Of a DNA stretch of 64,000 bases, positions 1-64,000 are shown in pieces; positions within the stretch are counted from its first letter, which is position 1, and the number at the start of each line of letters is the position of its first letter. The DNA comes from Ginglymostoma cirratum (lineage: Eukaryota). A model generated the notes under the pieces. The model did no database searches, had not been told where the DNA came from, and saw only the letters and a list, made by a program, of their open reading frames with translations. The stretch is from NCBI GenBank assembly GCA_024137785.1, contig JAHRHZ010000012.1:66652324-66716323 (forward strand), read 5' to 3'. The translations under genes and the position numbers were made by a program.

Positions 1-24
1 GAGAGAGAGAGAGATAGAGAGATG

Positions 25-826
25 CTTAGATGAGGGGGAATGCAACAGACACCTGAAGGTGTTGAAGGACACCCTCATAAGAACAGGATACGATGCTCAA
101 CTCATTGATCGTCAGTTCCAACATGCCACTGCGAAAAACCATAATGATCTCCTCAGAAGACGGACACAGGATACAACTGATCGGGTACCCATCTGATCTT
201 CAGGTAAGCATCCTCCAAGGTGGGTTTTGAGATATTCAACAATGCAAGATCGCCGAGTAGAGATTGATAGCCAAGTTCCATACCCATGAGGACAGCTTCA
301 ACTGGAATCTTGGGTTCATGTCAGGCTACAGGTGACACCACCACACTATATACTCTCGCACACTTAAAAATCTATGGGATGATGTCTGTGTATTTGCAGA
401 TATATTCTATTCTGTTCAAAAGAATAAAACCAGCCTGACTCCACATTAAAACATAGACAAATTCTAAAAAGGGCCTCACACCTAAAATGCATTGTCTGAC
501 CTGAGATGTCACCTCTTGAATACATTTCATAAAACCTTTAATTATCTTGGGGCAATGACTTGAAATTCTGGGATTTGCATTTTAATCAATAGAAACCTGT
601 GTCGCCTTTCAAACTGATTAAAGATTCAACAGGAGGCAGTCAGCGAGCTATTTTTAGGGTTGTTACCTTTCTACTTACAAATTCTGTGTCGGTATACCTC
701 CTCTTCCACACTACACCTGAGGATGGAGCAGAACTCTGAAAGCTAGTGTTTTCAAATAAACCCGTTGGACTATAGCAGGGTGTCGCGTGATTTTTGACCT
801 GGTCCACCCCAGCATCTCCACATCAT
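25..826 (+). mobile_element. Penelope-like element 3' fragment (family B), internally deleted, with 3' pseudo-LTR
   Basis: Translates as HLKVLKDTLIRTGYDAQLIDRQFQHATAKNHNDLLRR..DRVP (PLE thumb-like), then SILQGG..IAE*RLIAKFHTHEDSFN (end of GIY-YIG domain). The tail CTGAGGATGGAGCAGAACTCTGAAAGCTAG..AAATAAACCCGTTGGACTATA is shared with the copies at 36020 and 62560. Confidence 0.7.
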
Positions 827-1199
827 GGTCAGAGTAAGGGAGAACTTATCTTAGTGAGACAGAGAGATGGTGGGCAACTGGGAATTTGAGGTACAGGGGC
901 ACAAAGGCACTTGAATTAAGAAATAAAAACACTCCAGAATGAGAGATGAGGTGAGAGATGAAATAAAATGTGGATCATAAGGCTTACCTACAATTAGACC
1001 ACTAATGTCACATGTGCAAGGAAAGCAGCTGATTGGTGAGTAAGTTTAGTCAGTATTTCTAACCTTTAAAGCGCAAGTTAGGCGTTTAGTTTGTGTTTAA
1101 GTCTCTAGACCTTTGTTTTCTCTTTTTCTCTGCTGGGCTTCATATTAAGTTCATTATTATTTAAGGGGCACCAAATAGTTTTTAAGAGTTAGGGGACAG

Positions 1200-1960
1200 C
1201 ACACCAGAAGGGCCAAGAGAGATATACATCTGCAAGGCAAAGGACGCAAGTAGTACATTTCGGGATGTGGTCATACCACAGATCAAAAGCACACTGGGAG
1301 AGAGGGAATGAGTGTCTAGTCCAGCAATCTAAGAAAACCAGGCATATAATGCAGGAATCCCCCAGAGTCTGTTGTGCTTGCTAATGGTATTCCATTTTGG
1401 AGACCGGTGAGGGTGATGGCTTCTCAGGGGAGCGCAGCCACAGCCAAGCCCATGGCATGACAGACAACTCAGATGTGTAAGGAAGGAGGAAGAAGAATGG
1501 AAGAGTAACAGTTACAAGGGATTCCATAGTCAGGGGAACAGAGAGGTAATTCTGTGGCATGAAACCTGATTTGAGGATGGTGTGTTACATCATGGAGTGA
1601 TTGCAGAACATGCTCCTGGGGGAAGGGAAACAGCCAGAAATCACAGCCCACGTTTTACCAACGGCAAAGGTAAGAAGAGGAATGAGGTCCTGAAGGCAGA
1701 TTTCCGGAAGTTGGGAACAAGTTAGAAAGCACAACGTCAAGAGCAATAACCTTCAGTTTTCTTTCAGTGTAGTGTGCTAGTGAGCATGACAGCATGAGGA
1801 TTAATCAATTCAAAATATGACAGAAAACTGGTAACTGGCATAGGAGGGAGAGTATCAAATTTCTGTGGAATTGAGATCATTTTAGGTGACTGTAAAAGCT
1901 GGATGGGTTATATCTTAACATGATTGCAACTGACCACCTTGCAGAGAGACTAGATAGTTC
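1200..1960 (+). mobile_element. Degenerate CR1-type LINE ORF1 (esterase-like) fragment
   Basis: Degenerate motifs GGGATTCCATAGTCAGGGGAACAGA (GDSIVRGT-like) and GAGGTCCTGAAGGCAGATTTC are typical of CR1 ORF1. The region has many stops and frameshifts. Confidence 0.5.
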
Positions 1961-1974
1961 TATTAAACAAGCTT

Positions 1975-2496
1975 AACCATAAGAAATAGGAACAGGAGTA
2001 GGCCATTTGGCCCCATGAGCTTGCTCCACCTTGGCTGATCCCACATTCATCATATTCACTTTCCTGTCCTTGATTTCCCTACTGATCAAGATTCTGTATT
2101 TGTCCACCTTAAATATACACAAGGACTCTGTCCCCACAGCTCTCTGTAGCAAGGAGGTCCAAAGACTCTCAATCCTCTGAGAGAAGAACTTCCTCCTCAC
2201 CTCAGTCTTAAATTGGAGCCACTTCAGTCTGAGACTATGCCCTCTGGTCCTAGCCTCTCCCATGAAGGGAAACATCCTCTCAGCATTCACCTCGTCCAGC
2301 CCCTTAAGAATCTGATATGTTTCAATGGGATCAACTCTCATTCTTTTGAACTTCAGTGAGTCGAGTCCCAACCTGTTTAGCCTTTGCTCGTAACACAATC
2401 TTTCCATACCAGGGATCATCGTCATGAACCTTCTCTGAACTGTCTCCAATGAAACGATATCTCTCCTTAAATATGGAGACCAAAACTGCTCACGGT
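1975..2496 (-). mobile_element. CR1/HER1-type LINE 3' end (ORF2 C-terminus)
   Basis: ORF 1973-2449 reads VQRRFMTMIPGMERLCYEQRLNRLGL..RTRGHSLRL..FFSQRIESLW, the canonical CR1 ORF2 tail. Confidence 0.85.
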
Positions 2497-2589
2497 CGAG
2501 GCTGAGATGAGATCAGCCATGATTGTATTAAATAATGGATCAGGCTTGGGGATGAATTGACTTCTCCTGCTCCTAGCTCGTATGTCCTC

Positions 2590-2760
2590 AGTTGATGGAA
2601 ATTAGTGTTAGTAAGAAGAGTGTACTGGAGACGTTAATGGGCTTGAAAATTAATAAATCCCTAGGACCTGATAGTCTACATCCCACAGTGTTAAAGGAAG
2701 TGGCTAGAGAGATAATTGATACGTTGGTGATTATTTTCATAGATTCTGTGGAGTCTGGAC
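2590..2760 (+). mobile_element. CR1 LINE ORF2 fragment
   Basis: LMGLKINKSLGPDSLHPTVLKEVAREI matches the KSPGPDxLHPRVLKE motif upstream of the CR1 RT domain. Confidence 0.75.
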
Positions 2761-2849
2761 GTTCAGGGCTCGAATGGGAATTAAAGAGTGTGTGTTGTGG
2801 AAGTTGTGAAGTGCAAACTGTTAGGGTTGAACATTAGGGCATAGATTGA

Positions 2850-2939
2850 AAAAGGGTCCAGACCCAAAACGTCAGCTTTCCTGCTCCTCTGATGCTGCTT
2901 GGCCTGCTGTGTTCATCCAGCTCTACACCTTGTTATCTC
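2850..2939 (+). mobile_element. Short Penelope pLTR remnant (family A) with 14-bp TSD
   Basis: AAGGGTCCAGACCCAAAACGTCAGCTTTCCTGCTCCTCTGATGCTGC..TTGTTATCTC, flanked by AGGGCATAGA(T/C)TGA at 2836-2849 and 2940-2953. Confidence 0.75.
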
Positions 2940-3630
2940 AGGGCATAGACTGAGTTGCATTTAGAGTTTTGCAGGAATCTTTGATGCACGGCCTAGCGAG
3001 TTCTCTTGCTGTCTCTTATCAAAACTCACCCTCCTACCTACCTACCCTGCCCTCCTCATGTTGTCTCTCATGTCTGATTTCTGCCCTATCCAACCGTGAG
3101 CTGCTCCCACAACAAACTGCCACTCAATAGACACCTACCGACAGATCAGCGCCGCTTGTGCCCATGTCATATTTAAAATGGCCACTGTACAACTAGGCAA
3201 GTGTTGGCAATCCAACATTGCCCCTTGCCTGCAATGTCATGGCACAGCAGCCCTGGAGCCGCATGCTCATGACGCATAGCTGACATGTATTCATAACTCC
3301 ATTCTGTCACACTTGTCGCTGAATAACCATCAGGCTGCAAACTTCAGCTGTTGTTAACTATGTCCTGTCTGAACAGCCTCTAAGCCAGCACTACCCTGTC
3401 CCCAATGCCAACTGTCGACCTGTAGCTTGCCAGTGTCAACTAGGAGAACATCAGATATAGGCATGCCATCTGGCAAATACTAACAAAAGCCTTTATTTAC
3501 GGAAAGCAAGAGGGAACACAAACAAAATCAATAGAGGCTAAAACAAACCAGCTTTCAGCATCGTGACCGAAGATTATTGTTTTTTTTAAAAAAACAGTTC
3601 ATGATGGTCTGCTGCACTCAGCTGTCATCT

Positions 3631-3945
3631 GGCATGGTGGCTCAGTGGTTAGCACTGCAGCCTCACAGCGCCAGGGATCCGGGTTCGATTCCAGCCCCGG
3701 GTGACTGTCTGTGTGGAGTTTGCACGTTCTCCCTGTGTCTGCATGGGTTTCCTCTGGGTGCTCTGGTTTCCTCCCACAGTTCAAAGATGTGAAGGCTAGG
3801 TGGATTGGCCATGCTAAATTGCCTGTAGTGTTCAGGGGTGTGTGGATTATAGGGGGGATGGGTCCAGGTGGGATACTCCAAGGGTCGGTGTGGACTTGTT
3901 GGGCCGAAGGGCCTGTTTCCACACTGTAGGGATTCTAATTCTAAT
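3631..3945 (+). mobile_element. tRNA-derived V-SINE (HE1-like shark SINE)
   Basis: A-box TGGCTCAGTGG and B-box GGTTCGATTCC, then a V-domain core GTGTGGAGTTTGCACGTTCTCCC..GGTTTCCTCCCACAG and a CR1-like tail GGGCCGAAGGGCCTGTTTCCACACTGTAG. Confidence 0.9.
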
Positions 3946-4437
3946 CTATTCAGGCTAGAGGTTCTCTCTGGCTTGTAGTGCCCAATGCAGCAGAGCTCAT
4001 GGTTACCAACTGCTTCATTCTTCCTGATTTTCTGAAGACTGCTCCCGTTATGTCAGTTCCTTAACAGCCAGGACATCGCCTCATTGCCTGTCCCATTTGT
4101 AGAAAGCAGTGCACTAGGATGATTTGGGACACTCTGTTGGGAGTAGACTGCAGTGGGCCACCAGAGTGATCCGAGCAGTGGAACTATATCTTCAACAGCC
4201 CTACAGTTTGCTCTATGATGGCCTTGGCCGAGGTTAGGCTGTTAACAAGGCGTGTATAAAGTAAAAACCACTATCTATTGGCATCTCACTGCTACCTAAC
4301 GAGCATCTCATCACAGCTCTTGTGAAACACATAAAAGAAAGTTTTCCTCGACATTGAGATGGGCCTTACCACAACTGTCGTTCAGAGCTCACCTTAGCCC
4401 ACATCACTCAGACCCCTTACTTCTCTCCTAGAAATAC

Positions 4438-4463
4438 CTCAACGTGCTTTCAGGTGCTGCCAT
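4438..4463 (-). CDS. PRUNE2: Candidate alternative first coding exon of a short PRUNE2 (BNIP2/caytaxin-like) isoform: MAAPESTL-R
   Basis: Minus strand reads ttccacaATGGCAGCACCTGAAAGCACGTTGAG|gtattt. It has a strong Kozak context (A-3, G+4) and a GT donor in phase 2, like the upstream exons. The peptide resembles the caytaxin N-terminus MGTTEATLR. Confidence 0.6.
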
Positions 4464-5179
4464 TGTGGAATGTCTTGTGCTCACAGTCACATGAGTTTTG
4501 ATTATGGCTACAATCCACCCTCTCTTTGTCTCCTTCACAGGTGAATTATCGAATGCCCACAACCCCAGCAATGAAAGGATCTTCCGCAACCACTGAGGTG
4601 GAAAAGGAAGTATCAGCAAATGCTGTGGTACATCTATTCTCAGCACCAAACACCAGTGCAGATACTGTCCTTCAGTGTGAAAGGATGCACAATCATGCAG
4701 GCACGTGTGTAGCTTCCAAAAAGTAAGATGGAGCAGCTCTCTAGCCCCTGAAGAACTGGAAAGGATTTGGAGAAGGTGGATAGAAAGCACGGACCAGATT
4801 TCTGCACTAAACGAGAATTATTATTTATTTTCAGCAATAAACTATAGCTTCGGGTAAACAGATAGTATTATTACAGTGAATTGATTACTAACCAGAACTT
4901 TAATCTGATTTTTAACAACCCCGTTGCCGTTACATTACACAGAGACAAGCAAGTCAGAAAAATAAATTATTAGCAGAGGTAGAAAAAAAGTCAGATCAGA
5001 GGTCTTTGCTTTCCATTTCCTATGTTGAAATGATTCTTTGAGACTCTGGCTGACTTTGGTGTTCAGTTGTCTTTCTCTGGAAACTTCTAGTGGCTTGCAA
5101 GAAGTACAGAGAGGCTGAATCACTTGGAAAATGTCTCTAATTTATCGATTCAAATGTCACTGTTCACTGCTACTGCTGC

Positions 5180-5460
5180 AGGAATCTTTTTTACCGCAGA
5201 AAACAGGCAAATTCTGCTGAGGAGAACAATAGCACTATTACACGTCATTCTGAGTCTCTCTCTCTATCTATCTATCTCTCCTGCCACCCCTCCTCCTTTC
5301 TGTGTTTGTGTATCTGTCACTTGTTTTCAGTTTCAACCTGCTCAGTTAACTATGAGCCAATTAGCTTCGCTTGTAAACAACTCCCCAGCTCACAAAAGAG
5401 ATTTCACACCAGGTAGTGAATTTCTTGCTATGAAATTATGCAACCATCTTGGTAAATCTG
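5180..5460 (-). promoter_or_regulatory. Putative internal promoter for the short isoform
   Basis: Repeat-free block upstream (minus sense) of the candidate first exon. It contains a CRE half-site CGTCA (5243), a (TC)n/(TATC)n tract, CCACCCCTCC, CCAAT (5357) and a FOX site GTAAACAA (5373). Confidence 0.35.
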
Positions 5461-5801
5461 TTATTTGAAGACATTCTGTCTCCTTGCAATCCAGTATTTT
5501 AAAGACACAAATAAAAAGACATGGTTCTTACATGCTGAAGCCTTTGATGGTAACATGTATGAGGTCAATCATACCCCAAGGCCTTGGGAAGCACACCATC
5601 AGCCACAATTTGTCCTTCCATGTGACTGTTGCTATCCACGTGACCCAACCTGCCTGAGCATTGCAGTGGTAGCTGACAGTTTTACTCCACTTAGGTCACT
5701 ACATCAACAGCCTGAAGGGGTCCACATGCAAAGAAATTCGTGGCAACAGTTACCTTCGGACCACTCTCAACATACTGTCACCCCAACATAGTTCGAACTA
5801 G

Positions 5802-6163
5802 TCCACATTTGACCTTGGCCTTGGAAGCCTACAGCCCAATGGCCTAAATGCAGACTGTACCAGTTTCAAAATCTCCCCACCCCCGGCTTCATCCCATGAC
5901 CAACCGTCCCTCTCATCCCCCACTTCCTTGACTTGACACAACCTGTTCATCTTCTCTACGACCAATCTGCCCCTCCCACCTCACTGACCAATCCCCACCA
6001 CTGCCTACTTGCATTCACCTATCACCATCCCACCACCTCTCTCTATTTGAGTTCCCTTTGCCCTCCCCATTTCTGAAGAAGGATCCTGACCCGAAACATC
6101 AACTTTTCTGCTCCTGATGCTGCCTGGCCTGCTGTGCTCCTCCAGCTCCACACTATGTTATCT
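5802..6163 (+). mobile_element. Penelope-like element 3' end/pLTR (family A) with 14-bp TSD
   Basis: LGSLQPNGLN-encoding tail followed by a pyrimidine-rich pLTR and CTGAAGAAGGATCCTGACCCGAAACATC. Flanked by ATAGTT(C/G)GAACTAG at 5788-5801 and 6164-6177. Confidence 0.8.
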
Positions 6164-6852
6164 ATAGTTGGAACTAGCATGTCACAGAAAGGTGTAACTG
6201 TAGATCTTGAGAATGACAGTCTGGTCTGGCACTCTGTCTCTAACAGTAAGTATGTCATTTTGACCCTGTACCTAAGTTTGCATGCATAAGACCCCCTGGC
6301 ATGCCCTTAGGGCTGTAGCAACTGACCTTCAAAACTTTCTTCATTTTGTGAAGGTCATGCAATATCTATCAACCCAGATGTCTGCCCTTGAATATATAGA
6401 CATCATCTTCTTTTTCTTTTGTATACCTGGAGTTTGTTGGTTTTGTGGAAAAGATGTGAACCTCCAAACTGGAATGAGCTTCATCTTCCATTTTTGGAAT
6501 ACATTCTTGAGGTGGCATTGCGTAACCTTTGAATTTCTGAGTTTAAACTGCTGACGCAGTTTACATTACCATTCATGGTGCCATAAAGAAATTACAAAAT
6601 ACAATATACCTCTGCTCAAGTCCACTGACATCATATTTTCCAGTCATCCTTTTGCTACAATCACCAGAGCTGCATTCAAAGTATATTCAGTGGTTCTGAA
6701 GCACTGAATTCAAGAATTAAAAATAAACTTGAAATACTCAAGATTAGTGCACATGTGCCATCCTTCACAACATTAGCACAATTACTATGGCAATTCAGAA
6801 TAAACTATTTTGACAGAAGTATAAATGAAAGATTGTGATTACTAAAACTGAC

Positions 6853-6969
6853 CTCGTATACTCTTCATACAGCTCGGTTCCCTTTACTTCTGTAAGGGGT
6901 TCCTGGAGAGAATCTTGCGCCATTGCCTTGCAGTTTTGAGGTGCATGCTCCTGTACTGAGTTTAAGGAA
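6853..6969 (-). CDS. PRUNE2: PRUNE2 internal exon (117 bp, phase 2-2)
   Basis: Polypyrimidine acceptor ttttctttcccctcttactttgtttttacag| and donor AG|gtcagt. It is open in the frame continuing from the giant exon: SSLNSVQEHAPQNCKAMAQDSLQEPLTEVKGTELYEEYT. Confidence 0.75.
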
Positions 6970-7605
6970 CTGTAAAAACAAAGTAAGAGGGGAAAGAAAA
7001 ACAGTAATTTAGAAAGAAGTTCATTAAAGTGTAGAGTGTTGCCTGTAAATTAATTTTTCAAGGGAAAAGGATGAAAGTGAAAGCAAGAAGTTTAATTATT
7101 GGTCCAATTGATAACTTGATATAGCGGGCCTAAAGGAAATGTAATTAAGGTATCTTCAATCATGGGAAAATCTTTCATACTGTTTTATGTATCTGGGGAA
7201 GTATATCACACTGAATAATTTCCTTATGCTGTCTTGATACATCACTATAATATAACTTACATGTATATAAGGACATTACACGTTGGAAAAGAACAGAAGT
7301 TGCTTCCTAACAGTGTTGTAAGATAAAAGTTGATACAGTACCAAACAAATTGGTAATGAGACTGCTAATTAAAAGCTTGATCCAAGTAGTATTTTTTAAA
7401 AGGGGAGTATCGAATGATATTAAAATACAGAAAAGTGTTAAAACATCTAAAGATGTGTTTTATCTAAAATTGTTCGAGAATTTCTTGCTCAGATTAGAAT
7501 TAATGGAAATGTAATTTTACAAATATTCTACAAACCAATGTCTACACTCATCCATACACTGCATATTTTAAAAATTATGGATAGCACATCATTGAATTAT
7601 AGAAT

Positions 7606-8780
7606 GAGATAGTAACAACTGCAGATACTGGACTCGGAGATAACACAGTGTGGAGCTGGGGGATCACAGCAGGCCTGGCCGCATCAGAGGAGCAGGAAAG
7701 TTTACATTTCCTGTCGGGACCCTTCTTCAGAAATGGGGGAGAGCAAAGGGAGCTGGGAAATAAATAGAGAGGAGGGGTGGGGCTGGGGAAGTAGGTGGGA
7801 TGGTGATAGGTGATGCAGGTAGAGAGTGGTGGGATTGGTCAGTGAGGTGGGAGGAGCAGACAGGTGGGAGAGAAGATGGACAGGTTGTGTCAGGTCAAGG
7901 ATGTGGGCTTGAGATGGAGGGTTGGTCATGGGATGAGGCCGGGGTTGGGGAGATTTTGAAACTGGTAAAATCCACATTTAGGCCATTGGGCTGTCGGCTC
8001 CCAAGGCGGAATATGAGGTGCTGCTCGTCCAGTTTCCGGGTGGTGTCATTGTGACACTGGAGGAGGACCAGGATGGACATGTCACCCAGGGAGAAGGAGG
8101 GGGAGTTCAAAGAGTTAATGCAGAAAGACAAAACAAACCTTCCACATCAGACAGATGTTCAACTCCACATCCGTTGACATGGTCGACTACATCCACTGTT
8201 CCTGATGTGGCCTCCTCGACATCGGTGAGACCAAGCAGAGGCTCAAAGACCATTGTGTACAGCATCTGTGCTCTGTTCGCGACAAACGACAACACCTTCC
8301 GGTTGCAAACCCATTTTAACACCCCCTCCCACTCCCTGGGTGACATGTCTAGCCTGGGCCTCCTCACAATGACACCACCCACAAACTGGAGGAGTAGCAC
8401 CTCATAATGTCTCGGAAGCCTACAGCCCAATGGCCTAAACATGGATTTTACCAGATGCAAAATCTCCCCACACCTTGGCCTCAACCCTCCATCTCATTCC
8501 CGCCTCCTTGACCTGACACAACCCACCCATCTTCCCGCTCACCTATCTGCCACTCCTACCTCACTGACCAATCCCCACCACAGCCTACCTGCACTGATCC
8601 ATCACCATCCCACCTACCTTTCCCAGCCCCAAGCCTCCTCTCTCTCTTTACTTCCGAGTTCCCTTCCCCATCCCCCATCCCCCATTTCTGAAGAAGGGTC
8701 CTGGCCCAAAGCATCAACTTTCCTGCTCCGCTGATGCTGCCTGGCCTGCTGTGTTCCTGCAGTTTTACACTGTGTTATCA
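7606..8780. mobile_element. Foldback Penelope-like insertion (inverted 3' ends)
   Basis: 7606-~8105 is a minus-strand pLTR plus GIY-YIG tail (EQHLIFRLGSRQPNGLNVDF). ~8110-8780 is a plus-strand GIY-YIG fragment plus pLTR. TGAATTATA is repeated at 7593-7601 and 8782-8790. Confidence 0.8.
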
Positions 8781-9283
8781 CTGAATTATACCATTGTTAT
8801 TTAATATAATTTATATTTCATTTCACAATAACAAGTCCTTTGATTGTAAAACAAAATAAAACAAAACAGACATAAATAAACATCAAGATTAATTGAAACA
8901 ACTTGTCATTCCTAACATCCTGTTGCGTATGGCATATCAAGTGTTAGAACTACATGCAGGTGAAAAACACATTTATCAATGTTCATACTATGTACTTAAT
9001 TTACTTTTTATTCTTGAATATTTGCAAAGTTGATTGTTTAAAAATATTTATGTTGTCCATCAATAAAGGAAATTCCTGTACAAAGGAGCTCTCAGATGAT
9101 TGATTTTACTGTGATAGCATCTTCTTTCAAGTTTTCATATCGAAAGCTGAACCATGTCAAAACACAGTTTTGTATAACTAACGGCAGACTGAAAAGGTCC
9201 TCCGACGTAGAGGTAGTCTCCCTAACTTTTGGCGCAAGTTCCACTTCAGAACTAAGGCCATGAAAAATACATTCGAGAATTAG

Positions 9284-9338
9284 GCAAATCAGGCTGATTA
9301 TCAACCGGCAAATCAGGCTGATTATCAACCTGCAAATC
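9284..9338. repeat. 24-bp tandem duplication (2.3 copies)
   Basis: GCAAATCAGGCTGATTATCAACC(G/T) occurs twice, followed by GCAAATC. Confidence 0.9.
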
Positions 9339-10069
9339 TTTTCAATATGCCTAATGTACATGCTAAGAGTAGGAGAGTTTCTTGACTAGCTCCCCACCAT
9401 TAATCTACAATAGAACTGAATACAGGTACACAATCTGTACAGTAGCAAATGTGTTTAATGAGTTTGCTTTAGCTTGACCTATATTGCAGCACTCAAAATG
9501 CAGAATTCACTTGGATAATCTATTCATAACAATATATACTTACATTCTACTGAAGACATCAATAGGAGACAGGTTACCTAGCTGGAGACTGCTCAAAGAA
9601 TATCGGCCACATAAAGAAACTTTACCCGTTAATTTTATGCAACTTCCTGACCAGCTTGGAATTGCTGCAACTTAATGTTCATTTCCTGCTTTCTGATACT
9701 ACTTTTACTAAAAATATGTGAACTTGTTTTAACATTGTAATGATTACAAAACGGTTGTAACACTATACAACTTAGCCTTTCTATTTCAATCTCTGATAAG
9801 AGACCAGACATTTTTGACATTAACAAGCTTCTACAATCATGTACTTGTTATTTAAAAGATACAGCAAGGGTAAAGATAGTACTTCCAATATTAAACTCTA
9901 TAATTCGCATCGGGAGAACAGGAAGTCTAATAGCATTCATCTTTGTACATGCCTGTGTGCATTTTCATGCTGGTCAAACGTTCCACTCTTCTTCCAACCC
10001 TGCGCGTGCACACACACAGATTTTGGTTTCTAAAGGCTGTTCATGAGCAGGAACCATGCCAAAGGTCAT

Positions 10070-10394
10070 AGATCATAGAATCCCTACAGTGTGGAAACAG
10101 GCCCTTCAGCCCAACAAGTCCACACCGACCCTTGGAACATCCCACCCAGACCCATCCCCCCATAACGCACCTAATCTACACATCCCTGAACACTACAGGC
10201 AATTTAGCATGGCCAATCCACCTAACCTGCACATCTTTGGATTGTGGGAGGAAACCGAGCACCCGGAGGAAACCCACGCAGACATGGGGAGAATGTACAA
10301 ATTTCACACAGGCAATCGCCCAAGGGTGGAATTGAACCCGGGTCCCTGACGCTGTGAGGCTGCAGGGCTAGCCACTGAGCCACCATGCCGCCCC
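10070..10394 (-). mobile_element. HE1-like V-SINE
   Basis: Reverse complement of the 3631 SINE, ending in CCACTGAGCCACCATGCCGCCC. Confidence 0.9.
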
Positions 10395-10439
10395 AAATTA
10401 CAATTGGGTATTAGGTATTACAATTACAATTATCTGCTG

Positions 10440-10720
10440 ACAAGGACCCTCATTGCACTGTTGATCAGCTCACTTAAAATACATCTTTGATGTCTGGAAT
10501 GTTTGACTGATACCCTGCAATACCCACCTGTCACAGTTTCTAACAATATCATGATGGCTACATAACATGTCCAGAAAGTAACTCTTCAGAAAGTAGGGAC
10601 AAAAGATGGTGGACTGTCCTCAGAGCAAGAGGATGAGCAGGACATGGGAACAGATGAAACGTAGGATGAAGAAGGAAAGCCTTCTACTATGCGAGAATGG
10701 CTGGGTGGCCATAGTGTTAG
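10440..10720 (+). mobile_element. Harbinger/PIF transposase C-terminal relic
   Basis: From 10464 the frame reads ISSLKIHL*CLECLTDTLQYPPVTVSNNIMM/LHNMS, then an acidic tail (EQEDEQD..DEE). This resembles the HARBI1-family motif IGxLKxRFRCL..LQYxP..LHN. Confidence 0.5.
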
Positions 10721-11143
10721 CCAGAGCAATGGTGTCACAATAAGGTTTGTCAAGAAACCATTACTGCAAGGCACCATTTGATTCAGCAAAGGTTTGAATA
10801 TGCCCACACATATCGGAATTCTTTCAATGGAAACTATTCCACAAAGAATACAACTTCAACACTTCAACTTTTAACTGCTGGCTCTACTCACTCTCAATCA
10901 CCAACTCTGGCTACCAAACTGTGGTCCCCAAATATGTTGAGTACTTCTTAATTTTCCAAAATTAATTTTGAATTATATCAGTTTCATTTACAAAGCACTG
11001 GACAGTTGTAATTTTAGTTAATGAAAAGAGAAAAGCACTAATGTTTCAAAAGTACTAACGTTCAGCTATTATATATACATATAGGATTTGTACGGATATA
11101 TTTACAAAAAAATTAAAAGCAACTTTAAAAAGGCATAAATTAC

Positions 11144-14100
11144 CTCACTTCAGTCGAATCTCCCTTCTCAATTAAAATAATCTTTTCCCTCCTTAATTCT
11201 TTTCCCGGTAAAGCAGAACATTCAGTAGCAGATGGTTTGGGATAAATATGCTCTGCCACCTTTTCACTTTCACTCAAATCTTCGTGTGAAATGTTGGCCT
11301 CCCTCACAGAGAACTGGGATGAAGTGCTCTCAGTTTCACTGTCGCTTAGCTCGTCTGTAGATACAGTTCTTGTCGAATACGTTATAACATTTATTTCTGA
11401 AGACCTATGATGCATGGCATCATAGTCAGTCTCAGATTCTTCAGTGTTATCTGCACTGGTTTCATTAGAAATGAGATTTGTTGCCTTCAGCTCTTTAATT
11501 GAATGCTCTGAACCAGATTTGCTCATTTCTTTCCTACAAGGATATTCCTCAGGTGAGGTGTCTGACAGTTCATTTAAATCTATTATTTTTCCACTCTGTT
11601 GATCTTTAGTTGGTTTCTCATCCAAATGTGCCCCCCCTTGATTTTGATCATTGTTCCCTATAAACTGGGCATCAGGGGCACTGTATGCTGAAGGTAAGCT
11701 ACCAGAAAATCTCTCAGAGTTACTCGTTTCATTTCCACTGATTCTTGGTTGAATCGCAGCTGAAGGAAGTGTTGAAAAATCATCTTCAAAATCTTTTTTT
11801 ATAATATCTGTATTCAGATTTGCGGCCAGACTTTTAGTTTGCTGGCTATTTGGCACTTCTTCACAAAGTCTTTTGCTTCCAGCTACAATTATATAGTCCA
11901 TTTCTCCTGTGTCATGGTCTTTATCAGATGTCACGCTAAAATCATTGGTGCCAAGTTCACCTGAGTTCACCTGGGTTTGGCAATTACCCACATTGTCAAC
12001 ATCTGGTGAACCGTTACCAATCTCAATACAGGAAACTGGAGAGTTGAGTGAAGAAACCAAGGAACTGTACTGGTTATCAACCCTTTGTTCCAAAAGGGGA
12101 ACACTTCTTTTGCTGCAGGGGTCTGACAATTGCTCTGCAGTTTCCACTCTTACTTCACTTCCTGCCATCTCTTTATGCCTCTCTGTTGCAATAGCACTCT
12201 CAGAAACAGAAACATGTGAAAATCCTTCAGGAACTACACTACAATCCTGGGGACTAAGGTCTTCCCAAAAGTCTGATTTATGGATACTAGATGATAAGCT
12301 ACAGGAAGTCTCGTTGCTGTTACTGCCGCTATTTGTAATTCCAAATGAATGCCACGCACTTTCTTGAACATTTTGCACCACTTGCTCTGTTTCCATATTA
12401 CTTTGGTTTGACATATCAGTGTTAGGCTGCACGACAGTACCATCTGCTGGTGGAAACATATTTCTGTCTTCTGTAACCTTCGTTGAAGTTTTCAGTGAAT
12501 CTGGTTGCCTTACAGATTCACAAGCACCATGGACAAATGCATCTTCAAATATGTCTGATTTAGTGTCTCTATTAAAACTTTGAACTTCAGGACGAATTGG
12601 CTGAGATCCCTCATCACTAATTTTGGATGTTTTCTGTCTTGTAACCAACTCATCCTTCATGATTTTGGAAGCACTGATACTTGGAGATGAAATCGTATCA
12701 TTCAAATGATTAGCCTCTGTTACTGTCTGAGAAAAATCTCTCAGCGGTTCCATATTCAAAATATTTTCTTCTGATACAGAGAAGTATTCCATCATTTCTG
12801 GATCATATATATCTGTGTCCAGACTATAGCTAGATGTAGCAGAAGTAAAATAGTCATCTGCACATCTGGATTTTGAAAAAAGGTGTTCATTTTCTCTTAT
12901 CCCATCATTTTTACTATATGAATTATTGTCTTGGTAAAGATTAGGATAATTGTCTTTTGAAATACTGCCCTGTTGCTCTTTAGTTAGCAGGAATGAATCT
13001 AAGCTTTCATCCTGTGGAGGTACAGGTGGCGTATCATGTGTTTTCTTTATACACAAAACATTGTTTTCAGCACCTGAGACTTCAAACTGCTTAGCTTCTC
13101 CCCAGGAAATGTCATTTTCACAAAGTAATGCACTATCCCCAGTAACAGGAATTTCCTCCACTGGATGCTGCAAATTTTCTTCGTGAGCTACAACGTCTCT
13201 GTCCTGTGTAAATTTATGATTTTCTAAATCATAATAACGTATTCTCTCTTGATATTTACCCTGTGAACCTGGACCTTTCATGACTGCTTCAGCAGCATCT
13301 TCTCCGAACTGAATCCAAGCATCAGGACGAACAAAAAAATGTTGCTCATCTTCTTGTACAGAATCAAACTTGGTTTGATTTAATTCTGTCAGATCTTTAT
13401 TTTTATCAAATGTTTGTTTTGCTGTAACAAAATCTTCTCCTGATTCAATGCAACCATCAGCATGTTTTGTCTCCTTCTGGTTGTTTAATTGTACTTTACA
13501 TGACTGTGCATCCACAGCAACGAAGGGCGAATGGCTTGCTTGTTGCACTAATTCATTATGTACATACTGACATTGATCATTGAGAGGAGATTCAGCCAAC
13601 TCACATGAAGCAACATTGTCTGATATTGATAGACATGACTGCTGTCCAGTTACATCCATTATATCAGGAAGTTCAGTCTTCAGTTCAGCAGGTTTTCCAT
13701 CCGACTCCATCCACATATCTGGATTTCCCAATTCTTGCTTTTCTGCCTCAACCAATTCATTCCATCTATCAGGGCTGTTTGGAGTTGAATGGCTGGAATC
13801 TAATTCATGATCATTCAAAATATCAGGATTTACAGTAGTTGAATCAAAAAACAAATGATCAGATTTAGCCCACAAATCAGGATTCGCTGAAGAAATCTGA
13901 TGTGCATCTTGGTGATAGTCATTGACAATATCAGGAGCATTTTCATCTTGTTCGACTAACTCCTGCTCAAATTCAGTACATGCATCGTTACTAGTGGGAA
14001 GCAACTTGGGAAATTCATATTTTGAGTCTATCCAAGTGTTGGGAATATCAGTGCAAGAACGGTTATACTCATCTTCTACAGGTTGGTTAGAATCAAGTGC

Positions 14101-17100
14101 ATTTGATTGCTCTTGTTCAAACCTTTTTGAGATAGCGAAATCGGTTGTTGCCTGGATAAACTCAAAGTCAGAGTCGTGAAAATTATCAGCATTCTTTACA
14201 GCTTGTAGTTTGTCTTCTTCCATTGGTCTTCTGCAGATATCAGTGCCTGCTGGATAATCTTGTGGTATTTCAGAGGCTAACAATTGGCTACCCTGTTCTT
14301 TACAATGTATATCAAGAATGCTGAGCACTGGCTGTTCTGTTTTCTGTCTAGATATTTCCCAATTTTCTTCTAGGTCAGAATAAGAAAATTCTTCACATTT
14401 GCTCTGTGAATTTGAAAATTTTTCATTCAGCTCAGAACCTTTCTGTTGTAACTGATTCCATGTCTGAGGAGCTGAAGAGGTTTGCTGGTTATCCATTTCT
14501 ACCATTTCAAAATCAGAGGATCTGGAGAATTTATAGTCTGGTAATCTCCCTTCAATTTCATAATCACGGCCTACGTGAGGCTGCCTTGCAGCGGGCTGAC
14601 TGACTTCCTGCACTTGATTGAACTGGAGTTCTTGACGTATGAATGTGGATTCATCAATATCCTTTTCAAAAACACTCCATGGATGATGTGTCCCTGTCAA
14701 ATGTTGGCTGCTCTCTTGTATATATCCGTCTTCTGTGTATGGATTTTCAGTTGCAGAATATCTATTATTCAGATCCGAATTTACCATTTTATCTAAAGCT
14801 TCTGCACTTTGTTGACTGATCTTCTCAATATGTTTGTCACTTCCCTCTAGACTTTCAAAAGGTGAATTGCTGCAATGTTCAAATTCATTCCATACAACTG
14901 AAGTATTTGGAGATGTTTGTTTGCATTCTCCTGGGTTCAATGACTCTACCATTTCAAACGCTGCCTGATTGCGACTAATTGTAGCTTGCCTTCCTTCCTG
15001 CATATATTCAGCGCTTGGAGTGGTAGTTTCAAATATTGGCTGAGTAATAGCTTGCTCTGTTTCATTCCCTTCCTGACTTGCCTGATTAATGCTGTTTATT
15101 TGCTTACTCAATAGATTAGAATTACTCAATAGTGACTTTTCAGGATCATGTAGAGCAATTTTCCATATTTCAACATTATTTTCCTGGAAACGTTCATCCC
15201 ATAAATCTGTATGTTCAAAGGTTAACTGTCTTTTCTCCTTTTCAGGACAAAACTCTAGATCATGCTCACATGTAGTCGGAGGGACATGCTTTGCCATCCT
15301 TAATTTTTCACTTTCAGAAGTTAAATTGCCGGGTTTGAGGTCAAATGTATCGAAAATTTCACCAGTCAACTGGGTTTTATTTGTAGATTCATTCCCTATA
15401 ATTGTATTTACAGCAACTGGCAAATTACTCTCCAGTTCAGAATCACTTAACGTTGTGGGCATTTGTGATGCAAAGAGTTGAGAATCTTCTATAGACTCTG
15501 CGCAGGTATCTGGGCTTTCAGTGTTTAATTGTTGGATTTTATGCTCGAAATCCTTTGAAATATCTGGAAGTTTTCCATGAGGTTGTACAACTTCATGCAC
15601 TGGTTCACTCCAAATAAACGTATTTTCTACTGCGGCCGTACACTGCTTCTGTTCGGAACCTATATGTGAACTGTCTATACCTTGCTGTTTGTCCTGTTGA
15701 ACTGGTAACGTTGTTGTGTTTAACGATTTGGGTACTATTAAATTTTTGGTTCTAAATTTGTAACAAGGGTCAAAATTATCAATACCTGACAAATTTGCAT
15801 CTGTCACAGATTTGCTCCAGTTGTTAGAAGTGTTCGAGATCAATTGAGTTTTGTCTAATTCATCACATGAATCGGCTTTAGCAGAGGTTGATTGGAAAAT
15901 GCTTGGTTCAGTTATATTCCACTGATCATCAACATTTTTCATAACTGATTGCTTAGACTGCCTATCAATTTCACTCCAGATATCACATTGGGTAACATTA
16001 GATTGACTGAATTCCTGATCAAAATCTGTCCAAAAATCAGGAGATTGCTCAAGTACATTTAGTTTATTTTGGTTTTCATTCCAGATATCTTTTGGGCTTG
16101 GCACATTCTGTTTCACACTAATTTCAAATTCTTTCTGTTCTCCCGTATGCATAGAATCTGACTGATCAGAGTCAAGAATAACAATTTCGTTCATTTTCTC
16201 GATGACATCTTCTGCAAAAATATTATGAGGCCCTTCAATCGGGGGTGAGCCATCTACAAGACTGTTCATAGGTGTTGGGGGGACATTCTTATCTTCAATT
16301 TGTGATCCAATTATATCATCAGAAAGGTTTTGAGGAAGTAAAGAAATATTAGCCACATGGGATCTAACAACTTGTTGCAGCATTTGATCTTCTCCTGACT
16401 TATCACTGGCACTTTCTTGTTTGTAAACATGAACATTCTCTGCTTTTACCAGGTCAGCTTCTGGACTGGTTTCTTCTGATATTTCTGTAGAAGGTTTAGA
16501 CCAATTACAATTTAGTGGAACGTCTTCCACAATATTTTTTTGAGGGGCAGAATCTAACTTCGACAAAAACTCTTCATTATTTCCTGTAACATCAGCATGA
16601 GTGTCAGTGCAATGTGATGGATCAAGGACAGACAAATCAAAATTATCATTCATACTGACAACCGATGCTATCTTTTCCTCTGCTAATTCATCTTCAGGTA
16701 GCGAACCAAACATATCATATCCATGTACAACACTAGAGGGTGGCACAACTGCTTCTCGTATTGGGCTTTCATCACTGAGAAAAACAGAACTTTCTTTAGA
16801 TGACCGATTGCTTCGGATAGTGGCCAATCCGCTGTCTGGACTCATTAGATCTAAATTGCCATCGCCATGGGCCTGCAATGAAGAGTTCAAATTCTGAGAA
16901 TTTTCCAATGAATTATCACCAATATATTCAGTATTCTGGGAATCTACATCAGGACCAGATAAGTCTAGAGCACCAGACGATCCTTCTGAAACTGGAGCAC
17001 TGCCATTGACAGCTTCAGTGGAAGAAGTTCTCCTGTTCATTACCATTTCTTGCTGTCGCCTATAGATACAGTCTTTGATCAGTGGGAGCATTTGCTTGCA

Positions 17101-17208
17101 TGAAACTGAAGAGCTCCCTTGCTGATAGGCTCTGATTTCCTGCAACCCATATTCTATGGGCAATAGCTGTAGACACGGACTCTGACACTCCTCTAATGTA
17201 TTGCATAT
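11144..17208 (-). CDS. PRUNE2: PRUNE2 giant exon (6065 bp): end of DHHA2 domain plus long acidic disordered region
   Basis: The acceptor gtttgacag|ATATGC gives ICNTLEECQSPCLQLLP, in frame with the 2007-aa ORF. It contains the PRUNE2 hallmarks SPDSGLATIRSNRSSKESSVFLSDESP and PPTPMNSLVDGSP. The donor is AG|gtaatt at 11144. Confidence 0.92.
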
Positions 17209-17644
17209 CTGTCAAACAATGAAAATATCGATTAACACTTGATTTTAATGAGCCTATCTAGTATAATTTGTTAAACAATTGCTGTTAGTATAACAGGTCG
17301 GAACACTAGATCTCCGTTTTCTGGAACTTAGAAGTTATATTTTGCTATTTAATTCATGTACTGTGCCATTCCAATCAGAAAACAAAGTCGTTACATAGAA
17401 ACAGAAACAGAACAGCTATTTTTCTTTATAGTTTGCGAAACAAAAAATAAACCTCTATAAAACAAAAATCAAAATCACATGAATAAAATGAATGATGAAA
17501 CAAATAAAGATATTCCGGACCAGAAAGCAGAATTTTCGTCTTTTATATGAACACAGAAATTTCAACAATGTCAATTGATTTGGTGCCAAGTTTAAGTATT
17601 ACTCCAAGTAATCAATGTCCACCCAACAAAGTCTTCAGAATATT

Positions 17645-18610
17645 TTTATTCATTCAAAGGACATAGGCATTGTTGGAAAGTCAGGAATTATTTGCCCATT
17701 TCCAACTGTCCAAGGTGACAGTGAGCAACTTCCCTGAACTGCTATAGGCCACATCATGTAGATTCACCTACAGAGTTGCTAGACTGGAAGTTCCAGGATT
17801 TTTAACGCAGCTACAATGAAGTATCAGTGATATATTTCCAAGTCAAGATGGGAGTGACATTTGGACAGGAATCTGCAGGTGTTAGTGCTCCCATGTGATT
17901 GATGCCTATGTCTTTCTATGCTAAAGAGCTCTTGGTTTCAGAAGGTGCTGTTGAAAATATTTTACCATGGAGCTGCAGTGCATCTTGTAGATCATACACA
18001 CCTCAGCAGACAGGAATGTTAGGCATCTTGAGTGTTGTTAGACACACATTCATTCAGACAAAAGACAGTGTGCCATAATACTTCTGATTTGTACCTTATA
18101 GATAGCGGAGTGATTGTCAGAAGTCAGATAGTGTGTTATTCGCCACCCAAGTTATCGCATTTCATCCTTTGTTTCCAGACTTTGGCTCACAAGAACTATA
18201 GAACAGCCAGCTTCTGACCTACTTTTATAGCCTCAGTGTTGATGTAGCTGCTTTCATTGAGTTTCGGTCAATGGTGGTCCCTAGAACATTGCTGGAGGTT
18301 GATTCAGTGATGTTAATACAATCACATGTTGACAAGGCATGGCTAGATTCTGTCTTGTTGAAAACGTTCTGTGACTAGCATCTGTTGCATGAATGTTACT
18401 TAATCAACCAGACACTGAATGTTATACATGCCTTGCTGCATGCAATGGGAGAAGTTGGAAGGTCAGAAAGTCTTGCTTCAGAATGTGAGAAGTTGCGAAT
18501 GAAACTGAATATTGTGCAATCATCAGCTAGCATCCCCATTTGTGACCGTACGGTAAAGGCAAGGTTAGTGAAGAAGCTGAAGATTGTTGAAATAAAGAAA
18601 CTAGCTTTTC
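17645..18610 (-). mobile_element. Old L2/CR1-group LINE 3' remnant
   Basis: Degenerate TTATTGCCCATT..GTGAGCAACTTCCCTGAACTGC..GAGTTCCAGGATTTT tail resembling common shark LINE 3' ends. No intact ORF. Confidence 0.45.
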
Positions 18611-18619
18611 AAGACTAGG

Positions 18620-18940
18620 CGGCACATTTTTAACATGACAGGAGAGAGATTTTTTTTAAAAAGGCACAACAGACAATTTTGCGTTTACACAGAGGGTGGT
18701 TCGCATTTGGAATAAACTTCCTGATGAAGTGGTGAATGCAGCATAGTCACTGTCACACAGCACAGAAACAGACCCTTCGGTCCGACCAGTCCATGCTGAA
18801 CATAATTCCAAACTAAATGAGTCCTATCTGCCTGCTCCTGGCACATATCCTTCCAAACCTTTCCTATTCATATATCCATCCAAACTTCTTCAGCATGGAC
18901 TGGTTGGACCAAAGAGTCTGTTTCTGTGCTGTGTGACTCC
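18620..18940. mobile_element. CR1/HE1 tail fragments in inverted arrangement
   Basis: Plus-strand CR1 tail (TTTACACAGAGGGTGGTT..GTGGTGAATGCAG). 18752-18800 and ~18889-18938 are reverse complements of each other. Confidence 0.65.
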
Positions 18941-20344
18941 TCTGAATGTATCCAATTTCTCACATTGGGAGAGCCTCATAATGCATTGTAAGGTGTCCTC
19001 AGTAAGAGAGTCGAAATTTCTACCAACATATGAAAAGGTGTTACAACTGTGACAGGAAGTATGTATGATAACCAAACCCCACTATCATCAAAAAATTCAA
19101 GCAGTCTGGTGATGTTTTTATGAAATTAAAATAATCTGTTTATGATGAAAAATAGGCTTAAAGCAAAGGACAGCTACTGAAAAGCACAGAAGCAATCACT
19201 CACTGGAAACAAGTCTCTGCAGAAATGATGGACTTTCTTTTAAAAAAAAAGGGGGCAAAAGGGAAAAATGCATTCTTGTGGGCCAAAATCTGGAAACAGT
19301 AACATCTGAGGATTTCTCACATCCACTGAGCATCCTGTTAACGCAACTGAATTATTGACAACCATATAACCGTGAAAGATGTCCAGTTCTGATTCCAATC
19401 AACACGGAATCACGTTGTTGAATTTTTTTTTTAAAACAGTCCACTGCTTCAAGTTATACCATGTAGACAGAAATATTGGTATTTGAAAACTCTTAAGTTC
19501 GTAGGAATGTCTTCCTAAAAACAAAACACATTGCAGCTTCTGGGGTTCTTCTTTGCTCCCTGACTTTTGGGTCTGCAAAAAAACAGAATTGTAGGCTTGA
19601 CAGTGTTGCTAGGAGACCAATAAAATGGACTCCTAAACATCTCAAAGACAGTTTCCTTTCCAGTAATTATGGCTAGAAACCCCTTGTCTCATCTCCTTGT
19701 ACACTATGCTTATCCACTTTCCCAAATTCAGTTGATTTCGTTAAGAATAGCAAGTGGCTTCGAGCACGCATTAAACTTTTGACTTCATGAATTAGTTAAG
19801 TGTGTCAAGCCCCAAGTTCTGTTGGACATAATTCCAAGACATCACTGTATCCTTTGCATGTAAGAGAATGTTCAAATAATTCCATCTCGTTCCAACTTCC
19901 TTCAAACAGTCCATAATTATTCACAACAAAAGCTGCATCACGAGCAACTGAGCCTCTTCTGGGGATGGAAGTTGAAGTGCCTGTCAGAGTACATTCTTTC
20001 TATATTCAGTACTTTGTCCAGAGGTGTTTTATATGTAGTTTCAAAGAGTCATCAGTTGAGGGAGGAGGGTAGAAGTTCAGTGGCAATTAGAAAAATGTTT
20101 GGTTGCCTACAGTTAACTTGTTGCCGCAAGTCATCATGGGATGCGGTGTAAATTTTGAAGACACCCAGGGCCAGAACCTCCTGACTTTACAGCACTTACT
20201 GTCACCTCTGCTTGGTTTGTTCTGCCATAGAACATAATCAGTGATGGTGATGGATATGATTCAGTGAAGCTTGTTACGTTATATTGGCAAAGAAGCAGTC
20301 TATGAAACAGCTCTCATAATTTTGACACAAATCCCTTTATGTTA

Positions 20345-21199
20345 ACAAGCGTGGGGCTGGATGAACACAGCAGGTCAAGCAGCATCATAGGAGCAGGAAA
20401 ACTTGACGTTTCGGGCCTAGACCCTTCATCAGAAATGGGGGAGGGGAGATTTTGAAGCTTGTGAAATCCACATTGATACCATTGGGCTGCAGGGTTCCCA
20501 GGCTGAATATGATTTGCTGTTCCTGCAGCCTTCGGGTGGCATCACTGTGGCATTGTAGGAGGCCCAGGATGGACATGTCATCTGAGGAATGGGAGGCGGA
20601 GTTGAAATGGTTCGCGAACTGAGCGCAGGTGTTCTGCAAAGCGGTCCTCAAGCCTCCGCTTGGTTTCCCCGATGTAGAGGAAGCCACAACGGGTACAGCA
20701 GTTGCAGTACACCACACTGGCAGATGTGCAGGTGAACATCTGCCTGATGTGGAAAGTCTTCTTGGGGCCTGGGATTGGGGTGAGGGAGGAGGTGTGGGGG
20801 CAGGTGTAGCACTTCCTGCGGTTGCAGGGAAAAGTGCCGGGTGTGGTGGGGCTGGAGGGGAGTGAACATCATCCCGCCCCCTTGACCTGTCCGTCCTCCC
20901 TGGACTGACCTATCTCCTCCCTACCCCCCCTACCTACACTCACCTTTACTGGCTCCATCCCCGCCTCTTTGACTTGTCTGCCTCCTCTCCACCTATCCTC
21001 TCCTCTATCCATCCTCTATCCGCCTCCCCCACTCTCCCTATTTATTTTAGAACCCTCTTCCCCTCCCCCATTTCTGATGAAGGGTCTAGGCCTGAAACAG
21101 CAAGTTTTCCTGCTCCTATGATGCTGCTTGGCCTGCTGTGTTCATCCAGCCCCACACCTTGTTATCTCGGATTCTCCAGCATCTGCAGTACCTTTTATT
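20345..21199. mobile_element. Foldback Penelope-like insertion (family A, young) with 11-bp TSD
   Basis: Minus-strand pLTR/GIY-YIG segment (with internal deletions) joined to a plus-strand pLTR. CCTTTATGTTA occurs at 20334-20344 and 21200-21210. Confidence 0.85.
20405..20432 (-). ncRNA. Minimal hammerhead ribozyme motif in Penelope pLTR
   Basis: Minus strand reads CTGATGA-AGGGTCTAGGCCC-GAAA-CGTC. It has the CUGANGA and GAAA core boxes, a GGG(U)/(G)CCC helix II, a palindromic ACGU helix III and a GUC cleavage triplet. Confidence 0.7.
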
Positions 21200-21349
21200 C
21201 CTTTATGTTAGTGAGATTAACTTTGCGGGGTCAACTGGGCAGGTGTGCCTTTATCACGCCTGATTCTGATGCCTAAGTCAGTGCAGATAATTCATCAACT
21301 TTATCACTATTTGACATTTTCATAACAACCATATACAACTAGTTTGTTA

Positions 21350-21620
21350 GTGCAGTTACAAGACAGGCACATTGATGTAGTTCTGGAGTCACATGTAGGT
21401 CAGGTGGGCTAATGACTGCAGATTTCATTCCTTAAATGTCATGAGTGAACTAGAGAGCTTTTAGATATATATCTGGTAAATTCATAAAGATGACCTCGTA
21501 TTAGCTTGTTATTCCAAATGTATTTAATTAACTGAAGTTGATGTCTCCAGCTGTTGTGGTGGAATTTGAATTCATATTTCTGGATGTTTATTACTTCAGG
21601 TCTCGCGATTGTTGGTCCAG
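21350..21620 (-). mobile_element. Old SINE-like repeat
   Basis: GGAGTCACATGTAGGTCAGG..GCAGATTTCATTCCTTAAA..GTGGAATTTGAATTC resembles a common degenerate shark SINE in reverse orientation. Confidence 0.4.
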
Positions 21621-23139
21621 TATATATAAAGTCACTACCCACACCTATATATGGGGATATGTGCATGGAAAACTGTCAGATCAGTGAACCACTTCACTGG
21701 TTCCTGGGATCAGTTGATGGGGTAGAATACGTTGGCAGGTATATGGTGCTGTCTCTAAAATATGGGGTTCTCTCAAAGATTAAGATACAAGGGGTCTAAA
21801 ACCTGAAAACCAACCTGCCTCAAATCAATAGCTTTAATAGAGGCTGGACAAGGGGCTGGCAATTAGTCCACTTACAGGAGTCTGGTTGGTCATTTGGGAA
21901 TTACAAATGATGCACCGTGTTTTTATCGTAAGTCATTCTGTTTTTATCCACAATTTCCCAGACCACGGGAAACTCACCAGCTGAAAGAAGGCAGGAGAAG
22001 TTGAACCTATGCATTTTACTGCACTGCTCATGGGGTCAGAAGAAGCAAGAATGTGTCTTCCAGGCTCAACCAGGCATCCAATAGATACCTTCACTTCAGT
22101 GAGCCATCAGCTTTCCCTGACAACGTCCAACACTCTAAATAATCTTCATACTCCTCCCAAATTCCAAGGGTGGGCAAAGGAACCATGTCCCCACCTTCCC
22201 TCACAAAGCTCACTCCCACCACAGCCTGCAAACTGGCTTCCTGGCCAAGAGGCTTCAACCCTGTCCATCAGGCCTACTTTTTGAGTAGTAACATTACACA
22301 AAGCAATACTGCAGTTAAGTTCTGCATGGCACTGAGGGGGCTCAGTACTCTGGGTTTCTGAACCTCGTAACAGCTTCCCTCCTTAGCACCCATCTCCACA
22401 TTAAAATTCAGGCCATGACCTCAGAGATATTTCTTTCTATTTTCATTTCATAAATAAGGCACCTCACATTTAAAGGCAGATAGAGGGGGCAAAAAAATCT
22501 GAGAAACAGTAAAATCCGTTCAAGCATTTTTGGAGCAGTGTTCTGTACAAGACTGAAAAAAAACTTGTTAATAAAAGGTTTCCCCACTATTACAGGCTGC
22601 TTTTATGCAGGGGCACAAACGGAGGACGTTTCATGTTATTTCCTGATGTGAACTAATGCTTGTTTGCTACCAAATTATAGAGATTTTAGTGTAAACTAGA
22701 GTTTCTTTCTGAGAGCTCACGAGCATGGCTCGTGGGACAACACAAGGAAATTCAGTCCAGTAAACTATGAAATAACTCAAATGTAAAGACCCTGTCTTTT
22801 TATTTCTCTGTATTTTTAATTCAGTGCTAAAATGAGCAAATAATTGTTTTAAAACGAAGAATTGCTGGAGGATTGTTTTATATTTTGTGTATTCAAATAA
22901 CCTCGCACTCATTGTAAGTACTGGTTACACAGCTGTCTGTTCGAACCAGGGTTAAAGCGTGGCTGCAGGCAAACTGGAGCCAAAGAATTATACACAAATA
23001 GAGCTTTGGTTAGCAACAAATAGATGACTGGTTTGTGGACAAGTCATCAGCTATTGATGATAAATGCCTTCTGTTTGCCAACAACTGTGATTGGTTCTTA
23101 GTTAGTGGAATAGTTTGGTAACAGGATGCAGAAAAGCCA

Positions 23140-26100
23140 AGATAACAAGGTGTAGAGCTGGATGAACACAGCAGGCCAAGCAGCATCAGAGGAGCAGGAA
23201 AGCTGACGTTTCGGGCCTAGATCTTTCTTCAGAAATGGGGGAGGGGAAGGGGATTCTGAAATAAATAGGGAGAGAGGGGGAGGCAGATAGAAGATGGATA
23301 GGGGAGAAGATAGGTGGAGAGGAGACAGATAGGTCAAAGAGGCGAGGATGGAGCCAGTAAAGGTGAGTGTAGGTGGGGAGTTAGGGAGGGGATAGGTCAG
23401 TCCAGGGAGGATGGACAGGTCAAGGGGGCGGGATGAGGCTAGTACGTAGGAGATGGGAGTGGGGCTTGGAGGTAGGAGGAGGGGATAGGTGGGAGGAAGG
23501 ACAGGTTAGGTAGGCAGGGACAAGCTGGGCTGCTTTTGGGATGTGGTAGGGGGAGGAGAGATTTTGAAGCTTGTGAAGTCCACATTGATACCATTGGGCT
23601 GCAGGGTTCCTAAGCGGAATATGAGGTGCTGTTCCTGCAACCTTCGGGTGGCATCGTTGTGGCACTGCAGGAGGCCCAGGATGGACATGTTGTCTGAGGA
23701 ATGGGAGCGGGAGTTGAAATGGTTCGCGACTGCGAGATGCAGTTGTTTAGTGCGAACCGAGCGTAGGTGTTCCGCAAAGGGGTCCCCAAGCTTCCGCTTG
23801 GTTTCCCCAATATAGAGGAGGCCACAATGGGAACAGCAGACACAGTACACCACATTAGCAGATGTGCAGGCGAACAACTGCTTGATGTGGAAAGTCTTCT
23901 TGGGGCCTGGGATGGGGGTGAGGGGGGAGGTGTAGGGGCAGGCGTAGCACTTCCTGCAGTTGCAGGGAAAAGTGCCGGGTGTGGTGGGGTTGGAGGGGAG
24001 TGTGGAGCGGACAAGGGAGTCCCGGAGAGAATGGTCCCGCCGGAAAGCAGATAAGGGTGGGGAGGGAAAAATGTCTTTGGTGGTGGGGTCGGATTGCAGA
24101 TGGCGGAAGTGTCGGAAGATGATGTGTTGGATCCGGAGGTTGGTGGGGTGGTAGGTAAGGACGAGGGCGATTCTGTTTTGGTTGTTATCGCGGGGACGGG
24201 GTGTGAGGGATGAGTTGCGGGAAATGCAGGAGACACGGTCGAGGGCGTTCTCGACCACTGGGAGAGGGGCGGGGAGGTTGCAGTCCTCGAAAAACTAGGA
24301 CATCTGAGATATACGGGAGTGGAATGCCTCATCCTGGGAGCAGATGCGGCAGAGGTGAAGGAATTGGGAATAGGGGATGGCATTTTTGCAGGAAGGTGGG
24401 TGGGAGGAGGTGTATTCTCGGTAGCTGTGGAAGTCGGTAAGCTTGAAATGGATATCGGTTTTCAGGTGGTTGCCAAAGATGGAAAGAGAGAGGTCCAGGA
24501 AGGAGACGGAGTTATCAGAGATGGTCCAGGGGAACTTAAGGTTGGGGTGGAGGGTGTTGAATTGGATGAACTGTTCGAGCTCCGCGTGGGAGCACGAGGC
24601 GGCGCCGATACAGTCATCAATGTAGCGGAGGAAGAGGTGGGGTTTAGGGCCAGTGTAGCTACGGAAGAGGGATTGTTCCACGTAACCTACAAAGAGGCAG
24701 GCATAGCTTGGGCCCATGCAGGTACCCATGGCCACTCCCTGTCTCTGTAGGAAGTGGGAGGAATTGAAAGAGAAGTTGTTGAGGGTGAGGACGAGTTCGG
24801 CGAAGGGTGAGAGCGTCAGTGGAGGGGGACTGGTCGGGCCTGCGGGACAGGAAGAAGCGGAGGGCCTTTAGGCCATCTGCGTGGGGAATGCAGGTGTATA
24901 GGGACTGGACGTCCATGGTAAAGATGAGGTGTTGGGGACCAGTGAATTGGAAGTTTTGGAGGAGGTGGAGGGCGTCAGTGGTGTCACGGACGTAGGTAGG
25001 GAGTTCCTGGACCAAGGGGGAGAAAATGGAGTCGAGATAGGTGGAGATAAGTTCGCTGGGGCAGGAGCAGGCGGAAACAATGGGTCGACCAGGGCAGAGA
25101 TAAAAGGTACTGCAGATGCTGGAGAATCCGAGATAACAAGCATGGGGCTGGATGAACACAGCAGGTCAAGCAGCATCATAGGAGCAGGAAAACTTGACGT
25201 TTTGGGCCTAAACCCTTCATCAGAAATGGGGGAGGGGAAGAGGGTTCTGAAGTAAATAGGGAGAGAGGGGGAGGCGGATAGAGGATGGATAGAGGAGAGG
25301 ATAGGTGGAGAGGAGGCAGACAAGTCGAAGAGGCGGGGATGGAGCCAGTAAAGGTGAGTGTAGGTAGGGGGGTAGGGAAGAGATAGGTCAGTCCAGGGAG
25401 GACGGACAGGTCAAGGGGGCGGGATGATGTTAGTAGAAGGGCAGTCAGGTTTGTCGATTTTGGGAAGGAGATAGAAGCAGGCGGTGCGGGGTTGGGGAAC
25501 GATGATTTTGGATGCTGTGGGTGGGAGGTCACCTGAAATGATGAGGTTGTGGATGGTTTGGGAGATGATGGTTTGGTTGTCGGGGGTGGGGTCATGATCA
25601 AGGGGGCGGTAGGAGGTGGTGTCGGTGAGTTGGCGCCTGGCCTCGGCGCTGTAGAGGTCAGTGCGCCATACTACAACTGTGCTCCCTTGTCCGCGGGTTT
25701 TATGGTGAGGTTGGGATTGGAGCAGAGGGAGCAGAGGGCTGCACATTCTGTGAGGGAGAGGCTGGAGTGAGTAAGGGGGTGGAGAGGTTGAGGCGATTGA
25801 TGTCACGACGGCAGTTGGAGATGAAGAGGTCGAGGGAGGGTAGGAGGCCTTGGGGTGGTGTCCAGGAGGAGGGGATGTGTTGGAGGCAGAAGGGGTCAAT
25901 AGGGGGAGGGTTAGGCTCACGATTGAAGAAGTAAGCGCGGAGGCAGAGGCGATGGCGGTGAAAAAACTGTTCAACATCCAAGCGTGAGCGGTATTTGTTG
26001 ATGTGTGGGTGGTGGGGGACAAAGGTGAGCCCTTTACTGAGGGATGACTGTTCGTCCTCAGTGAGGGGGAGGTCGGGGGGGATGGTGAAGACTTGGCAGG

Positions 26101-26790
26101 GCTGGGTGCTATTGTCTCCTCTAGAGCTGCTGGCTGTGGAGGCCGTGGGTGGAGCGATGTCGGCGTTGGCAGTGGGCGAGTTGTGTCAGCGTCGGCGGTG
26201 GGCGGAGCAGGGTAGGCTGCGGCAGCAGCGGTGTCTGCAGGTGCATCCTCAGTGTCTGTGGTGTTGCCCTCCTCGGAAATGGAGGCAGTGGCATCAGCAG
26301 TGGTGTCGATGGCATTCGCTGTCCCGGAAGTGGTGTACCCGGCGGCAGCGGATGTGACGTCATCCGTGGGTGCTCCGAAAGTGGCCTCATGGCTGATGGC
26401 AGCGGGCACATTGTGGCGAAGGTCCTGGGTAGGGTTGGGGATTTGGGGGGTGGAGGAGGCCCGTTTTGGGTGGCAGGCACCAGTAAGTTTACTGTACTTA
26501 CGGTTTTTAGTGTCCAATAAAGCTGAGTAGAATTGAGAGTTCAGGTTGTGGATCCTACAAAGAATAAAAAACAGGAGAGGTCCTTGCAGGTCTGGAAGAG
26601 GGAGGCTCTGAGCTGGGGTAGGCTTGACTGTAGCGCCAGGAGATGCCGGTGCATTGCTGTGAGTGCGTGTTTCAGGAGTCGCAGTGAGAAACGTTTTTGA
26701 AGGATCTCAATGTTCTGAATGTAGACATTGTCGCAGTTGGGGCCAAATTGGGAAGGCCTAAATGTGGACTGTAGTCCATTGGGGATGATA
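23140..26790 (-). mobile_element. Long Penelope-like retroelement (RT + GIY-YIG), frameshifted and 5'-truncated
   Basis: RT motifs IKPADKG-like, MDVQSLYTCIPH, AMGTCMGPSYACLF and FLRYIDDC are present. The GIY-YIG region reads CTSANVVYCVCCSHCGLLYIGETKR..EH..VANHFN..EQHLIFRLGTLQPNGIN. The 3' pLTR is at 23140-23560. Confidence 0.92.
25098..25437 (-). mobile_element. Solo Penelope pLTR nested in the RT ORF of the 23140-26790 element
   Basis: Near-identical to 56028-56357. Flanked by AGGGCAG at 25091-25097 and 25438-25444, and it interrupts the KPDCP|GRPIVS motif. Confidence 0.85.
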
Positions 26791-27551
26791 AGCCATCAGA
26801 GCCCAACTAGATCATGAGCTCTCTACAGTAAAAGCCACTTTAAGTCTGAAGAAAACCAGGTTATTTTCCCTCCAGCAATTGCTGTAAGCTGTGATTTTAA
26901 AAGTAGTATATCCGAGAACAATTTTAGTAAGTGAACCAGCTATCTTGTGCCTTTTTGCAAATAAATGAAACCATCAGAAGGAGGACCAAGAAGCAGAGTT
27001 CTGATTAACACAAGAATCATCTCAGGAACCACTGAACTTCATTCCCAGGCTTTCCTTCCATCTATAACAAACTTCTTTTGTCTGTGCGTGTAAGAAAAAT
27101 AAAGCTTTAATGGGTAGAGTTACATGCCAACAGTTCAATACTGTTTACCAGTAGCTAAAGTCTAATTACACCAAACTTTGTTTTATTCAGCGCCTTATCA
27201 AATGGCACTCTTGATAAACCATCAAAAATTATATACCTGAAATACCGCAATCTACCACAATGTCCGAACATTTATGCTGTAAATAAAGTATAACACCAAC
27301 GTGTATATCCCCTATATTATGTTTCCATTACTTGCGTTTTTATATTGATTTTGAGAAGGTGTGCAAATGTTTTTACATGGACACTTCAGGGATGTGGATG
27401 TCTCAAAGCTTCGCTTGGTCAGGGTTTACTGCAGTTATGCTTACCTCAATTATCTGGAATATTTGGTCAACTGGCACACTGCTGGTCCCATACGTGGAAG
27501 TTAATAAAACGTTTGCCGTACTTTTAATAAATCGTCATCTTTATTAAATTT

Positions 27552-27853
27552 CATAGAATCCCTACATTGTGGAAACAGGCCCCTCGGCCCAACAAGTCCA
27601 CACTGACCCTCACAGCCTCCCACCCAGACCCATCACCCTATAACCCACATTATCTAGACGTCCCTGAACACTATGGGCAATTTAGCATGGCCAACCCACC
27701 TACCCTGCACATTGTTGGACTGTGGGAGGAAACCCACGTAGACATGGGGAGAATGTGCAAACTCCACACAGACAGTCGCCCAAGGGTGGAATCAAACCCA
27801 GGTCCCTGGCGCTATGAGGTAGCAGTGCTAACCACTGAGCCAACATGCCGCCC
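27552..27853 (-). mobile_element. HE1-like V-SINE
   Basis: Same structure as 10070-10394 (CAAACTCCACACAGAC..GTGCTAACCACTGAGCCAACATGCCGCCC). Confidence 0.9.
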
Positions 27854-27996
27854 AAATACAGAAACCTTATCTGTGTTTTGTGTCAACCTGGGTTCAAACT
27901 TTAAAATTTTTGCGATGATTCCAAGTAGAGTGTGGTTTAATTTCTACCACCCTACCCCACTGAGGCACATCAGAAAGGTGAATGTTTTGTCTATTA

Positions 27997-28202
27997 AAAC
28001 AAAGAACTGCAGATAGTGGAAATATTAAACAGAAAAAAAATCGTTAGAGAAACTCAGCAGGTCTGGCAGCGTCTGTAGAGAGAAAACAGAGTCAATGTTT
28101 CGAGCTCAGTGACCTTTCTGCAGGACTGCAGACCCTTCTTTGAAAGCGTCACCGGACTTGAAACATTAATTTGGTTTTCTCTCCACAGATGCTGCCAGAC
28201 CA
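27997..28202. mobile_element. Short foldback Penelope pLTR element (family C)
   Basis: The left arm CAGGTCTGGCAGCGTCTGTAGAGAGAAAAC is inverted relative to the right arm TTTTCTCTCCACAGATGCTGCCAGACC. Confidence 0.7.
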
Positions 28203-28359
28203 AACGTATTTGTATGTTGGTTGCCTGTACACTACTAAATATCTTGCTCAAATCCCTGAAGAAGAATCAAAGCCAGTCTATGCTGTGCCATCAGAATAAG
28301 AAAATGTCTTTCTGTAGCTTTGTGATGCGTGCATATATTTCTTTTGCTACTGAGCCTAA

Positions 28360-29725
28360 GAATTAGGAGACTCTTCAACTCATCTCCACCATTCATTAAA
28401 ATCATGGCTGATCAGACTATCCCCTTTTCTTGATTGGCCCCCATAACATTGGGCTCTCTATGTGGATTTAAAAAACAAAATCTGCTTCCACTGTTCACTA
28501 GAGTATAAATTCTAAAGATCTGTGACCCTCAGAAAGAAGAAATTCCTCATCACTTTCTTGTTCAGAAACTTTGCCCCTTAGTTTGAGATTACCTCGGAGG
28601 GGAAACATCCTGTGAACAGGTATCAAGTTCCCTCAGAATATTACATGCTTTAATAATGTTTCTTATTCTCAAATATAGGCTCAGACTCCAGAGTTTCCTC
28701 AATCAACCTCATTAACCTTCTCTGAAAACAACTCCAATATAAGTATTTCCCTTCTTAAATAATGAGTTCAAAGCTGTAAGTGACAGTTTACATCTGGTCT
28801 CACCAAAGTCCTGCATATTTGTTAAAAGACTTTGCTACTTTTAGTTACTACTCACCTTCCAATAAAGAAATTGCCTCCATTTGCCTAATTACGGGCTATA
28901 GCTGCATGCTAAATTTTCATGATTCTTATACATGGGCATCCAGATCCATTTGTACCACACCATTCTGCAATTTCTCTTCATTTACAATAAAAATTCTTCG
29001 CATCTTCTCCTTCCCATGAAGTGTATAACCTCAAATTATCTCACAATGTACTCAATCTGCCTCCATTTTGCCCACTTACTTAATCTATCCACATATCGCT
29101 GCAGAGTTTTTTTTTGTCTTCCTCACATCTTGCTTTCCTACCAGTCTTTGTATAGTCAGTAGGTTTGGTAAAAATACAGTAAATTTCCTTTATCTAAGTC
29201 ATTAATGTAGATTTGTAACTAACTGAGACCCCAGCACCAATTACTGTGGCTCTCCACAAGTTAGTTTGTCAACCAGAAAATGTCTTATTTAATCCAATGC
29301 TGTTTTCTGTCAGAAACAAAAAAAGAAATTGCTGGAAAAGCACAGCAGGTCTAGCAGAATCTACAGAGAGAAATTAAAGTTAACGTTTCGGGTCGAGTGA
29401 GGAAGGGTCACACGTCCCGAAATGCTAACTCTGATTTCTGTCCACAGATTCTGCCAGACATACTGAGCTTTTCCAACAATGTCTGTTTTTGTTTCGGATT
29501 TCCAGCGTCCACAATAATTTTAGTTTCTGTTTCTGGTCAGTTAGCCAGTCCTTTTTGGTGATTTTTACCTGAATTATCACCACCATCATGAGGTATGGTC
29601 TTGCATAGCAAACTTTTATACAACACTTTATTCAATACATTTTGAAAATCCAAACATAATTTCCCTTTAAACACCGTACGTTCTCAAAGAACATTTATAA
29701 ACTTGTCAAACATGATTTCCATTTC
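28360..29725 (-). mobile_element. Degenerate CR1 LINE 3' region interrupted by a family-C foldback element (29310-29530)
   Basis: CR1 tail motifs AAGAAATTCCTC and GGAAACATCC, plus TTGTCAAACATGATTTCC (QHGF..LTN on the minus strand). Confidence 0.6.
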
Positions 29726-29794
29726 ATAAGCACAAATAGAAAAACATCCTAATACCCAAGCTACATCGTTGGGGGTTATTTTTAAAAAAAAAGA

Positions 29795-30010
29795 CAGCCC
29801 TGGGTTTGCACATTCTCCCCGTGTCTGTGCAAATTTCCTTCGGTGGAGGTAAGGTGGATTGGCTACGCTAAAATTGTCTATAGTGTTCAGAGATGTGTAG
29901 ACCAGGTAATCGTGGGGTTACGCAAATACAGTAGGAGGCTGGGTCTGGGTGGAATGTTTTTCGGATTTTTGATGCAGATTCAGTGGACCAACTGGCCTCC
30001 TTCTGCACTA
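29795..30010 (+). mobile_element. Partial V-SINE
   Basis: TTTGCACATTCTCCCCGTGTCTG..AGGTGGATTGGCTACGCTAAAATTG core. Confidence 0.7.
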
Positions 30011-30103
30011 ATCCTGATAACTGATGATAAAATTGGACACGTTACGACACACACAAGGGGTTTCCTGAATGCGCTGTAAATAGAGCCTTGCTGCTCCTGA
30101 AGT

Positions 30104-30929
30104 TGTACCAAATGTTGGAGTTTCTTCAAAACATTGCTTAGTACCCCAATTTATTTGATTTTCAAACCAAGGTTGACAGAAAGCATGGGCCAGGTTTCCA
30201 TACTAAACAAGAATTATTTATTATACATAATTAGACTATATCTAGAGGTAAACAGATAAAATTCACAAACATGTAATACTACTAACTAAAACTCTAATTC
30301 CCNNNNNNNNNNNNNNNNNNNNNNNNNNNNNNNNNNNNNNNNNNNNNNNNNNNNNNNNNNNNNNNNNNNNNNNNNNNNNNNNNNNNNNNNNNNNNNNNNN
30401 NNNNNNNNNNNNNNNNNNNNNNNNNNNNNNNNNNNNNNNNNNNNNNNNNNNNNNNNNNNNNNNNNNNNNNNNNNNNNNNNNNNNNNNNNNNNNNNNNACT
30501 AGAATATTGTTTGAGCTCAGAAAAAAAACATGGAAAGTCAGTTCAGTGGTCTTCGCTTTCTGATTCCTGATGCCGGAGGTTTCAGTTGACTTTTTCTGGA
30601 AGCTTCCAATGATTTGTAACAGTATTGCTCAATTCACTTGGAAAATGTTGCTGATTCTAATTCAAAGGCCATTGCTCACAGTTATTGCTGTGGGAAAGGT
30701 TTTCTTCATGCTTAAACCGATTTTTTATACATTGCAGAGAACAGGGAGCATCTGCTGGGGAGAACAACAGCACACCCTTTTCTCTCTATCTGTGTTTTTG
30801 CAAACTATTTCCAGGTCCAATCTTTTTAGTTAGCGAGGACAAATCAGCGTTACTTGTAAACAGCTTCTTGGCTCCTAATAGTCTGCATATTGCAGGAACA
30901 CAGACACAAAAAACAAATGGTTCATGACA
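30104..30929 (-). mobile_element. Possible solo LTR spanning an assembly gap
   Basis: TG...CA-type ends (TGTACC../..CATGACA) and a minus-strand AATAAA near 30215. No convincing TSD. Confidence 0.3.
30303..30497. other. Assembly gap (N run)
   Basis: Run of Ns. Confidence 1.
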
Positions 30930-31214
30930 GGTATTGAATTCTTTGCTGTAAAAGTTTGCAGCCGTCCTAGTAATCCTCTGGTATTTCAAAATAAAACTTC
31001 TTCTAAAAACTTGTCCATAATTTTTACAGACAAAAATAAAAAGATAGTCCTTATAAATGCCAAGGCTGACTCTATCCCCGTGTATCTAAAATAATAGGCA
31101 AAAAACCCAAATCCCCCTAAATTACAATAGCTTTTGTTTCAAAATACTTATTGTAAATATAAAGTTCAGCAAACAAATGCAGTGAAAAGAAGAGGGTAAC
31201 TTTACATAAGTATG

Positions 31215-31352
31215 ACAAAGAATTGTAAATGCTTGGAGATCTGAAACAAACAAGAGAAACTGCTGGAGAAACTCAGCAGGTCTGGCAGCATCTGTGAAGA
31301 AAAAAAGCAGAGTTAACATTTTGAGTCCAATGACTCTTCTTCAAAACTGAAG
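31215..31352 (-). mobile_element. Family-C Penelope pLTR remnant about 30 bp from the exon donor
   Basis: TGCTGGAGAAACTCAGCAGGTCTGGCAGCATCTGTG..AGAGTTAACATTTTGAGTCCAATGACTCTTCTTCA. Confidence 0.7.
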
Positions 31353-31383
31353 AATAGAAAAAAAGGACAGATAAATTACTTAC

Positions 31384-31542
31384 TCTGTTGCATAGCTCAT
31401 CATTGTCAGTGTAGATGGCGACTTGTCGAATTGCTTCGCCACCTTCATTTAGGAAGTAAGTCATCAAGACAAGAATGTCATAACCAAGCCTTCCAGTAAA
31501 TACTTTTAAATCGTCAACAATATTTGGACGAGATAGAAAGGC
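31384..31542 (-). CDS. PRUNE2: PRUNE2 exon encoding part of the DHHA2 domain (159 bp, phase 0-0)
   Basis: Splice sites are tttttgtgttgcag|GCC...AACAGA|gtaagt. The exon encodes AFLSRPNIVDDLKVFTGRLGYDILVLMTYFLNEGGEAIRQVAIYTDNDELCNR and joins in frame to ICNTLEECQ of the giant exon, matching Prune-family DHHA2. Confidence 0.93.
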
Positions 31543-31937
31543 CTGCAACACAAAAAGAAACAATGACAAAGAATCCAATTAACAAATAATTAAATCCTGT
31601 TTACAATTTATTAGTGGTTTCAAAGCTGATACAATCTCAGCAGAAGATTCTCGCAGGAAACAACAGCACAGGGTATTTTATTCTTCTTTCATGTCAACTG
31701 GACCTTCCTTTGAAAATGACAATATCTCAGGGCACTTCAAAGGCAACACAGAACGTGAATGGATTGGAACAGCAAGCCATGTAGTGTTTAAGGATCTGAA
31801 TGACTACACTAGAATCTCAAACAAAATAATGCATCAAAAAAGCTCACATTATATTTTGTGAAATAAGATGTTCCAGATGCTCCATTTTTAACATTTCTTC
31901 AAGTACTAATGAGCAGAATCTGTGCTATCAGCCAGAA

Positions 31938-34440
31938 GACATGGGAGCAGAAGTAGGTTTTTTAGGCCATCAAATCTGCTCCACATTCAATGGGTTCATG
32001 GCGGATCTATTTTCCCGCCTTTTCTCCCATAACCTCGGATTCCCTTCCTGATTAAAAATCCATCTATCTTAGTCTTGAATGGACTTAATGATCCAGCCTC
32101 ACCAGCCCTCTGCAGTTAAGAATTCTACAGATTGAGTACCCTCTGAAAAGAAGTTCCTCCTCATCCCTGTCTTAAATGTGTGACTCCTTATTCTGACATT
32201 AAGTCCTCTGTTCCTAGGCTCTTCCACAAAGGGAAACAACTTTTCATATCTAACTAATCAAGCCCCCTCAAGACATATGTGCTTCAATAAGATGCCCTTT
32301 CATTGCTATAAATTCGAATGAGTAGAAGCCTAACTTATACAACTTATCTTCACAAGGCAGTCCTTCCATACCAAAGATCAGTCTCGTGAGCCTTCCCTTA
32401 CTGCCCCCCAATGCCAATACATCTCTTCTTAATTAAGGAACCCAAAACCGTTCACAGCTTTCCAGCTGTGGTCTGACTAATGCCTTGTATGTTATTAGCT
32501 GAACGCCCCTACTTTTATCCTCTATTCCCTTCGAAATAAAGACCAATTTTCCAATTTTTTTTCCTATTACCCACTGAATTTGGATGCTAATTTTTCACGA
32601 TTTATGGACGAGGACTCGCAAATTCCTCTGTTCTGTAGCTTTCTGCAGTATTTCTCTATTGAAACAATATTCAGCTCTTTTATTCTTCTGAGCAAAATGC
32701 ATAATCTCACAGTTTTTGCATCTGTCAAGTTTTTGTCCACTGGTTTAACTTCTCTATCAACTCTGTGTCGTCGTCACAACCTGGACTCCCACCAAGTTTT
32801 GTGTCATCTGCAAACTTGATGGTTATACATTTATTTTCCTCATCCAACTGTTAATGTACATATTGTAAATAATTGTGGCTCTAGCACTGATCTCCATGAG
32901 TTACAGGTTGCTACCCCGAAATGCCCTGCCTTATCACAATTGTCCATCTTTTATTAATTAGCTGAAGCTTTAGCCATGCTAATAAACCATTTCGAATATC
33001 ACAGGCCATTATGTTATTAAATAGCCTAATGTGAAATATCTTATCAAACAGCTTCTGGAAATCCAAATATATTAAGTGCACTAATTCCCCTTTATCTATC
33101 CTGCTTGGCATCTCCTCAAAGACCTCTAATAAATTTGTCAAACATAATTACCCCTTCATGAAGCCATGCTGACTCTGCTTTATTACATCACGCATTTCTA
33201 AATGATCTGTTATTACATCCTTTATAATAAACTCTAACGTATTCTCAATAACAGACGTTAAGTTAACTGGACTATTAGTTTTAAAAAAACCAAAAGAGCT
33301 GTGGATGCTATAAATCAGGAACAAAAAAAAAAAAAAGTTGCTGGAAAAACTCAGCAGGTCTGGCAGCAAACATTGCAGATCCTGTGACCCTTCCTCCGAA
33401 CAGTTCTGAGGAAGGGTCACCGGACCCGAAACATTAACTCTGTTTTCTCCTTCACAGAATCTGCCAGGCCTGTGTAGACTATTAGTTATTTGCTGTTTGT
33501 CTCCTTCTATTTTTAAATAAAGGTGCTATATTGATAGTTTTCCGATCTTCTAGGGCTTTTCCAGAATCAAAGTATTCAACAACCAGCACATAGATTATCT
33601 CTATCGCTTCTTCTTTTAATTTCCTAGGACGCATCCCATCAGGTCCAGGAGACTCATCAGTCTTTGGCCCCCATTAGTTTGCTTTGCACTTTATCGGATG
33701 GGATAGTTATATATTGCCTCTCTTCTTTTTTGCTCCTTGATTGGTTAGTAATTTTGTAATGCTATTCATATGTTCTGCTGTGAAGTCCGATTTATTTATT
33801 CAACTCTTCAACCATTTCCTGGTTCCATTATTCTCCAGTCTTATTTTCTATGGGGCTTATGTTGATTTTAGCTCCTCTATTCCTTTTTATCTATTTAAAG
33901 AAACTCTTGCAAGTAATATCAAGACAGGCTGCAAATTTACCCTCAAAGTTTATCTTCTCCTCGTTATTAATTTTTGGCAATCATTTGTTAGTTATTAAAA
34001 CTTTTCTAATCCTCTGGCTTACTACTAATCTTTGCATTGTAGGTACTTTTTTTAAAAATTCAATGCCATTCTTAACTTTCTGATTAACCATGTTTAGATT
34101 ATTCCATTTGTAGAATCCTTCTGTCTCATTGGGATATATCATTGCCGATGAGCCACAGCCAATTTTCTTAAATGTCTGACATCTTTCCTCAACTGTCTTT
34201 GTTGCTAAATGCCATTCCCAGTCCACTCCACACATAGCTCTGTCCTTATTTGTTTGCAATTAACCTTATTTAGGCTTAGCACAGATGTTTCTGACTCAAA
34301 ATCTCCCTCTCAAACTGAATGCTAAGTTCTACCACGTTATGGTCACTATTTCCTGAGGGATCTTTCACTCTGACATCATTCATTAAATCTGCCTCATTGC
34401 ACATCACCAGGTCCAAAACATCCTCAACCCACTCATATCC
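31938..34440 (-). mobile_element. Degenerate CR1 LINE ORF2 (RT and EN parts)
   Basis: Fragments SQHGFMKG, LTNLLEVFEE..DLIYLDFQKLFDK and LDLVMCNE..SDHNVVEL. Interrupted by a PLE element at 33281-33476. Confidence 0.8.
33281..33476. mobile_element. Family-C foldback Penelope element with 11-bp TSD and central hammerhead-like motif
   Basis: Centre reads GTGACCCTTCCTCCGAACAGTTCTGAGGAAGGGTCAC. GACTATTAGTT occurs at 33270-33280 and 33477-33487. Confidence 0.75.
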
Positions 34441-35054
34441 ACAACATATCGGACGCTGCAATGATGATGTTACCCAGCACAGTAACGAAATGTCTGCGGA
34501 ACAACAAACCAACTTGGCGAGCCAACCAACCTCAACACTCTATTGATTCTTCCTCTTGGCGACTTCTTCCAATCTGACTATCCCAATCTGTTCAGCTGTA
34601 CCGTGTTACACTAATCACTTCAGTACTCTTTCAGGATTCAAGCCCCCAACCTAACTAGAACACTGCTTCATCTGTCCTATCATGTGTACTGTCAACATGT
34701 TGTCCATTACTAGCAGGAAAAATCAGTATCATTATTATTACATAAGGGATCAAGGTCTATAAGATACCATTGTTAAGAATGCCTTAAGCACCACTCACTG
34801 AGACGAAATCAAACAGACTTAGGAGAACAATTTAGGATCTTGGAGGAATAAGGCTTGCATTTAGTCCTCCTCATAGTTTCTGTAACAATGTCTGTCACAT
34901 CAGTATAACTTATACTTAGTTGCTAACATGCAATAGGCCACATCTTGTTTCAGGTAAGAGCACCCTCTCATTCGATGAGCAAATGATTTTTCTATTCAAC
35001 AACAGACTTTATAGAAAGATGGTGGTGGCAGCAAACCATGGAAAGCAACAGTGC

Positions 35055-35680
35055 AACAAAAAACAGAAATTGCTGAAAAAGCTCAGCAAGTCTGGCAGCA
35101 TCTGTGAAGAGAAATCAGAGTTAACATTTTGGGTTTGGTCACCCTTCCTCAGAACTGATGGTAACTAGTTTACACGCAGAAGATAGGGTGGGGGTGGGAG
35201 GTGGTAAGGAGTAAATGATAGGTGGGGATAGAGCCCAACGGGAGAGAAGAACAGTTGGACAGACAAAGGAGTGGATAACAATCTGGCTAGGAGGGTGAAT
35301 GGCTGTTAATGGAGACTATTACTGGCTAACAATAGTTGGTGTGTAATGGCAAACTATGTGATAACAAGGCCTTGTGTGTCGGGGAGGGGCCTAAGGTATG
35401 GGAGAGTTCAGGCCCTAAAATTATTGAACTCGATATTGACTCCAGAGGACTGCAGAGTCCCCAAGTGGAAAATGAGGTGTTGTTCTTCTTCCAGCTTGTG
35501 CTGAGCTTCGCTAGAACACTGCAGCAAGCCTGAGACAGAGATATTGGCCAGGGAGTGTGATGGTGTGTTAAAGTGGCGGGCAACTGGAAGCTCAGGGTCA
35601 TTATTGCAGGCAGAATGCAGATTGTTCTGCAAAGCAGTGCAAGAGCAAGCAATAGTGGAGACAGCCTCATACAATAACAT
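35055..35680 (-). mobile_element. Penelope-like element 3' end (family C): GIY-YIG tail plus pLTR
   Basis: Encodes PELPVARHFNTPSHSLANISVSGLLQC..EEQHLIFHLGTLQSSGVNIEF. The pLTR contains CTGAGGAAGGGTGACCAAACCCAAAATG. Confidence 0.8.
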
Positions 35681-36019
35681 GGCCAACAGTAAGAATTGCT
35701 CATACAACAATTATAGTGGCCAGGAATAGTCGACAGTCACGAAGTTGCAATGTTCATTGTCAAATGCACAAAAAAACTTCTCGTCTGTTGGCTTCAGTGG
35801 GAAATTGCACTTCTTGCCATTGAGGACAGAGTGTCAGGGCAAATCGCGAAATTTCCTAATGTGTCGCATTTCTGGTCAAACCATGCACCTGGCAATGTCA
35901 TCAACTGGCTTCCCAGGATATTTCTATTATAGCTGAGACACTATGAATGTATGATGAACATACCAAAGGTGCAGAATCACTTATCACAACAGGGCACTGC
36001 ATTCACATTCTGATTAAAC

Positions 36020-36205
36020 ATGATCTCGAGGTGCTGGTTTTGGACTGGGGTGGTCAAAGTCAGAAGTCACACAACCCCAGGTTTCGTCCAACAGGTTTAT
36101 TTAAAATCACAAGCTTTTGGAGCAAAGACTTCACCTGACAAAAGCTTGTGATTTCAAATAAACCTGTACGACTATAACATGCTGTCCTGTGCCTTCTGAC
36201 CTTCT
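36020..36205. mobile_element. Family-B foldback Penelope pLTR element
   Basis: GTCAGAAGTCACACAAC..CAGGTTTATTTAAAATCACAAGCTTT is inverted against AAAGCTTGTGATTTCAAATAAACCTG..CTTCTGAC. Confidence 0.75.
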
Positions 36206-36879
36206 GACTGAAAACCTTAAAAGCATTAAAGGATTATCCGTCTTTGTGGTTAATAAAAATAAAACGTTTTTACAGCAGCTTTAATAATTAAGCAGACTTA
36301 GATCTTTCAAATGTAATTTTTCATTCCAATCTGAAATTTGTTTGATTGAGAACTCCATTAATTGTTCAACTTTCTTTTAGCTCTTGTTCAAAAACACATT
36401 TCCTGACGGCTGTTCATTATGGTGACTGGGCTACTAACAATGGAGGACATACTGGACGGTTATGAGGGGATTGGAAAACTGAAGTAGGCATTGGGAATAT
36501 GAAGGCATATTAAGGAGGCATGAACAATATGAAGAAGCATGGAGAGGCATTAAAAATATAAGGGGTTGCATGGAGGCACGATGGAGAAAGGAGGGGTAAC
36601 ATTCATCATTCTAACTGGGCAGATATCCCAGTATTTCTGCATTTCAGCCTCACCAGCTACCCACCTCAGGTGTTGCTTTGGACTTGCCTCAAGAGACAGC
36701 AAGGCTGACTCCATCGTGCTTTCACTTCCTCAACATGAAACTATTGTGCATAGGAGCCTTTTTAATGGTTTGCCAGGTCAGGACGTTTACAGAGGTGAAC
36801 TTCAATAATAAGCTGATGTATGCTAAACATGCTTTAAATATAATAATGAGATACAGATTATAAACTGGCCTCAGTAAGG

Positions 36880-37170
36880 GACACTGTATGGACAACAAAG
36901 CAATGTGTGGATCACTTATTTGAGGGTAAGACATGAGAAACTCTCCAGGAGAAATTTAATAGTCGTTTTGATTGAATCATGCAAAAGCATCTTTTACTTC
37001 CACCTAATAGAGCAGATATGGTCACAGTCTAACGTCTCACCTGAAAGATGGTACTGCCGGCAGTGCGGCACTCACTTAATACTGCCTGACGGATGAGCAC
37101 TGATTAGTTTGTCACATCGCTGGGTTTTGACCATACAATCTTCTGAATAATGTGCTTTCATTGAGCCAAG
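36880..37170 (-). mobile_element. Deu-domain SINE (AmnSINE1/SacSINE1-like)
   Basis: Minus strand reads GAGTGCCGCACTGCCGGCAGTACCATCTTTCAGGTGAGACGTTAGACTG..TCTGCTC..AGGTGGAAGTAAAAGAT, resembling the Deu core GTGCTGCACTGTCGGAGGTGCCGTCTTTCGGATGAGACGTTAAACCG. Confidence 0.7.
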
Positions 37171-38850
37171 GCCAACACAGGCAGGATAGGGTATTACAAT
37201 GTTAAAAGGCATTTCGGGCAGTATAGAAGGTAATTAGGACCCAATTGGGTCAACTGGCATCAAAAGATAAGCTCCACCATTTGGATTCAAGGGCAGCTCC
37301 TGGGAGGAGCTAACAACTGCCCTAGAAATTTTTTCACAGAGTTTCTAGAATAAAATGCTTAGTTCAAAGGCACTTGGGTTGGTGCTCTGGTCAGAAATCT
37401 TATTTTTTTTTTAAACTTCCCTTACTTGAGGTCTGCACAGCTCCTTCACTTCACTAATTCTGCCTTCACCCACCCACACACATACTCCGAACAGGCAAGT
37501 CCAACAAAGAAGAGACAAAGAGATGGACTCATGACCGATCTGCGACAATTTTGCCATGGGCTCATTACTGTAGTTCAATTTGCAGTAATCTAATAGTTTA
37601 TTTTGTATTCTTTAGCTTTACATTAATCTAAGTGACGAGCATGAATTTTTATTTGTCTCATTGATCTTTGCATTGATTGGCATGGCTAAGGACGTAGATA
37701 GATTACAACATTATTCACATGTCTAAAGGCTGTTCACTTGAGGGGTATTTCTATATTAAGCTGTTTTACCCATCATTCACTGGTTCTTTCCATCTATTTG
37801 TTCAGTACTTTGAGAATGGTAGTAGTAGAACCAATACAAACGTTCATTATTATGCAAATCATCATACTCAAATTTGGATTTTTCAAAAGTCAATCAAAAC
37901 ATAGAATTTTTATCTTCAATCATCCTCATTTATATCAGAAGTTACGTCTTGGGCCAGCTACAGTTAAATGCAAGTTCCTACCACTTCCTGCATTTTGACA
38001 CACAGAGGACAAACAGTTAATTCTTAGCATCTCATTAGCAGATAAAAGAGGCATAATGCTAAAAAACTAACATAATGCATGAATCTCTCTTCTATCACAC
38101 CAAAAACTGCACATGAGGATAAATTAGTGGGAACACTATTTCCTTTATATTAAATATTCAGAGCAGAGTTGGCAGCTAGACTTCCTGCTATGTCCATGTT
38201 CAGCTGATTTTTACAGCAGTAATTTATGACTTCTGCTAAATCTAATGACACATTGGATAATAATAGAATACTGAATTTTAATTACAGTATGCAAATAAGC
38301 TAAGCAAAAAATAACCAGCCCATCTTCTAATGAAGAAAGACAATTAAACGTGACAGGCCTTTAGAATTGGAGTGATCTGTTTGCATTGAACTTTGACATA
38401 AAGCATATTAAAATTGAACACCAACTCAACCAGGAAGATGTCATAACAAAAAACAAAAAGATTGACAGAAAGAAAAATACTTTTAAAATAGTTTTGAATG
38501 TACTAGTTCTATTTACTATTAGCAGGTTAATTGCATTCATTGCCTTGGAATTATCTTGATATTCAGTTATTGAGAATTAAATTAAGTATTTGCCTTGCTC
38601 AGTCATATTTTGAACTTGTCTATAATTGTAACATTGAGTAATTCTAGGTGGAAAATAGGAGACTTGCCAATAAAGCTAGTTTGTTTCCCTGATTCAATGA
38701 ACCATTACATACCGCGAGCCTGAGCCCTGTAGCTAAGGCCTGCAGTTAGTTATCAGTTTGGAATCTTAGATTATCCAGAGTTGGCCGACCTCAGCCAGAG
38801 TCCCAAAAAATTCTGTCCAATTAAACCTGGATTAGGGAAGGGAAAATTCA

Positions 38851-39399
38851 GAGATAGCAGGAACTGCAGATGCTGGAGAATCTGAGATAACAAGGNNNNN
38901 NNNNNNNNNNNNNNNNNNNNNNNNNNNNNNNNNNNNNNNNNNNNNNNNNNNNNNNNNNNNNNNNNNNNNNNNNNNNNNNNNNNNNNNNNNNNNNNNNNNN
39001 NNNNNNNNNNNNNNNNNNNNNNNNNNNNNNNNNNNNNNNNNNNNNNNNNNNNNNNNNNNNNNNNNNNNNNNNNNNNNNNNNNNNNNNNNNNNNNNNNNNN
39101 NNNNNNNNNNNNNNNNNNNNNNNNNNNNNNNNNNNNNNNNNNNNNNNNNNNNNNNNNNNNNNNNNNNNNNNNNNNNNNNNNNNNNNNNNNNNNNNNNNNN
39201 NNNNNNNNNNNNNNNNNNNNNNNNNNNNNNNNNNNNNNNNNNNNNNNNNNNNNNNNNNNNNNNNNNNNNNNNNNNNNNNNNNNNNNNNNNNNNNNGACCC
39301 TTCTTCTGAAGAAGGGTCTAGGCCCGAAACGTCAGCCTTCCTGCTCCTCTGATGCTGCTTGGCCTGCTGTGTTCATCCAGCTCCACACCTTGTTATCTC
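38851..39399. mobile_element. Family-A foldback Penelope element with 13-bp TSD, spanning an assembly gap (38896-39295)
   Basis: The left end GAGATAGCAGGAACTGCAGATGCTGGAGAATCTGAGATAACAAGG is inverted to the right end CCTTGTTATCTC. AAGGGAAAATTCA occurs at 38838-38850 and 39400-39412. Confidence 0.85.
39306..39333 (+). ncRNA. Minimal hammerhead ribozyme motif
   Basis: CTGAAGA-AGGGTCTAGGCCC-GAAA-CGTC. Confidence 0.6.
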
Positions 39400-40179
39400 A
39401 AGGGAAAATTCAACAGTGTTACTCTCTAATTCCAATTGGAAATTGCATATACAAGGCTTTTTGGATGAAAACAAGATCAGGCTCAAAAGTGAGGTACCAG
39501 TTTTAATCACGATAATAAAATAATCAGTATAGTAAAGTCACTGGTTGGCATGAAGTAATCTCTGGAACAATCCAGGGCAGATGTCATCATTTTTACTTGG
39601 ACCATTAAATGCACATCACATTTTCAAGCATTAGGCTGATGTGGTGGCAAAATCTTAATATTTGTGAAATAAAAAAAGAGTATGTCAAGCCAATAATTAT
39701 AAAACTCTCTCAAACAAAATGCAATGTGTGCATACAAGTTCTTCCTTAAATAATTCAGCTATTTTCCAATATTTCTTTATGTGACCTCTGCAGACATAAA
39801 CAAATGAGTTTCTTTAGATTGACACAACAGGTAATTGACATTCAACATTGCTGTGTGTTAGGATGTTAAATCAGTCCAAGTAGGCTATTTACTTTACAAA
39901 AGAAACTTCCAAATGATGTATTTCAAGTTTTCAACGTCATAGACAGAATTAACAAATATGGATCAGACAAGTTGTGCACTATTGTGAAAGGTTCAATTGC
40001 TCAAAATCATAATGAGGCTCAAAATAATAATAGAAAATGTTAGAAGAGATTTGAAGGAGATTTTTAACCTCAATTCCATTACCATTGTGGAATAAGTTAT
40101 TCTACAAGGCTATAGAACAGACAATATACAAATAAACTCAAGGTAAATGAATTCCTGAAGACATATGGGATTGAGAAAA

Positions 40180-41300
40180 TTGCTGAGAAGGCTAAAATTG
40201 TTTATTTAGACAAGAGGCAAGCATGTAAGGGATTCCTGCATTCTAAGGTACTTCCATATTCAGCAACTTATCCTACCAGAAGATGCCCAATATTTGCCTG
40301 AGGCAGTAGAGGTAGAAGCTGTTTCGGCAACCTTCCTGGCTTTCATAAGTTGTCCACGTTTCACAGCTGTAAAGTAGGTTACAGAGAACACAAGTTTGAT
40401 GCACATAGAACTTTGCAGGTTAAGTTAGTTTGTACTTGGTCCACACGTGATTTCCCAACCCTGGCATGACATCTGTGGCCTTGGCAACCCTGGTGCTGAT
40501 TTTGCCACTAAGACGCTGGTTATTTGTAATGCTTGATCTAAAGTATGCGAAGCTGTCGATGGCGTCCAGGATGAGGTTATCTATGCTGATGTAAGGTGGA
40601 GATTCTACGTTCTGGCTCGGAACATTAGTCGTCCTGAAACAGATTGCCAGTCCAAATCCCTTGCAGGCCCAGGATAAGCTACCTACAATTTGTTGCAAAC
40701 GATCTTCAGCGTATGATGATAGTGCAGCATCATCAGCATACAGCAAATCTCAGGCTAGAACATTACGGACTTCAGCCTTGTTTTCCAACAGCCCCATTTG
40801 ATGTTGTCAAAACTCACTCAAAAATCGCCAAGACACAGCCTTGCTTTAACCCATAGCCAATCTTAAAAGTGTCTGATGTTACTCTGTTATAACTGATGAT
40901 ATCGCATGGAAAGAGGAAATGTTGCTCAGGTTTCCAAGCAGGAAGTTTAATTTTCAAGGAAAGGATCCTGTTGGGAATCAACTATGTTGTAGCATTCGGC
41001 TGGAAACAACCTGATGGATAACAGGTTACTACCTCTGAGACTCCACTCCAGATTTCTTGTCAGGGTTTATTCTCTTAGCATTCTTCCCTCCCTAAAGTCA
41101 GTGGGATTAGACACCCATAGCTAGAAATCTCATTTGTGGATATCATGGCATAACCACATGCATTTGGAGATGTAGGGGGCTGCTCGTACAGGGCAAAGCC
41201 TCCTGAGGGACCCGTGGTTGAGACTGGCTCCATGAGGTTTCCAGTTTACGTAAGTCACAGTGGAGAGGTCTCTCCAGTTTGATTGACAGGATATGTACAG
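40180..41300 (-). mobile_element. RTE-clade (BovB-like) LINE relic
   Basis: LYADDAAL..RLQQIV..ACKGFGLAI..F.Y.GS.I is an RTE-type RT domain. Upstream, GVKQGCVLAIF is encoded at ~40820-40855. Confidence 0.75.
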
Positions 41301-42304
41301 ATGGGAAAGGCTGATGCTCTCAGCTTGCTTTTCACAATCCTGCTAGCCAGAAATTTGAAAGCAAGAAGTAACAGCCAGACTAATCACTGCACACCATATT
41401 GACGCGCTTAATGCAACACTTCAACCAGAGGTATACACCAGGACTTCTATTAAAGCCAGTTATGCTATTAATAACTTTTCTATAACATTACAAACTGGCT
41501 TCAAAGCGACAGAAAATAAGGCCAAACGCTTCCAGACCTCAGTGCATTCCAATGGGTTGTGTGGATAAAAATCATCATCCCCAAATCCTGATCCTGCTTC
41601 GGAATCAACTCGCTACCCTTCCCTCAACCAGCAGCACTGAGGAGAAGTAGCTCGCTTAATTCCAGAGTACACGCGCTGCTTAGGAGATCTATCAACTCTC
41701 CATCTTAAATCTCCTACAGGAAAGATGATTCCAACAAACAGAAACAAATATCTATATATTTTTCAGTGATGGAGAGAACACTATAGAGAAAGAAAAAAGT
41801 GGAAAGATATCTCAAAGTTTCATTGTTCCACTGCGGATAAATCTACTAAAAGATTTGTAACTATTTCCTAAACTCATCTTAATTTTGCTATACGTAAAGG
41901 ATCAAACGATTATAGAGAGGCGAGTAAATGGAATCAAGGCAAAGATCAGTCATGATCTGACTGAACAGTCTAAGGGGTGAAATGGTCTGTTCCCGTTCCA
42001 GCTGTCAGAAAGCCTAAACAGCTAAGCTTGTGTCATCAGCTGAAAAAGAAATCATATGTCGGCACCATAACCATCATATGCTGACTTCAAAGAAATCAAG
42101 AGGGGGGATATAAAGGCCAGCATCCAATTCCACCAAGCACTTCTTTCAGATTGAACTTTTTAAAAACAGAGACAAATATATGGTGAGGCATAGTTCCTGT
42201 AAATTCTGTTTCAGTAAACTCAGTTTCAGCTGGTTTACAACATGTTAAATGTTTTGTATTTTGCATTCACTTCCTGTTTGCTGTCACACCATGATGTTGG
42301 AGTG

Positions 42305-45300
42305 ACATAGAAAGATAGATCATTGAAACAGTCGTACGCCATTCAGTGCTTCAAGCCTGCTCTGCCATTCAATCTGATCATGGCTGATCATCCAACCGAC
42401 TACCCTATTCCTGCTCTCATCCTGTACGCTATCTATCTCCTTCTTGAAAACATTCAGTGCTTTGGTCTCAACTGCTCTCTGTGGCAAAGAATTCCCGGGC
42501 TCATCACTTTCTGGGTGAAGGAATTCCTCATCTTAATTTTAAATGCCACACCCTGTTTCCTCAGACTGTGACTGTTTCAGGGTTCCCCAATCAAAGGAAC
42601 ATCCTTCCTGCATTTGCCCTTTCTAAAAGGGCTAGGCATGTATAGGTTTCCATGAGATCATTCATCTAAATTTCCCTGAATATAGTCCTAAGTGATCTAG
42701 TTTCTCTTTATACGTCAGTCCTGTCATCCTAGGAATCAGTCTGGTAAAACTTCTTTGTAAGCTCTCAAGAGTCAGAACATCCTTTTTCAGACAAGATGAC
42801 CAAAACCCCACACACTGCTGGAAGCGTGGCCTCACTAAGGCACTGTACAATTCCAGCAAGACATCTCAGCTCCTATCCTCAAATCCTCTCATTATGAAGG
42901 TCGACATACCCATTCAATTATACATCATTGCTGCACCTGCATGCTTATTTTCACCGATGGCTGTAGAAGACACCCAAGTCTCATTGCACCTCCACCTTTT
43001 TTCAATTTATCGCTATTCGGATAATAATCCACTTTCCTGCTTCTGCTACCAAAATGGATACCCTCACGTTTATCCACCATATATATCACATATATAACCA
43101 CATCATATGCCATGCATTTGCCCACTCACTCAACTTGACCAAAACACATTGAAGCATCTCTGCACCCTCCTCACAGTTCATCCTCCCATCCAACTTTATA
43201 TTGTCTGCAAACTTTGAGATTTTACATTTAGATCCCTCATCTAAATCATTAATATATATTATGAATATATATATTAAATTCTCAAGGGTCCAAGCTCTGA
43301 TGCCTGTGCTACCCCACTTGTCACTGGTTACCATTCAGGAAATAATCCATTTTCTCCTACTCTTTGTTTCTTGTCTGGCAACCAGTTCTCTTTCGATGTC
43401 AGTACACTACCCTCAATCCCACGTGCTTTCATTTTACATGCTAATCGCTTGTCTGGGACATTATTAAATGCCTACTCAAAATCCAATTAAGCCACATCCA
43501 CTTGTTCCCCTTTATTAACTTTACTTCTTGTGTCCACAAAAGATTTCAATAAATTTGTCAAGCATGATTGCCTTTTCATAAATTTGTGCTGACTCTGTCC
43601 AATCATGTCACCATTTTTGAAGTGTTCTGCTATTAACTCTTTTGTGATTGATAGTAGGGAAAATACTCAAGTTAATGTCAGGATGACTGGTTGATAATTC
43701 CCTGCTTTCTGTCAACTCCCTGTTGGAGCTGCCCATGACTGAAGGTAACATAAAATGGCCGATTATGGCTTTCAGCTAACATAAAATGGCTGAGAGCAGC
43801 AGTTTGCACAGTCAGAATCATGATCTTCACACAGATAGTAACCAGATAAGATAGTAAAATGCATCATGGGAATTTTAGTAAGAAGGAGCAGAGGAATGTA
43901 GGCAGCATAGATGAGGCAAAAGTCGACTCACATTAGTTAAGACCATTTAGGTAATTATAATTACATATACGTGTATGCATGTATACATTCGTGCAATAAT
44001 ATTAGCTGCTTCAGTTCTGGTGTATTAGACATTGAGAAATTTAATTAGATTCCTGTGGGGAATCAGCTCTAGGCACATAAACTGTCTTGATAAGACGTAC
44101 CCTTGAAAAACCTAGACAGGAGGCCTCTGGTACCAATGAGTCCAACGAGTTGTTATTTAATAAAGTGTAGAAAGAAAAGTCTGATCTCACAATAATCAAG
44201 ACTTTTAGGCAATTGCCACTACACAAGATATAAACCTGTATGGGTATGTTGAAATTATAAATGCAACTGACAAACAAACATCAGGGGATTTAATTCAATT
44301 CCTATGGACAGGCAACCTTAAACAGGAGGGAGAAACCCCAATCTTGCTGGAGGGAGGACTGAACACTGTCAGTGTCAGAATGTGCCTGATAGCAGGGAGG
44401 ATTGAATAGTGAGTGCAAATGTCAGTATTGGGACGTGGTTGAATAAGATATATTGTGAATGCCCAAGGACTGGTGTTAAGGAACATCATGAGAAGACCTA
44501 GACTTGTCCATAGGGTTGCCCATTATTGATCATTCAGTCACAGGATTGGATGTGTTTGTTAGAAGGGAGGTACAAGCAGTGATATCAATGTTACACGTAA
44601 TCTTTGTAATGCAGAATTTATAAAAATCCTGTATTTGATTGGGAGGGTCAGAGTGACTTGGAGACAGCCTCAGAGACCTCTCCCATGCTGCACTGGTAAG
44701 GAGCTCTGCATAAAAATTGTTTTGTGCTGTGAATATGGGGCTCAAGAATCCTCATTGAAATCTCTCCCCAATATCCCTTTTTAAATCGTGTGAATTACAT
44801 TAGCTACCCTCCAATCCATAGGAACTGTTCCAGAATCTATACAATCTTGAAAGACAACAACCAATGCATTCACTATTTCTTGGGCCACTTCCTTGAGTAT
44901 TCCGGGATGTGACCAAAAGGATTTGTTGGCCTTTAATCCCAGCAATTTCTCCACACTTCTTCCCTATTAATATTGATTTCCTCAGTTCCTCCCCTCTTAT
45001 GACACGGTGTTCTCTATATATTTTTGGGATGTTATTTGTGACCTCCTTTGTGAAGGCAGAATCAAAATATGCATTTAATTGGTCTTGCAACTCTTTGTTC
45101 CCTATTATAACTGCCCTGTTTCAGATTGCAAGGGACATATATTTGTCTTCACTAATCTTTTTCTCTTCACATACACACTGATTGTAAGAGCTTCCACAGG
45201 TGATTCCCCGCAATCTTACTCTCGTATTCTATCTTTCCCTTCCTAATCAATTCCTTTTCCTCCTTTGCTGAAATCTAAGCTGCTCCTAGTCCTCAGGTCT

Positions 45301-45420
45301 ACTGCTCTTTTTGGCCACTTTACGTGCATTTTACTTGGATCTAACATTATATTTAATTTCCTTTGTTAGCCAGGGCTGACCACATTTCCTTTTTTTTTTT
45401 GCCAGACAAGAATTAACAAT
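42305..45420 (-). mobile_element. CR1 LINE ORF2 relic split by a solo LTR
   Basis: Fragments LYSALVRPRF..QRSFTRLIPRM, IYINDLDEG..ISKFADNIKL and LNAYFDSAFTKE. Resumes after 44777. Confidence 0.8.
43721..44773 (+). mobile_element. Solo LTR (~1.05 kb) with 4-bp TSD
   Basis: Ends TGTTGG...CCAATA (one mismatch from CCAACA), with TCCC at 43717-43720 and 44774-44777. TATAAAAA lies at ~44619. It is inserted within a CR1 copy. Confidence 0.65.
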
Positions 45421-46483
45421 TGCTGCAGTTCTTCTTTCAGTAACATTTCTCATAGCCATCCCATACCTCATTCATCTCCAATTCACACATGATGGGGCAC
45501 TGGGGCTGACATTAGGAGCTCTGAAAAGTTGTTTTTCAGTTTCATTGCGATTTTTATTGGGATTCTCCTGCTCCTTCCCACTGCCAAACTAACTACATTG
45601 TTTTTTTAAATGCTACAACCCCGTCTTAGGGCCTCTGTCTCTCAGACTCATTTCATCCTCTTTGCAGGACCCCAGTCAGCCCTGGATTAATCTTCCAGGT
45701 TGTCCATATAGTCAGGCATCATAAACTAGTACATTAAATTTTCAAATGCTATCGATGCCTCTAGTACCTTTACTACTTGAGGATGAGGGAAGGGAAATCA
45801 AAGATGATAAATAACATGCATGAATGAACACGATGGAATTGAAGGCATAGATAGTAGGATTAGCCAGTGAGTGAAAGGTTACACTATTATGCAGAGGATT
45901 TGAATTTTAAGACAGAGACAGCAATAGGTGGAGAGTAATACAATGCTGAAGGGCTGCAGGACAAGGAGCAAAGAGTTAAAGGTTCAAAAACAATATAAAC
46001 AATATTCACGAATAGGAAGTTAATGTAACTAGCTCGAACATGCAGGATGTCAAGAATGATGTAAAAAGTGGAAAGGGCAGCAGAAGTTTTTGGAGTTCCC
46101 CCTTTCTCACGAAGCTATCTATCCATTTCGGGCAAAAAGGAAGAAAGAAACACGCGGGAAATAGAAAACTCAGAGATGTGAGGAGAGAATCAACACCAAG
46201 TCACAGACAATATTTCCATTTATAATGAGAAATGCCACTGGAGGTTTACAAATGTTATATTAACACATAACCCGAGTTATGAATTTACTCGGCAGCACTG
46301 TGTCTTATTGCAATATATCAATACGCTAGTGTGCTACATATTTCAGCAAAAAACAAGTTACCATTGACAGATCTCTACTTCTTTTTGCCAAAGGTCAAAT
46401 CTTAGAATATGATTCTAAATTCCACTTACTGATTCACAAATCTGATCTTACACAACATAATAAAGAAATCCATCAAAAGTGAT

Positions 46484-46705
46484 AAACAGAAATTGCTGGA
46501 AAAGCTTAATAGGTTTGGCGGCATCTGTGGACAGAAAGCAGAGTTAACGTTTCGGGGCCAATGACCCTTCTTTGGAATTAGAGGTGTTCCAAAGGAGGGT
46601 CACTGAAACAGAGATGTCATCTCGGCTTTCTCTCCACAGATACTGCCGGACCTGAGTTTTTCCAGTAACTTCTGTTTTTGTTTCTGATTTCTAACATCTG
46701 CTGTC
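46484..46705. mobile_element. Family-C foldback Penelope pLTR element
   Basis: AACAGAAATTGCTGGAAAAGC..GCATCTGTGG is inverted against CCACAGATAC..TTTTCCAGTAACTTCTGTT. Confidence 0.75.
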
Positions 46706-48730
46706 CTTTGTTCTTTTCTCTATTACAAATGATACTTCCTTGACTAACCACAATTACAAAATTGCAAGAACAAGAAGGTGAAACCTTTCTTGATAGTACG
46801 CAAATAGCTTTGTAACTGGCTACAGGGGTATCGCAAGAATAACTCACCATGACTCAATAGCATTTTAAACATTTCCAATCCAGAATAAAATTTGCACTTC
46901 GCATGGGTTAGGAATGGGAGCACCAGAAGCAATGTTAGTACCCACAGCATTCAACTTACAATATTAAAAACTGCAGGTGTTTACACTAGTTTCAGTTGTG
47001 GCATTCCTACAGTCAAGATATGGAATGTTTTAATTTAAAATAATCAAGTTTTGAAAGCAGGGTTGAAGAGGGACAGCAAAATATGATAAATCTATGTACA
47101 TGGTCCAATATTCATTTTGAGGTGAAAATAATAGAATAGAAAAAAATGACCAAACCACTCCCAATACATTGTAAGTTACAGTACCATCATACCTTTACTC
47201 ATGCAGATGTTCAAGAACAGAATTCAATTCATTGTTGAGGCATTGCTGTAGAAACCTTAGCATGTTGCTTTATTTTACATAATCTTGGAAAGGCTGATCT
47301 TAACACTCAAATGGAAAAAATGGGAAACATTATACACCACTTTATGTTAGTGTATAACACCTTATGTTGACGTGCAATACTTTTGCACATGCATCTAAAG
47401 AAGTTGCAGCTGAACTCCAAAATCAGAGCAAACAGAACTCGCTGAAACCAGGTTACATAAGACTCTTTTCAGTTGGTCATTTCAAAACTACTTGCCTTGA
47501 CATTGTATGGAATAATTCCAATGCAGTGAAAATCAACTAGAATTTGTGGGCACTTTCTAATGAAACCAAAACCTTACACACTTCCAAAGACCAAAAATTA
47601 CTCTGTGGTTGCAAATTCCAATACCAATGTATCTGAGGCTTTATTTTTGAATAAAAATTGTGGTTTACCACCAATATATCTCAGATCCTGCTCATCTTTC
47701 CTTTTCACTTTATATCTCCTGCCACAAATCGGCAGTGGGCTAAAACAGGAAATTCAGTAAGCTCAATAAATCCTGAATTAAATCTTAAATTATCATAAAT
47801 TATTTACCACAAAAACACAATAAACTAAAAAATCTCAAATTTTGATCTGAATTTATTACACAAATGATCAACACAACTGATACAACTATCAGACAGCAAC
47901 TGATACAACCTCTAATTAATTTGATTTAGTTCAACATTAATATCTAATGTAGTTTAATATCTTAACGTAGGCCAATTTATAAATAGATTGCAACTTTAGT
48001 TATTAAGCTAAACCTTTATCAATTACTTTGAAACATATTGTATTTCTATTTATTTTGCTTTGGAATATTAAACCACCTCTTCCAGGCACTTCAAATATTT
48101 TCCCAAATGTTAACCTCTAATGAAATTATACAACTGCCATTTGAACAAACCCTTCTTTCTCACGTTCTAAAAAAAATTACAAAAATTACAATGTACCTAA
48201 TCTTTCAAATTCGAAAAACTTTCAGTTGAACACAAACTGAACCAATTATACCATTTATCTGATATTTTAAGAATGCATTACAGTAACTTGTCAATTCTAT
48301 TTCCATAGCATAACAAGACAATCGCAAGCTTTGCAACATTATGAGGAGTTAGACTTGGTGTAAAAGCTTGACTTTGGCTACATATTCCACAAGATCAAAA
48401 TTTAGCCAAAAAGACATTTGTAATTTGTAGCTATTCAATTATTAACCATCGGACAAAAGTAATACGTAAAACATCCCAAAATATTTTACACGGTACAATG
48501 TATCTGAATGTAAATAGAATGGCAGTGCCTTACATTTTGTGTGTTAATTTTTGAGAAAAATTACTAAATAAAATTATCCACTACCATAATATTTAAAACA
48601 GGTATCATCCCAGTTCACAATAACTCTGAGACTCTAGGTACTTAATACTGTTGCCACATAAAATGGAATTGTTAAAACTTTTCTCAATCAATAAAGCTTC
48701 ACTTTTGAGTAACCAGACACATTAAAGATA

Positions 48731-48831
48731 TTATATATAACACAGTATGGAGCTGGAGGAACACAGCAGGCCAGGCAGCATCAGAGGAGCAAGAAAGTTG
48801 ACGTTTCACGTCAGGACCCTTTTTCAGAAAC
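48731..48831 (-). mobile_element. Family-A pLTR remnant with 13-bp TSD
   Basis: CACATTAAAGATA at 48718-48730 and 48832-48844 flanks GGAGCTGGAGGAACACAGCAGGCC..GACCCTTTTTCAGAAA. Confidence 0.8.
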
Positions 48832-49089
48832 CACATTAAAGATAGTAAGTTTATTTGCTTTAGTAAGTTGTGGCAACATTTCACCAATATTCGGTGTGTG
48901 GCAGCGAGATCTCTTTGAAATTTTATTAAGGTCCTTTGGATCTATGCATACACAGTTTTCCAGATTTTTTTCCCCAATATTCCCAAGTTTTTAAGCAGTC
49001 CTTGGGAGATGCCATTTTGTTGCTCATTCCTTCTTTTTCAACTCTTCTCTCATCTTACAAGCTGGACTTGAGGGCCGCTACAACTCCCT

Positions 49090-50360
49090 TCAGAAGGTGT
49101 TACGCTGGTCTCATTCTCAGCCACTTCAAGATGATATTTACCAATAAAAACATCCAAGACTCATAAAACCATCTTTGTAGTCTTCTACGATCTGCTCAGC
49201 TGTTAATGGCTTACTGCTGCCAAAACACTGTAAATCTCTCCTGCCACATTTAGTATTATCGGTCCAAGGTTTAGACTTGCTTCAGTTGAGACAAATAGAG
49301 ATTGCTTAATGTCTTAGCTCTGAACTCCAGATTTATATTCTTCCCATTGCATTGGGCTTTCAGCTTAGTTAGTCCTCTAGGAATGAGGATGATTCAATTG
49401 TGAAGTGTCAACTTACCTTCAAGAGTTAATTTATGGATCTGCATCTTGCACAACTTTGCACTAACAACTAGCGAAGCTCACAATGCTGTAGAAAGTACAG
49501 TCTTCTGTCTGACACTTCAGGCTCAGCTGACGCTCACCTTCTGCAGTTTCATTTGTCACCATTAGATTCAATGACATTAACTTGTTGAATGAGTGATTTT
49601 GTCAGAGTCATTGGCTGACAGCTCCCTAGAAATCACCTTTATAGGCGTTCTTTGCTTCATTTTTAGCTCATGAGCTTTTTAACTAAGCACTTGCGTGCAA
49701 AGCAATTCAGCAACTAGAGCACTGCCTTCCCCATGCTGGACATGCTTGCCTTTCATTTGTGTGATGCCCTTCACAACATTTGCATTTTGCTCTCTAGCTT
49801 TGGTTTTTTTGATGGCTTTTCTGTAACTATTCTTAAATTTTTTTAAAAAACACTCTTGTCTGGCCTGCAATATCTCTCACCATAATGCAAAGCTTCATCT
49901 ATTCTCTAACCACTATGTTCTGGCTGATAGCAGACAATTTCTGAGCTTCTGTAAATGTTGATAGCTTTCTCAAGAGTAAAGGTTTCCTCTCTCAACAGGT
50001 GGACTCTCATGGCAGCATTTCTTACATCAATGACAATTGTATTTCCAAAGTGATCATTTTTCAGTTGTGCAAACTTACAAGATTCAACGAGACGTGTCAG
50101 TGCAGTCACTTATTGATCAATAGACCACCTCTGCCCAAGCTCCGACGTTGAACACATGTTGTTCAGACATATCATCGTATGTGAGATCCAACACGTGTCT
50201 TCAAAGCTGTCAAGATCTCGCGAGTCTGTTTTTCTGCTCCTCAGTGAGAACAAGGCTGTAGTCCTCTTTCCCGAGCACTCAGAGCAGGAATGCTAGTTTT
50301 ATTTCCTCAGGTTTTTAAGCTAAATCCATCAATGTCATTATCTTGCCAAGGAGTGTGGAA
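49090..50360 (-). mobile_element. Gypsy-type LTR retrotransposon gag/protease relic
   Basis: TALTRLVESCKF..RVHLLREETFTLEKAINIYRSSE matches the LL.E..LTLEKA motif of Gypsy gag. Heavily degenerate. Confidence 0.55.
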
Positions 50361-51979
50361 ACATTTCCAGTTTGGTCTCACCTCTTTCAATTCCACATCA
50401 TCAACTTCCACATCATGGTTAACATCAATTCCACAGTGGAACAGAATGGAAAATGGAAAGCCACTTTGACTGACACTAATCCCAAGGCTGCAGGCTGCTG
50501 GTTTATTTCCACATTTTCTTTGCAGTTTCTAACAGTAGCTAGCTCTCCTAAGGCTCTGAATATCCACACATTTTTAAATGTCCATTCCTGATGCCACTAC
50601 AATTGATGCTTGTTAAATAGTTGCCACAAACTGAACACAAAGACATACGTAGCAAAAGTAGAGTTTGAGATTACATACCTATGGAAAGCTAGCCAGTGCA
50701 TCAAGTACGATGGGATTTCTTCAAGCTGGCAGCCAGAATTTATAACATAGCAGCCAAAGACATTGGAAAACAATTTTGGATATAGGTGGATAGAAAGTAC
50801 ATTGCTTCTTCCAATCAATCTTCCACTAAATGTAGCAGCAATATGTTTTGCAAATATTTCCTACAGTAGCCCCAATGAGACCATTTGCCACTGTACAAAT
50901 TAATATCATTCAGTTTAATGTAACAGCCATTAATTTGACAATGTAGGAACTCTGAATATTTTTCTAAAAAAAGCAGCCTATGAAGCAAAGGTAAGTTCCT
51001 TACAAAAACCAAGAAATGTATGTAGAATAGCGTAATAAAGGTATGTATCCTTTAAATGTTAAAGCAGACATGCTTGTCATGAAGTGCTGTTCTTTGCAAA
51101 ATGCAAAATTTACAAAAAGGGCAGTAAACAGCCCCCCAGGACGGTCCATGATAAATTTATATCACACTAAATGTTGAGCGTCAATTTCCCTTTGGGAAAA
51201 AAACGGACATCAAATTAATTACATTAACTCACAAATTAAAGAGGAACCATCTCATTGCCTTTTAATTTACTCTGCAAGCGTATAACCTTAACATTTTTCA
51301 ACATAATGAACATACTGTAATGCCCCAGGTACCATTGCAGGATCATGTCTAAAAGGTATATCAATATGATCTTCTAAAAAGTCAGACACCACACTTTTCC
51401 CAAGGTGTGATAATTACTTGTTTCTATTACCGATTACTATATATTAAATAATTAACCTTTACAACTATAGACAATTTTTCAGGCACTTAAACTCTCATAG
51501 ACTTATGGTAGCCTCACTTTTAAAACAAAGATTAACTAATTATTAAGTAAGTTCCACCCATCTGTTTTTTTTTTATTATATTCCAACAATGTTACCACGT
51601 GAGTAATACACTTTAAGAGATTTAGGATGTAAGAGTATTAATATGGAGGGGAATGGTCTTGAAGGAAGATAACCAAGGAAAATAGAGCAAATTTTTTTCT
51701 CAAAATGTTTAGATCTTGTGTTGTGATGCTGTGAGGCTGTCCCATTTATGCCCAATAGTAGGGAACAAGAGGCTTAGGAGCGTACAATACGTTCAACTTA
51801 AAAAAAAAAGAGTTACTTTATTTATAATCACATTTGTCTTATCTGAAATGAAATGTCCATTTGGAAGTCCAAATGATGGTAAGGACACGAAAAGCATCAG
51901 AATAACAGCACAAAAATCAAACTGGAAAAGTCAATGGAGAAAAACAAGACAAACTAGCGGCAATAAAGGTTGGAAAGTC

Positions 51980-53400
51980 CCCTAGACCTTGCAGCCGAGC
52001 GAGCAGAATCTAAAAAGAAGCGAGTGCAAAGATAGCGAATTATTTGAGAGCTTCCGAAATTTCCTCAATTCTGCAAAGATCCAAGCATGGAAAACTACAA
52101 ATGTAAAAATCCTGTAAAAAAAAAAAAGAGGCAGAAAGCAGGAAACTATAAGCCAGTTAGCTAAACATCTGTCACTGGGAAATTGCCAGATTCCATTATT
52201 AAGGAAGTAATTGTAGAACATTTAGAAAACCATAATATACTCAGGCAAAGTTAACATGATTTTGTGAAAAGGAAATCATACTTAAATTCATTATAATCCT
52301 CTGAAGATGTGACAAGCAGGATGGATAAAAAGGCACAACAGTAGTTGTAGCATATTTTGAAAATCACAAAGCAAGCAACAAAATGCCACCTAAACATTTA
52401 GTGTACAAAGGTAAGAGGTCAGACAGACTGGCAAATTGTAACTCATGGTACCACAGGGATCAGTGCTGAAACCTCAACTGCTTACAATTTATAATAAAGT
52501 GTTGATTGAAGAGACTGAGTGTATACGTAACCAAATTTGCCGACGATACAAAGAGGGAAAGCAAGTTGCGAGAAGGAAATGCCACCATCAAGGGAATACA
52601 TATAGAGGTTAAATTATTCGGCAGAAATTTGACAGGTGCAAGTATAATGTTACTCACTTTGATAGGAAGAACACAAATTGAAATATTATTTAAACAGAGA
52701 GAAACTACAGAATGCTGTAGATCAGAGGGCTCTGTGTATCCACGTTTATGAGGCAAAAACGTTAGTGTACAGGAATAGCAACGAAGAAGCCAAAGGGAAT
52801 TGTGACCTTTATTTCAAGGGACAGAGTATAAAAGTAAGGAAACATTGTTACATCTATATAGGCATTGGTGAGACCACACGTGGAGTGCTATGTACAGTTT
52901 TGATCTTTTTTGTTTAAAGAAGGATAGACTTTAACTGGAGACAGGACAGAGGAGGTTGACTAGGATGATTCCTGGAATGATGCGGTTTTCTTATGAGGAA
53001 AGGTTAAGCAGGTTAAATCAGAACGTAGTAGAATGAAAGATGAACTTCTGGAAATGGAAATATTCTGACAGGGTAAATGCTAAGAGGCAATTTTGCCTCT
53101 AATGGGGAAATCTAGGATCAAGAGGCATTATTTCAGAATAAGGCATAGTCATTTCAGATGGAGCCGATGATGGACTTCTACTCTCAGAGAACAGAGTTTT
53201 TGGAATTCTCTACCTAAGAGAGGTGAACAGCTTGATTCATTGTAAATAGTTAAGGCTAAGATATACAGATTTTTAACTATAGGGAAGTCAATAGTTTTAA
53301 TAAATAGGTGGGTAAGTGGAGATGAGACCAAGATCTCATTAGTCATTATGTTATTGCATTGCGAAGCAGACTGAAGGGTCCCCATGGCACCTAGCTCTTA
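51980..53400 (+). mobile_element. Degenerate CR1 LINE ORF2 3' half
   Basis: Fragments VTKFADDTK, LYIGIGETTRGVLCTV (frameshifted LVRPHLEY) and QRRLTRMIPGM..SYEERL. Confidence 0.75.
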
Positions 53401-56126
53401 TACCCTTACAAATACTGTATTTAAGGCGGTAGATAAGCAATACCTTGAGGAGTGTTTTGAAAAGTGGATGGTGATGGAAGTGGGATGGAAAGGGCAAGAT
53501 TACAAAATAATTGTAATTTTCACATGAGTTTTAGCTAAAGTCCCCAGTCAATTCACTGGTAGCTGCTGAAATCTAATTGGCCACTAGATGCTGCACAAGA
53601 GCAATGCATGGTGATTTTAAATCCATTTTTTAATATCTGTAATGACCCTCACCAAGATGAATAAACAGATTAAACAAATCACAGGTGAAAGGTTATACAA
53701 GTCTTTCACATATTGGACACACACACTACGATACTACATTGGTTATCATCTCGCAAACAAATTCTGAAAGAAATAAAATGCAAGATCTTAGGTTCTTAAG
53801 AGTTTCACATTATCTGATAGTTGTGTAGGACAAAGAAAACTGACTATTAGCCCTTAATTTGATTCTTTGATAATTAAGAGACAGCTTTAAGTAAAAGGTG
53901 CCAAATACAAACTTTTGATTTTCAATACTAAATTCAGGAGATCTTCATTTTATTTATTTAGGTAATCTGCCAAACAAACTTTCCCTGCAATTGTACAACA
54001 CAGTAAACTTTTCATTTATTTTGTGTATCTTCAAGATTCTGGGGAACAACCTACTCGCTCATTATAAAATGGAATAGAATTTATCATTCTCTATCCAAGT
54101 AATCACTTGTTACTTGTTATTAGAATGTATTTTTCCTCTAGCTAGTAAAGGATCTGCTGGAATATGTAATAACTTACTTGGATACGTGCATTCATTATCA
54201 TTATCGCATACTCACAAGTCAAGCTTAGAATGTTCTAATGAGCATCCATGCCTTTCCAAATTGGGAATTGGGTCAATCCCGCAAGTCAAGTACAAGCTAT
54301 CCAGGTATTACTGGCCGTTCAGTCAGGGCACAGCAGGGACATCAGTCTAGGGACTAGGCCATGCTCAGTTAGGGCTGTCCTGCCAATTCTGTCTGGGAAC
54401 TGGACTATGGTCAGTTTTAGGGTTTGGTCAGTAATGGTCATAGGGCAGTCTGTGGAATCCTGGGGAAGGCAAGTATCTCATGTTATATCGGATCACTGAC
54501 GGAATGGTGACAGTGACAACAATAGAGGGCAAGTGAAGATAGTAATGTGGGACCTCAGTGATTACAGGTGGACTAGAAATTCCAGAAACGAGGGATTCAA
54601 ACAGGCCGCAGTAACTCAACCCTCTAAAGGGGAGTGTAAGGCCAAAAGCGACATGGGAATTTCCAAAGTCGTGGGCTCTGAGAATAATTTGGGAACATAA
54701 ACAGCTTTATAAAGTGGCTCGATGGAAAACTCTGAAGGGGCAGAAAGTCATAGGAACCACACAGACACCAACACAAAAAAGGGACATGAAGTATTTGGGA
54801 CAGACCAGGAAAGAGATATTCTTGCATCACCAGTGAAACCCGCAAGTCACTCACACCAAAACAAAACTGCAACTTTGTCGCATCAGATCGAAAGCAACTG
54901 TGCAATTACTGCACAATAAAGGCTGACACCCCTTGTAAAATGGGTGAAATCAGATAATGAATTATCTTCAGAGCAAAACAAGACATTTAGAATTTGAGGC
55001 CTAGCTAGTGGCAATTACAGTAATCATATCTGGCTTCAACTTGCACTGAATCAGCAGGCCTTTCATTGCCACTACTGCACGTTAAGAATTATGGCCTCAA
55101 GGAATCATGACCATTAGATTGCGTATATTAATTGGCTCCTTGTCACGTCAACCAATTAAATGTAATCAGATAAAGTCATTTAAAAGAGGCTTCTGAAATT
55201 TACATTTCAAACACTTTCCATAGCAAGCACTGAAAGGCAATGTTTCACAGCTATCACATTTTGTACAACGAACTGTAAGAATACAAGGACAGATCCTGTG
55301 GTATTCACTAACCTGGCTTGGCACTAAGGTTAGGTAGCTTTAGTTTCATTAAGATATTACGAACCAGTGTTGTGCAGCAAGGCCTCTCATGTCAGGCAGC
55401 AGTTTGCTAGGAATTCTGAGCAGTCTCCGTTTTGATCCTTCGACGCTTGCTAACATTGCACTCTTTCAGGGTGCACGTGGATTACTAAATTGCCCTGAAA
55501 TGCTTCAGCAACCTTTTGGACAGCAGTGAACCTGCAAAAGCAGTGCTTTGTGTACGTTTCCTCAGCAGCCCACTGCACTATGGAGGTAGAGTAGACATAG
55601 GAGCTGCCCATTGTACCTCTCCCAACTTGAAAGGCAGTGTGCTCTCTTGAAAAACAAATAGAATGAGCCCTCCCCTCCAGAAATGTGTGAAATTATCACT
55701 GTTACTATGTTGTTACTCACAAGGAGGTGTGTAAGTGTGGAATGATGTGTGCAGGCCAGGCCTAGCACAATCCCTACACAGTGCATTCAGCCTGAGTTAC
55801 ACTACTGGAGTGCTATGTCTTGGCTGTAGCAATTAACGTCCCTGATGTCTGAGGTGGTCAGCAGGCAAAGAGTTGGTTGCTTGTAGGAGATTAGGAATGC
55901 TTGGCCATTACAACTTCTTTCATCCTTGGGATGTCTGAAGATGCTGCTTACATCACTCATCCAGCAGATATATTAACAGTGCAAGTGAAGATTTATTTAC
56001 AACATGGAAGGTTATTTACAATGATGAGAGATAAAAGGTACTGCAGATGCTGGAGAATCCGAGATAACAAGCATGGGGCTGGATGAACACAGCAGGTCAA
56101 GCAGCATCATAGGAGCAGGAAAACTT

Positions 56127-56154
56127 GACGTTTCGGGCCTAAACCCTTCATCAG
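56127..56154 (-). ncRNA. Minimal hammerhead ribozyme motif (inverted pLTR)
   Basis: Minus strand reads ATTT-CTGATGA-AGGGTTTAGGCCC-GAAA-CGTC-AAGT. Confidence 0.7.
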
Positions 56155-58433
56155 AAATGGGGGAGGGGAAGAGGGTTCTGAAATAAATAGGGAGAGAGGG
56201 GGAGGCGGATAGAGGAGAGGATAGGTGGAGAGGAGGCAGACAAGTCGAAGAGGCGGGGATGGAGCCAGTAAAGGTGAGTGTAGGTAGGGGTGTAAGGAAG
56301 AGATAGGTCAGTCCAGGGAGGACGGACAGGTCAAGGGGGCGGGATGATGTTAGTAGATAGGAGATGGGGGTGTGGCTTGAGGTGAGGGGAAAAACAGGTT
56401 AGGGAGGTGGAGATGAGCTGGGCTGACGCATAACTCCGCCCACAGCCAACGCCGACAACGCTCCGCCCACTGCCTCCACAGCCAGCAGCTCCAGAGGAGA
56501 CAGCAACACTGAGCCCTGCCGAGTCTTCACCATCCCCCCAGACCTCCCCCTTACTGAGGACGAACGGTCAGTCCTCAGTAAAGGGCTCACCTTTGTCCCC
56601 CTCCACCCACATGTCAACGAATACCGCTCACGCTTGGATATTGAGCAGTTTTTCTGCCGCCTCCACCTCCATGCTTACTTCTCCAACCGCGAATCTAACC
56701 CTTCCTCTACTGACCCCTTCTCCCGCCTCCGACACAAGCCCTCCTCCTGGACACCACCCCAAGGCCTCCTACCCTCCCTTGACCTCTTCATCTCCAACTG
56801 CCGTCGTGACATCAATCGCCTCAACCTCTCTACCCCTCTCAAACACTCCAACCTCTCCCCCGCAGAATGTGCAGCCCTCCACTCCCTCCGCTCCAATCCC
56901 AACCTCACCATAAAACCCGCGGACAAGGAAGGGGCAGTCGTAGTATGGCGCACTGACCTCTACATTGCTGAGGCCAGGCGCCAACTCTCTGACACCTCCT
57001 CCTACCGCCCCCTAGATCATGACCCCACCCCTGAGCACCAAACCATCATCTCCCAAACCATCCACAACCTCATCACCTCAGGTGACCTCCCACCCACCGC
57101 CTCCAACCTCATCGTTCCCCAACCCCGCACCGCCCGCTTCTTCTCCCCAAAATCCACAAACCTGAATGCCCTGGTCGACCCATTGTCTCTGCCTGCTCCT
57201 GCCCCACCGAACTCATCTCCACCTACCTAGACTCCATTTTCACCCCCTTGGTCCAGGAACTCCCTACCTATGTCCATGACACTACCCACGCCCTCCACCT
57301 CCACCTCCTCCAGAACTTCCAATTTCCCGGTCCCCAACACCTCATTTTTACTATGGATGGCCAGTCCCTATACACCTGCATTCCCCACGCAGATGGCCTA
57401 AAGGCCCTCCGGTTCTTCCTGTCCCGCAGAACGGACCAATCCCCCTCCACCGACACCCTCATCCGCCTAGCCGAACTCGTCCTCACCCTCAACAACTTTT
57501 CTTTCAATTCCTCCCACTTCCTACAGACAAAGGGGGTGGCCATGGGTACCCGCATGGGCCCAAGCTATGCCTGCCTCTTTGTAGGTTACGTGGAACAATC
57601 CCTCTTCCGTACCTACACTGGCCCTAAACCCCACCTCTTCCTCCGTTACATTGATGACTGCATCGGCGCCGCCACGTGCTCCCACGAGGAGCTCGAACAG
57701 TTCATCCAATTCACCAACACCTTCCACCGCAACCTGAAGTTCACCTGGACCATCTCTAACACTTCTCTCTCCTTCCTGGACCTCTCTGTCTCCATCTCGG
57801 GCAACCACCTAGAGACAGATGTCCATTTCAAGCACACTGACTCCCACAGCTACCTGGAATACACCTCCTCCCACCCACCCTCCTGCAAAAATGCCATCCC
57901 CTATTCCCAATTCCTTCGCCTCCGCCGCATCTGCTCCCAGGATGAGACATTCCACTCCCGCACATCTCAAATGTCCTCATTCTTCAAGGACCGCAACTTC
58001 CCCCCCACAGTGGCCGCGAACGCCCTCGACCGTGTCTCCCGCATTTCCCGGAACACATCCCTCACGCCCCGCCGCCGCAACAATAACCAAAAAAAAATCC
58101 CCCTCGTCCTCACATACCACCCCACCAACCTCCGGATCCAACGCATCATCCTCCGACACTTCCGCCATCTGCAATCAGACCCCACCATCAAAGACATTTT
58201 TCCCTCCCCACCCTTGTCTGCCTTCCGGAGGGACCACTCTCTCCGCGACTCCCTTGTCCGCTCCACACTCCCCTCCAGCCCCACCACACCCGGCACTTTT
58301 CCCTGTAACCGCAGGAAGTGCTACACCTGCCCCCACACCTCCTCCCTCACCCCAATCCCAGGCCCCAAGAAGACTTTCCACATCAGGCAGATGTTCACCT
58401 GCACATCTGCCAATGTGGTATACTGCATCCGCT

Positions 58434-58533
58434 NNNNNNNNNNNNNNNNNNNNNNNNNNNNNNNNNNNNNNNNNNNNNNNNNNNNNNNNNNNNNNNNNNN
58501 NNNNNNNNNNNNNNNNNNNNNNNNNNNNNNNNN
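58434..58533. other. Assembly gap (100 N) inside the PLE endonuclease region
   Basis: Run of Ns. Confidence 1.
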
Positions 58534-58836
58534 CCCCCAACCGCATCCCAAAACCAGCCCAGCTCATCTCCACCTCCCTAACCTGTTTTTCCTCTCACCA
58601 CAAGCCACACCCCCATCTCCTATCTACTAACATCATCCCGCCCCCTTGACCTGAGCGTCCTCCCTGGACTGACCTATCTCTTCCTTACACCCCTACCTAC
58701 ACTCACCTTTACTGGCTCCATCCCCGCCTCTTCGACTTGTCTGCCTCCTCTCCACCTATCCTCTCCTCTATCCATCCTCTATCCGCCTCCCCCTCTCTCC
58801 CTATTTATTTCAGAACCCTCTTCCCCTCCCCCATTT

Positions 58837-58864
58837 CTGATGAAGGGTTTAGGCCCGAAACGTC
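58837..58864 (+). ncRNA. Minimal hammerhead ribozyme motif (3' pLTR)
   Basis: ATTT-CTGATGA-AGGGTTTAGGCCC-GAAA-CGTC-AAGT. The flanking AUUU/AAGU can form a short helix I. Confidence 0.7.
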
Positions 58865-61800
58865 AAGTTTTCCTGCTCCTATGATGCTGCTTGACCTGCT
58901 GTGTTCATCCAGCCCCATGCTTGTTACCTCTATTTACAATGATGTTTCATTGGTGCCACCAATGTGCCCTCAAGAAATATTCTTCTTCCTCTGCCTCCCT
59001 TGTTATCAAGGTGCAATTCTGTCTTGCAGCCTAGGTGGAAGGATCCTGCTCTACTCCTGTAGGCTTTGACCATTAACTCCTGGTGCTTTTAGGTCAAGAG
59101 GGTCAAGGCATTTTTGAATGTGTTCAACCCAGAAGTGGGCTCAACCCCCTTGGTTTGAACTGCTGGAGGTTCTGGGATCAAATGAGGGGGAGGATGCACT
59201 ACTGGAGCATCCTGAGCAGAAGCTTCAGAGAGTTCTCTGTGTGGTTCTCTCTCTCTAGCGATGCCTACTGACATGACCCTGTCTATCTGAGATAAAGGAG
59301 CACTGGGAGTCTGCTCAAGGTTCCCTCAATCCTCTTTTGTCTTGCCATTGATGTTAAATACCAGTGTTAAAAGCAATGGAATGCAGTTGCACGCAAAATC
59401 TAGCAGATAGAGTGCGCCAGCCATGGCTTTAGATGGCAGTCCCTAATCTGTCCTTGGAGGCAGCATGGGATGGGAACCATTTCTGGACTCCTCCATTCTT
59501 TGAGACAACCATTTCTTAACTTGCAGCACCTGAAACAGTGAGCAATCTGGGACTTTCAACATGGTGCCAGCAACATGAATGCTAGTCGGTCGCGATCGGG
59601 GAAATCATTTCCCCATCTTGTACCACATAATTCCCCGAGAAAGATGGTCAACAATCTGGTTGCATAATGCATGAGGTCATGAGCAGGAAATTGAGAGAAA
59701 AAAGTTGCTGTGAATCATGGCAGACAAGGCTCCAGTAATTTCACACAAGACACTAGAACCATAAAGAGTAAAATGCTGCTCTTTGTGGATACATGCCTCC
59801 ACCAGTGGTTAAACTGGAAAGGAGCTTTTTATATCTTATTAAAATCTTTGTCCCATCATCATTTTTAATAGAGAGTTCAATGTAAGTTTGGCTGATGCTT
59901 GAATATATTTCTAATAATGTGACAAATGAGGCAGACAAGAAGCCATGATTTTGTTCACAACAGCTGGAGAACAGATGGGAGCTCTGCATTGCTTCCATGA
60001 CAGAGGTCTTGTCAGATCGAAGTGAGTCCCTGGAAAGTGCAAACCTTCCACAGGATTTAGAATCCCAGTGCAGAAATTCCACCCCGAGAGCAGTCTGCCA
60101 ATTAGGAGCTAGCATTGGAGGATGGTGTTTGCAGCTGGTAATGCTTCCAGGTTCAGCACAACTATCTCCAATAGATCCCAGAACATGGAAACAGTGTGGC
60201 TGAAGGGGAGGTGGATTTGTGCAAGCTGGTTGGAGGCAAGGACATCTTTGCTTCTGTATATAGATGTAGCTTAAGTTTCACTGTTTAATAAACTTCATCC
60301 ATCCATTCATCCAAGTATTATTGATATAAGGGAATAAAATACTGTTGTATTGGAACACCAGACCCTTTTAAACATTTGTTTACTGTGTTTCTTTGGGTAG
60401 ACGCTGTAGAAATTACCAACATCCTCCTTTCAGTCCTTCCCAACTAGCGCAAAATCTATTGCATACACCATTACTAGAAAATGACCAAAGCATATGCAAG
60501 AAACATCATTTACCAGGCCATAATTTAATCAAGGGAAGAATTCAATACACTGACCACAGAGTTCGAGACAATAGATTTCAGGGTCTTGCCAAAAATAACT
60601 AAATTTCAGTTTACTGGTAAATGCAATTATCAAATGCGTCTCTGATTCAATTTGATGAGTTCAATGGAGCAACAGTATATTCAATATCCTTGAAAAAGAA
60701 CAGGACTACTTTAGTAATAATAACATCTGAGATTGAGTCCAAAAGAACAAATTCAAAACCTGTAAAAGCACAAACGCTATTTAACTAAAAGAAGTATGAT
60801 ATTTACTTTAATGTAGGTAATGTAAATTCATAGCTGAGGATGCAGTCAGCATAATTTTTGAAAAAATGCTTTTATTTTTAACCAACTTCCATAAGTTCCA
60901 CTTAAATGTTGATTATGTGCATCAGCCCGTGCTAGATCCTTCTACAAGAAACACATTAGATGGTGCTACAGTGTCATAAAAGAAGGCAGAAAACAAAATT
61001 CACTCAAAGGGTTGCTGCTATTAGTAAAGTCACAGCTATAATATCCTAAACCCTACTTTGGCATTCCTTTCACATGATCTATGAATGCTCAAAATCCTGG
61101 CTCATCGATATAATGAGCTTAGAGAGTTTGAAAAATGCATTCCATGAGCACTATTATTTTGTTTGCTGGAATCTAAATTAAGCCAGAAAGGCAGAAGAAT
61201 GTGTGTGCAGTCATGCATATTTGTGTGGACAGTCCTCATCATTAAGGTGAATGAATAATGAATCAGATTTCGTTTCTTTAAAGAAGAACAGATATAAACT
61301 TGGACTTCAATTTACTCTAATACATTGTAGATTAACGACTTGTTTAATATTTAAATGTATTATGACATTGCTGAGCTGTCAAAGTCTCGATCTCATATAT
61401 TCAAGGTTTCATGCAAAACGACAATCGCTCTCTTTACCAAGGATGTTCAATGCCTTTAGATATACCATTTTACTTGAGCCTTCAAGGATTCAGACAATTG
61501 CTTGTGAGGCCTATTGCTATCAGGTATAAGGTAAGCTACACATTACAACTGAATAGTTTATGTATCAATTATAGTTGGACAATAATGCCAAACACTGTAA
61601 CACTAATATTTTAGTGCTACTTCATTTTTAAGTGCTATAAGCACAGAATCGATTCAGTATTTACCTTAGGCAACACTAACTTTTTAGAGGATCTTCAGTG
61701 CTGTCACAAACCCCAAATGCTACATTTCCAACTCATTTTTCCTCTGGAAGGCAATTTGCTTAAATAAATGTAGAAATATAGGTACAAAGATCCCAGTCTT

Positions 61801-62096
61801 TACAGAGTGTATTAAGTTACACTCCTATCTGCCAGAAGTCTCGAATGCGAGATAGAATCTGTCTTTATTGCATTCCCAGTCCGTTAGACCAGTGTTTTAA
61901 ATTCTGGTCGAAAGGGTTAAAAATGGATCTTCCACTTGCCCTGCCTTTGACATCATAGGGAAATGGCTGTAGGAATCTTTGTTAGAATAAGTTAATTGGT
62001 GGTTGTCAGGCAGAATGGCATCACTGAATTCCTTGGTTTTTAATGTAACCATTCTGACGAGAGAATAATAGATAACATTGCTCTTAAAATCATTAC

Positions 62097-62220
62097 AGAG
62101 ATAGTAGGAACCGCCGATGCTGGAGAACCTGAGATAACAAGGTGTAGAGCTGGATGAACACAGCAGGCCAAGCAGCATCAGAGAAGCAGGAAAGCTGACG
62201 TTTTGGGTCTAGACCCTTCT
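62097..62220 (-). mobile_element. Family-A pLTR remnant
   Basis: GAGATAGTAGGAACCGCCGATGCTGGAGAACC..GACGTTTTGGGTCTAGACCCTTCT. TCTTAAAATCA occurs at 62082-62092 and 62221-62231. Confidence 0.8.
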
Positions 62221-62559
62221 TCTTAAAATCAGTTTGGCTGCAAAGGAACTGAGAAAACGGAGATCAGGAGACACCAATTCAGAACATATTCAGTATTTAT
62301 TAATCAAAGTCACACAATCCCAGTTTCACTTAAACCTAAATGTTCAGAAATTTCGCAGGCTCACCCTGCCTTTAAGTGTAGGCACTGCATCTAATTTCAC
62401 CTCAGTGTTCAATACCCTCCTGCTATACTTGCATATCTTCACTTCTGAATTTTTATTGTGTTCAATTGTTCAGAAGTTAGAGATATAAAATGGGCTCAGG
62501 AAACTGAATATTGGGACCATAAACCAGGCAAATAGGTATTCCTAAGAGACAGTGACTAG

Positions 62560-62740
62560 AGTCACAATGTCAGAAGTCACACAACACCAGGTTATAGTCC
62601 AACAGGTTTATTTGAAATCACAAGCTTTCAGAATGTAGTCCCTTTGACAGGTGATGAAGGGGCTACGCTCCATAAGTTTGTAATTTCAAATAAACCTGTT
62701 GGACTATAACCTGGTGTTGTGGGACTCTTGACTTTGTCCA
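62560..62740. mobile_element. Family-B foldback Penelope pLTR element
   Basis: CACAACACCAGGTTATAGTCCAACAGGTTTATTTGAAAT is a near-perfect inverted repeat of ATTTCAAATAAACCTGTTGGACTATAACCTGGTGTTGTG. The centre TGATGAAGGGGCTACGCTCCATAAG is a decayed hammerhead motif. Confidence 0.8.
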
Positions 62741-64000
62741 TGGAAATAGGAATCTATGGCAAAAAGAGCAAACGTGCATCTAGCTGCTTTAATAAATTCA
62801 AATTGCATAAATGGACAATTTTCTTTCCAGATATAATTTATATTGAAGGGGAGTAAAGACTAACATAGTGTATCATTAGGACTTCTGAAAATGCATTACA
62901 GCCAATTAAATATTTGATGCAAAGTCATTGTAACATTTATTATGAAACGATTTTTTTTCAGTAAAATCCACAAAAACAATAATAAATATCCAGTTGATCT
63001 GTTTAGTTTCATCGACGAATGATAAGTATTGATGAGACCATGAGGGGAAAATCCACGGTACTTCATTGAATTGTGTCATGATACCTTTTGTGATCAGATT
63101 CAAAAGTTGGCACCTCCAAAAGTTCAACTGCATTATGTGCTAATTCTGTAGGAGTGGAAACTTGAAGCCACAAATTTTTGATTCAGCAGCAAGATTAACT
63201 CAAGACTATTGATAACTGTTCTCCGTCAAAAAAAAATCCCAAGAAGTTTAAGAAGTTTAATTCTGTGACTCTAATATTTTGAACACCAAAACGTGGCATC
63301 TTGACGTTAATACTTTTCAATCACTGGACAGAAAGGGATACTCACCAACTGCAAGTTAAGGACAATTTAATGACAAAAATGTCAGATGTATGTTGGAAGC
63401 TATAGTATGTTGAGATGACAGGATTTTCTAAAGATATTTGGAAAAAAACATTTGTTGTCTATTTTTCTAAAAAAAAAACTTTGGCAGACAGCTCCCTATT
63501 TGTTTGATTGTGATTTCAAGAATGCAGCATATGAACTTGTCAGGTGCATGCGCCACATTTCCATATGGAAAAGTGTGCACATCCAAATGTAATGCCTTTA
63601 ACGGGAAGAACACAACATGGTTCAGATCAAGATGGTGCACGTACGCAGTTTGCTGTATCATATAGACATATGCATATAGCAATATCTGGAAGCTGCTCTG
63701 CTTTGCCGGTTTTAGTTGAGAAAAAAAATTTCCTCTCCACAGGGTCCTGGTGAAAATTAGCCTGGGTTAAGTTGGGGTCATCCGGCATCATCGTTACTTA
63801 AGAAGATTGATCTAATTTAAATAGATGTGAGAAAATAATGTTTGTTATATTAGAAAAGAACAGCTGACTCTCATTAGTCCACACTGCAATATTCTTCAGT
63901 CTGCTCTATTCTTCAGTCTCTCTTAGAAAGTAGATACACGCTAGATAAACAGAACATGGTCAACCACCAGATAATACAATCTTTGGCAATGGGATACTTG

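Follow-up and report, generated by a model that had tools for sequence, protein, structure and literature searches.

A degenerate 18-residue tandem repeat in the PRUNE2 giant exon of a carpet-shark: ancient origin from a 54-bp unit and a possible role in binding trafficking adaptors

Introduction

The BRC repeats of BRCA2, the MELT repeats of KNL1 and the LFa repeats of FAM21 are degenerate arrays of binding motifs, variable in copy number and situated in long disordered regions; their partners are known, and the likeness of PRUNE2 to them is one of description only. PRUNE2 (BMCC1) has been linked to neuroblastoma prognosis and to prostate cancer, and to our knowledge its middle part of ~2,000 aa has been regarded as featureless.

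In the passages cited here, the motif domains of Eps15, epsin and AP180, and the WxxF motifs of NECAP, are described as unstructured and acidic, with many aromatic motifs that bind the ears of AP-2 by avidity (PMC1540706, PMC5694535, PMC6706699). PRUNE2 is like these clathrin-coat accessory proteins in binding AP-2 (PMC3765211) and in being acidic and unstructured. It differs in that most of its units match no DP[FW], FXDXF or strict WXX[FW]X[DE] pattern, in that each unit arose by duplication, is 18 aa long and has a W-N head, and in being dispensable for transferrin uptake. Giant ankyrin-B offers another comparison, since the cited part of its description places a module of 15 x 12-aa repeats and a BG-box in its giant exon (PMC7401806). 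The two share imperfect, disordered tandem repeats within a vertebrate giant exon, lineage-specific copy number and an adjacent short conserved element. According to the same passages the ankyrin-B repeats bind by avidity and are basic, microtubule-binding, easily visible and expanded in mammals, whilst the PRUNE2 units are acidic, ~14% identical and older than the jawed-vertebrate split; these two are also likened by description only. Long internal exons more generally gain disordered sequence by repeat expansion, and unrecognised repeats are expected to explain more of them (PMC12457776). In the portions cited, that work concerns recent indels and PRUNE2 is absent from its main text; the PRUNE2 repeat is instead very old and cryptic, and carries a synonymous-codon trace.

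Gene assignment and features of the window

Judged by its sequence, the gene with its giant exon at 11144-17208 of the minus strand is the PRUNE2/BMCC1 of a carpet-shark, because its core region is 94% identical to the Rhincodon and Stegostoma proteins, these relatives carry the appropriate domains, and flanking exons were mapped in the window (the whole 64-kb stretch of DNA analysed). DHH and DHHA2 domains occur in both relatives, joined in that of Stegostoma by BNIP2 and CRAL_TRIO_2, so that the closest full-length relative has all PRUNE2 domains. The organization by which PRUNE2 is recognised, namely a DHH and DHHA2 N-terminus, a giant exon and a BNIP2 and BCH C-terminus, was thereby recovered, with the BCH exons lying outside the window. 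An AG acceptor before 17208 and a GT donor after 11144 border the giant exon, which was matched at 90% by tblastn with Stegostoma aa 317-2333, and the human counterpart of which is exon 8, of 6,598 bp (PMC2655648). Rfam gave no matches within the window. The features are as follows.

31384..31542, minus strand: upstream 159-bp exon, part of the DHHA2 domain (tblastn; splice sites read)
11144..17208, minus strand: giant internal coding exon of PRUNE2, 6,065 bp, a 2,023-aa stop-to-stop ORF
6853..6969, minus strand: downstream small exon preceding the BNIP2/BCH exons (tblastn; 3' end inferred from GT)
13279..16098, minus strand: degenerate 18-aa (54-bp) array, 40 recognisable units (autocorrelation, profiles, codon tests)
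15730..16098, minus strand: Block A, 6 units (profile)
14980..15627, minus strand: Block B, 12 units, in runs at a spacing of 18 with some steps shortened to 12-14 aa
14095..14907, minus strand: Block C and decayed stretch, 11 units (profile)
13621..14049, minus strand: core, the best-preserved run of 8 units (register, profile, DNA repeat pairs)
13726..13941, minus strand: four-unit core, PD(I)..PDLW..PDIL..SPD, in register from sharks to tetrapods
13279..13467, minus strand: three trailing units, the final one P-D-A-W (profile)

Units and period of the array

The units quoted in a first-pass annotation of this DNA were all found at their places in one minus-strand frame. Those of the core start at 14046, 13992, 13938, 13884, 13830, 13776, 13725 and 13671 (spacings of 18, 18, 18, 18, 18, 17 and 18 aa), and further runs are spaced by 17, 18 and 19 (DIW/DFW/DIW/DQW), by 18, 18 and 18 (FIW/DIS/DTC/TTL) and by 17, 18, 18, 18 and 18 (VVW/EGS/DKM/YTE/HPW/ELQ). 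The unit consensus is x-N-P-D-(I/L/V)-W-N-E-S-E-Q-E-x-x-Q-S-x-x; that proposed earlier was right but incomplete, with N7, S9, Q11, E12, Q15 and S16 also preferred. The annotation had the array building much of the giant exon, which is accurate for its span of 940 aa (46% of the exon) and less so for the recognisable units, which fill 75% of the span and 37% of the exon. A profile scan yielded 43 hits, three of which lay outside the array (aa 55, 309 and 1696) and were left out of the unit count; it detected no units in the C-terminal third of the exon, and a leave-one-out profile missed the EGS unit. The units have diverged to ~14% pairwise identity, with the tryptophan retained in 19 of the 40 (21 are without a majority W) and W..F present in four.

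Lag 18 of the period-18 autocorrelation, which had been set as the check, exceeded all other lags in a BLOSUM-based comparison of aa 371-1304 with shuffles (z=4.18, family-wise p=0.0005; 78 lags, 2000 shuffles), and was still elevated once the core was removed (z=3.61, p=0.02). Neither the N-terminal 370 aa (z=-0.56) nor the segment C-terminal of the core (z=-0.73) gave a lag-18 signal, and for the whole ORF alone lag 18 was not significant once corrected (z=2.39, p=0.52). A profile of 14 elasmobranch sequences reached z=7.0 at lag 18 and 4.9 at lag 36. With this profile the local lag-18 z rose to 4.2 in Block B, was weak across aa 700-1049 (z=2.1) and was absent from windows across aa 865-1080; in the earlier BLOSUM-based comparison, the family-wise p of Block B was discarded because that segment is shorter than the longest lag. 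The period is weakest at ~14600-14100, in Block C, and in the core the score of lag 36 equals or exceeds that of lag 18 (z36=6.2, z18=5.2). In a held-out test, a profile trained on the eight core units alone produced a score track with z=10.8 at lag 18 and, over aa 341-1040, 12 hits above 4 bits vs 0.1 in shuffles. Non-core units numbered 32, against a mean of 0.8 and a maximum of 3 in 30 shuffled runs. Measured against composition-matched shuffles, the array therefore has the fixed period of a protein tandem repeat.

Trace of duplication in the DNA

The array had been attributed to ancient amplification of a 54-bp unit no longer obvious at the DNA level, and both parts of this proposal were borne out. 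The repeat region of the exon yielded no array to TRF, and a DNA repeat search returned short pairs only, of which two, in the core, were separated by 54 and 108 bp. Unregistered DNA autocorrelation showed nothing at lag 54 beyond the protein when set against synonymous shuffles (p=0.066). Once the units were placed in register, with the amino acid and the next base held fixed, synonymous codons were shared by 964 pairs vs 845.9 +/- 27.6 expected (z=4.3). This excess remained without Ser, Leu and Arg (z=3.2) and in the non-core units alone (z=3.2), and was 0.2 in control pseudo-units. Serine codon families were shared in register by 151 of 182 pairs vs 94.5 expected; the serines are TCN in 12 of 12 cases at position 9 and 10 of 10 at position 16, and AGY in all six at position 7. 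At position 9, codons at most one base from TCT occurred in 27 of the 40 units vs 7.6 expected, and unit-to-unit DNA identity was 37-43% by codon position vs a background of 26-30%.

The duplication of a 54-bp unit is thus recorded in the DNA as synonymous codons and serine codon families shared in register, which establish common descent of the units beyond their amino-acid similarity. A young coding minisatellite was ruled out by the lack of any TRF row in the array and the low DNA identity between copies. There was no gradient of similarity between adjacent and distant units (p=0.97), hence the order of duplication is unreadable.

Distribution among vertebrates

Relatives were surveyed among the best 120 of 397 matches, which are mostly birds, so that the tetrapod counts are not independent. 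Two of 121 sequences had no anchor and were set aside, and in two chimaera models the region is incomplete and a young repeat predominates. Proteins of more than 3,540 aa were also searched, giving two hits, neither a named fish. The 18-aa period was strong in all 15 elasmobranch sequences and in a chimaera. The profile search of other vertebrate PRUNE2 proteins that had been proposed did recover units: the held-out chimaera gave z18=9.0 and 32 hits vs 1.9, and tetrapod W sites matched the shark profile downstream of the W as well (p<=0.002, 5/5 clades) and scored best in its correct register, such that orthologous units occur in chimaera and tetrapods. W-W spacings of 17-19 were not enriched in four of five tetrapod clade profiles; the tetrapod units persist in a stretch about twice as long, with their spacing largely decayed.

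The four-unit core keeps its 18/19/18 spacing and its P-D heads from shark to rodent, and among the matches listed its pattern occurred in 103 of 120 proteins, the strict form being missing from 17, among them several amphibians and each of the four chimaera models. It is the sole part of aa ~420-1840 that can be aligned in most tetrapods (at aa 1081-1120, ~85 of 102 tetrapod proteins among the matches listed), in which conserved His/Cys residues have been added to it. Later amplification has also affected the same exon, which in the caecilian Geotrypetes carries a young array of 15 x 80 aa with one W unit each, and in the chimaera Callorhinchus a young array of an unrelated, W-free acidic repeat. 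Re-amplification at an 80-aa spacing in the caecilian implies that the regularity of spacing is for the most part left over from the origin of the array.

Linear motifs, structure and conservation

Among the matches listed, D-x-W occurred 10.0 times per tetrapod protein vs 2.5 expected and D-x-W-[NSTD] 6.76 times vs 0.84 (8-fold), each in 100 of 100 proteins. The first-pass annotation had read the array as a regularly spaced polymer of binding sites; the kept and enriched Trp motif agrees with the binding sites, whilst regular spacing is conserved only in the four-unit core. W-x-x-[FW]-[DE], a looser pattern picked after inspecting the sequences, was found 3.47 times vs 0.20 expected in chondrichthyans (15/15) and 1.66 vs 0.27 in tetrapods (93/100, among the matches listed), and includes a W-x-x-F-D unit at 16047-15997 in Block A and W-x-x-F-E units at 14907 and 14694 in Block C. 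The AP-2 alpha-ear sandwich motif is given in the cited part of its description as WXX[FW]X[DE] (PMC5694535), and this strict ligand was rejected as near chance (0.33 vs 0.13 in chondrichthyans, 4/15; 0.34 vs 0.25 in tetrapods, 30/100 among the matches listed). DP[FW] was enriched 3-fold in tetrapods (1.37 vs 0.43, 72/100 among the matches listed) and at chance in sharks (0.40 vs 0.31), and FxDxF was confined, among the proteins compared, to the protein encoded here, which has 2 copies. Sharks showed no enrichment of LIR, KLC W-acidic, W-box, clathrin-box, gamma-ear or dileucine patterns.

AP-2 was pulled down with aa 575-904 of human PRUNE2, a fragment without an identifiable motif or domain, and AP-2 binding is published solely for this interval of the first block; fragments 1-2 and 4-10 gave no specific pull-down, localisation of PRUNE2 was independent of AP-2, and knockdown left transferrin uptake unchanged (PMC3765211). 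The unreactive fragments must cover most units and the core. Block A falls in the interval matching the AP-2-binding fragment, a placement by anchor offset and hence approximate, and WxxF or DP[FW] was present in this approximate interval in 9/9 proteins checked. In phage display an NPF peptide of human PRUNE2 binds the EPS15 EH domain, and of nine PRUNE2 rows in the table none is for AP2B1, CLTC or KLC1 (PMC8769072).

AF2 predicted no secondary structure for the core (pLDDT 55.7, pTM 0.11, no residue at or above 70), from a shallow alignment of only 27 sequences, and a folded solenoid repeat was rejected as no stable fold was predicted. With a net charge of -0.11 per residue, the product of the array is evidently an acidic tether without stable fold between the DHH and BCH domains. 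In-register P and D were conserved above other P and D (0.80 vs 0.69 and 0.85 vs 0.71), whilst conservation of the whole array among elasmobranchs equalled that of the non-repeat C-terminal part (0.72 vs 0.72). Human exon 8 has a dN/dS of 1.38 against chimpanzee (PMC2655648). No Pfam family matched the array and a PDB sequence search gave no hits at E<=10; two of two ESM Atlas queries returned no usable hit, which shows neither absence nor novelty. A literature search found no description of a PRUNE2 repeat, as the annotation had anticipated.

Discussion

The N-central half of the giant exon arose, almost certainly, when one 54-bp unit was tandemly amplified in frame, prior to the divergence of cartilaginous from bony fish; the proposal that amplification gave rise to the giant exon therefore stands for about half of it, and not for all. 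Sharks, rays and chimaera retained the 18-aa register as the copies diverged, whilst in tetrapods the stretch is longer and the units are dispersed, the four-unit core excepted, and the exon is still growing by tandem amplification. Joined to a function in adaptor binding, this origin makes up the explanation that we favour overall and hold slightly more likely than not. The functional part, by itself a tentative reading of the motif content, is that the array may serve as a multivalent Trp-motif domain for trafficking adaptors. Each unit would be a weak linear motif, its D-(hydrophobic)-W-N head lodging the Trp in a pocket on a trafficking hub, and the array would act through avidity, as the motif domains of clathrin-coat accessory proteins do. 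Some copies may have been specialised by single-base changes, as where a Ser codon TCT at position 9 of the unit, once changed to Phe TTT, would give W-x-x-F-[DE], and DPW may have been gained in tetrapods; specialised copies of the first block are candidates for the AP-2 site of human PRUNE2. Motif number would outweigh spacing, except in the four-unit core, the partner of which is probably a different protein. It is possible, though we think it unlikely, that the head P-D-(hydrophobic)-W-N forms an undescribed motif class and that the 18/19/18 core is a spacing-reading dock for a repeated or oligomeric trafficking partner.

With the same origin, the array could mainly be a disordered spacer that gives length, its Trp kept by slow substitution and one or two sites mattering. 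The conservation of the array, no higher than that of the non-repeat part, would fit such a spacer, as would the many units without a majority W, the human fragments that mostly bound nothing specific (PMC3765211), the fast evolution of the exon (PMC2655648) and the W-free acidic repeat of the chimaera; it seems improbable to us given the 8-fold enrichment of D-x-W-[NSTD] in tetrapods after spacing had decayed, the conservation of in-register P and D above background, and a four-unit core that persists where its flanks fail to align. That core could instead be the functional element, folding on a repeated or oligomeric partner that reads the 18-19 aa spacing, with the other units as decayed copies. 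Its constancy from shark to rodent, the strong lag 36 of the core region and the His/Cys residues added by tetrapods speak for this; set against them are the lack of any fold predicted for the core alone, the human fragment that covers the core without specific pull-down in one cell line (PMC3765211) and the proteins listed in which the strict pattern is missing. We judge it a minority reading, and one that can hold together with the favoured explanation.

It is very unlikely that the units belong to another known class, the LC3/GABARAP-binding LIR or the kinesin-light-chain W-acidic motif, as sought with regular expressions ([DEST]x0-2[W]xx[LIV] for LIR) that agree with the listed consensus patterns. 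The units are acidic with a Trp, and human PRUNE2 does have an LC3A/B-binding peptide near aa 2720 (PMC8769072), yet outside the array; W-based LIR counts were at chance in sharks (e.g. 5 vs 3.7, 2 vs 4.4), [LM]xW[DE] was found in none of seven chondrichthyans and once each in two of seven tetrapods, and W[DE] was not enriched. A period without duplication, produced by selection for spaced motifs or by a five-turn helical repeat, is largely refuted and hardly credible: although adjacent units resemble each other no more than distant ones do and TRF reports no array, protein-level convergence would not be expected to yield in-register sharing of synonymous codons and serine families, and no helix was predicted.

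The repeat provides a map of the PRUNE2 middle: sharks have ~40 units, a few WxxF/DPW sites stand out as candidates in the AP-2 fragment, and one four-unit element, deeply conserved, is the obvious choice of bait. The general principle is already known, and PRUNE2 adds a good example to it without being a system of a new kind: a giant exon from tandem amplification too old for repeat finders, still traceable in silent codon positions by an in-register test applicable to other giant exons. If the less likely reading of the head as an undescribed motif class and of the core as a spacing-reading dock is true, shark PRUNE2 keeps the ancestral register of a motif array in which single base changes turned copies into sites of the AP-2 type and others, and the gene would hold a readable record of a giant vertebrate exon and its binding sites arising from one 54-bp seed.

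The PRUNE2 giant exon

The repeat array lies within a 2,023-aa open reading frame (ORF) on the minus strand. A search with ORF aa 1040-1310 as the query retrieved 12 matches among 631 candidate proteins, each a shark or ray PRUNE2, the closest being those of Rhincodon and Stegostoma (94% identical). The source species is presumably a carpet shark. Stegostoma PRUNE2, which harbours DHH, DHHA2, BNIP2 and CRAL_TRIO_2 domains, aligned to three exons within the window. The size given for human PRUNE2 exon 8 in the accessible part of PMC2655648 is 6,598 bp.

Features of the window
11144-17208, minus: PRUNE2 giant exon, 6,065 bp, bounded by splice sites
13279-16098, minus: degenerate array of 18-aa (54-bp) units
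13621-14049, minus: core, the best-preserved run of eight units
13726-13941, minus: four-unit core, a subset of that run
about 23500-26700, minus: retroelement copy, fragmented across frames
57086-58630, plus: retroelement copy
~38890-39300 and ~58430-58530: intronic assembly gaps, filled with N

In the retroelement copies, which are presumably Penelope-like, the matches to reverse transcriptase (E=1.9e-6) and GIY-YIG (E=0.005) were weak and fell short of the Pfam cut-offs. Non-repeat exon stretches at 16620-17208 and 16170-16290 (minus) were strongly conserved to tetrapods, and a Pfam search with them returned no match; giant-exon aa 1-196 were alignable in 102/102 tetrapods, and the PTPMNS block in most. 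A W-x-x-F site outside the array (12340-12360, minus) was retained across elasmobranchs.

Detection of the 18-residue period

All units quoted in the first-pass annotation were found at the spacings it described. In an autocorrelation of aa 371-1304 against shuffled sequences, lag 18 was the highest peak (z=4.18, family-wise p=0.0005); the signal persisted once the core was removed (z=3.61, p=0.02). No period was detected by autocorrelation in the flanking regions, and lag 18 was not significant after correction for the whole ORF by itself. A profile of 14 elasmobranch sequences also gave the signal (lag 18 z=7.0, lag 36 z=4.9), which was weak over aa 700-1049 (z=2.1) and absent at approximately aa 865-1080 and in the C-terminal 700 aa.

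When a matrix was trained solely on the eight core units and scored on held-out parts of the ORF, it gave 12 matches above 4 bits in aa 341-1040, versus 0.1 in shuffles (lag 18 z=10.8), and none in aa 1400-2022. An iterated profile with leave-one-out scoring yielded 43 matches, 40 of them inside 13279-16098; 32 units lay outside the core, whereas 30 shuffled runs averaged 0.8 and never exceeded 3, and 27 of the 42 gaps between matches were multiples of 18 (+/-1). The unit consensus was x-N-P-D-(I/L/V)-W-N-E-S-E-Q-E-x-x-Q-S-x-x. Units made up 75% of the array's span, equal to 37% of the exon, with a mean pairwise identity of 14% (chance 6.7%), and the W was kept in most species in 19/40 units.

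Origin of the units

As the first-pass annotation had supposed, the 54-bp unit is not obvious in the DNA: TRF detected no array in the repeat region, and lag 54, though strong against codon shuffles (z=4.8), was not significant against synonymous shuffles when units were not registered (p=0.066). A synonymous test was also conducted with units registered on protein evidence, the residue and next base being held fixed. Same-residue pairs with a common codon numbered 964, against 845.9 +/- 27.6 expected (z=4.3), with z=3.2 both without Ser/Leu/Arg and among non-core units, and 0.2 for control pseudo-units. Serines paired by unit position came from a common codon family in 151/182 cases (94.5 expected), with TCN at position 9 (12/12) and position 16 (10/10), and AGY at position 7 (6/6). 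At position 9, 27/40 codons were at most one base from TCT (7.6 expected), hence a single substitution separates the W-x-x-F variant from the usual form. Similarity among units thus reflects common descent rather than convergence, the DNA evidence coming from one genome. The proposed origin by 54-bp amplification is well supported by this in-register silent signal for about half of the exon, but not for the remainder.

Age and fate across vertebrates

Lag 18 was the strongest period in 15/15 elasmobranch sequences (z 3.6-7.2), 2/4 chimaera models and 34 of 100 tetrapods (z>3 in 5); across all 119 sequences analysed it was strongest in 51, with z>3 in 22, and in a downstream control region in 0/118. 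The chimaera, excluded from training, gave z18=9.0 and 32 profile matches versus 1.9. Tetrapod clade profiles retained a surplus of unit matches, but their period was weak (z18 <=2.6). Tetrapod W sites also resembled the shark profile at W+2 to W+11 in 5/5 clades, with the match highest in the true register, and W-W distances of 17-19 were enriched in just 1/5 clades.

The four-unit core, whose units have PD-hydrophobic heads, was the only part of aa ~420-1840 alignable to most tetrapods. Its pattern, with 18/19/18 spacing retained, was present in 103/120 proteins; the 17 misses included all chimaera models and several amphibians. The median distance to it from the array start was 797 aa in elasmobranchs (13/13) and 1,421 aa in tetrapods (88/102). 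The units in chimaera and tetrapods, together with the conserved core, indicate that the array is older than the divergence of cartilaginous from bony fish, roughly 420-450 million years ago. The tetrapod counterpart of 13726-13941 has gained a His-Cys and a later Cys-(His/Gln), neither found in sharks; judged from these residues, it is possibly a candidate metal site.

The giant exon is still expanding. In Geotrypetes seraphini PRUNE2 (aa ~1260-2440), a young array comprises 15 copies of an approximately 80-aa unit, up to 87% identical at lag 80, each containing a single Trp unit from the ancient array. In its C-terminal half, the same region of Callorhinchus milii PRUNE2 carries a separate young, acidic, Trp-free repeat of about 1,000 aa (aa ~1430-2490), with a period of 10/20/40 and a higher-order one of 76. 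A near-exact 109-aa duplication near aa 2100 in Calidris pugnax could stem from an error in the assembly or gene model; two lizard proteins showed weak internal repeats of 122-125 aa near aa 2100-2300.

Possible function in trafficking

The region is acidic (net charge -0.11 per residue), and the core has no AF2-predicted fold (pLDDT 55.7, pTM 0.11). D-x-W was 4- to 7-fold enriched in 15/15 chondrichthyans and 100/100 tetrapods, and conservation of in-register P and D exceeded background. This is the predicted anatomy of a multivalent linear-motif region. Conservation of the array as a whole was no higher than in the rest of the exon.

The sole experimental clue is that human PRUNE2 aa 575-904 pulled down AP-2; the available text of PMC3765211 reports no motif there. 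WxxF or DP[FW] occurred in 9/9 proteins within the corresponding interval, which was located approximately, from an anchor offset rather than from the human sequence. W-x-x-[FW]-[DE], a pattern selected after inspecting the sequences, was strongly enriched; WXX[FW]X[DE], as given in the accessible part of PMC5694535, scored near chance. The same portion of PMC3765211 reports that the remaining human fragments bound nothing specific and that PRUNE2 localisation is independent of AP-2. In the accessible phage-display table of PMC8769072, nine PRUNE2 rows concern EPS15 EH, LC3A/B, MDM2, PEX14 and TLN1, whereas AP2B1, CLTC and KLC1 have none. The bait list as shown lacks the alpha ear. The accessible part of PMC13370473 names PRUNE2 solely for an IPEY peptide that binds the FYN SH2 domain. 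The near-chance published pattern, silent fragments, dispensable AP-2, phage-display rows and average array conservation argue against a uniform AP-2 polymer. The regularly spaced binding-site polymer envisaged in the first-pass annotation would hold for the four-unit core but not for the rest of the array, where tetrapod W-W spacing is mostly unenriched. A trafficking motif domain with AP-2 confined to a few specialised units is tentatively suggested, at a little under an even chance.

Precedents and significance

The closest precedents for the array, in the accessible parts of the sources, include AP-2 ligand motif domains (PMC1540706, PMC6706699), the 15 x 12-aa module of giant ankyrin-B (PMC7401806) and long exons that lengthen through repeat expansion (PMC12457776). 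The openly accessible literature searched showed no description of an 18-aa PRUNE2 repeat, in agreement with the first-pass annotation; in the available text, PMC3765211 and PMC3327665 never use the word 'repeat', and PMC2655648 uses it once. The PRUNE2 repeat is real and ancient, and apparently undescribed. It makes the AP-2 site and the role of the middle region of PRUNE2 directly testable.

Follow-up and report, generated by a model that had tools for sequence, protein, structure and literature searches.

The introns of shark PRUNE2 very probably harbor minimal type-I hammerheads (min-HHRs) that sit in the pLTRs of at least three families of Penelope-like retroelements (PLEs), are decaying, and probably leave the host pre-mRNA uncut. 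The initial annotation of this 64-kb stretch of DNA (the window) had made the same identification, with a palindromic helix III, and the motif anatomy, the RT/GIY-YIG frames, and the TSDs bear it out. Searches with shark PRUNE2 proteins (tblastn) identified PRUNE2, on the minus strand, as the host gene of all copies, and every hammerhead or PLE copy in the window is intronic. These copies are likely harmless passengers of the PRUNE2 introns rather than cutters of host RNA. The features are collected in Table 1, where the label exon 7 follows the exon numbering of the human gene by analogy.

Table 1. PLE copies, hammerheads, and PRUNE2 exons in the window
Feature	Position	Strand	Details
Family C copy, host-antisense	700..830	+	full pattern 717-745, AGCU palindrome
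Mini copy, hammerhead and short tail	2846..2939	+	5' end at C3; 10-bp TSD; core decayed
Family A3 pLTR	5818..6165	+	decayed hammerhead 6073
PRUNE2 exon, 117 nt (exon 9)	6853..6969	-	tblastn
Older head-to-head, family A3	7602..8781	both	decayed cores 7730(-), 8688(+); 9-bp TSD
PRUNE2 giant exon, 6065 nt (exon 8)	11144..17208	-	tblastn; run X5 contig leaves window exactly at 17208
Head-to-head PLE, family A1	20345..21199	both	11-bp TSD 20334-20344 / 21200-21210; minus arm with GIY-YIG end, pLTR carrying an internal deletion, and short tail; plus arm 20865-21199 with long tail
Intact minimal hammerhead, host-sense	20405..20432	-	predicted cut at 20405/20404
Decayed hammerhead, helix III palindrome lost	21074..21101	+	complement is the antisense arm in pre-mRNA
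Near full-length broken PLE	23131..26800	-	aa 44-886 of 889-aa relative; several frameshifts; hammerhead 23232, helix II broken
Younger solo pLTR nested in 23131..26800 element	25098..25437	-	7-bp TSD; hammerhead 25223, G12 to A at CpG
Family B mini/fold-back units	27999-28201, 29310-29504, 31215-31353, 33314-33500, 46484-46715		none with intact core and palindrome
PRUNE2 exon, 159 nt (exon 7)	31384..31542	-	tblastn, shark PRUNE2 proteins; AG/GT ends; in frame with next exons
Family B PLE end, GIY-YIG C-terminus and pLTR	35052..35710	-	decayed hammerhead 35152
Family C fold-back units	62555..62745, 36030-36212		
Head-to-head, family A2, mostly N (38896-39295)	38851..39399	both	core 39306-39333(+) at fold-back junction; 13-bp TSD
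Mini copy	48731..48831	-	5' end 4 nt upstream of C3; 13-bp TSD; G8 to A
Head-to-head PLE, family A1	56027..58930	both	14-bp TSD 56013-56026 / 58931-58944; inverted pLTR with long tail, 56027-56425 (-); 5'-truncated RT-linker-GIY-YIG body and its pLTR with short tail, 56427-58930 (+); frameshift near 57140; N gap 58434-58533
Intact minimal hammerhead, host-sense	56127..56154	-	
Intact minimal hammerhead, host-antisense	58837..58864	+	complement masks 56154 copy in predicted fold
Mini copy	62093..62220	-	5' end within CUGA box; 11-bp TSD; G12 to A

Hammerhead anatomy and the elements that carry it

A descriptor combining the core boxes, a helix II of at least 3 bp, and a palindromic A15.1-U16.1 matched the window five times (717+, 39306+, 58837+, 20432-, and 56154-), whereas 200 block-wise dinucleotide-type shuffles together gave seven matches. 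When a helix I of at least 4 bp was also required, four matches remained in the window, against none in the 200 shuffles. The core boxes CUGANGA, GAAA, and UH are complete in all five. Other traits of min-HHRs are also present: an unpaired base after A9, a G10.1-C11.1 pair (G-U in 717), and a palindromic 15.1-16.1 segment without a loop, which reads ACGU in families A and B and AGCU in family C. Helix I has 4-5 bp in families A1, B, and C, and 2 bp followed by a mismatch in A2/A3 and 39306.

The four motifs of the form CUGANGA-helix II-GAAACGUC that had been annotated as intact were found again at the same coordinates and on the same strands. The label does not suit 39306+: there, a head-to-head insertion's fold-back junction forms the 5' side, and helix I is only 2 bp long. 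The reverse applies to 717+, previously called decayed: it satisfies the whole descriptor, although its palindrome reads AGCU instead of ACGU; helix I has 4 bp, and helix II is closed by a G-U pair. The earlier list was incomplete, as we count 28 arms in 18 units, or ~19% of the window. The arms are distributed without strand bias (15 minus versus 13 plus); some copies are indeed sense to the PRUNE2 pre-mRNA, and only 20432 and 56154 are both sense and intact.

Helix II differences among three pLTR families had been offered as covariation-like support. Two of the variants, GGGTCTAGGCCC and GGGTCACCGGACCC, are one stem with different loops, but families A and B do differ from family C by double-sided helix II changes, and real double-sided changes also occur in helix I and in the helix III palindrome. 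In a hand-anchored alignment of related sequences, taken without a shuffle control, 134 of 150 cells pair, and double-sided changes occur at each of the four pairs of helix I, at three pairs of helix II, and at the inner pair of helix III. The Rfam hammerhead covariance models, which the initial annotation had proposed as a check, gave no match in the window at E<=5 or in two 121-nt stretches at E<=10. Rfam matches to MIR821 and MIR7696 fell on family C fold-backs, far below the gathering scores, and were rejected.

Domain searches matched RVT_1 (E=1.9e-6) as well as GIY-YIG (E=0.0046), neither of which reaches the Pfam cut-offs. Protein relatives of at least 787 aa at E<=1e-20 numbered 488; among the 120 listed, all contain PF28514 and PF26215, most also PF00078, and many PF01541. 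The CX2-5CxxC linker is found in both long copies (CNRRKCYTC and CNCRKCYAC) and in 113 of the 120 relatives listed. RT followed by a C-terminal GIY-YIG is seen in family A and the EN end only in family B, in broken frames; no link of family C to RT or EN was seen in the 64-kb window. The EN region has a Cys cluster and HFNxxxH, candidate parts of the CCHH motif of the Neptune clade.

The hallmarks of EN+ PLEs are present: a pLTR with an optional tail, an adjacent inverted copy, and a short TSD. TSDs of 7-14 bp flank 8 of 10 family-A units; families B and C have no equally clear ones. As a control, a match of at least 10 bp was found in 3 of 400 random pairs. Each of the four family-A head-to-head units has one long-tail and one short-tail arm. 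Self-comparison of the window revealed single and inverted units only and no head-to-tail tandem hammerhead units, and a scan of metagenome contigs with the tail pattern gave 0 matches.

Decay of the copies

The hammerhead structure was presumably selected during element replication, with the ribozyme acting in dimers held by the ACGU/AGCU palindrome, probably assisted by protein. In the PRUNE2 introns, the core is not kept better than the tail, and lack of extra core conservation was one of the two outcomes that the initial annotation had named as refuting its reading: in 13 family-A copies of the window, 9 of 141 core positions (6.4%) and 44 of 648 tail positions (6.8%) are changed (Fisher P=1.0), and singleton changes amount to 2.1% in the core and 2.0% in the tail. 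In the same copies, CpG columns are changed in 11/52 cases versus 77/958 for the others (P=0.004), and the catalytic G12 is changed in 4 of 13. Outside CpG, the core is changed at 3.9% versus 6.8% for the tail, a difference that is not significant (P=0.32) but leans toward conservation. After insertion, copies would be disabled by CpG deamination at C11.1-G12 and C15.2-G16.2.

Four family-A sense arms have no antisense arm next to them (23232, 25223, 48827, and 62224); all are damaged, and purging could be the cause. Of the unpaired antisense copies, 717 is intact, but damage is also seen in 2846 and 6073. The 20345-21199 insertion is absent from a relative's contig (run X9 record 10), ~4-5% diverged. 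Thus, hallmarks of domestication are lacking: the orthologous site of 20432 is empty in the relative, and the core has no extra conservation. Predicted masking by head-to-head geometry, together with CpG decay that removes G12 and the palindrome, may be a route of host tolerance.

Proposed cleavage of the host pre-mRNA

The initial annotation suggested that two minus-strand copies could pair as a dimer and cut the PRUNE2 pre-mRNA. This is not borne out for the intact sense pair: 20432 and 56154 are 35.7 kb apart in separate introns, with exon 7 between them, and both belong to head-to-head insertions in which a near-perfect antisense arm is transcribed before the sense arm. Head-to-head insertion would place an antisense arm before the sense hammerhead on either strand, and this arm is predicted to mask the hammerhead: the predicted antisense duplexes reach -205 and -795 kcal/mol (the hammerhead stretch alone, approximately -96), and in local folds both intact sense cores are predicted to be fully paired. 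The predicted active dimer (-6.3 kcal/mol) falls ~25 kcal/mol short, in stability, of the best cofold that these two strands can form (-31.3 kcal/mol). These are nearest-neighbor energies, in which core tertiary contacts and proteins are ignored. The masking of 20432 is uncertain because a 5.2-kb fold (20300-25500) pairs the antisense arm with 25223 and leaves 20432 free, with helix II formed.

Dimerization of two host-sense hammerheads of one PRUNE2 pre-mRNA and cutting of the intron is best considered with 20432 as core and 25223 as substrate, and even so we regard it as highly improbable. The 25223 copy lies 4.8 kb upstream of 20432 in the same intron and has an intact GUC strand; 4-bp helices I and the ACGU helix could form between the two (-6.4 kcal/mol), and 20432 is unmasked in the 5.2-kb fold. 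However, in that very fold 25223 is itself masked by the 334-nt antisense arm (-689 kcal/mol), and an alternative cofold of the pair reaches -30.3 kcal/mol. For 20432 and its remaining neighbor, 23232, helix I comes to 2 bp and the dimer energy to +6.6; 56154 is in another intron and predicted to be masked. Published rates are also low: cleavage by metazoan min-HHRs is weak even in dimeric form (PMC4209133). The anole PLE ribozyme does not cleave without protein (PMC11167929), and a slowly cutting intronic hammerhead reportedly did not block splicing (as cited in PMC2995048). If true, the cleavage model would mean a transposon-borne ribozyme cutting host pre-mRNA.

A contig from the same species (run X5) is identical to the window over 16200-17208 and departs at the exon 8 acceptor; beyond 17208 it has 1059 letters, compared with 951 nt of upstream PRUNE2 coding sequence. 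Judged by departure point and length only, it is thus likely a spliced PRUNE2 mRNA, which also speaks against cutting of the intron. Neither the raw poly(A) run X10 nor run X11 had reads on the PRUNE2 exon, though reads could also have been removed by a filter. Loose ends occur at 20404 (X9) and 21106 (X10, X11, X5, and X9), which is at or close to the cut site, but were rejected as cut-site ends, as their consensus runs on as subfamily sequence across a 1-nt indel.

Cutting in trans, with intronic copies dimerizing with other nuclear family-A RNAs and element protein helping when a PLE is active, is very unlikely. In its favor, 58,597 of 12.9 million run X10 poly(A) records map to the compared stretch, nearly all on repeats, and 88% continue into unlike sequence; the anole ribozyme is protein-assisted (PMC11167929). 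On the other hand, no molecule-end pile-ups are listed in four runs, a weak argument given fragmented libraries and a threshold of one-fifth of the depth, and no anole RNA-seq reads ended at the cut site (PMC11167929).

The copies might instead act on the host as double-stranded RNA, with ~2.3 kb of inverted sequence around the 159-nt in-frame exon 7 promoting skipping, back-splicing, or A-to-I editing; this is compatible with inert hammerheads, although we consider it unlikely. Inverted pairs are formed by 23835-25096 and 57167-58433 (1273 bp, 89%), 25438-26190 and 56422-57172 (761 bp, 88%), and 25130-25437 and 58623-58930 (98%), but their arms are more than 30 kb apart. Change places in run X10 (A>G 28, T>C 27, C>T 21, and G>A 21) show no one-sided excess, in mixed copies and a stretch without exon 7.

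Known systems and the 5' ends of the copies

The intronic copies, likely inert, belong to a published kind, the min-HHRs of metazoan PLE pLTRs (Cervera and de la Peña 2014, PMC4209133). The likeness covers the CUGANGA/GAAA-UH boxes, an unpaired base between 9 and 10.1, G10.1-C11.1, a loopless palindromic 15.2-16.2, a short helix I, several families per genome, and mostly solitary copies or opposite-strand pairs. In contrast, helix II has 4-5 bp in the shark versus 7-8 bp in Schistosoma, and sharks are not named among the hosts in the sections consulted (PMC4209133); the helix I mismatch sets families A2/A3 apart. Sharks thus join the vertebrates with PLE hammerhead remnants in introns.

RT, the CX2-5CxxC linker, and GIY-YIG at the C-terminal end are shared with EN+ Neptune/Nematis PLEs (Craig et al. 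2021, PMC8557442; Arkhipova et al. 2013, PMC3846280), and so are an inverted 5'-truncated neighbor copy, a one-arm tail extension, and short TSDs; the linker occurs in Nematis besides Neptune (PMC8557442). Unlike these, many shark copies consist of hammerhead and tail only (~95-130 nt). According to Frangieh et al. (2024, PMC11167929), the Poseidon PLE of the green anole likewise has two alternative 3' ends one tail apart and inserted copies that extend past the cut site, which would fit a template of uncut RNA, whereas the Penelope/Poseidon clade lacks the linker Zn finger that the shark element has. Non-LTR retrozymes (bioRxiv 10.64898/2026.07.22.740005), whose survey includes one chondrichthyan, are also short non-coding PLE-derived hammerhead units. 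Unlike them, the shark units are single or head-to-head and form no head-to-tail arrays. HH9 and HH10 are ultraconserved intronic hammerheads of amniotes. The shark copies resemble them in being intronic and host-sense, but one intact shark copy is absent in a close relative, and the cores decay at the background rate.

As a separate observation, 12 of 23 arms begin between -6 and +4 nt from C3 and none at the cut site, and an initiator-like motif adjoins. A tentative reading, possible rather than probable, is that transcription starts at this initiator, 4 nt upstream of CUGA, so that the hammerhead comes first in the RNA and its cut would remove the cap; RT run-off from internal tail sites of uncut RNA would mass-produce 95-130-nt hammerhead-plus-tail units and head-to-head fold-backs of these, self-masking on either strand. 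The function of hammerheads in EN+ PLEs has been called unclear (PMC8557442), and a start site at the hammerhead's 5' edge, if true, would favor decapping or translational control over template processing.

The ends may instead have clustered upstream of CUGA through RT stalling or self-priming at a structured edge, which we rate at somewhat below an even chance. Palindromes at inverted junctions of rotifer PLEs were taken as self-priming (PMC3846280), the region is pyrimidine-rich, with YYANWYY at 1.3-1.6% of positions, and some of the joints seen across the genome fall at +33 to +37, just beyond the cut site. However, single-arm mini copies with clean TSDs (2846, 48827, and 62224) have the same end point without a fold-back, and the A of the initiator-like motif is placed at -4 across families A and B and the 717 copy.

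Hammerhead motifs and their conservation

The initial annotation held that Penelope-like elements (PLEs) here carry hammerhead ribozymes, and the four motifs it named are present where it placed them. A motif descriptor matched five sites in the window, compared with seven in total in 200 shuffles, and four window sites versus none in the shuffles had a 4-bp helix I; the search with Rfam hammerhead models that it proposed gave no matching model. The motif at 39306 had been called intact, but the 5' strand of its helix I is lost to a fold-back junction, and the copy at 717, listed as decayed, is in fact complete. The window holds 28 hammerhead-bearing arms (single copies or halves of head-to-head units; 13, 10 and 5 from families A, B and C), of which the minus strand carries 15 and the plus strand 13. 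In the 15 arms that retain upstream sequence, which we anchored by hand, 134 of 150 cells are base-paired, a count from related copies without a shuffle control. Helix I shows double-sided changes at all four of its pairs and helix II at three; in helix III they affect the inner pair, turning ACGU into AGCU, still a palindrome. Chance may account for single changes where copies have decayed; even so, the preserved palindrome is as expected of a dimer mode, and the pattern speaks for selection while the element replicated. The motifs are real, rightly named and of a kind already known: they match the minimal hammerheads described by Cervera & de la Peña (PMC4209133), which are reported to number thousands per vertebrate genome, opposite-strand pairs among them, and to be inactive as monomers and of low activity as dimers. 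In subfamily A1, the helix II stretch at 20413-20424 is self-complementary across 12 nt, so that a non-catalytic two-copy duplex is predicted as a rival to the active dimer.

Among 13 family-A copies, a small sample, the core is no more conserved than the tail in the terminal repeat (pLTR): off-majority cells are 9/141 in the core versus 44/648 in the non-CpG tail (P=1.0), and singletons 3/141 and 13/648. This parity is the sequence half of what the initial annotation had said would speak against it. The catalytic core G (G12) is altered in 4 of the 13 copies; without it, the core count is 5/128, below the tail but not significantly so (P=0.32). CpG columns of family A changed in 11/52 versus 77/958 elsewhere (P=0.004).

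Elements that carry the motifs

Family A is joined to a PLE reading frame at 56427-58432 (plus) and 23131-26800 (minus). Both frames are frameshifted and align with relatives of 889-924 aa across the reverse transcriptase (RT), linker and GIY-YIG regions; a CX2-5CxxC linker occurs in both long copies and in 113 of 120 relatives among the matches listed. By this linker, family A resembles Neptune and Nematis, in which Craig et al. (PMC8557442) describe it, rather than Penelope/Poseidon, in which they do not. A GIY-YIG end at 35411-35710 precedes a family B hammerhead pLTR; family C, with no coding link in the window, is assigned by its hammerhead alone. Target site duplications (TSDs) of 7-14 bp flank 8 of 10 family-A units (chance level, at least 10 bp in 3/400 trials and at least 7 bp in 43/400); of the other two, one has a 7-bp match off the unit ends and one has no match. 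A TSD search of eight family B and C units yielded nothing convincing. A young solo pLTR (25098-25437; TSD 7 bp) interrupts the RT region of an older copy from its own family.

All four head-to-head family-A units pair one long-tail with one short-tail arm, in agreement with two RT start sites in PMC11167929; the layout itself is known for PLEs (PMC3846280, PMC8557442). Head-to-head insertions contain two of the three assembly gaps, and that at 38896-39295 may hide a further sense hammerhead. Family A pLTRs carry a polypyrimidine tract plus CAG, resembling a 3' splice site, ~23 nt upstream of C3, the first core-box base; PLE pLTRs can contain introns. Family C fold-backs (62554-62748 and 36087-36171), which gave spurious Rfam microRNA matches (MIR821, MIR7696), could be Dicer or ADAR substrates. 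Among other repeats, the LINE-like fragments resemble CR1/L2-type LINE ends and a three-copy family is SINE-like; a Pfam scan of three LINE-like frames gave no match.

Coordinates of features in the window
Feature	Position	Strand	Remark
Head-to-head family-A unit	7602-8781
Head-to-head family-A unit	20345-21199
Head-to-head family-A unit	38851-39399
Head-to-head family-A unit	56027-58930
Polypyrimidine tract + CAG	58808-58814 and equivalents	+	family A pLTRs
Assembly gaps	30303-30497, 38896-39295, 58434-58533
LINE-like repeats	1973-2512, 33041-33281, 40420-40749, 43461-43643, 44800-45120, 52143-52329
Three-copy repeat family	3631-3937, 10073-10396, 27551-27856
PRUNE2 exon	31542-31384	minus	AG/GT ends
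PRUNE2 giant exon	17208-11144	minus	AG/GT ends
PRUNE2 exon	6969-6853	minus	AG/GT ends
Clustered 5' ends / fold-back junctions of short PLE copies	2846, 48831, 62220, 39306, 28123-28138, 29397, 31344, 33398-33406, 46575-46589

PRUNE2 and the proposed cleavage of its pre-mRNA

Three PRUNE2 exons, presumably exons 7-9 by human gene numbering, join in a reading frame without a stop. The giant exon corresponds to a minus-strand frame of 2023 codons (11140-17211) with 93.5% identity to the whale shark and 89.9% to the zebra shark protein (99% and 98% over the first 200 residues of the frame), identities that mark the source as a carpet shark. Residues 1 to ~250 of PRUNE2 had no match in the window (tblastn, four shark proteins); thus, any exons upstream of these three are beyond 64000, and every repeat is intronic. 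Inverted PLE sequence of ~2.3 kb (88-98%; 23835-26190 and 56422-58930) lies on both sides of a 159-nt in-frame exon and is a candidate cause of exon skipping, back-splicing or editing.

The proposal that two sense copies dimerize and cleave this pre-mRNA is not supported. The copies at 20432 and 56154 alone combine an intact motif with host-sense orientation; they are 35.7 kb apart, with exon 7 between them, and each forms one half of a head-to-head unit, in which the antisense arm is the first to be transcribed on either strand. Predicted energies of the arm duplexes are -205 and -795 kcal/mol; the folds predicted for 20300-21250 and 55950-59000 leave no part of either core unpaired. The computed energy of the cleavage-competent dimer is -6.3 kcal/mol, whereas two monomers come to -18.6 and the best cofold to -31.3; these values exclude tertiary contacts and proteins. 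In the predicted 20300-25500 fold, the antisense arm pairs with the 25223 copy and leaves 20432 free, which is a result against simple masking; with the remaining neighbor, 23232, as dimer partner, helix I has 2 bp and the energy is +6.6 kcal/mol. Cleavage, should it occur, need not stop splicing: in studies cited in PMC2995048, splicing persisted when a slower hammerhead cut introns and was blocked by a fast HDV ribozyme. We consider hammerhead cleavage of the PRUNE2 pre-mRNA very unlikely.

Reads were compared over 16200-22600 at 90% likeness in 4 of 16 listed sequencing runs. In a relative (run X9), one contig passes directly from 20333 to 21200; this empty site makes the 20432 copy younger than that split. 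An X5 contig is identical across 16200-17208, departs from the window at the exon acceptor and continues for 1059 letters (coding sequence upstream of the giant exon in P0001 is 951 nt); unique depth over the intron is close to zero in X5, and the contig is likely a spliced mRNA, judging from sequence. The poly(A) run X10 placed 58,597 reads on the stretch, nearly all on repeats from other loci, with no site of many molecule ends among those listed (16200-22600; weak evidence) and no exon reads, so it allows no locus-specific inference.

5' ends at the hammerhead edge

Counted from C3, 12 of the 23 arms in families A and B start at -6 to +4, 10 far upstream and one at +18; none starts at the cut site (+28). 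Among the 15 joints listed, with 685 more beyond them, the minus arm begins at -7 to +6 in 8; 20 X9 contigs contain the 20435-to-21071 joint, and a loose end at 20435 occurs in 26 contigs of X5. Three joints at +36/+37 and one junction at +33, among those listed, may stem from cut RNA, from palindrome deletion or from breaks introduced by the aligner. A literature search over titles and abstract openings, outside subscription papers and supplementary figures, gave nothing on shark PLE hammerheads or on this 5'-end clustering.

In 11 of 15 copies, and in a 12th on anchor correction, the A of the initiator-like consensus YYANWYY falls at -4 (the copies are not independent; background frequency, 1.3% per position). 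If transcription starts beside C3, the mini copies would be accounted for as run-off products of uncut RNA. An internal promoter is described for Drosophila Penelope (PMC2377424), and Inr-like motifs have been noted in pLTRs (PMC3846280).
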